From: a virus
Lineage: Duplodnaviria; Caudoviricetes
DNA: 34,287 nucleotides
Reading direction: 5' to 3' (one strand)
Virus record (IMG/VR): IMGVR_UViG_3300020045_013787
Span: 1 to 34,287 of that record
Position 1 is the stretch's first letter. Each line of letters starts with the position of its first letter. This document shows, piece after piece, positions 1 through 34,287 of this stretch. Made by a program: the position numbers and the translations under genes. The notes beneath the pieces were generated by a model. It worked only from the letters and a program-made list of their open reading frames with translations, was not told where the DNA came from and did not search any database.

Positions 1-2
1 TT

Positions 3-236
3 GTGTTTAGTGAGTTCTTTCTAAAGAAATGGAATGAATGGGTAGACGTCTCCGAAGAGGGCTTAAAAGATGCTCAAGTGAAAAGGTATGTAGAAAACCT
101 TATTAAACTACGCATGTTAAGGTTTTCATCTGACCACCTTCATCTTTGCGAGGGTGTCTACAGCTTTCTGATGGTCAGAGCACGGAGCAAAAGCTCGCTC
201 CTTTTGTTTGGGTTTAGTGTCCCTTTTCTTTGCTAA
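3..236 (+). CDS. Possible 3' fragment of a hypothetical gene truncated by the window start
   Basis: The first ~45 codons read as a plausible helical protein. The rest overlaps the initiator gene on the opposite strand. Confidence 0.3.
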   Translation: MFSEFFLKKWNEWVDVSEEGLKDAQVKRYVENLIKLRMLRFSSDHLHLCEGVYSFLMVRARSKSSLLLFGFSVPFLC

Positions 237-1070
237 CTTTCCGAAGTTTTTTCTTAACGTTTGTATAGGGTTTTTTGTGTAAATAGCTGAAGACCAAAAC
301 TCTTCATCTTTTAATGCCCATTCAAGGACTTGTAATATCCTCTCTGCGCTGTGCTTATCCTTGGTCAGGAGAAGATTTACTTGCGTCAGAAACGCACTCA
401 AGTCTGAGGGTTGCCTCCAGTCTGGATTGGCCTTGATAAGCGCATCCACCAGAAGTTTTGTTAAGGACCTGACCTCTTCGCTGAAGTCTGCCTTCTTAAG
501 AACTTTCTTTTGAGAAGAAGATAAAATCTCACCCTCGCCTGCGATAGCAGGCTCTGCGAAGCAGGATTCTTTTTCTGAAATTTCTGAGAGGGGTAGGGGT
601 GTGTTATTACTCTGTATATTCTTTATCTTTTCTTCTGTTGTATTAGAAGGTATCGATTTTATACTTTCTGAAGGTATATTTTTCATACCTTCGATGGTAT
701 CGATTTTATACTTTCGTAAAGATTTTTTGAAAATTATCAAAGATTGGTCAAACACTGTGTAAGATGAAGTTTGGTCGAAAGGATTTTTGCTAAATTTTTC
801 TTTTATTATGAGACCTGCATCGAGCAGCTTCTTTATGCTTTTCTTCACAGATTGGACATCCATACATCCAAAAAAATCGGACATATTGCTTTGAGTTTCG
901 TACATCCAGAATTTTCCATCTACCATCTGAGCGTTAGGTTTTGAGGCATTCATTCTTAACCAATATACTATATGGTTAAAGACAACGGCAGCTTCTATCC
1001 CTAATTCTTGAGCAATCCCTTGATCGAAACTGAGAGAAAAACCAGAAAGGATTTCGTGAGGGTGTTTCAT
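126..1070 (-). CDS. Phage replication initiator (lambda O / replisome organizer-like)
   Basis: N-terminal wHTH-like segment GIEAAVVFNHIVYW...GKFWMYET; C-terminal ILQVLEWALKDEEFWSSAI...LRKNFGKL typical of phage initiators; internal iterons; SD GGAGGT upstream. Confidence 0.85.
   Translation of the reverse strand: MKHPHEILSGFSLSFDQGIAQELGIEAAVVFNHIVYWLRMNASKPNAQMVDGKFWMYETQSNMSDFFGCMDVQSVKKSIKKLLDAGLIIKEKFSKNPFDQTSSYTVFDQSLIIFKKSLRKYKIDTIEGMKNIPSESIKSIPSNTTEEKIKNIQSNNTPLPLSEISEKESCFAEPAIAGEGEILSSSQKKVLKKADFSEEVRSLTKLLVDALIKANPDWRQPSDLSAFLTQVNLLLTKDKHSAERILQVLEWALKDEEFWSSAIYTKNPIQTLRKNFGKLAKKRDTKPKQKERAFAPCSDHQKAVDTLAKMKVVR
646..715. repeat. Three tandem 23-bp imperfect palindromic iterons (putative replication origin)
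   Basis: GAAGGTATCGATTTTATACTTTC (646-668), GAAGGTATATTTTTCATACCTTC (670-692) and GATGGTATCGATTTTATACTTTC (693-715), inside the initiator gene. Confidence 0.8.
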
Positions 1071-1189
1071 TTGTCACCTCCAAAAAATTCACTTTCTTCG
1101 ATGCCCTGAATTTCAGGGTGTCGGAAAGATTTTTTTAATTTCGTATGTGTCTTGACCTGAAATGGGTCATCTGGTAAGTTAGGTGTCAT
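1067..1189 (-). CDS. 40-aa leader ORF translationally coupled to the initiator
   Basis: MTPNLPDDPFQVKTHTKLKKSFRHPEIQGIEESEFFGGDK. Its TGA overlaps the initiator ATG (ATGA), and it is itself ATGA-coupled to a 14-aa ORF at 1186-1230. Confidence 0.45.
   Translation of the reverse strand: MTPNLPDDPFQVKTHTKLKKSFRHPEIQGIEESEFFGGDK
1082..1136. promoter_or_regulatory. Long stem-loop / palindrome directly upstream of the initiator RBS
   Basis: Core CCCTGAA-T-TTCAGGG with extended imperfect arms, flanked by an A-run and a T-run. Confidence 0.6.
1152..1180 (+). promoter_or_regulatory. Sigma70-type promoter, antisense to the replication operon
   Basis: TTGACC-17 nt-TAAGTT with an extended -10 TG. Confidence 0.55.
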
Positions 1190-1402
1190 GGTAAGCAGCC
1201 TTGGTTTAATATTGAGGATTTGTGAGTCATGCTATCTGTCCTTTGGTTTTAAAGTGTTTTGTTGACATGTTATTTCCTTTGATTGGTAGTTTGTCTTGGT
1301 AAATGATTCTGTCATTGTTTTTATGGTAGTTTCTTTTCTTAAGTATTGAATTGTCGCACCTATGTTATTTGCAAGTCTACTAAATGTAGGCTTGTTTTTT
1401 TT
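1187..1402 (+). ncRNA. Putative antisense RNA (~215 nt) over the initiator leader
   Basis: Bounded by the 1152-1180 promoter and a plus-strand terminator at 1372-1402; no long plus-strand ORF. Confidence 0.4.
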
Positions 1403-1429
1403 AGGTGAGAATGTTCTAGGATTATCCAT
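1232..1429 (-). CDS. Hypothetical protein (65 aa from MDNPRTF)
   Basis: ATGGATAA overlap with the stop of the upstream gene; low-complexity K/T-rich product. Confidence 0.35.
   Translation of the reverse strand: MDNPRTFSPKKNKPTFSRLANNIGATIQYLRKETTIKTMTESFTKTNYQSKEITCQQNTLKPKDR
1372..1402 (+). terminator. Intrinsic terminator
   Basis: CAAGTCTAC-TAAAT-GTAGGCTTG (one G-U pair that works only on the plus strand) followed by T8. Confidence 0.65.
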
Positions 1430-1703
1430 TGGGACACCTAGGACAGAAGTAGATGCCATCTGCATCTTCTTTTTGACCATTGACTTTGATTGTCGTTAAA
1501 CTTTCAACTTCAGTGGTGAGAATGTAGCCGTTTATCTCTAACATTCTTAGAAGAGGGGATCCATCCTCTTTTAGGAAAAATAAGCCTCTTTCTATTATGC
1601 TTGTTTGACAAAGATCTACCCAAAGCTTGGCCGCTGAGGTAGACCTTTGTGCTATTTTTTTAAAACACCTATCACAACACATATCTGCCTTACTCTTGTT
1701 CAT
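1422..1703 (-). CDS. Hypothetical Cys-containing protein (possible Zn-binding / wHTH-like)
   Basis: Start re-assigned to MNKSK at 1703, overlapping the upstream stop; CCDRC and CPRC motifs at the two ends. Confidence 0.7.
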   Translation of the reverse strand: MNKSKADMCCDRCFKKIAQRSTSAAKLWVDLCQTSIIERGLFFLKEDGSPLLRMLEINGYILTTEVESLTTIKVNGQKEDADGIYFCPRCPNG

Positions 1704-1962
1704 TAGTGTAGACCAGAGTAACGTGGATACCTTCGTTGAATGGATGCCATTCAAGAAGATTCTCAAGTGATAGTTTTTTTATGTTATTTCGGAATTTTGC
1801 CCAAGTCTCTGACATATCTATGCTTACGAGATTTTTGGAGAAGAAGAACTTTCCTTCATCATCTGCACGATTAATGCACTGGAGGTAAGTAGATAATGCC
1901 TCTGGGCAATGGCGAGAGATCCTTTCGAGGATCTCTTGTGTTGTTACTGCGTATATATCCAT
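1690..1962 (-). CDS. Hypothetical protein, possible winged-helix DNA-binding
   Basis: 90-aa ORF with a helix-turn-helix-wing-like pattern (ALSTYLQC...MSETWAKFRNNIKKLSLENLLEW). Confidence 0.7.
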   Translation of the reverse strand: MDIYAVTTQEILERISRHCPEALSTYLQCINRADDEGKFFFSKNLVSIDMSETWAKFRNNIKKLSLENLLEWHPFNEGIHVTLVYTNEQE

Positions 1963-1971
1963 TCTAAATCC

Positions 1972-2079
1972 TAAGAAACTTTTTTGTTGGACTTAAATCT
2001 GATACACGCGCTAAGATCGGAGTAACTAATTCCCGATCTCTGCTGCGTGTATCAAATCCTTACACCTAGTAGTTTCTTA
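1972..2079. promoter_or_regulatory. Long multi-stem hairpin in the leader of the 1690-1962 gene
   Basis: Nested pairings TAAGAAACT/AGTTTCTTA, TGATACACGC/GCGTGTATCA and AGATCGG/CCGATCT. Confidence 0.7.
1988..2017 (+). promoter_or_regulatory. Possible antisense sigma70-type promoter
   Basis: TGGACT-18 nt-TAAGAT. Confidence 0.4.
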
Positions 2080-2107
2080 TATTAGCTCCTTTCGCAGTAT
2101 AAGACTA

Positions 2108-2145
2108 AAGGCCCCAAGAACTTCGATTCCTGGGGCTTTTTTTTT
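2108..2145 (+). terminator. Intrinsic terminator (possibly bidirectional)
   Basis: GCCCCAAGAA-CTTCGA-TTCCTGGGGC followed by T9. Confidence 0.7.
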
Positions 2146-2150
2146 ACAAC

Positions 2151-2471
2151 CTAAGTGTTTTGCGTGATTTTGTCACGTTTTTTCATTCCTGATTTTCGCA
2201 TTTCTATAGCTGATTCCAGGTTCAAACCAGTCTTTTCGATGAATTGACTTAATACTTGATTCTGAAATTCCTGAGATTTATCGGGATTATCAAAATAGGT
2301 GTATCGTTTTCTAGTAGATGCGTTGATCCATATCTCAGGCATTCTTACCCAGAGTTTTTCATCTTTGTACAAGCATACCTCAAGCTTCAGTATAATATCA
2401 AAATATTTCACGTGTATTTGACCTAAGCGTCGTGCATTTGGTCCCATATTGATTTTTGTTATTTCTATCAT
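2151..2471 (-). CDS. SpoVG-like nucleic-acid-binding protein (tentative)
   Basis: Start MIEITKI with SD AAGGA; beta-strand N-terminus, LWVRMP motif and C-terminal helix EFQNQVL resemble the SpoVG fold. Confidence 0.6.
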   Translation of the reverse strand: MIEITKINMGPNARRLGQIHVKYFDIILKLEVCLYKDEKLWVRMPEIWINASTRKRYTYFDNPDKSQEFQNQVLSQFIEKTGLNLESAIEMRKSGMKKRDKITQNT

Positions 2472-2565
2472 AAAAATTCCTTTCTTTTTGAAAAAAAAAC
2501 TTGTCATATCTGGCTAAATGGTGTTAGTGTAAAATTTCAAATAATTTTTACATAGTAGGTAGGTT

Positions 2566-2685
2566 ATGAAGGAAGTTTTTAAAGAGATCTACGAGAACGT
2601 CACTCCTTATGATGTCTCTCTTGTGTGTATATCTTTGAGCATGATTGTCCTTCTAGCGTCCTATATTTTGCACATTGCAAAATAG
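2566..2685 (+). CDS. 39-aa single-TM microprotein (not in ORF track)
   Basis: MKEVFKEIYENVTPYDVSLVCISLSMIVLLASYILHIAK; AGGT upstream; first ORF of the plus-strand operon. Confidence 0.55.
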   Translation: MKEVFKEIYENVTPYDVSLVCISLSMIVLLASYILHIAK

Positions 2686-2727
2686 GGCCTTCATACTCTG
2701 CCTACGTTATCGAGAATAGTCTAAATA

Positions 2728-3270
2728 TTGAACGACATAAAGAATAGAGCAAACTACACAAGAGTGACAAATGTTTTATATCCTTTCTCAGGTCTTTACA
2801 AAATAGATCCAGAGATTGTGGCTAGAGCAGCAGCTAGAGGCACTAAAGTTCATAACATCTGTGAAGCGATAATGATGGGGCTTGGTGAGCTTGGAGTTGA
2901 TGAAGAGACCCGTGGATATGTCGAATCTTTCAAGAAATGGTGGGAAATAGGTCATCAAGTCATATCTATCGAAGAACGCTTCTGGGATGACTTTCTAGAA
3001 ATTACAGGTAAAGTTGATCTAATCATAAACACTTCGGAAGGTCTTGCGATTGTTGACCTTAAGACATCTAGTAAGCCCTCACAAACCTGGCAGGCTCAAG
3101 GCTCTGCTTATGCTTATCTAGCAAAAAAATCAGGCCATGACATTCGCAAGATCTTCTTTTTACATCTCAACAAGACTGGTAAGGAAGCTAAGATTTACGA
3201 GTATCCCGTAGACGATAGTTTTTTTTTGTGCATTTTTCGCGTGTTCAATCATTTTTTCAAGAGGGGGTAA
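2728..3270 (+). CDS. PD-(D/E)XK nuclease (RecE/RecB-like exonuclease)
   Basis: Motifs RVTNVL, RGTKVH, E, GKVDL, IVDLKTS and QxxAY. Confidence 0.88.
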   Translation: MNDIKNRANYTRVTNVLYPFSGLYKIDPEIVARAAARGTKVHNICEAIMMGLGELGVDEETRGYVESFKKWWEIGHQVISIEERFWDDFLEITGKVDLIINTSEGLAIVDLKTSSKPSQTWQAQGSAYAYLAKKSGHDIRKIFFLHLNKTGKEAKIYEYPVDDSFFLCIFRVFNHFFKRG

Positions 3271-3273
3271 GGT

Positions 3274-3483
3274 ATGGCAGATCTAAACGCAATTATGCAA
3301 GAAAGACTAGAAAAGTGGAGAAAAAGCACTCTAGAGGTAAAAAGCGCAGAGAAAGTTAGAGGTGACACTAGAAACTACGTAGCTAGGAAAGGGGACTACG
3401 GTGACGACATAAGAGACTTTGAAATTAAAGACGAAAGAGCTTGGGTTTTAGAGTCCCAAGGTCACCCACATTTAAGGAGATAA
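3274..3483 (+). CDS. Hypothetical protein
   Basis: 69-aa ORF tightly packed between the nuclease and the recombinase, with a G-rich RBS. Confidence 0.7.
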   Translation: MADLNAIMQERLEKWRKSTLEVKSAEKVRGDTRNYVARKGDYGDDIRDFEIKDERAWVLESQGHPHLRR

Positions 3484-3484
3484 T

Positions 3485-4276
3485 ATGCAGAATGAATTAG
3501 TGGTAGCAGACAAAGAAGCTTCTATGCTGGCTATAAACAGACCTTTACCTTCTGAGCATGAGATGATGGTATTCACAACCATAGCTAAGCAAGCTGCTGA
3601 GAGTAAGATGTATGGCTCATATGGGGGACAGCCTGGAATTATGATGACGATACTAGCAGCAAGAGAGCTAGGTGTCCCTCCAATGTTGGCCTTAAATGGA
3701 GGCATATCAAACATTATGGGTAAGCTAGAGATTTCAGCTAGGCTTATGAACGCAATGATGCGAAGAGCAGGTGTTAAGATCACTATCATGGAAAGCACTG
3801 ATGATAGATGCGTTTTAAGGGGTCAAAGAGGCGATAACGGAGACTCAGCCGTGGTATCATACTCCTTAGAAGATGCCAAGAAAGCAGGGCTTGTAAAGCC
3901 GTCTGGTGGATGGGTTAAGAATCCTAAGGATATGTGCTTCGCAAGGGCTATATCTAGACTCGCTCGGCAGATAGCACCCGACGTTATAGGAGGATGCTAC
4001 ATAGAGGGTGAGATTAAAGCCACTGATGCAGAGGTTATAGTCCCACAAGATATTCCCACAGAAATCATAGATTCTAAAGACGATGAAGAGAGCCTTCAAA
4101 GACTCTTAGAAATGTTTGATAAGGAAGATAGATTTCTAGTGCTAGAATACATAAAAGTTGTTATGAAACACTTCGACTGGTCTCAGTCTGAATGTGTTAG
4201 GAAGTTTTTAGAAGAGAAAACTATCGTTGAGAAGTTCACAGTATGGAAAGCTAAACATAAAATGTCAGAACCCTAA
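3485..4276 (+). CDS. recT: RecT-like single-strand annealing recombinase
   Basis: ARELGVPPMLAL, DAKKAGL and WVKNPKDMCFARAISRLARQIAPDVIGG; SD AAGGAG; adjacent exonuclease. Confidence 0.85.
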   Translation: MQNELVVADKEASMLAINRPLPSEHEMMVFTTIAKQAAESKMYGSYGGQPGIMMTILAARELGVPPMLALNGGISNIMGKLEISARLMNAMMRRAGVKITIMESTDDRCVLRGQRGDNGDSAVVSYSLEDAKKAGLVKPSGGWVKNPKDMCFARAISRLARQIAPDVIGGCYIEGEIKATDAEVIVPQDIPTEIIDSKDDEESLQRLLEMFDKEDRFLVLEYIKVVMKHFDWSQSECVRKFLEEKTIVEKFTVWKAKHKMSEP

Positions 4277-4290
4277 CATAAGGAAAAAAG

Positions 4291-4515
4291 ATGGAAGAGC
4301 AAAAAGCTGGAAGTTATCTATGCGTATGCCTTGTTATCTTTATAGCTTTTGCATTCGCGTGCAGCATGGCTATATGCCTAACTGGATGCACTTATGCAGT
4401 TACTATGGTTCATACTGAAGGAGTTGCGGAAGATGTAGTAGATGAAGAAGCATCTAATACTCCAAGCCTTTCAGTACCTATGAGTCTAATCCCTAAACCG
4501 TCAATTAAAGGATAA
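4291..4515 (+). CDS. Small lipoprotein
   Basis: Hydrophobic signal followed by lipobox LTGC; SD AAGGA. Confidence 0.7.
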   Translation: MEEQKAGSYLCVCLVIFIAFAFACSMAICLTGCTYAVTMVHTEGVAEDVVDEEASNTPSLSVPMSLIPKPSIKG

Positions 4516-4519
4516 ATCT

Positions 4520-4630
4520 ATGCCGTTTCAAAAAAAAGAGGCTCCTAAGAAAGCTGCACCTGCGAAGGTTGAAGTAGCCGAAAAAGCTAAGAAGAAACCT
4601 CTTGCAAAAGCTAAAGCTAAGAAGAAGTAA
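4520..4630 (+). CDS. 36-aa Lys/Ala-rich histone-H1-like microprotein (not in ORF track)
   Basis: MPFQKKEAPKKAAPAKVEVAEKAKKKPLAKAKAKKK; SD AAGGA; followed directly by a terminator. Confidence 0.7.
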   Translation: MPFQKKEAPKKAAPAKVEVAEKAKKKPLAKAKAKKK

Positions 4631-4636
4631 GCTTAT

Positions 4637-4665
4637 AAGGGTTAGGAGATTACCTAACCCTTTTT
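4637..4665 (+). terminator. Intrinsic terminator between convergent operons
   Basis: Perfect 10-bp stem AAGGGTTAGG-AGATTA-CCTAACCCTT followed by Ts. Confidence 0.8.
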
Positions 4666-4939
4666 AGAAAGAAACCGCTCTGGAAATTCTTCTAGGATTT
4701 CTTAAAGTATTGCCACTGTCGATCACTAGCTCTAAAACCTTTCTCCACTCCTTAGACTTCTGCTTAGTAGTTAAGCATAGAGTAGCCTTAAACACATGAG
4801 CTATACCATCATCTATAAAGTCATAGCCATAAGCTTTTTTAAAGAGGTTTTGAAGGTAAAAGAATTCCCTGCATGGGATATAGCCTTTTACTAAAACCCC
4901 ATGCTCGAGATGGATAATGCCATATTGGCTAACAATCAT
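4664..4939 (-). CDS. Hypothetical protein
   Basis: 91 aa; ATGA-coupled to the upstream fibre gene. Confidence 0.65.
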   Translation of the reverse strand: MIVSQYGIIHLEHGVLVKGYIPCREFFYLQNLFKKAYGYDFIDDGIAHVFKATLCLTTKQKSKEWRKVLELVIDSGNTLRNPRRISRAVSF

Positions 4940-6345
4940 GCAGAATACTCTGTGATAAATAGTGTTGAAAGAACAGCAGGGAAACTTCCTCCACCAGTAG
5001 GTATAGTATTAAGAAATGCCTCTGCTTGGTAGGACGCTCCGTTAGAGGGCCCACCTGCTCTAATCTTAAAAGTTGTAGCAGAAGTTGTTCCTGCTGCCAT
5101 GTAATACTTGAAAGGTATACTCAATGTCAAGGTGCTATTGAAAGTGCTATAAGTTTGTGTGTCTATAGCTCCACCTGTAGAGTAAAGAGCGTCTGTTACA
5201 GAGTCTTGGAATATGCCTATGATCCCTGCTTGTACTCCTGGAGATCCATTAGGTTGCATTCCTATCACTACCACTCCTTCTATGACTAGAATATTAGCAG
5301 CATTTGAAGGGGTTATAGCTACGCTCATTACCTGTGTTCCTTGAGTGTTAGGGAATGTTCCCCCAAGGTTTACGTTGTTAGATAGAGCTGTACCAGCAGA
5401 AGAGGATGTTCTAACCTGTTTTATAAATCCTCCACCTTGAGCTGCTTGCCATGTAGGAGCTGAACCTGTAGTAGCTGTAAGTACTTGACCTGTAGTACCG
5501 TTAGCTATCTCACCTACTACGTTTGTTGCTGAAGAGAAGAGGATAGAGTCTTTTGTTGTAGTAACAGGGTATGTTGCCGTGGAGAAAGCAGGGTCTGATG
5601 TACCACCTGTTGACTGAAGCACTTGCCCAGAAGTTGCTGTTGGCCCTACTTTAGTGATAGTAGTAGTCCCTGCACCTACCAAGACAGCATGGTTTGTAAG
5701 TCCTGTGAGCTGAACCGTTAAGGTATTAAGAGATCCTACAGTAGTTATACTTCCTGAGCCTAGGAGACTAACTTGTCCAGAACCGTTAGGAACAACAGGG
5801 GATGTTCCTGAGTTTGGTATAAAGGAATCTATAGCAGCTCCTCCTCCTGTTAAGGTTACAAAACCATCAGCGTCGACTGTAAATTGCGCAGAGCTGAAGT
5901 TACATAATCCCACTTTAGTACTATCAGCAGAAGCTATAGCCTGTGATCTTTGAACGTTGATAGTAAGAGTTGAAACAGCACCTGAAGTTCTTACTGGGTT
6001 TGTGCCTGCTGCTACAGTTCCACCAATGATATTAAAGTTATTCCCTGTCGGGCCTAGAACTCCTCCAGTGTCTCCTGTGATAGTCTCAACATTAACAGTT
6101 CCTCCACCAAGAGGAAGCCAGTAAGCTACGTTTGCTACAATCTTTGATAGATACCATAGATCGCCTTGTATGCCTGTAGTTGGATCTTTAGAGATATTCC
6201 AGAAGGTTCCATTAGGGTAAAGCTTCCCTGTCTCAGGCTGCCTATAATCAGCTCCTGTAGGCTCTCTATTCCTAGCTACAGTCACAGGAACGTAAACGTT
6301 AGGACCTAGATATTTATTTGGATCTTTTGGACTTAGACCTGCCAT
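4936..6345 (-). CDS. Tail fibre / receptor-binding protein
   Basis: G/T/S-rich shaft repeats (GQVLQST, GQVLTAT...PTWQ), C-terminal beta domain, N-terminal REPTGAD..Y..GTFW anchor; SD AAGGAG. Confidence 0.85.
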   Translation of the reverse strand: MAGLSPKDPNKYLGPNVYVPVTVARNREPTGADYRQPETGKLYPNGTFWNISKDPTTGIQGDLWYLSKIVANVAYWLPLGGGTVNVETITGDTGGVLGPTGNNFNIIGGTVAAGTNPVRTSGAVSTLTINVQRSQAIASADSTKVGLCNFSSAQFTVDADGFVTLTGGGAAIDSFIPNSGTSPVVPNGSGQVSLLGSGSITTVGSLNTLTVQLTGLTNHAVLVGAGTTTITKVGPTATSGQVLQSTGGTSDPAFSTATYPVTTTKDSILFSSATNVVGEIANGTTGQVLTATTGSAPTWQAAQGGGFIKQVRTSSSAGTALSNNVNLGGTFPNTQGTQVMSVAITPSNAANILVIEGVVVIGMQPNGSPGVQAGIIGIFQDSVTDALYSTGGAIDTQTYSTFNSTLTLSIPFKYYMAAGTTSATTFKIRAGGPSNGASYQAEAFLNTIPTGGGSFPAVLSTLFITEYSA

Positions 6346-6354
6346 AGAAACTCC

Positions 6355-7149
6355 TTATGATGTGTACTCAGTTATAGTCATAGCTGCTAGTTGAACGACA
6401 GTAGTTGGAGCACCTGCCCCTCCTGTTAGAGAATTCCCTGCACGAATTTTAAAGGTAGTAGAAGATGTTGTCCCTGCTGCTTGAGAATAGAGAAGTCTTA
6501 TATCTTGCTGGAAATCTATAGCGAAAACAGCAGGTATTGCTCCATCGTTAATGTAGATCGTATTAGCTGCTATATTTGCAGATGTAGCTCCCTGAAACAA
6601 AGAAAGCGATGCATCGTTTGTTGTGCTGGTGCTATTTCCCGTGACAGCGATGTTAAGCCATACTTCAAAAACTAGGATATTAGCAGATGCTGCTGGAGTT
6701 ATAGAGACTGTCATTATTTGAGTTCCTTGAGTCTGCGTCCCTCCCCCTATAGGCATAGCTGTTGTGCATGTGACTGCGCTTGCAGATGTCCTTACCTGCT
6801 TAACAAAAGTTGTAGCTGGGGCTGCTGATGTCCAGTTTGTTCCATTGCTAGTCAGAACATTACCTGAAGTTCCAGGAACTGCCCATGTTTCTGTGCTAGC
6901 AACCCAGTTAGTGCCATCAGAGACTATCATCTTTCTAGACGTAGCAGAGGCGTTAGGGAATGTAGGTGTAGAAGAAACAATATTAGTCCCATCTGAGACT
7001 AAGATCTTCCCTGAAGTTCCTGCGGTGGAAGGATATGTAGCTGTGCTATAGACTGGAGTTATCCCTGCTCCTGCGCCTTGAAGTACAGTCCCTGTTGCCC
7101 CAGTAGGTATATTTGCACTTAGAGTATTCCTAGTATAACCTTGACTCAT
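6355..7149 (-). CDS. Tail fibre / receptor-binding protein
   Basis: SDGTNW / GNVLTSNGT repeats; C-terminal domain paralogous to 4936-6345. Confidence 0.85.
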   Translation of the reverse strand: MSQGYTRNTLSANIPTGATGTVLQGAGAGITPVYSTATYPSTAGTSGKILVSDGTNIVSSTPTFPNASATSRKMIVSDGTNWVASTETWAVPGTSGNVLTSNGTNWTSAAPATTFVKQVRTSASAVTCTTAMPIGGGTQTQGTQIMTVSITPAASANILVFEVWLNIAVTGNSTSTTNDASLSLFQGATSANIAANTIYINDGAIPAVFAIDFQQDIRLLYSQAAGTTSSTTFKIRAGNSLTGGAGAPTTVVQLAAMTITEYTS

Positions 7150-7157
7150 TATCTCTC

Positions 7158-8096
7158 CTATTCAACAAAAAAGGTTGCTGTCAACATAACGCCTGTAGGG
7201 TTTGTAGGGCTCCATGCACCTCCTGTAAACTTCCATTCAATATAATCCCCTGCTGCTACGGTGATGTTTAAGTTCGTGCTGTTAAATGTATTACTCGCTG
7301 CTGTAGCTGATAAAGATGAAGTAATAGTAGTATCTGTTGAATTGTTTAATCTTAAAGCTAGAGTGGATGTCTGGGAAGACCCTAGAGTTCCTGTTACCAC
7401 TAGAGATCCATAGGCTTTATTAATCTTCCCAGCAACAGGGATATAAAATCTACTTACTCCTCCTGTTGCCGTACCAGTAATGAAAGATACAGCCTGAATC
7501 ATGAAATATGGAGTGGAGTCCGCAGGATTTCCAACAGCAGTTTGAATAGAGTAGGCTTGTGCAACTGAGGCTAGAGTTATAGAATTCGATGCATTAGTTA
7601 CCGTTACTCCAGCTCCAGCCGTTAAAGTTCCAGCAGCAGGTGCTCCAGCAGTTGAGCCTATGATGAGTTGTCCATTCGTAGCTATAGCTGTTATAACTGG
7701 TATTCCTCCAGTCCCTGTAGTCAAAACGCCTTGGTTAGCAGTAGCAAGACCTGCGATCACGTTTGTTGAAGATGAATACAGAAGTTGATTTACAGTCGTA
7801 GTGGCAGGATGAGTTGCAGTGGACCATGCAGGAGTAGTGCTTGCTCCTGAAAGTAACATCTGATTAGCGGTAGCAGTTCCAGATAGGATAGCTCCTGCCG
7901 TTCCTGTAGAGTAGAATATACCACCATTGGAGGCTGTAAGGTTTGCGCTAGTTCCACCCTTAGATAATGTTACAGGGTTTCCAAGTGCGTCAACGTAAGT
8001 CTTTACTGCCTGCTGAGAAGGAACAAGTGTATTGCTATTAGGAGAGAGAGCTGTATCTGTGCTTATAGGAACGCCTGAAGTATATCCTTGTGACAT
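7158..8096 (-). CDS. Tail fibre protein
   Basis: Start re-assigned to MSQGYT (SD AGGAG); LVPSQQAVKTYVD and xxGGT fibre motifs; C-terminal beta-sandwich. Confidence 0.85.
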   Translation of the reverse strand: MSQGYTSGVPISTDTALSPNSNTLVPSQQAVKTYVDALGNPVTLSKGGTSANLTASNGGIFYSTGTAGAILSGTATANQMLLSGASTTPAWSTATHPATTTVNQLLYSSSTNVIAGLATANQGVLTTGTGGIPVITAIATNGQLIIGSTAGAPAAGTLTAGAGVTVTNASNSITLASVAQAYSIQTAVGNPADSTPYFMIQAVSFITGTATGGVSRFYIPVAGKINKAYGSLVVTGTLGSSQTSTLALRLNNSTDTTITSSLSATAASNTFNSTNLNITVAAGDYIEWKFTGGAWSPTNPTGVMLTATFFVE

Positions 8097-8097
8097 G

Positions 8098-8427
8098 CTA
8101 TGTGTTCTCCTGGCCAAAGAGTGAGAAGGAAACCGTAGCTAGAGTGGCATAAACTGAAACAATATCTGTCGTTGCTAGAGTTATACCTATTGTTGCTATG
8201 AAGGTATCGTTCCCAGGGATAGACACATCAAAGTACTGATACATCTCATTTGAGATTGCCGCTCCTGCTGGCCTAACCGCTACTCTAAAAGTAGTTGCAG
8301 TAGCAGATCTATTACAAACAACAATACTAGATGCAACAGCAGTTGTAGCAGCAGGGACTGTGTAGATAGTTGTTAATGCAGCTGCCCCAGGTGCAGATTG
8401 CCCTAAGACTTTTAAGGCATTTGCCAT
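8098..8427 (-). CDS. Small beta-sandwich fibre-associated protein
   Basis: MANALKVLGQ...IYTVPA...IVVCNR pattern; TAATG-coupled to a fibre ending FLLGGM. Confidence 0.75.
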   Translation of the reverse strand: MANALKVLGQSAPGAAALTTIYTVPAATTAVASSIVVCNRSATATTFRVAVRPAGAAISNEMYQYFDVSIPGNDTFIATIGITLATTDIVSVYATLATVSFSLFGQENT

Positions 8428-10115
8428 TACATTCCTCCAAGTAAAAACGATTGTGTATAGTCACTCGCAGAAGCTCCACCGCCTGCTGCTTGCCAAGAAG
8501 GTGGTGCACCAGAGTTAGCGGTTAATACCCATCCTGGCGTTCCACTGTTTGCTAGGATAGAAGGCACACCTGTGTGAGAGGTGATCATAACACCATCAAT
8601 CGCTGTTGTGATTTCGCTTATGGTATTGTTTGCGCTAGAGTATAGGACTCTGTTTATAGTCGTAGTGTTTGGGTACGTAGCTGTTGTGGCTAACCAGTTC
8701 GTTCCATCTGCTCGTAATATTGTTCCAGTGCCTGTCGCTGTAGAAGGGTAAGTCGCTGTTGACCAGGTAGGATCTGCTGTAGTATTTGTTTGTAGAATTT
8801 GCCCTGTAGAACCTGCACCAAGCTTTGTGATAGTTGTTGTACCAGCACCGATAAGAAGAGCGTGGTTTGTCAACCCTGTCAACTGTACGGTAAGAGTGTT
8901 TAGGGAACCTACTGTAGTGGTCGACCCTGAACCTATGATATTAACTAAACCTGCTGCTGTAGGAACTACGGGATCTGTACCAGAGTCAGGATGGATAGAG
9001 TCTATAGCTAATCCACCACCTGCTAAAGCAACGAATCCATTCGCATCCACAGAGAACTGAGTAGAGTTAAAGTTACAAAGACCTACTTTTGTAGCATCTG
9101 TTGCAGCTATGGCTTGAGATTTCTGAACGTTTACCGTGAGAGTACTTCCAGAGCCAGATGTGTTAACAGGAGATGTTCCTGCTGCTGTAGAAGACCCTAG
9201 AATATTCCAATTCCCTGCTGTAGGCGGTAAAGCTCCTCCAGAAGTACCGGTTATGGTCTGAGCTACTCCAGTTCCGCTTGTGCTAACGAAACCATTTGCA
9301 TCTACTGTGAATTTAGAAGAATCAAAGTTACAGAGGCCAATCTTTGTAGCGTCAGTAGCAGCAATTGCCTGGGAGATTTGTACTTCTATAGCTGCTGTAT
9401 TAGCTCCTGTGCCGTTAGATCTTATAGGATTAGTCCCAGCAGCTACGACTGCACCGTTAAACGTTACAAGACCACCTGCTGTAGGAGCTATTGGTGAAGT
9501 TCCTGTCTGCAAAGCTATGGAATCTATAGCAAGACCGCCCCCTGCTAGTGTGACGAAGCCATTAGCGTCTACTGCAAAAGCTGCTGAATCGAAGTGTGAG
9601 ACTCCATTCTTAGTGATATCCGTAGCAGCTACAGCGGTGCTTCTTTGTATTTCTATAGTGAGGGTATTTGCAGCTAAGGAATCTGTACGTATAACGTTTG
9701 TACCCACAACACCTGAAGCTACCTGTCCTCCAGTCATGGTGATTACACCTGCGCTAGGCACTACAGGATCTGTACCAGGAGCGGTGCTTGCATCTACATT
9801 GATATTAGTCGTAGCTCCCCCACCACCATTAAGAGTGACGAAGCCATTAGCGTCTACTGTGAATCCTGTAGAGTCAAATGCGGCAAGACCTACCTTAGAA
9901 ACATCGGATGCTGCCACTTCATCTGCTATCTGAACTGCAATTGTTACAGTATTACCTGAACCTGTGGTCTCTACAGGGATAGAATGAGCTACTACTGCTT
10001 CACCTAAGAACTCTAGAACGTTAGCTATAGGTACTGCTGTGCCATCGTCTGTCTGGAATTCTGTAGGGATATCAGGATGGGTTCCTGTGATATCAATATC
10101 ACCTGCTTGGCTCAA
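8427..10115 (-). CDS. Tail fibre protein with four internal ~90-aa repeats
   Basis: Repeat core KxGxxxFxSxxFxVDANGFV occurs four times; TTG start with SD GGAAGG. Confidence 0.85.
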   Translation of the reverse strand: MSQAGDIDITGTHPDIPTEFQTDDGTAVPIANVLEFLGEAVVAHSIPVETTGSGNTVTIAVQIADEVAASDVSKVGLAAFDSTGFTVDANGFVTLNGGGGATTNINVDASTAPGTDPVVPSAGVITMTGGQVASGVVGTNVIRTDSLAANTLTIEIQRSTAVAATDITKNGVSHFDSAAFAVDANGFVTLAGGGLAIDSIALQTGTSPIAPTAGGLVTFNGAVVAAGTNPIRSNGTGANTAAIEVQISQAIAATDATKIGLCNFDSSKFTVDANGFVSTSGTGVAQTITGTSGGALPPTAGNWNILGSSTAAGTSPVNTSGSGSTLTVNVQKSQAIAATDATKVGLCNFNSTQFSVDANGFVALAGGGLAIDSIHPDSGTDPVVPTAAGLVNIIGSGSTTTVGSLNTLTVQLTGLTNHALLIGAGTTTITKLGAGSTGQILQTNTTADPTWSTATYPSTATGTGTILRADGTNWLATTATYPNTTTINRVLYSSANNTISEITTAIDGVMITSHTGVPSILANSGTPGWVLTANSGAPPSWQAAGGGASASDYTQSFLLGGM

Positions 10116-10833
10116 TCTTACCTTCCTTTAGACGATCTATAAGGGTGTATATATTCTCAAACTTCTTCTCTGAGTAAGCAGTAGTTTTCTTAAGGATAGC
10201 TATCTCTCTTATGAGCCCTTGGAAATCTATACTCATAGTATTCAACATCTCTTGAACTTCTTTTCTTAAAGGCTCGTGAGGGTCTGCTTTTGGAGTAAGC
10301 TCTTCTCTTAGCTTCCCCATCTCTGAGTCTAACTTCCCTGAGTAAAGCCTATTAAGGTCATTTGCATAGTCCATATGTCTCTCATGAGAGACTTGGATTG
10401 CTTCTATCCAGTCAGCTACCATGTTAAACTTCTCTTCAACGTTAGACTTGAGAGTATAGTCTTCAAAGAAGGCTTGAAACTTCTTTTGCATACTCATAAT
10501 TGCATCTTGCACGGCATTCTCTATAGATTCTAATCGTACAATCGTAGAAAGCCTAAAATCTTTAAACGACTGTTCGAGTGTAGAGAACTCGATATCCACA
10601 CATGTTTTGATGCGGCTTAATTCGTTTGTGATTTTCTGGGGAAAAGACTGTAGAGCCACAATCGATTGATTGTGACTCTGCAAAGTCTGGTTTGTCTCAT
10701 AGATAAAGTCGTTATTGTTCTTGATCTCTTGAGAAGATCTTAAACTAAACTGCTTATCTACAACGGCTCTAATCTGCGTAGATAAACTCAAGGTATACCG
10801 ATCCGCTTGTAGGTGCTGTAACTTGCTTAACAT
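10099..10833 (-). CDS. Coiled-coil protein within the fibre cluster
   Basis: All-helical heptad-like composition; start uncertain. Confidence 0.7.
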   Translation of the reverse strand: MLSKLQHLQADRYTLSLSTQIRAVVDKQFSLRSSQEIKNNNDFIYETNQTLQSHNQSIVALQSFPQKITNELSRIKTCVDIEFSTLEQSFKDFRLSTIVRLESIENAVQDAIMSMQKKFQAFFEDYTLKSNVEEKFNMVADWIEAIQVSHERHMDYANDLNRLYSGKLDSEMGKLREELTPKADPHEPLRKEVQEMLNTMSIDFQGLIREIAILKKTTAYSEKKFENIYTLIDRLKEGKIEPSR

Positions 10834-11110
10834 AGAACTGCGTGCCCTCAGCTAGGACGAAGGTATCATCCTTTCCTGGGACTAGGTTTGCAGTTAAATC
10901 GAACAACTTAAATGTTCCTGCTGCGAGGAACAAGTTACCGTCTGCGTTTCCGCTATCTACACTGAAGATCATATCTCCTTGAGTCTTATTCGTGATGCAC
11001 ATGATCCTAGGTTTAACTGTCAAAGCAGTTCCTACCGCAGCATATGCAGCCGATATACTCGCAAATCCTAAAGACCTTAGAGTGTCAAAATATACTTTCT
11101 TAGCTGACAT
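10769..11110 (-). CDS. Small beta-rich virion protein (fibre connector candidate)
   Basis: Start MSAKK with SD GAGGT; lies between fibre genes. Confidence 0.75.
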   Translation of the reverse strand: MSAKKVYFDTLRSLGFASISAAYAAVGTALTVKPRIMCITNKTQGDMIFSVDSGNADGNLFLAAGTFKLFDLTANLVPGKDDTFVLAEGTQFYVKQVTAPTSGSVYLEFIYAD

Positions 11111-11118
11111 AAAACCTC

Positions 11119-12543
11119 TTATTGTAATCCACACTTAAAGGAAATCCAGTTCACAGCTCCAGGAGCAGCAGCAGCATGTGTAAGTCTAATGAAAGGGATC
11201 ACAACATCTGTCGCATCGAAGGTAAATGCTGCTGTTACGGCTGGTGCTACTCCACCGATTGTGTAAGTTACAACACCTGTCGCAGAGACTAGAACTTTAA
11301 GAGTTTTACTCTGTCCATCAGTCCATGCATCGGTTGTGTCTGTAGAAGTTACACCACCACCGTTAAGTTCTGTCTTAAGCCAGATATTAGCTCCATCAGA
11401 AGCGCTAAGACCTATAGAAGCGTAGTCTGTATAGTCTGCAAAGGTTGCGTTATTAGCTTCAACCTTTCTAAAACCAATAACTAAAGGATCACAACCAGAT
11501 ACGTCTGCTGCGTTTAGAGTTGCCTCAAAGAAGAATGCAGCAGATGTGCCGATCGTATAAGAATACTTAGTGTTGTTTCTTGGGCCTGGATTATATTCAG
11601 CACCCTCTGTACTTGTAAGATCTAGAGAAATTAACAAACCTGTAGAACTCATTCTAGGAGCTATGATGGTCTGACCTGCGCCTATGATAAACTCTTCCCA
11701 GATCTCTCCGCCTTGGAGCATCATAATATTAGTAGCTCCAGTCGCTCCACTAGGTGCTGCGCCTGTTGTTAGTGCTGACTGAAGAATCGGGCTTTCATTA
11801 AATGTAGCCGCTCCATACGAAGAATTTTTAGTAGCTAGAGTTAAAGGAGTTACAAACGTTGTGTTTGAGGTTCCTGTGTTAACTTGAGCTTGAGTAGCTA
11901 CGTTAACATCAAAGCTTTGAGTTGTAGCGTTAGAAGTGATAGTCATAGTAGAACCAGCACTGGAGAAAGCTACATAAGATCCATCGGCTGCTGCTCCACC
12001 AGAAGTGAACACCATACCTGCGGTGCCTGCTGCTGACCAGGAAAGGGCTGCTGTAGCTCCTGTTGAACCCATAGCCACACCATGAGCTGTCTGAGTCCCT
12101 ATCTTCGCTTGTAGGCCGTTTGGTGCAACTGCAACGATAGAAGATGATCCTGCAATCGCTTCGGCTGTTGTAGCTATTTCCATAGTTCCACGTTGTGTGG
12201 TAGAAGCAGCAGCTACGTTTACAGTGAGAGTTCCTGCTGTGCCCACTACACTAACACCATCTGTAGCATCGCCAACGATATCTATATCTCCTCCAACTGG
12301 AGATATTGGACCGCCTGAATCACCTGTTAATGTAACTACTCCACCTATAGCTCCTGCGCCTAGCGAGATCCAATCTCCTGAACCAGGATACATATAAGAA
12401 GCTACACCATCCGTATCTAACCATAGAGTACCCTTAACATACGCTCTATCCGCTGATGTAGGTGCTCTTGTAGCTGTTTGTAAATCGGGAGGAAGGATAG
12501 CCCTTACACCCATGTATTGTCTGCTATTTCTGCCTAAAGACAT
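11119..12543 (-). CDS. Tail fibre / spike with C-terminal lectin-like beta domain
   Basis: N-terminal RAPTSAD..Y..GTLW anchor; ASTTQRGxxEIATxAE and VTPLTL fibre motifs; SD GGAG. Confidence 0.85.
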   Translation of the reverse strand: MSLGRNSRQYMGVRAILPPDLQTATRAPTSADRAYVKGTLWLDTDGVASYMYPGSGDWISLGAGAIGGVVTLTGDSGGPISPVGGDIDIVGDATDGVSVVGTAGTLTVNVAAASTTQRGTMEIATTAEAIAGSSSIVAVAPNGLQAKIGTQTAHGVAMGSTGATAALSWSAAGTAGMVFTSGGAAADGSYVAFSSAGSTMTITSNATTQSFDVNVATQAQVNTGTSNTTFVTPLTLATKNSSYGAATFNESPILQSALTTGAAPSGATGATNIMMLQGGEIWEEFIIGAGQTIIAPRMSSTGLLISLDLTSTEGAEYNPGPRNNTKYSYTIGTSAAFFFEATLNAADVSGCDPLVIGFRKVEANNATFADYTDYASIGLSASDGANIWLKTELNGGGVTSTDTTDAWTDGQSKTLKVLVSATGVVTYTIGGVAPAVTAAFTFDATDVVIPFIRLTHAAAAPGAVNWISFKCGLQ

Positions 12544-12556
12544 ATCCGACTCCGTT

Positions 12557-12574
12557 TTAAAGTTTTTTCTTTAC
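12557..12574. promoter_or_regulatory. Palindromic operator-like site
   Basis: TTAAAG-N6-CTTTAC upstream of the first fibre gene; similar sites at 23167 and 28066. Confidence 0.45.
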
Positions 12575-12666
12575 ATTACAGGAGGGCGGTATTATATGTA
12601 TACAAATTATTTGAATAGCTTTTTAAGAGTGTGGATGTTATAGTGGGATGTAACAAGGGGTTTTAG

Positions 12667-12888
12667 ATGGACAATGTTCAATTCGCTATATTTATCTTTA
12701 CGATCATATCTCTATTTATTGCTATGGGGGGCATGTTCTTTTGGTGTCGCTCGGAAGCTAGATCGGATATCCGACATATGGACAATAAACTTGATTCCAT
12801 ACGTGAGCTTGTAAGAGCTATAAATGATGAAGTGAAAGATTTTCACAATAGATTGTGCTGCATCGAAGAAAAGAGGGAGAGGAAATAA
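12667..12888 (+). CDS. Small membrane-anchored coiled-coil protein (moron; superinfection-exclusion candidate)
   Basis: N-terminal TM helix plus heptad repeats; SD AAGGGG; extended -10 TGtTATAGT at 12636-12644; opposite strand to the virion operon. Confidence 0.8.
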   Translation: MDNVQFAIFIFTIISLFIAMGGMFFWCRSEARSDIRHMDNKLDSIRELVRAINDEVKDFHNRLCCIEEKRERK

Positions 12889-12971
12889 TGGAATGGTTAA
12901 TTATTGGTGGATACGTGATTTTTGTTTGGACTCTATGGGATGCTGTTTCAGATTTTGTGGGTAAGCTTTAA
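12888..12971 (+). CDS. 27-aa hydrophobic peptide (not in ORF track)
   Basis: MEWLIIGGYVIFVWTLWDAVSDFVGKL; TAATG coupling and purine-rich SD. Confidence 0.5.
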   Translation: MEWLIIGGYVIFVWTLWDAVSDFVGKL

Positions 12972-15337
12972 TCCTCTCCTTTCTGAAGTTCTGCTACAAG
13001 CCTTGGCAGTTGTTTAGCTAGCTGCCTAGGTGTTGTAGCTTCACTAACTCTTTCTAGGTAATGGACGGCCCTAGGGTTAGACAAAAGCTTTTTCTCTAAA
13101 ACTCTATATGAAATCTTTAATCCTCCTATTCCTGTTTTACCTAATCCAAGTCCTGCGATTACAGGCCAAGGAATATGTAAGGCATGAAGAATAGCTCCTG
13201 TCATTCCCATCTTTCCTGTTTCTTTAGCTACGCCCTGGAAAAGAGATTGAGTTTCTGGCATACTATATAGAGCTATGTTTCTCTCAAAATTATTAGCTAA
13301 TCTCTCTAGTTGTTCAAATCTTCTTAGAGCGGAACCATTACCTATTTGACTAAGAACCTCTCTCATCTCAGGATTCTTAATGATGTTTCTAGCTTTTTTG
13401 AAGTCTATAACTCCTGAAGGACTGACAACTGAAGAAACAACATCTTCCATAAATAATCTTTCGAAGGTTTGAAAAAGTTGTCGTGATTGAGGAGATCCTT
13501 GCATACTTTCTCTAACTATCTGGTATCCTTTAGGGGTTTGCATTAAGTCTAAGATTACCTCTGGCCTCTTTCCTGTATTTACCGATTGTGCTGCATCTTT
13601 AAGGATGTCATTTCTAACAGCTGCTCTACCCCCTGTGGTTGTTAAAGGATCTTTAACATTAATCAATTCTTCAGCAGCTCCCCTTGCAGTAGGAGATAGT
13701 TCTGGAGAAATATTATCTACAACTCTTCTACTAGAAGCCGCTCCTCTTGTTGCTGTAAGGTTATCAACTACAGCTCTCTCTGCCACCCCTTGTATCTCAG
13801 GATTTTGAATGCCCTGCTTAAGGTTTCTCATGTTACTGGCTTTAGTAGATGCGGTAATAATACTCTCAGGGTTTTCTGCGAATCTTACATTACGCATGTA
13901 ATTTGTTCCCCATACCTCGGCATTTCTTGCGTGGAGACGATTGGCATCCCCGAATAGGGTAGCTGCCTCAGGTTTTTTGCTTAATACTTGTCCAACCTCC
14001 TCTCTAAAAGTATCAACTATAGGTATAAGCCTATGAGATTGTTCTCTAAGCTCTGCCCCGTAATTCACTGTTTGGTTAGCGTTCTGCACCATGTCAACTA
14101 GCTCATTTGCAGATCTTGTAGTTGCTTCAGTCACTGCTTCATGCTCAACTGCCCCAACTAAAGGCTTCCCACTTGAATCAAGAAGTTTAGAAGCAGGTGT
14201 TGTAGATGCTGGAGTATTAGTTTCTAAGTCGGCTATTAGATTGTCTAGAAATGCTATTAAAGGCTTTTGCTCAGGAGTCGGCTCAACTCTGGTTAGATTT
14301 GCTCTCAAAGCTTTTGCTTGCGCAATAGTTCTTGGTGCTTGACCAGACACCCCTTCCGCTGATTCTCTCGCTGCTGAGTAAGCTGCTCTTTCTGCTCCAA
14401 GAACTTCATTCCTAAATGTTACATTTGCTGCATCTTGTATAGCTCTTCCAGCTTGATCTGGAGTAGCAGATATAGGACTTATAATGCTTAATTGAGTATT
14501 CCTAAACATATTATCTGCATTTCTTTTTAGATCGCCAGCACCTGATTGTGTTATTTGAGTATAACTATTTTGAGAAATTTGTGCTGCCTCTTCTTCAAAA
14601 ACTTGTAATTGAGCTCCACTAAAGTTATTAACCACTTCATCTAGAGCATGTTTTTCTTGTTGGATAGCATTCTTTACGACTTTTCCCTGTAGACCTCTTC
14701 CTCCCTGCCTAAATGCCGCAGGAACTTGTTGAGCTGTAGCTTGTCTTGAGCCTCGAATTAAAGACTGAGTAACACCAGCTCCTACTCCTCCTAGGACGTC
14801 TGCTGCCATCGCAGCACCTTCTCCCCATCCAAACTCATCAAACTTTCCTTCTTTTCCGAATACTTCTCTTATAGTTTGACCAGCTTGACTTCCTACTAAT
14901 CCAGCTATAATCCCAGGTATTCCTCCTACAACAGAAACAGGGAGAGTTTGAAAGCCAACCCTTATTCTTCTTGAAGCCTCATCTTTAGATTCTGGAAAAG
15001 AAGATATAGCGTTAAGTATTGGATTTTCTTCTTCAAATGTTTTAGGATTTTCATCTTTGCCATAGAACATTTCATCTATAGGTTTAGACACCTCGCCTAT
15101 CTCATACTTAAGTCTTGCAGGAATTCCTAATACTCCCTCAGCTAAACCATAGAGAGCGGATTTAAATTTTCCAACTTTCTCTTTTGGAGGTTTAGTTTCC
15201 TCTGCACCATATTTGGATGGGTTAAATTCTGGAACGTTTTGTTCTTCCTCGGAAGCAGTTACTTCTTCTGGGATTTCTTCTTCTACTAGTTCTGCCCCAT
15301 ATCTAGAGGGGTCAAATTTATTGTTTTGGTTATTCAA
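12968..15337 (-). CDS. Large internal virion / DNA ejection protein
   Basis: 789 aa, helical with Gly-rich hydrophobic segments; third of three genes after the nozzle; duplicated FxPSxYGAE motif at the N-terminus. Confidence 0.7.
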   Translation of the reverse strand: MNNQNNKFDPSRYGAELVEEEIPEEVTASEEEQNVPEFNPSKYGAEETKPPKEKVGKFKSALYGLAEGVLGIPARLKYEIGEVSKPIDEMFYGKDENPKTFEEENPILNAISSFPESKDEASRRIRVGFQTLPVSVVGGIPGIIAGLVGSQAGQTIREVFGKEGKFDEFGWGEGAAMAADVLGGVGAGVTQSLIRGSRQATAQQVPAAFRQGGRGLQGKVVKNAIQQEKHALDEVVNNFSGAQLQVFEEEAAQISQNSYTQITQSGAGDLKRNADNMFRNTQLSIISPISATPDQAGRAIQDAANVTFRNEVLGAERAAYSAARESAEGVSGQAPRTIAQAKALRANLTRVEPTPEQKPLIAFLDNLIADLETNTPASTTPASKLLDSSGKPLVGAVEHEAVTEATTRSANELVDMVQNANQTVNYGAELREQSHRLIPIVDTFREEVGQVLSKKPEAATLFGDANRLHARNAEVWGTNYMRNVRFAENPESIITASTKASNMRNLKQGIQNPEIQGVAERAVVDNLTATRGAASSRRVVDNISPELSPTARGAAEELINVKDPLTTTGGRAAVRNDILKDAAQSVNTGKRPEVILDLMQTPKGYQIVRESMQGSPQSRQLFQTFERLFMEDVVSSVVSPSGVIDFKKARNIIKNPEMREVLSQIGNGSALRRFEQLERLANNFERNIALYSMPETQSLFQGVAKETGKMGMTGAILHALHIPWPVIAGLGLGKTGIGGLKISYRVLEKKLLSNPRAVHYLERVSEATTPRQLAKQLPRLVAELQKGED

Positions 15338-16442
15338 ATATCACCCCATCTTTTTTTGCAGATTCAATTTCTGAAGCTGGAAAGTTATAATATTTCCCAT
15401 CTGGAGCTTTTCCTTTAACCTTCTTTCCTTCTTCTTTCTTTTTTTCTGGTGAAGAAAATTTCTCTTTTGCTTCTTGAAGTTCTGAAAGAAGAGCATCCCT
15501 TAGAGGTCTCATTTGTTCGTTGACTTTTTGCTCTATATTAGGGACATATTTAGAGCCTCCATTAGTTTCCTTAGAAACAATCTGCGCTCTAACAAGCTTC
15601 ATGTCATTAACTTTTTCTATGAAATCTAAGCCTGCTTCGTTAGCTTCTCTAGTTTTTCCTATAGAAGGAAGCATTTCATTAAGTAATAAGAAAATCTCCC
15701 TTTCTGTTGGCCTTGGCCCAAATAAACCTTTAGCTCCTTCAAGCATTTTTTTGTTTGCAGCTTGCAATTTTGATTCATCAGTAGTCAATCCCATATAAAG
15801 TTGAGTATGAGGATTATTCTTAAGCATAGCAGTAAAACCTGGCCCTGTAACATCTCCTTTCACTGCTTTCCTAGCTTCCGATATGGCGAACTTTTGACTT
15901 TCAGCAGATTCTTCTTCTTCTAGTGCCGTATTCACATATTCAGAAATAGATTTTTCTCTAAGCTTAGAATATTCTTCTCCTTCTTTTTTCTTTTGAGATA
16001 GAACTCTTGCTGATTGAGGTGAAATAGTTTTTAATTTCTCGATTTCTTCTGGTGTGTATCCTGAATCTTCTAATATAATTTTTGTTTCTGATTCCGCTCT
16101 TTCTGATTTTTCTTTTTTCTCCTCTTCGAGTTTATCTTGTTTAATCTTCTTTGCAACCTGCATCTGATTTGCTGCATTTACCTTAGTCATATTGTTAATC
16201 GTATTCTGCATTTCTAATCTCTTACTTGGGGCTACATCCTTGTGGTGAATGGCTAATTGCAATTTATCTAAAGCTAGAGCTTTATCTTTCGTTTGATCGT
16301 ACTCAGCTATAAGCTCATCCATCTTGGTATTACTTTTCTCTTCCTTATATTGCGATCCTAGCTTGGAGAAGAATTTTTCTAAGTTCTGTTGAGCTTGGTT
16401 AGGCTCTGATGGTGATAGGTCTACTACTTGTAACGATGGCAT
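15330..16442 (-). CDS. Internal virion / DNA ejection protein
   Basis: Charged helical protein with a C-terminal APDGKYYNFP motif; position in the ejection-gene trio. Confidence 0.65.
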   Translation of the reverse strand: MPSLQVVDLSPSEPNQAQQNLEKFFSKLGSQYKEEKSNTKMDELIAEYDQTKDKALALDKLQLAIHHKDVAPSKRLEMQNTINNMTKVNAANQMQVAKKIKQDKLEEEKKEKSERAESETKIILEDSGYTPEEIEKLKTISPQSARVLSQKKKEGEEYSKLREKSISEYVNTALEEEESAESQKFAISEARKAVKGDVTGPGFTAMLKNNPHTQLYMGLTTDESKLQAANKKMLEGAKGLFGPRPTEREIFLLLNEMLPSIGKTREANEAGLDFIEKVNDMKLVRAQIVSKETNGGSKYVPNIEQKVNEQMRPLRDALLSELQEAKEKFSSPEKKKEEGKKVKGKAPDGKYYNFPASEIESAKKDGVIFE

Positions 16443-16451
16443 ATTCTCTCC

Positions 16452-17093
16452 TTAAGCGGCTGCTGGTTTAGATTTAAAAAGACCTTTAAACTTCTCAGCA
16501 GATTCTGGTGTAATACTATTCAAGAGAGAAGAAATGTCAAAAGGTTTCTCGTCAGGCTTCTCATAAGCAAAAGTCTGTCTATTCTGAAGATTCTCTACAG
16601 CACCTCTTTTGGCGTTCCTGGCATCGGTTTGCTCTCCATAGAGATATTTAGATCTTTCTGCATCAAGGTTCTCTTGAATATCTCTAGCAATGCGAGCTAA
16701 AGCATCTCCAGCGTATGAGCTTTGCATTAATCCTTGGCTACGGAATTGCCCTGTTACACCTGGGGCCGTATGCTCTCTAAAATTTCTATATGAAGGATTA
16801 ACCCTAGTTTTATCAAAGACGGCATTAGCAGCCTCAGGATCGTAGTTATAGAGATCGGCTAGGGGGCCTTCTCCTCTAAGAGATTGATACTGCTCTTCGT
16901 TAAGCCTTTGCTGTCTTTCATCTAAGGTAGATAACTTCTTAGGTTTCTTCTTCTTTTTTCCTCCACCCCAAAGCCCTGCCGCTCCTCCTGTTACAGCTCC
17001 AATTACAGCTCCTATAGGGCCACCGACTGAAGCCCCAGCAGAAGCTCCGGATGCTGCTCCTGAAAATCCACCTGCATAATCTGCTTTAGGCAT
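16452..17093 (-). CDS. DNA ejection / pilot protein (P22 gp7-like position)
   Basis: N-terminal glycine zipper GAASGASAGASVGGPIGAVIG followed by a poly-Lys stretch. Confidence 0.7.
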   Translation of the reverse strand: MPKADYAGGFSGAASGASAGASVGGPIGAVIGAVTGGAAGLWGGGKKKKKPKKLSTLDERQQRLNEEQYQSLRGEGPLADLYNYDPEAANAVFDKTRVNPSYRNFREHTAPGVTGQFRSQGLMQSSYAGDALARIARDIQENLDAERSKYLYGEQTDARNAKRGAVENLQNRQTFAYEKPDEKPFDISSLLNSITPESAEKFKGLFKSKPAAA

Positions 17094-17102
17094 AAATACT
17101 CC

Positions 17103-17384
17103 TTACGTGATTAAAGTCCAAATAACGTTATTAGGATCAGTTCTAGAAGTCATTATCCAGGCTGTATCCGTATCGGTTCTTACTGTTATATCTCCTATAG
17201 AGAATAGAGAATTCCTCTGAGCATTTGCAGCTGGGTCAGCTCCAGAGATAACATCTTTCTTTACTGCTGTTGAGAGAGCTAGGGCTATATCAGCATACAT
17301 CTGAGAGAGCTGGTTCGAAAGGACTGGAGAAAGCTCTCTAACCTCAGAGCCAAAGTTCTTGTAGAGAGGTAAGCTAAAAGTCAT
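17103..17384 (-). CDS. Small tail-associated protein
   Basis: ATGA-coupled to the nozzle gene; DP...GDI.V.TDT..W motif resembles the fibre anchor domains. Confidence 0.7.
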   Translation of the reverse strand: MTFSLPLYKNFGSEVRELSPVLSNQLSQMYADIALALSTAVKKDVISGADPAANAQRNSLFSIGDITVRTDTDTAWIMTSRTDPNNVIWTLIT

Positions 17385-19597
17385 ATTAGTCTCCCAAGAG
17401 GCTGGAAGCCTGGCATTACAGCATGTACCTGAATCTTAGCTCCTGCTTGGTTGTTACTCATCTTAAACTGGAGGAATTGCCCAACCTGGTTAATCCATAT
17501 CTTTACCCACTTCTTATCACCCTTTTCATTATTGATTTTAGAGCAATCTACAAGGTATGAGAAAGTAGGGTTAGAGACATCCATGTCTTGGTGGTTGTTG
17601 GTGTATACATCGATCTTAAGCAATGCAGGGACTACAGTTTCATCCTCATCCCACTCTGTGAGGTTTGTGTCCGTTACGCTTACGTAGAAGTAGATCCACC
17701 CACAACGCACCTTCTTATCTTGATCTATCCATGGGTTTAGCTTTTTAGAGATAGTTTCAAATTCAATGGTTCTAGAAGCAATACCTCCAGAAGTATAGGC
17801 AGAAAATCCTCCATGATCTTGGCCAAAGTCTACATCAAAGGTTGTGTAGTCTGTAACTAAAGGGTCCTTAATTCTCCCTTGCTTCTTGTTGATCTCTGTC
17901 ATTCCTTCAACATCTACAAAGGTTATGAAGTCTCCTACCTCATAGTTATTCCAGTCTGTTGTAACTCTTATAGTCTGGTTGTCTATGATAGCTATATCTC
18001 TTATCATCACGGGGTTGTCTTGATTTTGAGTATCATTTAGCCTCCAGATCTCACCCTTGTGACCTCCTCCTATTGCTAAAGGATTTCCCTTAGAGTAGGT
18101 AAAAGCGTTCCAGTTCCCAAACTCTTGAGACATGGCATCCCAGTCTGGGAATCCATTTGTTGCGGTAAGATCACTCCAGAGGTATGTAAAAGCTACCTGA
18201 AAGTTTCCCATGCAAGAGAGGGGTATTTGGTAGATAGCAAAGTTATCTTCTTCGAAGTTTGAGACTAGGATTCTATCAGATCTCCCTTCAGGAACTAGTT
18301 CAAGTTTCTCAATACCTTGAGAAGGGTAAAGAAGATAAACATCCCTATCTTCATCTATGAACCCAGAGAAGCAAGCGTCGAACTCTCCTGTGTTAATCTG
18401 ATTGAAAGAGAAGTCAGGATTGTTATTATCCATCCTATCAACTTGGTATCCATCACATATGATAAGACCTCTAGGGCTTGCTGCCATAGTTCTATTTAGG
18501 TAAGAGATAACAGAGAAAGCGGCTCCACTTCCTCTAGAGCCATCTATCTTCTGGAGAATAAAAGGAGTAACATCATTCCCTGTATACTTAAGAGTCCATG
18601 TTCCAGATTCTGTGAAGAATAGAAGATCGTCTCTGTTGTATGCTGCACCAAAGAGCCATGTGTTATCAGGGACATCTATAAACCCAGCTCCTGGTGCTGT
18701 GGTATTATCAAAGTTATCACACTGTGCTCCAAAGCCTGAGATTCTTATCCTACGAGGAAATCTAGTCCCACTCTCTATAGACTGAACTAAGACTAGCCTG
18801 TCTTTGTATTCGAAGATCTGTCGTGCATTTAAGGAAGTAACTCCTACAGGAAATGTTGGAGCATAGTCAGATATTGTAGTGCCATTATATTGTTGAATTT
18901 TATCTCCCACAACACCGTTAGCGAAGAGGAGTCTAGGATTGCTAGAAGCATCTGCATAGTTCACCCAAGACCAGAAGTCTTTGCTAGTGCCTGTATAAGT
19001 ACCTGCTGGGATGTCGTCTAATCTATCCGTAATGGGATTATATCGATTTACGTATCTAGTATCTGCAACGATGAGCTGCCTAAGATTGTTCGTAGGATAG
19101 AAGCTCATAATCCCCATAACAGGCAATCCTTGATGATAGTCATAGGTTGCTGTTACTGTAGAAGCCATGGCAGGTGCTGTAGTGAAAGTTACAGAGACGG
19201 CTCCAGTAGTATAGTTTATGGTTCCAGTTCCATCACCTACGAAAGTTCCAATTTCTCCTAATCCATCATCTACTAGAGCTTGAACTGGATTAGAACCATT
19301 CACAAAGAAACTTCCTCTTCGTATTGGAGTTGTAGCTGAAATAGTAAAGGTTTTATTAGCTCCATCTATAGCTCCAGTCATAGAAGCGGCTATGACAGCA
19401 TGAACCATTCTACTTTCGCAGTAAGTAGACTTCCTTCCTTCAGCGAATCCTGAATACCCATCTCTCTTGGTAGTTACTCCTCTATAGACATACCCGTCGA
19501 GTAGCTCTGTATAAGCATCATTCGGGAGAAGCCAGGGTTGAAGTTCCCTGTCGTATCCTGTAGAAAAGTTTGATATTAGAAACCCTTGATAACTCAT
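17381..19597 (-). CDS. Tail nozzle / tail tubular protein B (P22 gp10 / T7 gp12 analogue)
   Basis: 738-aa beta-propeller-like protein (YKDRLV, RIRISG, LLFFTESGTW) with an inserted FCCH-like domain; position after the adaptor. Confidence 0.8.
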   Translation of the reverse strand: MSYQGFLISNFSTGYDRELQPWLLPNDAYTELLDGYVYRGVTTKRDGYSGFAEGRKSTYCESRMVHAVIAASMTGAIDGANKTFTISATTPIRRGSFFVNGSNPVQALVDDGLGEIGTFVGDGTGTINYTTGAVSVTFTTAPAMASTVTATYDYHQGLPVMGIMSFYPTNNLRQLIVADTRYVNRYNPITDRLDDIPAGTYTGTSKDFWSWVNYADASSNPRLLFANGVVGDKIQQYNGTTISDYAPTFPVGVTSLNARQIFEYKDRLVLVQSIESGTRFPRRIRISGFGAQCDNFDNTTAPGAGFIDVPDNTWLFGAAYNRDDLLFFTESGTWTLKYTGNDVTPFILQKIDGSRGSGAAFSVISYLNRTMAASPRGLIICDGYQVDRMDNNNPDFSFNQINTGEFDACFSGFIDEDRDVYLLYPSQGIEKLELVPEGRSDRILVSNFEEDNFAIYQIPLSCMGNFQVAFTYLWSDLTATNGFPDWDAMSQEFGNWNAFTYSKGNPLAIGGGHKGEIWRLNDTQNQDNPVMIRDIAIIDNQTIRVTTDWNNYEVGDFITFVDVEGMTEINKKQGRIKDPLVTDYTTFDVDFGQDHGGFSAYTSGGIASRTIEFETISKKLNPWIDQDKKVRCGWIYFYVSVTDTNLTEWDEDETVVPALLKIDVYTNNHQDMDVSNPTFSYLVDCSKINNEKGDKKWVKIWINQVGQFLQFKMSNNQAGAKIQVHAVMPGFQPLGRLI

Positions 19598-20211
19598 GTT
19601 GCACTCAGTATTATTACATTACCCATAAGAACATCCTCATACTCCCCTTCATCATCATTGATGAATTCCACCTTAACTAAAGCTGCTGTAACAGAGTTTG
19701 AATAGGTTGCATTTCCTGCAACCATAGCTGTAGAAACCTTAGCTGCTTGAGGTCTCATTCCTGTGCATACAACCATGTAATCTGCATTAGGCATTGCTGT
19801 AGTAAAGTTGATGGTATACCTTCCAGCCGCCGTCTTATCTACACTTGTCACGTTGAATTGGCTTCTCATGGTTTGAACTCCTACAGCCCCAGTCCCATTA
19901 AAGTTTACAGCGGCTCTTATAGGCATTGTAGGAGTAATCTGATACTCTACTCCAGTGTCATCCATGTAAAAGTCGTGAACCCTTCCTGCTGAGGTTTTAA
20001 CGTAAGACCTACCTGTATCAGCTAAGGCACCAGAAGGAGCTTGTATTGTCTTATGAATAAGATTGTGATACCCATCATTCGAATCTGCCGAGAGGTTAAA
20101 CTGATGGTCTGCACCTACAATAGTTAGTAGTCTTCCCATATTCGTCTGATTCTGTGCAGGGAATATTGAAGGGGAATCACTGTTTTGAGGGACTGATGCG
20201 CTAAAAGACAT
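19594..20211 (-). CDS. Short tail fibre / tail needle-like protein
   Basis: C-terminal AAVNFNGTG...FNVTSV...GRYTINFTTAMPNADY domain common at phage fibre ends. Confidence 0.7.
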   Translation of the reverse strand: MSFSASVPQNSDSPSIFPAQNQTNMGRLLTIVGADHQFNLSADSNDGYHNLIHKTIQAPSGALADTGRSYVKTSAGRVHDFYMDDTGVEYQITPTMPIRAAVNFNGTGAVGVQTMRSQFNVTSVDKTAAGRYTINFTTAMPNADYMVVCTGMRPQAAKVSTAMVAGNATYSNSVTAALVKVEFINDDEGEYEDVLMGNVIILSAT

Positions 20212-20219
20212 ATTTGCTC

Positions 20220-20936
20220 CTAAAAATCTGGTGCAGTTCTTTGTTTAGTAAATTGATCCCAAGTTCTAGCAAGGACTTGGCCTCTATATCTTCTATAAAC
20301 TTGGAAGACTTCGTTGTACTTATCCATCTCGCCATAGTCGCTAAGGATGTCTAGGGCAGCTCCATAAGCGAGGTATCTAGTGAGGTAAGCGTTAGGAACA
20401 TTGCTTAGTATTGAGTTCTCTGGAGTAGAATTTGTTCCTCCTGCAAAAGAGTAATCTATCTTGAATGCACTAATCCTTACCGAGTATGTCTGGTCTGGAG
20501 GTCCACGGAATGTAAGCTCGTTGTTGTAGTACAAAACATACGTAGGCATCTGAGGTGTGAAAACGTTATTCCACGGCCAGCGGTAGTAGAACTGCGCTGG
20601 ATCTTGATACCAGAAGAGTTTAAAGGTGTTTGGATTGAGGCTTGGGTCTGCATATGAGATATATGCAGGCGAGTTGATTGTGCTGAATCCTAGGGCATCT
20701 AAATCAACAGGAAGAGGGTCTTGTGTGTTCTCATCGATATCGAAGTCCCACCATGTCTCGTTTTGGAATATTCTAACCTCTTGAGGATGCTCTTGTTGAA
20801 GAAATGCATTGAGGTAATCAATCATGATTGCATCAGTAAAAGAAGGGTCATTCCTATCGACCCTTCCAGTGACATTTCTTAGAATCTGAACAGTAGCTTC
20901 TTTAGTAGAAGGTAGTACTGGTCCTGTCGTTGCCAT
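20220..20936 (-). CDS. Head-tail adaptor / tail tubular protein A
   Basis: LRNVTGR...DYLN, PTYVLYYNNELTFRGPPDQTY and YLAYGAA pattern. Confidence 0.75.
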   Translation of the reverse strand: MATTGPVLPSTKEATVQILRNVTGRVDRNDPSFTDAIMIDYLNAFLQQEHPQEVRIFQNETWWDFDIDENTQDPLPVDLDALGFSTINSPAYISYADPSLNPNTFKLFWYQDPAQFYYRWPWNNVFTPQMPTYVLYYNNELTFRGPPDQTYSVRISAFKIDYSFAGGTNSTPENSILSNVPNAYLTRYLAYGAALDILSDYGEMDKYNEVFQVYRRYRGQVLARTWDQFTKQRTAPDF

Positions 20937-20946
20937 AGTTGCTCCT

Positions 20947-21444
20947 TTAAGCAGCGAATTCTAGAACGTTGCAAGAGAATCTATTTCTCTCACTTACTTG
21001 TCTTGTTTCAGTTCTTGTATCTCCACCATCTTCAACTTTAACTTCAGCGAAGATAGGAACTGCTAATTTGTTGAGATATTGCACTACAGGGATAGGAAGC
21101 TCATAAACGCCACCTGGCTTAAGTTGACCTCTCCAGTCGATATCTTTATTTCTAAGTCTTACCTTAAGAACATTGTCAGGCTGATCGAAGCGTTGGAACT
21201 TAATCTTTACCTTCTTGTAGAAGCTCTCATCGGGAACTCTTATCTTCATTTTATTGCGCTCATGAAGACAGAATCTGTTATGTTTCCTAACATGGGCGTT
21301 GTAAGTAGCGAAGTCAGCGATAGTTTCGAATTTGAATGTGTCAAAATCGAACGGTTCTGGCTTCTCTGAGTCAGGCAGTTGTGCTCCACGGAGAACAGCA
21401 GCTTCTGTAAATTCTTGATCTTTTTCTTTTGCGCTTTTTTTCAT
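20947..21444 (-). CDS. Hypothetical head-module protein
   Basis: 165 aa with SD AAGGA; lies between the capsid and adaptor genes. Confidence 0.75.
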   Translation of the reverse strand: MKKSAKEKDQEFTEAAVLRGAQLPDSEKPEPFDFDTFKFETIADFATYNAHVRKHNRFCLHERNKMKIRVPDESFYKKVKIKFQRFDQPDNVLKVRLRNKDIDWRGQLKPGGVYELPIPVVQYLNKLAVPIFAEVKVEDGGDTRTETRQVSERNRFSCNVLEFAA

Positions 21445-21457
21445 AATTTTCCTTTTT

Positions 21458-21487
21458 AAAAGAGGGAGAGGGTTTTAACCTCTCCCT
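21458..21487 (-). terminator. Intrinsic terminator after the capsid genes
   Basis: 9-bp stem AGGGAGAGG/CCTCTCCCT followed by CTTTT on the minus strand. Confidence 0.7.
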
Positions 21488-21497
21488 AGGTTTTATC

Positions 21498-22202
21498 TTA
21501 AGCTGTATCGCCTAAGTTGAAGTACGCATTGAACTTGTATGCAACGAAATAGATCTTATCGTTGTCATTCGAAACGACCGCAGTTCCTAGAGTATAAATG
21601 TAGGAAGGAGGGAAGTTTTCAACACCAAGTTCAGGGCCAGTCTTAGTAAGCTGACCGCTAGATGTATATGCGCCAGCCATAGTGACAGGAAGGCCGTAAG
21701 TGTCATACAACGCGAATGTTGAAGATGAAAGAACATCTACAACGTATGTGTTGTTATTGATCTCTTGAGCCATTGTCCCTATCACCTTAGTGATAACTAC
21801 GCGATCACCATCAGCCAATCCATGACCAGCAGCGGTAACAACGGCAGGAGTTGCAGTTGTGATACCTGTGATAGTCACATGTTGGTTAGTGAATCCACCT
21901 GCTGTGCTTGCATTGGTAACACCATTAGTAGCTTCTAGAGTAGAAGTTAGCGTGGTAGTACCTCTTGCAACTATTAGAGCATCTCCTGAAGGGAAATCTC
22001 TAAACCAAACACCTTGCAGGTTGTTATCGTTAGTGGCGAATTTTGTGTAGTTAAACCATTCAATCTTATCTGCTTGCCATGGTAAAACTAGATCATAAGC
22101 AGCACCATCTGAGATGAAGTAGCCTGCATATGTGTTAGTTACTTGTCCAAGTTCCCTTAGACCAGTAAAGATATTTGCTGATGTTCCTATTGGAGCTGTC
22201 AT
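21498..22202 (-). CDS. Capsid decoration / minor capsid protein with E1-FCCH-like domain
   Basis: Directly after the major capsid gene; ITGITTATPAVVTAAGHGLADGDRV...EINN...AYTSSG motif. Confidence 0.75.
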   Translation of the reverse strand: MTAPIGTSANIFTGLRELGQVTNTYAGYFISDGAAYDLVLPWQADKIEWFNYTKFATNDNNLQGVWFRDFPSGDALIVARGTTTLTSTLEATNGVTNASTAGGFTNQHVTITGITTATPAVVTAAGHGLADGDRVVITKVIGTMAQEINNNTYVVDVLSSSTFALYDTYGLPVTMAGAYTSSGQLTKTGPELGVENFPPSYIYTLGTAVVSNDNDKIYFVAYKFNAYFNLGDTA

Positions 22203-22210
22203 ATTATTAC

Positions 22211-23155
22211 CTACCCTTTTGTACTTCTAAGGTTTACACACCATGAGTCATCTAGGATTACTGACCCTAAACGACCTTTCCAACCCATTGTCTGTCTTTG
22301 GTTCAATGGGTCTTGTCCTGCTCCGAGAGGCTTAATGATCATTTCCATTGACTGGTCATCGATCGTTATGCGTCCATAAGCATTGGCTGCAAATAGAAGG
22401 TTTGAGTAGATGGCTGGAGCAACTGAAGTGTCTTTATATCCTTCAGAAGTCATGCACAGACGAACTTCATCACAAGAGCCTAGCTCAGATTCTAGTACAG
22501 ACTGTTGACGTGGATAGTCAGCAGTAGCTAGGAAGTTAGCTAATTGTTTGAAATCAGTTCTTAGATCGGTAGAGATGATCATCCAATAAGCTGCCCATAC
22601 AGGAGCTGTTCCAAAGGCGTTAGTACCTTCTTGGTTTGGTGATAACTTCTTACCGTTATTCTCTGTGACGTAATCTACAGCTAGTTCTAAGTCTGTAGTT
22701 GTTACTTCTGTAATCGCTGCTCCGTTAACCCCGTTTAGGCAGTCAATCTGTGCTGCTGTAGCAACGAGCATGTTACGAACGATTTTGTCGTAGGTACTAG
22801 CCATGTTTTGTGCTAACATGTCTGCAACTTCGTTAGCTGTCTGGTCCTGAACAGTGATAATCACGTCGTCAGATAGTTCTACGACCTTTCCGTACTGGCT
22901 CACGACTGCAGTGATATCAAACTTAGTTACTTGCTCAGCATTTGGAGTAACACCTTCTGTGAGTGGTGTTAAAGCATCTGCTAAGTTATCGAATCTACGG
23001 AAGATAGCTGTTTTGCTATTCTTCTGAGGGATTCTACGTTCTTGAGCGAAATAGCCATAAACATAGTATGGCTGATGACGATCAAGAAGAATGTTGTCAA
23101 AGAACAAGTTGACTTCTGGGTCGACTTGTACTGTTGTTGTTGTTCCTGCGGCCAT
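22211..23155 (-). CDS. Major capsid protein, N4-gp56 family
   Basis: IPQKNSKTAIFRRF, TPLTEGVTP, QYG and DPLNQRQTMGWK motifs; SD AGGAG. Confidence 0.93.
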   Translation of the reverse strand: MAAGTTTTVQVDPEVNLFFDNILLDRHQPYYVYGYFAQERRIPQKNSKTAIFRRFDNLADALTPLTEGVTPNAEQVTKFDITAVVSQYGKVVELSDDVIITVQDQTANEVADMLAQNMASTYDKIVRNMLVATAAQIDCLNGVNGAAITEVTTTDLELAVDYVTENNGKKLSPNQEGTNAFGTAPVWAAYWMIISTDLRTDFKQLANFLATADYPRQQSVLESELGSCDEVRLCMTSEGYKDTSVAPAIYSNLLFAANAYGRITIDDQSMEMIIKPLGAGQDPLNQRQTMGWKGRLGSVILDDSWCVNLRSTKG

Positions 23156-23166
23156 TTTATCTCCTA

Positions 23167-23184
23167 GTCAAAAAATTATTTGAC
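23167..23184. promoter_or_regulatory. Palindromic operator-like site upstream of the major capsid gene
   Basis: Perfect arms GTCAAA-N6-TTTGAC adjacent to the RBS. Confidence 0.5.
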
Positions 23185-23201
23185 AAGAAGGGCAAATTTT
23201 T

Positions 23202-23825
23202 TTATGCCTCGCCTCGGAGCACTTTCTGTCGATACTCTCTAAATTCCTTTTTCCCTTGGATGCTTTTGAGATATTCGGTCCCTGTCGGCTGCGCAGACTT
23301 CCCTATTTCTACAGGAGATCTAGGCTTCTGAGAGTTCTCAACTATTCTCTTAGCATCATTGATCACATTCTTTACTCGTGGTTTTTCGTCCACAAGGTGC
23401 ATGTAATCATCAACAATCTCATTTGCACGAGATAAACGATTTATGGCAGTATCAAGAGTCGCTGCTAGCCAAGGTTTCTTGTCCAAAATTGGTTTCAAAT
23501 ACTTTTCAATTTTTTGAACAGCCTCGGGATTCATGTCTTGATAGACCTGCTCAAGAATCTCTCTTTTTGTGAGAGCTTTCTCTTCTTTGAAAGAACCCTT
23601 AGTCACTAGTGCTTCAGGATCTTCAACTTCTTCAGGCTCTTGAGGTTTCTTTGCCATTAACTCTTCATACACTCTCGTGCGTGTTTCAAGTTCTTGACGT
23701 TTTCTGCGCTCGGCCTGTAGAGCAGCAAGAGGAACCATCTTTGGTTCTTCTTGATGAGTATCTTGTGGCTCGACTTCCACCTGCTCGGAGACAGCAGCAG
23801 AAACATCTTCTTGTTCTTCGGTCAT
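23202..23825 (-). CDS. Capsid scaffolding protein
   Basis: Acidic N-terminus, VPLAALQAERRKRQ coiled coil, position directly before the major capsid gene. Confidence 0.8.
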   Translation of the reverse strand: MTEEQEDVSAAVSEQVEVEPQDTHQEEPKMVPLAALQAERRKRQELETRTRVYEELMAKKPQEPEEVEDPEALVTKGSFKEEKALTKREILEQVYQDMNPEAVQKIEKYLKPILDKKPWLAATLDTAINRLSRANEIVDDYMHLVDEKPRVKNVINDAKRIVENSQKPRSPVEIGKSAQPTGTEYLKSIQGKKEFREYRQKVLRGEA

Positions 23826-23847
23826 ATAACTCCCTTTATTCCTACCA

Positions 23848-24219
23848 TTACTTCGGTAGCAAGATTGTTGAACCCTTTTTGCCGCTGGTTACGCGTATGG
23901 ACTTCCCTAGAGTGGGAAAACTTAACATATCACCTGGATGCATGACCCAGAGTAGTGTTTTGACACCTCGTTTATTATCCACCTCATAAACGAAGCTCTC
24001 TTTGATAATTCCAGGCTTTTCATCACAAGCCTGTAAGAAAGGTTTGATGATATCTTTACCCTTCTTCTTTTCTATCTTTGCCTTCCCTAGGACCCAGTAC
24101 TTTTCCTTGTGAGAGTTCTCATTAAGGATCTTTTCTAGAGCATAATTGAAGTGAGAAGCCATTCCTTCTCTTGCGTTCATATGTTCTTGCATCTGGACAC
24201 TAGGAGGAGTAATTAGCAT
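23848..24219 (-). CDS. Hypothetical protein
   Basis: 123 aa, overlapping the upstream stop, in the head module. Confidence 0.75.
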   Translation of the reverse strand: MLITPPSVQMQEHMNAREGMASHFNYALEKILNENSHKEKYWVLGKAKIEKKKGKDIIKPFLQACDEKPGIIKESFVYEVDNKRGVKTLLWVMHPGDMLSFPTLGKSIRVTSGKKGSTILLPK

Positions 24220-24476
24220 GGCATACCGCGAAGAGATTCTTTTTTAGCTTCTTCGTCTTTAGCAGCCATAGCTTTCATGCGATCAGAGTTACCATAACCA
24301 GGGCCTATAGAGGAACCTTTCTTAGGAACGCTCAACGGGTTAGTTTTAGTACTGTACTCGCCGAATGCTTTTGCACCAGCAGAACCTTGTGGAGGCTGAT
24401 AACCTGGGTTATTCTGACCACCATAAGTTTCCATACGTGGCATCATCTTGTTAGATGTAGATGTACCTTTTGCCAT
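24213..24476 (-). CDS. Small basic, probably disordered head-module protein
   Basis: 87 aa rich in G/K/P/S, directly after the portal gene. Confidence 0.7.
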   Translation of the reverse strand: MAKGTSTSNKMMPRMETYGGQNNPGYQPPQGSAGAKAFGEYSTKTNPLSVPKKGSSIGPGYGNSDRMKAMAAKDEEAKKESLRGMPC

Positions 24477-24485
24477 ATGTTTACC

Positions 24486-26513
24486 TTATTGTTTGAGAGC
24501 TTGCGCTCGATTCATATCCTTTTGCAGTTCTTTTTCTGCGTCCTGCTTCTCTTGCTGCTTCATTTTAGCAGCTAGCTCGAGTACTTCTATCATGCGTTTG
24601 TGAGGGATATCTTCAATTTGGGCTATAGTCTTAGCATTATCGAGGAATGCTTTAGCATGATTTTGGGTAACTTCAGATTCTCTTTCCTTAGCTAGTCCTA
24701 TATCGGCAAGGACTCTTGCTCTGCGTTCTTCTGCTAGAGCGTTAGATTGGTTCACTGCTGCCATATCTAGCATCTTCTGTACTTGCATAGCTTCTTGTTC
24801 TTGTTCAGCAGCAGCAGCAGCCTGTTCTTGTTGCTGTGCTAGAATCTCATGGAGCTTGATGCTTCCTTGTAGAGGAGCTACTTCCATAACCTTATCCCAA
24901 GGAATAGGAGCACCAAGAGCGATAAGCTGTAGGAGTTGATAGTAATAAGCTTCTCTTTGCGTTGCTGTCTTCACTGCTTGAACTATAGCGCAGTCGTATT
25001 CTTCGAATTGCCCAGAGAAGAACTGTTCTGTAGGTTCTGATCCTATGATTCTTCGGATCTTTCCAGGGGAGTAGTTCTTCTGAATAGCTTCTATGATAAG
25101 TTTTCCTAGGTACTTCTTACTCTGCTCTAGATTATCGAATATTCCTCTATTACCTTTGAGACCGTTAGAGGCTCGTACCTCTGCGAGTTTCCCTGACACT
25201 TGTGAGTCGCCAACAGAAGAAAGGCCAAGGAGCTCATCAGAAGCCCCAGGGATCTCCATGATGTTCTTGTCCATAATGTCTTGATACTGGAGATAGCCAG
25301 CAGGTATATTAGGAGCAGAGATTTCTCTAACATCGGCATTAACATCATAACCCTCATTTACTACGATTTGTTTACCCTGACCAGACTGCATAAGCATTGC
25401 AGGATCTAGTACGGCACCGTTCTTTGTGATCCATCCTGAGTTAATTATCGACTCCATAAGATCTATAATTTGAGAATGCCTTCTGTTATATTGCCTTTGC
25501 GCGTCAATTATAGAGCGGACCAAGCCCTGTATCTTCAACTCAAAGGTGTCTATAAGAGGCTCATGGTACATTAGAACAGGGATGAAAGGATAGTTATCTA
25601 ATCCTGTAGGATCTGGACCTGAGTATAGAAGTTGCCCTGAGACTATGATGTTGAGCTCTATAGTTCTCTTATGTGAAGTGATGAGCTCTAGTCTTGGAGT
25701 TTGCTTAAGAAGCTCTTCAAGCTTTTTAAGATCGTCTTTATCTCCATCCCATTCCTCTGTGACCCCTGTTTCCATATCTACAAGATATCTTTGAGGCTTA
25801 TTGATCCTTTTCCAGTATTGGTCGTAGGTGCAGAGGTTCTTAGAGATATATGTAGAGTTGTATTGACGATATATCCCTAGGTACTGGTATTTATTATCTC
25901 TAATACCTGTAGGGAGATTGTCTATAACACTTGGATCAACCCAAGGAAGAAGGCCTTTAATCTGTTCTTTAGAAAGAAGATCTCTAGTAGAAGCTTGGTC
26001 ACAATCGCTTAGGTCTCTCTTAGTGAAATATGGGTCTAGCATGAGCGCATTGAAAGGCTTCCAGTACATCTTTATGTCACCATTCACCTTATCACGTGAA
26101 TAGTCCATATATATTCCTAAGATGGAAAGGCCCGTCTTTAGGGAGTGCTCGAATGCTTCTGAAATGTTATAGTCTGCGTTTGCTTGCTCATAGACGTGGT
26201 ATAAGACATCTGAGAATTGGTCTGCTGTCTCTACATCTGATCCTTCTACTGGGGAGCACACGGTAGCTGTTCTATTCTCTCTTTCATAACCAGAATAAAG
26301 ATTTACAACCCTACGGATCTTGTTAAGCTCTAGAATCATCCTGTTTTGACGTTCTAGCTTAGTCTTCTCTAGATTAGTCCAGTTATCACCAGCATAGGCT
26401 CTAAGATCTCTATAAGCTGCTGCATAATACACACCAAAGGTTCTATATGCATCGTAGAAGAATTGATTGAACTGTGCTACCTTATCATTACCCCCTAACC
26501 CAATATAAGTCAT
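24486..26513 (-). CDS. Portal protein, P22-like
   Basis: LNKIRRVVNLYSGYERENR, YPFIP and GLVRSIIDAQRQYN motifs; C-terminal Q/A-rich barrel. Confidence 0.92.
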   Translation of the reverse strand: MTYIGLGGNDKVAQFNQFFYDAYRTFGVYYAAAYRDLRAYAGDNWTNLEKTKLERQNRMILELNKIRRVVNLYSGYERENRTATVCSPVEGSDVETADQFSDVLYHVYEQANADYNISEAFEHSLKTGLSILGIYMDYSRDKVNGDIKMYWKPFNALMLDPYFTKRDLSDCDQASTRDLLSKEQIKGLLPWVDPSVIDNLPTGIRDNKYQYLGIYRQYNSTYISKNLCTYDQYWKRINKPQRYLVDMETGVTEEWDGDKDDLKKLEELLKQTPRLELITSHKRTIELNIIVSGQLLYSGPDPTGLDNYPFIPVLMYHEPLIDTFELKIQGLVRSIIDAQRQYNRRHSQIIDLMESIINSGWITKNGAVLDPAMLMQSGQGKQIVVNEGYDVNADVREISAPNIPAGYLQYQDIMDKNIMEIPGASDELLGLSSVGDSQVSGKLAEVRASNGLKGNRGIFDNLEQSKKYLGKLIIEAIQKNYSPGKIRRIIGSEPTEQFFSGQFEEYDCAIVQAVKTATQREAYYYQLLQLIALGAPIPWDKVMEVAPLQGSIKLHEILAQQQEQAAAAAEQEQEAMQVQKMLDMAAVNQSNALAEERRARVLADIGLAKERESEVTQNHAKAFLDNAKTIAQIEDIPHKRMIEVLELAAKMKQQEKQDAEKELQKDMNRAQALKQ

Positions 26514-26535
26514 CTTTGTATCGCTTGTGTATTAT

Positions 26536-28026
26536 TTATAACCATTCCCTCCTTAGCCTGTTCCATTCTTCAGCAGTTAAGCCTGCACTAGATCCAGTTC
26601 TTTGGATTGCTTCTGAAGCGTAAATAAGAGCCTTAGAACCATGAGAGGCCCAGTCGTGGTAGCTCTTCTCTCTATAACATCCTAGCTTCTCATTCCATTC
26701 TTTTCTGAAGCACTCTACAGCCTTAATTCCCTTCTCACATTTAGTCTGATCGAAGAAGAATCTTGGTAGCATATTTCTTAAGCATTCAATCCCAAACATC
26801 TCGTTAGAGTCTCTTGGGAGAACATCTACCTTAAGACCCATACCTCTAGCTATATCTACTAAGCTTTTACCGCTCTGTAAAGATCTTGAAGCGGCATCGT
26901 GAGGCATAAAGTGCTTTTCGTAGATGTATGGCTTCTTTTGTAGCCAGTTCACATAGTGAGTTAGAGGCTCATCGCTATTCTCGTAGTAGTCGATGCAATG
27001 AACCTCTTTCCCAGAGAGTTGGAATACCCATATAGCGTTACTGTCCCCTATGCCTATATCCCAAGCAGAATACGTCTTGGAGGCTTCGTCGTATGGGACA
27101 TGGCATATTCTCCTCTCCTGTCTTGCGAGAGACATCATCTTAGCGAAGTAGAAACCTTCATTAGCGGCTTCAAAAGATTCTTCTGGGGTACTGGGATACT
27201 CACGCTTCATGTATTCGCCTTGCGTTTGCATCTTCTTAACGTACCACGCTTTCTGCTCGTCGGTTAAAATAATTTCTTTACATTCTAAATGCTCAAAATA
27301 CTCGCTTATCTCTTTAGTTATCAAGACATTTTTTGAATTTAACACATAATCTGGATGAGCGTGCCAAGGAAAGAACCAAAGCTTCCAATCTAGGGTTCCC
27401 AAAGGTGTGCCTGCATCTTGAATATCTTGAGCGGATTTGCAGAGATTATAGAAGTGTCCCTCTCTACCTCTAGCTGTTGATTCGATACAGACGAACTGGC
27501 CTGCTTGGACGGCATTAAGAGCTCCTGAGATGATCTCATTTGCTTTCTTTGGATTCTCCTGACAAACTTTCGCGAACTCAGTGATGTGTAAGAGCTGGAG
27601 CGTACCACCACGAAGCGACGTAGCAACTCGAAAGACGGAACCATTGGAAAAACGCATTTCATGAACGTTATCTCTGTGCGCATGGCACATATCTCGAATG
27701 AATTGAGGTAGATTGTCATAGGCGAACTTCACCTTATCTATGAAGATTTCACGAGCTATAGGCTTACTATCAGCTACTATAGCTGCGTTAGTGTTTGGTT
27801 GAAAAAGACAAGTATCCAGAAATAGCAATGCGTGGAATGTTGTAATCCCTAGCTGTCTAGCTTTAAGGACAATATTTAGGGTGTGAGAGGATAATAAAGA
27901 CTCTTGAGCCCAGTTTGGCTTGAAATCAACAATATTCCCTTCTTTATCTTTAATTTTGTAGAGGTGGCTTAGTCTCCAGTGTTGATTTCGCAGTAAACCA
28001 AAGGCTTCTTCTTGGGATAGGGTCAT
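26536..28026 (-). CDS. terL: Terminase large subunit
   Basis: Walker A LKARQLGITT, Walker B LHITE, coupling motif ESTA, nuclease WDIG and PHDA. ATG at 28026; the ORF is open to 28065. Confidence 0.95.
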   Translation of the reverse strand: MTLSQEEAFGLLRNQHWRLSHLYKIKDKEGNIVDFKPNWAQESLLSSHTLNIVLKARQLGITTFHALLFLDTCLFQPNTNAAIVADSKPIAREIFIDKVKFAYDNLPQFIRDMCHAHRDNVHEMRFSNGSVFRVATSLRGGTLQLLHITEFAKVCQENPKKANEIISGALNAVQAGQFVCIESTARGREGHFYNLCKSAQDIQDAGTPLGTLDWKLWFFPWHAHPDYVLNSKNVLITKEISEYFEHLECKEIILTDEQKAWYVKKMQTQGEYMKREYPSTPEESFEAANEGFYFAKMMSLARQERRICHVPYDEASKTYSAWDIGIGDSNAIWVFQLSGKEVHCIDYYENSDEPLTHYVNWLQKKPYIYEKHFMPHDAASRSLQSGKSLVDIARGMGLKVDVLPRDSNEMFGIECLRNMLPRFFFDQTKCEKGIKAVECFRKEWNEKLGCYREKSYHDWASHGSKALIYASEAIQRTGSSAGLTAEEWNRLRREWL

Positions 28027-28065
28027 AAACTCACAGAAAAATGTTGCTAAAACATCTTTTATCAA

Positions 28066-28083
28066 TTAAAATAATTACTTTAC
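28066..28083. promoter_or_regulatory. Palindromic operator-like site between divergent terL and phosphoesterase genes
   Basis: TTAAAA-N6-CTTTAC. Confidence 0.4.
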
Positions 28084-28092
28084 AAGGATTTT

Positions 28093-28725
28093 ATGGAAAT
28101 TGACTGTATAAGCGACCTTCATGGGCATAAACCTAAGTTAAAAGGTGGGGATTTGCTCATAGTGGCAGGGGATTTGACTGCTAGGGATGAATTAGAAGAA
28201 CACATGTATTTCTGTAGCTGGTTAGACAAGCAGAAGTATAAGAGAAAGGTGGTTATAGCAGGGAATCATGATGGAAATATCCAGAGAGATATGATTGATA
28301 GCCTTAGAGGGTGTAACTATCTAGAGGATTCTTTCACGATGTTTGAGGGACTTAAGATCTATGGGTCACCATGGACTAAGACATTCCAGAACTGGAATTT
28401 TATGATGGAACCAGATAAGCTATCAGAGCATTGGGACTACATACCAGATGATGTTGATATTCTCGTTACACATGGTCCTGCTTACGGTTTGCTTGATAAG
28501 GTGAACAATATTAGCCGTGAGAACGTGAATGGCTTGGCGGGGTGTCCAGGCCTCAGGAAAAGGCTAGATGAAATATGTCCAAAGCTTTTCGTTTGTGGTC
28601 ACATACATGAAGGATATGGTCAGACGCTTCTTAAGAATGGCAATCTTCATACTAAATATGTGAATGCATCTCTTATGGATGATAGGTATAATCCTGTGAA
28701 TAAGCCAGTTAGGATAACTTTATAA
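28093..28725 (+). CDS. Calcineurin-like metallophosphoesterase (MPPED/239FB-like)
   Basis: All five motifs present: SDLHG, AGDLT, GNHD, THGP and GHIHE. Confidence 0.93.
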   Translation: MEIDCISDLHGHKPKLKGGDLLIVAGDLTARDELEEHMYFCSWLDKQKYKRKVVIAGNHDGNIQRDMIDSLRGCNYLEDSFTMFEGLKIYGSPWTKTFQNWNFMMEPDKLSEHWDYIPDDVDILVTHGPAYGLLDKVNNISRENVNGLAGCPGLRKRLDEICPKLFVCGHIHEGYGQTLLKNGNLHTKYVNASLMDDRYNPVNKPVRITL

Positions 28726-29169
28726 GTTTCCAGAGACAACTCCAGCAGGAGGGAAGTGAGAAGGATTCACACAAAGAACAGGATTTCCTGTTAGGGTGAA
28801 TTGTCCTCCTGAGATGTAAGAAGTATAATTCCTACCATCAATAGGTATAGAATTGCTATCCAATAGCTGAAAAGAATCAGCTGTGGATTGTCCCACATAA
28901 TAGAGAATGTTATTAAGCTGCTCCATGCCAGTAGCAAGCGCAAAAGGTATGGTAATGAACTTCGTAGCTCTGATCGCTTGACCATTCTGTAATCCATGTG
29001 CTGTTTTTGTTACGACTATAGGAAGAGTAGCTGTGATGTTTTCTGGAGTGAATTGTCTTAGAGTAAAGTGAGAAAGAGAGGAGTCTGGACTGATGGGATA
29101 CTCATCTTCTGGTTGCTCATCTATGAACTCATAGAGAGGAGAGTCTGGGTCTTGTGGATCTGGAGTCAT
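28720..29169 (-). CDS. Stand-alone E1-FCCH-like domain protein
   Basis: ITATLPIVVTKTAHGLQNGQ...GMEQLNN...YTSYISGG; SD GAGG. Confidence 0.75.
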   Translation of the reverse strand: MTPDPQDPDSPLYEFIDEQPEDEYPISPDSSLSHFTLRQFTPENITATLPIVVTKTAHGLQNGQAIRATKFITIPFALATGMEQLNNILYYVGQSTADSFQLLDSNSIPIDGRNYTSYISGGQFTLTGNPVLCVNPSHFPPAGVVSGNL

Positions 29170-29286
29170 GTCTTCCTCAAATTATCTTTACCTAAATGAA
29201 GCTTAACTGTTAAAGATATATAAAAACAAGACTTGAGATGAGTTATACTCATTTTGAGCTATAACCGTGTATAACTAGGAATAACT

Positions 29287-29430
29287 ATGGCAAAAGCTGA
29301 ATACGAGAAGTCTATAAGAATAAGTGCAAAGCCTGCTAAGAAGGTAGGGATTATTGCTTCATACTCTGATGGGCAGAAGCAATCAAAGACGCCTAAGCCT
29401 AAGAGTTTGACTCCCCTTAAGGGTAAGTAG
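29287..29430 (+). CDS. 47-aa basic microprotein (not in ORF track)
   Basis: MAKAEYEKSIRISAKPAKKVGIIASYSDGQKQSKTPKPKSLTPLKGK; SD AGGA. Confidence 0.55.
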   Translation: MAKAEYEKSIRISAKPAKKVGIIASYSDGQKQSKTPKPKSLTPLKGK

Positions 29431-29736
29431 CTCACATTTTTTAGCGTAAGTTCTTCCTGCACCCCAGATGAATAAGACTCCCTCTACTCTTCCTGTATCT
29501 TTAAGGAAAGATGCAGCGTTCTCTTTAATCTCTTCTTCATTATCATAGATATATCTAGAGATATATTTCCCTTGAGTGACGCTCCCATCATCGAAGAACA
29601 TCTGAACCCACACCTTCACATCATCGCCCATTTGAGTATAGTCTAAGAAGTAATTAGACATACTCTCTTGAATAGTCTTGCAATAGCACTCAGCAGGAAG
29701 CTCTCCACATTCTTGGCATTCAGTAGGCATTATCAC
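29383..29736 (-). CDS. Hypothetical protein with N-terminal CxxC...CxC
   Basis: GTGA-coupled to the RNA ligase stop. Confidence 0.65.
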   Translation of the reverse strand: MIMPTECQECGELPAECYCKTIQESMSNYFLDYTQMGDDVKVWVQMFFDDGSVTQGKYISRYIYDNEEEIKENAASFLKDTGRVEGVLFIWGAGRTYAKKCELLTLKGSQTLRLRRL

Positions 29737-30761
29737 TTCTCATAGTTTAGATTTATCACTTTAAAGCTTATAGGTTTACCACATGGGAGATTCTGTTGAG
29801 ATCTTACAACAACACCTTCTTTTTGTTTTCCATTCGGGTAGGTTCCTTCTCCTAAGATCTCTAGGTTGTTTTTAGTAAATATATTACATATAAGTTCTAA
29901 AGGGACAGTAGGGAACTTAATATCTACGCACAGGTTTACATACTCCATCATATCTAGGTATCTATGCTCAGGGATATTGTATGCAGAGAAAGCAAAGCCA
30001 TCAACATCACTTAAACCCATAGGGTTACCTTGGATTTTTGGGCCACATGTTTCCCACTGTAGGGCAATACCTTCAGGAAGCTTATCTTCTAGATTATATT
30101 TTAAAGCAACTTTCCAGTATCCGTTCTCTTCATTTCTTTCGAGTTCTAGGTTTCTAGAGCATATTCCAAAGTTTCCTTTATATCTATACGCAGTAGTGGA
30201 GCTTCCATCAGCCTTCTCAGAGATGTAGTAAGGATTGCCTACCAGTTCATCTACAAGCTCGGGCACTCTTTGATAGTTTGGTTCATCCGTTTTAGGGATG
30301 AAAGAGGGGAAATCCCCTATAGCTATGCCTTGAAGATGTACTGGTATAGGTTTATTATATTTTACTACACCATAGTCTTCTGTCACATCATGTCCTAGTT
30401 CGTATTGAGGCTTAGAGTATGAGAGCGGCATTATAACAACTTCACTAGGAGCACCTCTAAACCTGCGCATCTTCACTCTCCAGTTACTAGCCTCCATGAA
30501 TCGCATATCCTCGGATTCAGGGATTAGAGCATCGGGTAGAAAGACTACGCAAAGTGAGTCTAAGCAAAAGTCACCTTTTTTGACAATACCATTCCACTTT
30601 CCACCACTGCCACATATAACGGTAGCTGACACTATGAAATCTGCGTTAGGAATGGGGTTTAACTGTATAATTTTACCTATGTAGACGAGACTTTGATTGT
30701 TCATTTTTATTCCTGTGGAGGGCATGACGACATCATCATCGTTACAATGGATTTCACTCAT
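29733..30761 (-). CDS. RNA ligase, DRB0094 (Rnl2/Rnl5-like) family
   Basis: N-terminal PIPNADFI domain, FPSFIPKTDE, motif I EKADGSS, CSRN, ETCGPKIQGN, EGVVVR and SFKVIN. Start at 30761 (coupled junction) or 30704. Confidence 0.92.
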   Translation of the reverse strand: MSEIHCNDDDVVMPSTGIKMNNQSLVYIGKIIQLNPIPNADFIVSATVICGSGGKWNGIVKKGDFCLDSLCVVFLPDALIPESEDMRFMEASNWRVKMRRFRGAPSEVVIMPLSYSKPQYELGHDVTEDYGVVKYNKPIPVHLQGIAIGDFPSFIPKTDEPNYQRVPELVDELVGNPYYISEKADGSSTTAYRYKGNFGICSRNLELERNEENGYWKVALKYNLEDKLPEGIALQWETCGPKIQGNPMGLSDVDGFAFSAYNIPEHRYLDMMEYVNLCVDIKFPTVPLELICNIFTKNNLEILGEGTYPNGKQKEGVVVRSQQNLPCGKPISFKVINLNYEK

Positions 30762-30936
30762 CTTTTCCATCCTCGGTCTTTTTTTTGAAAAGTAAAGAGT
30801 TCTCATGACAAACATTCTGTATGCATCCAAGCATGAAAGAAGCCTCCAATAGATCCCCATTAATGATAAGGGTTGCAATTATTCCAATTTTTTCCCTAAG
30901 AAAAGTAAACTTATAATGTAAATCTTCATCACTCAT
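30754..30936 (-). CDS. Hypothetical microprotein (60 aa)
   Basis: Begins MSD, ends GKDE; bounded by junction repeats. Confidence 0.7.
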   Translation of the reverse strand: MSDEDLHYKFTFLREKIGIIATLIINGDLLEASFMLGCIQNVCHENSLLFKKKTEDGKDE

Positions 30937-31105
30937 CTTTCCCTTCCATTTTCGGCATCGACCATAAAATTTGTAAAGTTTCTACTGAGCAGTCACAATA
31001 ACAAGCTGAACACATCGTTTTTCCATCTTTATCTCTTCTGTCTTTATAAAGCCTTCCACATTCACACATTACCGCTGTTATATTTTGAGATTCCTTGTCG
31101 CTCAT
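30929..31105 (-). CDS. 58-aa Cys-rich microprotein (not in ORF track)
   Basis: MSDKESQNITAVMCECGR...MCSACYCDC...EGKDE; bounded by junction repeats. Confidence 0.65.
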   Translation of the reverse strand: MSDKESQNITAVMCECGRLYKDRRDKDGKTMCSACYCDCSVETLQILWSMPKMEGKDE

Positions 31106-31182
31106 CTTTTTTCTCTTGTCGAAATAAAATATATAAAAATTAGCCAGGAAACTATCATAATCATATGATTTACATCACTCAT
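31102..31182 (-). CDS. 26-aa single-TM peptide (not in ORF track)
   Basis: MSDVNHMIMIVSWLIFIYFISTREKR; bounded by junction repeats. Confidence 0.55.
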   Translation of the reverse strand: MSDVNHMIMIVSWLIFIYFISTREKR

Positions 31183-31333
31183 CTTTTTCCTTCATGTTCT
31201 CAACAAATTTATCTATATGTTCCATGCATTGCGATAATGTCATCTTCTTTAAGTGTCCGCTATACATCACTAGAGTTTCTAAGATCATTTCTTTAAAATC
31301 CTTATGAGGATCATCTTTCCAAAGGTTACTCAT
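31175..31333 (-). CDS. 52-aa microprotein (not in ORF track)
   Basis: MSNLWKDDPHKDFKEMILETL...MKEKDE; bounded by junction repeats. Confidence 0.65.
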   Translation of the reverse strand: MSNLWKDDPHKDFKEMILETLVMYSGHLKKMTLSQCMEHIDKFVENMKEKDE

Positions 31334-31574
31334 CTTTTACCTCCTCGAACTTCCAACCTGTCTTGTAAATACAATCATCGAAAGAAGCAGTCTCTATAAT
31401 TTTTCCATCTTCTACAAAATGCGCCCATCCATCGGATAAGATACCGAACTTATCTTTAAAATCTCTCAATAAAACTTTTTTAGCCTCTTCAATAGAATCG
31501 TATTCCCCTCGGAAATCTTCCCAGCCACCTTCTGGATAGTAGTTATTCCCAGCGAAAAGCATTATTTTACTCAT
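31326..31574 (-). CDS. Hypothetical phage protein (82 aa)
   Basis: LFAGNNYYPEGGWEDFRGEYDSIEEA motif typical of small phage accessory proteins. Confidence 0.75.
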   Translation of the reverse strand: MSKIMLFAGNNYYPEGGWEDFRGEYDSIEEAKKVLLRDFKDKFGILSDGWAHFVEDGKIIETASFDDCIYKTGWKFEEVKDE

Positions 31575-31794
31575 CTTTTTCCTCTTTTTTTATGCTAAGT
31601 AAATTTAAAGTCCATGCAGGGTTATACAATGACAAACATATACCAGGACAACCTGTTTTTTTTACGTGAACACAAAAGCACTCATTGTCATGATTAAAAC
31701 AAAAAGTTTTATTACATATACTGCAAAAAGAGTGCGCCCGCAAAGAAACGTCTATCTCTTTACCACAAGTATCGCAAGGAATAATCTCACTCAT
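31567..31794 (-). CDS. Zinc-finger-like microprotein (75 aa)
   Basis: CDTC, CSIC, CxxH, CxC and CxxxC motifs. Confidence 0.7.
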   Translation of the reverse strand: MSEIIPCDTCGKEIDVSLRAHSFCSICNKTFCFNHDNECFCVHVKKTGCPGICLSLYNPAWTLNLLSIKKEEKDE

Positions 31795-31996
31795 CTTCTA
31801 CCCATCCTATTATGCCTACTTCTATTCTGCTTGTCCCAAACTTTGAAGGGACATAACCTTCATCGTCTTTAGAGTAAAAACCACAAAGATTAGCCATATC
31901 TTTGTACTCCTCTCTTGTTACCTCTTGCTTAATTTCATCGACTCTTCGATTGTAAAGGACAAAGGAAATAAAGTATTTTTTTTGTTTCTCACTCAT
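31787..31996 (-). CDS. Hypothetical protein (69 aa)
   Basis: Begins MSE, ends EDE; coupled on both sides. Confidence 0.7.
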   Translation of the reverse strand: MSEKQKKYFISFVLYNRRVDEIKQEVTREEYKDMANLCGFYSKDDEGYVPSKFGTSRIEVGIIGWVEDE

Positions 31997-32208
31997 AAAT
32001 TCTCGTATACAATGAACGTCTCTATTCTAGCGCATATAACATTTATCTCATAGGCAGAGAAGAGTGTTTTCATGCAGCAGTCTTCTTTAAGAAAGTCAGT
32101 GAGAGGTTTAGGATTTGTTTTGGGTGTGGGAATGGTATCTTCGATATTTTCCATAGATATATAAAACATCCTCGTGTTATGTTTTGTGATGGCTACATAA
32201 CGCTTCAT
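31993..32208 (-). CDS. Hypothetical protein (71 aa)
   Basis: ATGA-coupled to the downstream gene. Confidence 0.6.
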   Translation of the reverse strand: MKRYVAITKHNTRMFYISMENIEDTIPTPKTNPKPLTDFLKEDCCMKTLFSAYEINVICARIETFIVYENL

Positions 32209-32272
32209 AAGGGTGTTTTATGGGAGCCTCCTTCTGGGTGTGGTTTTAGAGCTCCACACCTATCTTTCCTTC

Positions 32273-32521
32273 TCACATCTTGATGAAGTATGAGTTCTCT
32301 AGAAGGAATAGAATCCTATCAAGTTTGAGCTGTATAGGCTCTAGATCGTCCTCTAAGAGAAGACAATCTTGGATAGCATCTACCTTCATCTCTATCCTCT
32401 TAAGCTCCCTACTCTGGCATTCCTTAAACTCTTCAAGTCTATCTGAGAGTGTAGGCCCCTTCTTCTCTGTAGCTATGATAGGGCTTGAGAGGAGTAGTAC
32501 TAAACATAGTAGCCTTTTCAT
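32273..32521 (-). CDS. Secreted / signal-peptide coiled-coil protein
   Basis: MKRLLCLVLLLSSPIIA signal-like N-terminus; SD GAGGT. Confidence 0.7.
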   Translation of the reverse strand: MKRLLCLVLLLSSPIIATEKKGPTLSDRLEEFKECQSRELKRIEMKVDAIQDCLLLEDDLEPIQLKLDRILFLLENSYFIKM

Positions 32522-32727
32522 GAGACTACCTCTTCAGTACATGCCTGCTCAAGAGGGTTCACTTGTGGAATAGGATTCACTAAAGCTTGAACCTCTGGAT
32601 TATCTTTAAGAGTTAAACCTCTAACTTCTACAAACTTCAGTCCAGGTACAAGTCTTGTTAGAAGTGCTACCCCTATATCATCTACCATGAGAAGGTATTG
32701 CTTCTCTTGTGTTACTTCTTCACTCAT
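32518..32727 (-). CDS. Hypothetical protein (69 aa)
   Basis: ATGA overlaps at both ends. Confidence 0.7.
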   Translation of the reverse strand: MSEEVTQEKQYLLMVDDIGVALLTRLVPGLKFVEVRGLTLKDNPEVQALVNPIPQVNPLEQACTEEVVS

Positions 32728-33011
32728 TCTCTATCTCCTTCCTTTTTCATCTTTATTCTTAGAACCTCAAGCTTATCATGAAGTGCTGCATTATCATCAT
32801 AGACACTCAGGAAAGCCTTGAGAAGAGGCACTAGAGCTTTAAGCCTATGCTCTTGCCACGCCTCATTCTGCTCTATCTCACACTCATACCTATACTCTAG
32901 GTCTTCTAGCTCACTACTAAACATCTTCCTCTCCTTTGCAGCCCTAAAGCCTGCGTAGTACATTTCTTCATATGCCTTATCTAATCTATCTATACTCCAT
33001 GAGTACATCAC
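32724..33011 (-). CDS. Hypothetical coiled-coil protein (95 aa)
   Basis: GTGA/ATGA overlaps; SD AAGGAG. Confidence 0.7.
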   Translation of the reverse strand: MMYSWSIDRLDKAYEEMYYAGFRAAKERKMFSSELEDLEYRYECEIEQNEAWQEHRLKALVPLLKAFLSVYDDNAALHDKLEVLRIKMKKEGDRE

Positions 33012-33376
33012 CCATACTCCTTGTAAAATTTACGCAGATTCATTGCATTATGAGGGACACATACACAGTTGAAAATATCGCCTGGGTCACCTATCTCATA
33101 GACTGAGATAAGAAAAAACTTATACTCCGATCTAGAGTCCTTAACCTCATACACCACAAACTCTTCATCTGTTGATTCCCCATCTTCATCTATATAACCT
33201 AGAGAGTGTGTTTCATACATCCTCACAAAACCATAATCTTCCCCATCAGGGTTTGCTCTTATAAGCGCATCCTTATAATCCTCACCTTCTTTCCACTCTA
33301 TCCAACAGCACCCTCCCCCTATCACAGGAATACCTATGTAATCACCATCTTCTACAACTGCTGGTATTATATCCAT
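33008..33376 (-). CDS. Acidic hypothetical protein (122 aa)
   Basis: Strong SD AGGAGG; D/E-rich. Confidence 0.7.
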   Translation of the reverse strand: MDIIPAVVEDGDYIGIPVIGGGCCWIEWKEGEDYKDALIRANPDGEDYGFVRMYETHSLGYIDEDGESTDEEFVVYEVKDSRSEYKFFLISVYEIGDPGDIFNCVCVPHNAMNLRKFYKEYG

Positions 33377-33403
33377 CCACTCCTCCTAAACTCTACCCTT
33401 CTC

Positions 33404-33580
33404 TCAATTCACTGGTAAATCAATTTCCACATACTCTTCACATTGGCATCGTATATAGATTCGTGATATATATTCTGGAAAACAGTCTCTTTGACTCAAG
33501 ACTTCATGTTGAATTCCACAGACACATTTTGCTTTATAACTTGTTTTTAACTCTAAAGGGATATCTCCAATTTTCATCAT
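33404..33580 (-). CDS. 58-aa zinc-ribbon-like microprotein (not in ORF track)
   Basis: MMKIGDIPLELKTSYKAKCVCG...RCQCEEYVEIDLPVN; ATGA-coupled to the upstream gene. Confidence 0.6.
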   Translation of the reverse strand: MMKIGDIPLELKTSYKAKCVCGIQHEVLSQRDCFPEYISRIYIRCQCEEYVEIDLPVN

Positions 33581-33789
33581 TCATCCCCCCCATGGACAAA
33601 ACAATTCACCATTATGTTCCCTCTAAGGCCCATCATGTTAGGTATAGGTTCTATAAATCTTAATCCAGTTACTCTATTCCCTCTCAACCCCTCCTGGTTT
33701 GCCCACTCAAACATTCGCTTCATACTCTCTACCAACACAGGATCTAAATCCACTTCTGGACTCAGCCTCATAAGATTGTATTCCCTCAT
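33577..33789 (-). CDS. Hypothetical protein (70 aa)
   Basis: SD GAGG; internal GLRGN duplication. Confidence 0.6.
   Translation of the reverse strand: MREYNLMRLSPEVDLDPVLVESMKRMFEWANQEGLRGNRVTGLRFIEPIPNMMGLRGNIMVNCFVHGGDE
33647..33731. repeat. 85-bp perfect inverted repeat, left arm
   Basis: Exact reverse complement of 34203-34287. Confidence 0.95.
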
Positions 33790-34202
33790 CTATCCTCTCT
33801 TGTATGATCCACCACCCTACATATCACCATCCCTCATTTTTTACCCAGAAATTTTTTTACACAACCACCCACAGAATTTTTTTCGGAAGGGAGTATGTGC
33901 TAATCCTTTTCACCACTCTACATTTTAGGGGAACTATTTTTTTTGAAAAGTGAAGTAAATGTGATCGAGGGGAGGGTATACATATATTCATAGTACCGGT
34001 ACTAACTAAGGTTGCACCCCCTACCCTGAATCCTAGGAAGATCTGGAGTATGGTACCTATTTAAAGTAATGATTACTATGTTAGTACTCGCATGTTCGTG
34101 TGGGGACTGAGTGAAGGCCTAGCTTGTGGTATTATATGTGTGCTGTGAGTGTAGTGAGAGAGGTGTTAGTGTGTGTACACTATTGCTTAGGTTGGTTAGA
34201 CT

Positions 34203-34287
34203 TAGAGAGTATGAAGCGAATGTTTGAGTGGGCAAACCAGGAGGGGTTGAGAGGGAATAGAGTAACTGGATTAAGATTTATAGAACC
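34203..34287. repeat. 85-bp perfect inverted repeat, right arm (runs to the window end)
   Basis: Exact reverse complement of 33647-33731. Confidence 0.95.

Follow-up and report, generated by a model that had tools for sequence, protein, structure and literature searches.

Which bacterium does a short-tailed phage infect when its genome lacks a recognisable lysis gene and one of its membrane proteins resembles those of environmental chlamydiae? The question is raised by a linear IMG/VR fragment (IMGVR_UViG_3300020045_013787; 34,287 nt, 86% complete), which was analysed over its whole length and is called the window here. A preliminary description of the letters alone had proposed a tailed dsDNA phage of Chlamydiota, and three lines of evidence back that proposal: CRISPR spacers, a relative integrated in a chlamydial chromosome and the occurrence of one membrane protein family. 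We consider it likely, with a probability of about 0.87, that the window is part of the ~40-kb genome of a short-tailed dsDNA phage which infects environmental chlamydiae and leaves them without a classical endolysin.

Gene content and virion module

The window represents ~86% of a ~40-kb podovirus genome from a large uncultured family, with 110 capsid relatives in IMG/VR. Its features are collected in Table 1. The full short-tail virion module claimed at the outset is indeed present, as capsid, portal, TerL, adaptor and nozzle were all found by profile or fold. The product of 17381-19597 has a profile match to the nozzle of Vibrio phage VP1, and in structure comparison its predicted fold resembles the VP1, Pa223, SU10, T7 and P22 nozzles. 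A profile search of the window for a tape measure or tail tube returned only weak Gly-rich or partial matches. At the level of genes and predicted folds, these results confirm a podovirus morphotype, with capsid, portal, TerL, adaptor and nozzle and neither tape measure nor tail tube. The 789-, 370- and 213-aa proteins are, from their position and size, predicted to be DNA-ejection proteins.

Table 1. Features of the window and the basis on which each was assigned
Feature	Position	Strand	Basis or remark
Left end	1..120	+	Likely chimeric; inverted fragment of gene following replication genes in relatives
Replication initiator (lambda-O/DnaD-like)	126..1070	-	PHROGs; matches in 5/5 relatives
Four small early genes	1232..2507	-	Include HTH-like 1690-1962 and 2151-2507
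PD-(D/E)XK exonuclease	2728..3270	+	Family in 10/10 relatives
RecT-like ssDNA annealing protein	3485..4276	+	Profile matches
Small predicted lipoprotein	4291..4515	+	Lipobox-like LTGC; conserved in phage family
Lys/Ala-rich microgene, 36 aa	4520..4630	+	64% K+A; no family match
Tail fibre and fibre-associated genes	4936..12543	-	PHROG tail-fibre matches for 7158, 8098, 11119; repeats D1, D2
TM and coiled-coil moron	12667..12888	+	Opposite strand to virion operon; family also on chlamydial chromosomes
Three predicted DNA-ejection (internal virion) proteins	12968..17093	-	After nozzle; conserved
Tail nozzle, beta-propeller, VP1 gp16/T7 gp12/P22 gp10 type	17381..19597	-	Profile and fold
Head-tail adaptor	20220..20936	-	Fold like podovirus adaptors
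Major capsid protein, N4-gp56 family	22211..23155	-	TIGR04387 above cut-off
Likely scaffold protein	23202..23825	-	Between portal and capsid; present in 77/80 loci
P22-like portal	24486..26513	-	PF16510, 244 bits
Terminase large subunit (TerL)	26536..28065	-	PHROGs, named-phage matches
Metallophosphoesterase	28093..28725	+	51% to copy in G304 prophage
RNA ligase	29733..30878	-	Profile matches
Variable small ORFs	30754..33789	-	Between missing small terminase and TerL
Right end	34203..34287		Inverted copy of 33647-33731 without mismatch; likely chimera from assembly or amplification

Both ends look chimeric because of the 85-nt inverted copy at the right and an inverted gene piece at the left. 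The latter (~1-120) is 40% identical over 40 aa to L083:15974-16255; in relative G001, the gene behind it comes after the replication genes, and the next expected gene breaks off after 8 codons. The 34,287 nt hold no tRNA. A sequencing-run search returned two runs (shares 0.08 and 0.05) and no evidence of habitat. Relatives also carry TerS, a DnaC-like loader, RusA, an HTH regulator and a 243-aa serine recombinase. The recombinase, whose gene falls in the part missing from the window, is present in nine of ten near-complete relatives, the tenth having a tyrosine integrase; it was not found in five chlamydial genomes.

Two small genes had been offered as hints of the host. The microgene described as histone-H1-like is real and rich in Lys and Ala, but it has no Pfam, PHROG or NCBIfam match and is not host-diagnostic; chlamydial Hc1/Hc2 was rejected as its identity, the product being short of full length. 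The LTGC lipoprotein, said to resemble environmental chlamydial proteins, was not found in any of the five chlamydial genomes searched. Neither gene says anything on the host.

Evidence for a chlamydial host

The gene at 12667-12888 holds the motifs quoted in the preliminary description, and the N-terminus of its product is hydrophobic. Scanning every GTDB species for the motif yielded 18 stretches in 15 genomes; 11 of the stretches lie in eight Chlamydiota genomes (ten by title, plus L241), in line with the earlier suggestion that this protein resembles environmental chlamydial ones. Nine of the 11 have no other window-gene match nearby. Six of the seven non-chlamydial matches sit on lone phage-type contigs and the seventh is a chance match; outside phage DNA, the family was found only in Chlamydiota among the 15 genomes matched. 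The chromosomal genes are 65-73% identical to close-clade copies, and solo copies occur in host operons. Counting against a chlamydial host, the only named homolog, on a contig of 39 kb, carries the label Nitrososphaeraceae archaeon. An ORF of a Simkania plasmid had a weak score with the family profile (E 0.0014) and was left out of the counts. In PLSDB, neither the initiator nor two 12667-type proteins retrieved a chlamydial match.

CRISPR spacers, a check proposed in the preliminary description, point the same way at the protein level. Among 255 spacers from ten arrays in eight Chlamydiota genomes, the four best matches to the family TerS profile all come from one type I-F array of 25 spacers in G084, with 35.0, 25.3, 23.8 and 14.8 bits against a shuffled maximum of 10.4 of 765. 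Family TerS is present in all ten near-complete relatives, and its profile has 28 matches, none of them in the sister group, chlamydial-bin phages or control phages. The 84-kb array contig carries pheT, tkt, hemE and ptsN-ptsN-dut-accD-sod, together with an NTP/NDP-transporter-like gene that shares 42% identity with its copy in a member of the Parachlamydiales. These observations suggest that chlamydial spacers target the window's clade, whose capsids are at least 67% identical, at the protein level, with 4 of the 25 G084 spacers on TerS. One spacer of G275 encodes a 12667-family motif, ranking top of the 255 (20.7 vs a null maximum of 14.7); G275 was assigned to Chlamydiota on the basis of the phylum sample and a 3.9-Mb contig, and its array flanks showed no overlap with chlamydial loci by Blast.

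At the DNA level, none of the 255 spacers matches the window (the best has 10 mismatches), and matches to the close clade have at least 7 mismatches and lack the expected PAM; matching to the window and its clade is near the shuffled background. The close-clade matches rest mainly on one MAG array, and the window's own TerS falls in the missing part of the genome. A 3-mismatch match in L424 is partly by construction, because the locus was fetched with the same spacer's peptide. Exact degenerate scans of IMG/VR with three spacer-encoded peptides gave no match.

Related prophages in Chlamydiota MAGs, whose search had also been advised, were found as a syntenic relative in the 137-kb contig G304:C1, with 18 of 54 window genes shared, and as a remnant in G190:C4. 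Identity of the G304 prophage to the window is 39% for the portal, 44% for the capsid and 46% for TerL. The prophage sits between core genes of a chlamydial chromosome contig: the right-flank PyrG is 67-77% identical to two Parachlamydiales vs 51-54% to two controls, and a left-flank gene occurs in 2/3 chlamydial (including G419, chlamydial by the phylum sample) and 0/2 other genomes. In the capsid tree, the prophage falls together with the window's family in a clade of 19 rows with an SH-aLRT of 100. It lacks the 12667 family, its TerL is split, and it comes from a MAG assembly. It is flanked by one conserved and one diverged 11-6-11 dif-like site and shows no integrase; dif-like sites also occur on relatives G271 and G168. 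No dif-like site was found in the window (best score 8.3 vs 30-34 for five training sites), and none above 19.2 in ten relatives.

With Planctomycetota and Pseudomonadota as the control phyla, capsid matches, counted loosely and with seeds excluded, are not enriched in Chlamydiota (8/401, against 1/220 and 4/220, respectively), whereas those above 160 bits are (4, 0 and 0). The taxonomy of best hits, another check proposed in the preliminary description, is mixed: most 12667-family stretches lie in Chlamydiota, the lipoprotein was not found in the chlamydial genomes searched, and the closest named phages and plasmids to TerL are, among the matches listed, proteobacterial (40-44%).

It is unlikely, in our view, that only the wider podovirus group infects chlamydiae and that the window's clade moved to another protist-sharing host, such as Dependentiae, Legionellales or Rickettsiales, and retained the moron through exchange. 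A GTDB scan with the capsid alignment (two patterns) found no relative, close-clade members included, and 0 of 80 close-clade members lie on a contig above 41.5 kb; a clade with no integrated or binned member, the modest capsid identity of the G304 prophage and the lack of a spacer matching the window would all suit such a move. Against it stand the four spacers of a chlamydial array that match TerS of the window's own clade, and the chromosomal 12667-type genes, which occur in Chlamydiota and on no other chromosome. Less probable still is a free-living bacterial or archaeal host, with the chlamydial signal coming from phage contigs (36-46% GC) misbinned into chlamydial MAGs. Lone related contigs are indeed also binned with Scalindua, Bacteroidales, Aquaspirillum, Kosmotogaceae and an archaeon, and the proteobacterial matches of TerL would fit, but the non-chlamydial matches are scattered, one per taxon. 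Nor can misbinning account for a prophage embedded in a chromosomal contig of 137 kb, for solo genes on contigs of 91 to 998 kb or for array spacers on contigs of 84 kb to 3.9 Mb.

Lysis and a possible infection cycle

The observation that no endolysin or holin is recognisable holds: no endolysin, holin or spanin family was found among 52 ORFs. A "tail associated lysin" match corresponds to a 57-residue Gly-rich stretch of 16452-17093. The further suggestion that lysis genes could simply lie outside the window fares poorly; a lysis gene is probably not just beyond its ends, because none was recognised in ten near-complete relatives (149 cluster representatives). The 33 ORFs of the G304 prophage contain no lysis family either, and all four comparison phages have an annotated lysozyme or endolysin.

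For the 12667 protein, the nearest ESM Atlas cluster is auto-named "Holin family protein" and has no Pfam. The gene lies on the strand opposite the late operon, with no endolysin beside it. The likeliest role of its product is that of a membrane moron expressed early or in lysogens, e.g. a superinfection-exclusion factor, a reading to which we give about even odds; a holin or releasin is less likely, and we hold that role to be doubtful.

With an environmental chlamydial host, the virion would bind the extracellular elementary body or meet the bacterium inside a protist or animal host, and DNA would be ejected through the nozzle with the three internal proteins. Replication would use the initiator and a loader, and DNA would be packaged through the portal. 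The phage may persist as a prophage or as a circular episome, with resolution by the serine recombinase, while a sister lineage seems to use the host dif site for integration. Release could occur by membrane disruption of a host with reduced peptidoglycan via small membrane proteins, lipoprotein 4291 and 12667 being candidates. Protochlamydia makes a complete sacculus according to the available text of PMC5814848, and therefore reduced peptidoglycan is not true of all chlamydiae.

Significance and comparison with known systems

Beyond the window, environmental chlamydiae probably host a large, diverse and undescribed radiation of endolysin-free podoviruses, which includes the window's clade and a sister group whose terminase differs. 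Its members would integrate by serine recombinase or host dif/Xer, have in common with host chromosomes a family of more than 4,000 small membrane proteins and be a main target of chlamydial CRISPR arrays. A literature search, with subscription journals mostly outside its coverage, found no paper on tailed phages of chlamydiae; phage particles have reportedly been seen in Neochlamydia by electron microscopy. The family gives a target to previously unmatched chlamydial spacers, which in the accessible part of PMC5010888 matched nothing in databases. It also opens three questions to experiment: the route by which a tailed phage gets to a bacterium enclosed in a eukaryotic cell, the way it leaves in the absence of an endolysin, and the possibility that chlamydiae exchange genes through phages. 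Genetic tools for environmental chlamydiae are scarce, and a temperate 40-kb phage or a dif-integrating relative could be developed into one.

The portal, adaptor and nozzle folds are like those of VP1 (PDB 8zkk), Pa223 (9nwi), SU10, P22 and T7, as is the gene order terminase-portal-scaffold-capsid-adaptor-nozzle-internal proteins. However, identity in structural alignments is only 10-15%, the window portal is 20-29% identical over part of its length to that of any named phage, and the window differs from these podoviruses in lacking recognisable lysis genes and in its probable host. With the N4-gp56 capsid phages Pseudoalteromonas phage vB_Pun_Y3 and Bacillus phage Page, it shares capsid family, a size class of 40-49 kb and initiator-type replication, but their capsids share 26-28% identity with that of the window and branch on the opposite side of the tree, and vB_Pun_Y3 has a lysozyme and a holin.

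Tailed-phage genes are known from environmental chlamydiae, on plasmids of Protochlamydia massiliensis and Criblamydia sequanensis and in a terminase island of Pr. naegleriophila; the available portions of PMC7846284 and PMC5010888 describe plasmid or island remnants that contain terminase and tail tip protein L but fall short of complete podovirus genomes. The best 15 of 24 TerL matches include no plasmid from chlamydiae. The G304 relative, with dif-like sites and no integrase seen, recalls the dif/XerCD-integrating enterogokushoviruses, which are ssDNA phages as far as PMC7062461 could be consulted; the window, unlike them, has no dif-like site, and its clade has a serine recombinase. The chlamydial phages described in the accessible text of PMC8466579 are ssDNA microviruses. 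Chlamydiamicrovirus (Chp1-4, phiCPG1, phiCPAR39) has, by the same text, circular ssDNA of about 6 kb in 30-nm tailless capsids, belongs to the Microviridae and infects Chlamydiaceae. Its members, like the window on our reading, are phages of Chlamydiota, whereas the window is a 34-kb tailed-phage genome.

The 12667 family and the host

The host of the window belongs, with a probability of about 0.87, to the Chlamydiota, a reading backed by the distribution of the membrane-protein family of gene 12667-12888 (the 12667 family), by an integrated relative in contig G304:C1 and by chlamydial CRISPR spacers. The family comprises 4,046 clusters at 90% identity, often with several copies within one phage. 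Scanning GTDB for the family motif, with one genome for each species, returned 18 stretches in 15 genomes; ten stretches are Chlamydiota by title, and an eleventh, under the title Verrucomicrobia, leads to that same phylum sample. Chlamydiota make up 8 of the 15 genomes (8/14 with a chance hit removed, binomial probability <1e-10 for an assumed Chlamydiota share of 0.5–2%), and the family profile matched 7 of 400 sampled Chlamydiota. Two of the 11 chlamydial stretches are phage contigs. The other nine adjoin host genes such as tgt, dxr, hrcA and queE, with no match to any further window gene in the vicinity; these solo loci (L230, L232, L238, L239, L241, L242, L244, L228, L279) abut housekeeping genes in differing chromosomal places, and one is a broken copy. 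Outside the Chlamydiota the seven matches comprise five lone contigs (22–36 kb) of this type of phage, a contig of 1.8 kb whose neighbouring genes are of the phage family, and the chance hit. In the Simkania plasmid pSn, a hypothetical gene next to a Bet recombinase and an HTH regulator shows weak similarity to the family (E 0.0014). The nearest ESM Atlas cluster to the 12667 protein is automatically named holin, but an exclusion or host-interaction moron would fit better, because the gene is oriented opposite to the late operon and solo copies persist in host operons.

Phage contigs of the window's group also occur in unrelated MAG bins (L227, L229, L231, L236, L237, L243; P0222) of Scalindua, Bacteroidales, Aquaspirillum, Kosmotogaceae and ammonia-oxidising archaea, which makes the taxonomy of their proteins' best hits misleading. 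Best-hit taxonomy was one of the checks suggested in the preliminary description. TerL matches proteobacterial phages best, at 40–44%, only just short of the 46% seen with the G304 prophage, and thus carries little host signal; the portal does carry one, being 39% identical over its full length to the chlamydial G304 prophage versus 20–29% over partial lengths to named phages. The Lys/Ala microgene, LTGC lipoprotein and 12667 protein are all present as first described. The supposed resemblance of the LTGC lipoprotein to chlamydial proteins found no counterpart in five chlamydial genomes searched; the histone-H1-like microgene has no family match, and two relatives carry unrelated basic micro-ORFs.

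Coordinates of features in the window and in other loci
Sequence	Position	Feature
Window	4291-4515	LTGC lipoprotein
Window	4520-4630	Lys/Ala microgene
Window	17381-19597	Nozzle, 738 aa; E1-FCCH-like beta domain
Window	20220-20936	Adaptor-like, 238 aa
Window	21498-22202	E1-FCCH-like beta domain
Window	28720-29169	E1-FCCH-like beta domain
Window	29733-30878	RNA ligase
G304:C1	~42.0-77.7 kb	Syntenic prophage
G304:C1 (L256, L257)	41,988-42,009; 77,699-77,720	Dif-like sites bounding the prophage
G190:C4 (L261, L262)	208.7-212.2 kb	Decayed remnant
G001 (L083)	7794-8648	Glycosyltransferase family 92
pSn (L081)	6836-7192	Gene weakly resembling 12667 family
L091; L099	8423-9607; 6684-7223	RtcB, polynucleotide kinase

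Integrated relative and CRISPR spacers

The search for related prophages in Chlamydiota, also proposed earlier, was productive. A capsid profile matched 8 of 401 Chlamydiota, and the best match, the 137-kb contig G304:C1, holds a syntenic prophage with 18 of the 54 window genes, flanked by core genes (waaA, pfp, ribH; kdsB, pyrG, ruvX). PyrG of the right flank is 67–77% identical to two Parachlamydiales versus 51–54% to two controls. In a quick IQ-TREE analysis of 81 capsids (SH-aLRT only), the prophage falls with the window's family in a clade of 19 rows (SH-aLRT 100), outside which integrated control matches and isolates fall. This evidence is tempered by loose capsid matches, seeds aside, in 1 of 220 Planctomycetota and 4 of 220 Pseudomonadota; among the three phylum samples, scores >160 bits occur only in Chlamydiota. 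A 223-kb chlamydial contig holds a remnant with capsid and TerL fragments.

The G304 prophage ends carry a 17-bp direct repeat inside an 11-6-11 site, which occurs exactly once or twice in each of five chlamydial genomes and is also present on phage contigs binned into G168 and G271. We read it as a putative dif site from the layout in the available text of PMC7062461; part of PMC3025954 reports predicted dif sites in Chlamydiae. No dif-like site was found in the window. With no integrase visible in its 35.7 kb, the prophage is a candidate for a tailed phage that uses the host's XerCD. Some ~3.5 kb of small ORFs interrupt its TerL, and a SocA-type cassette occurs twice (82%), once on either side of the right junction.

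Cas1 occurs in 12 of 400 Chlamydiota, and our set held 255 spacers from 10 arrays in 8 genomes. At the protein level six spacers scored at least 45 against the phage set, versus none with reversed proteins or shuffled peptides. In size-matched sets, spacers scoring at least 42 numbered four for the window taken together with four close relatives, three for chlamydial-bin phages, and none for five more distant members of the window's clade, four control phages or the window alone. The 25-spacer I-F array of genome G084 (L405, G084:C35) supplies all four of the best-scoring spacers among the 255 against the clade's TerS profile (35.0, 25.3, 23.8 and 14.8; null maximum 10.4 of 765). This profile has 28 matches, every one of them in a clade locus or in a fragment retrieved with the clade's TerS or exonuclease. 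All four spacers map to a single TerS gene of 138 aa, and two are adjacent, a pattern suggestive of primed acquisition or of a hotspot close to where packaging begins. Core genes of chlamydia-like character lie on the array contig, among them an NTP/NDP-transporter-like gene; the order ptsN-dut-accD-sod we take to be typical of chlamydiae. The spacer check points to Chlamydiota at the protein level, but no spacer of the 255 comes closer than 10 mismatches to the window's DNA.

A large sister group of podoviruses with another TerL and capsid type is targeted harder than the window's clade: 9 of 255 spacers match it with at most 7 mismatches, against 1 of 510 after shuffling. The closest has 3 mismatches and a CC PAM, at a locus fetched with that spacer's own peptide. 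This group (G864: L411, L412; L424-L505; 32–39 kb, 82 IMG/VR stretches by one motif) has the moron, portal type, nozzle and initiator N-terminus in common with the window, and both arrays of chlamydial genome G275 target it.

Virion genes, family and lysis

The 34,287 bases of the window form a linear IMG/VR record (CheckV completeness 86%), and both ends carry inverted pieces and look chimeric. The podovirus virion module recognised earlier holds up: the window encodes a large terminase, P22-like portal and N4-gp56 capsid, a protein whose profile matches the nozzle of Vibrio phage VP1 (E 1e-15), whose predicted model (pLDDT 78) retrieves the nozzles of VP1, Pa223, SU10, T7 and P22, and one whose predicted fold resembles podovirus adaptors. 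The nozzle profile also matches ubiquitin-activating enzymes in PDB along its E1-FCCH-like stretch, a domain common to three window genes.

IMG/VR holds 110 capsid relatives, of which 80 were kept (67–96% identical). JGI and other metagenomes add a further 106 stretches, and there none of the 80 kept is on a contig >41.5 kb. Among the best 30 of 33 matches listed, no named phage has a capsid >32% identical. The window works like a temperate-type podovirus, and it belongs to no named family found. Ten near-complete members (39.6–42.3 kb, three without 213–475 end bases) were examined. Six have direct terminal repeats, and genes absent from the window are present: TerS (10/10), RusA (9/10), a DnaC-like loader (8/10) and an HTH regulator. 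Nine carry a 243-aa serine recombinase, which the window lacks too and which was found in none of five chlamydial genomes searched. RNA repair genes recur in the family and tRNA genes occur in 6/10 relatives, hinting at tRNA-cleaving host defences. In the near-complete relative G001 a glycosyltransferase gene adjoins the tail fibres. In the close relatives L059, L063, L073 and L075 the capsid match extends over 1.16–1.26 kb rather than 0.94 kb; the gene is thus interrupted by a ~220–320-base insert, possibly an intron.

As first noted, no endolysin or holin is recognisable: the 52 window ORFs contain no lysis families. The suggestion that such genes simply lie outside the window fared poorly, as no endolysin, holin or spanin was recognised among 149 of the 165 cluster representatives of the ten relatives not shared with the window (PHROGs scan; 16, mostly shadow frames, omitted, singletons <90 aa outside it). 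All four comparison phages, chosen by capsid, portal or TerL similarity, have a lysozyme or endolysin annotated. Together these results make the absence look like a trait of the family, as far as profile searches reach.

Proposed life cycle and known chlamydial phages

The genes give the virion architecture, replication and recombination functions, a recombinase in relatives and no recognisable lysis genes. The phage may enter on or into the eukaryotic host cell together with the elementary body, would eject its DNA through three predicted internal proteins and could persist as prophage or episome. Release would come from damage to the membrane of a host poor in peptidoglycan; of all the steps this one is the least secure, at roughly even odds, because Protochlamydia has a complete sacculus. 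The available text of PMC5814848 gives this, a septal ring only in Chlamydia trachomatis, and no sacculus isolated from Simkania.

Our literature search found no published description of such tailed chlamydial phages. Described chlamydial phages are Microviridae in the available part of PMC8466579, tailed-phage genes appear in chlamydiae only as plasmid or island remnants in those of PMC7846284 and PMC5010888, and those of PMC8242063, PMC11338181 and PMC9997750 mention no further tailed phage. Unlike the Microviridae, the window works like a temperate-type podovirus; whereas the plasmid and island copies are remnants of tailed-phage genes, the window is a podovirus genome, 86% complete.
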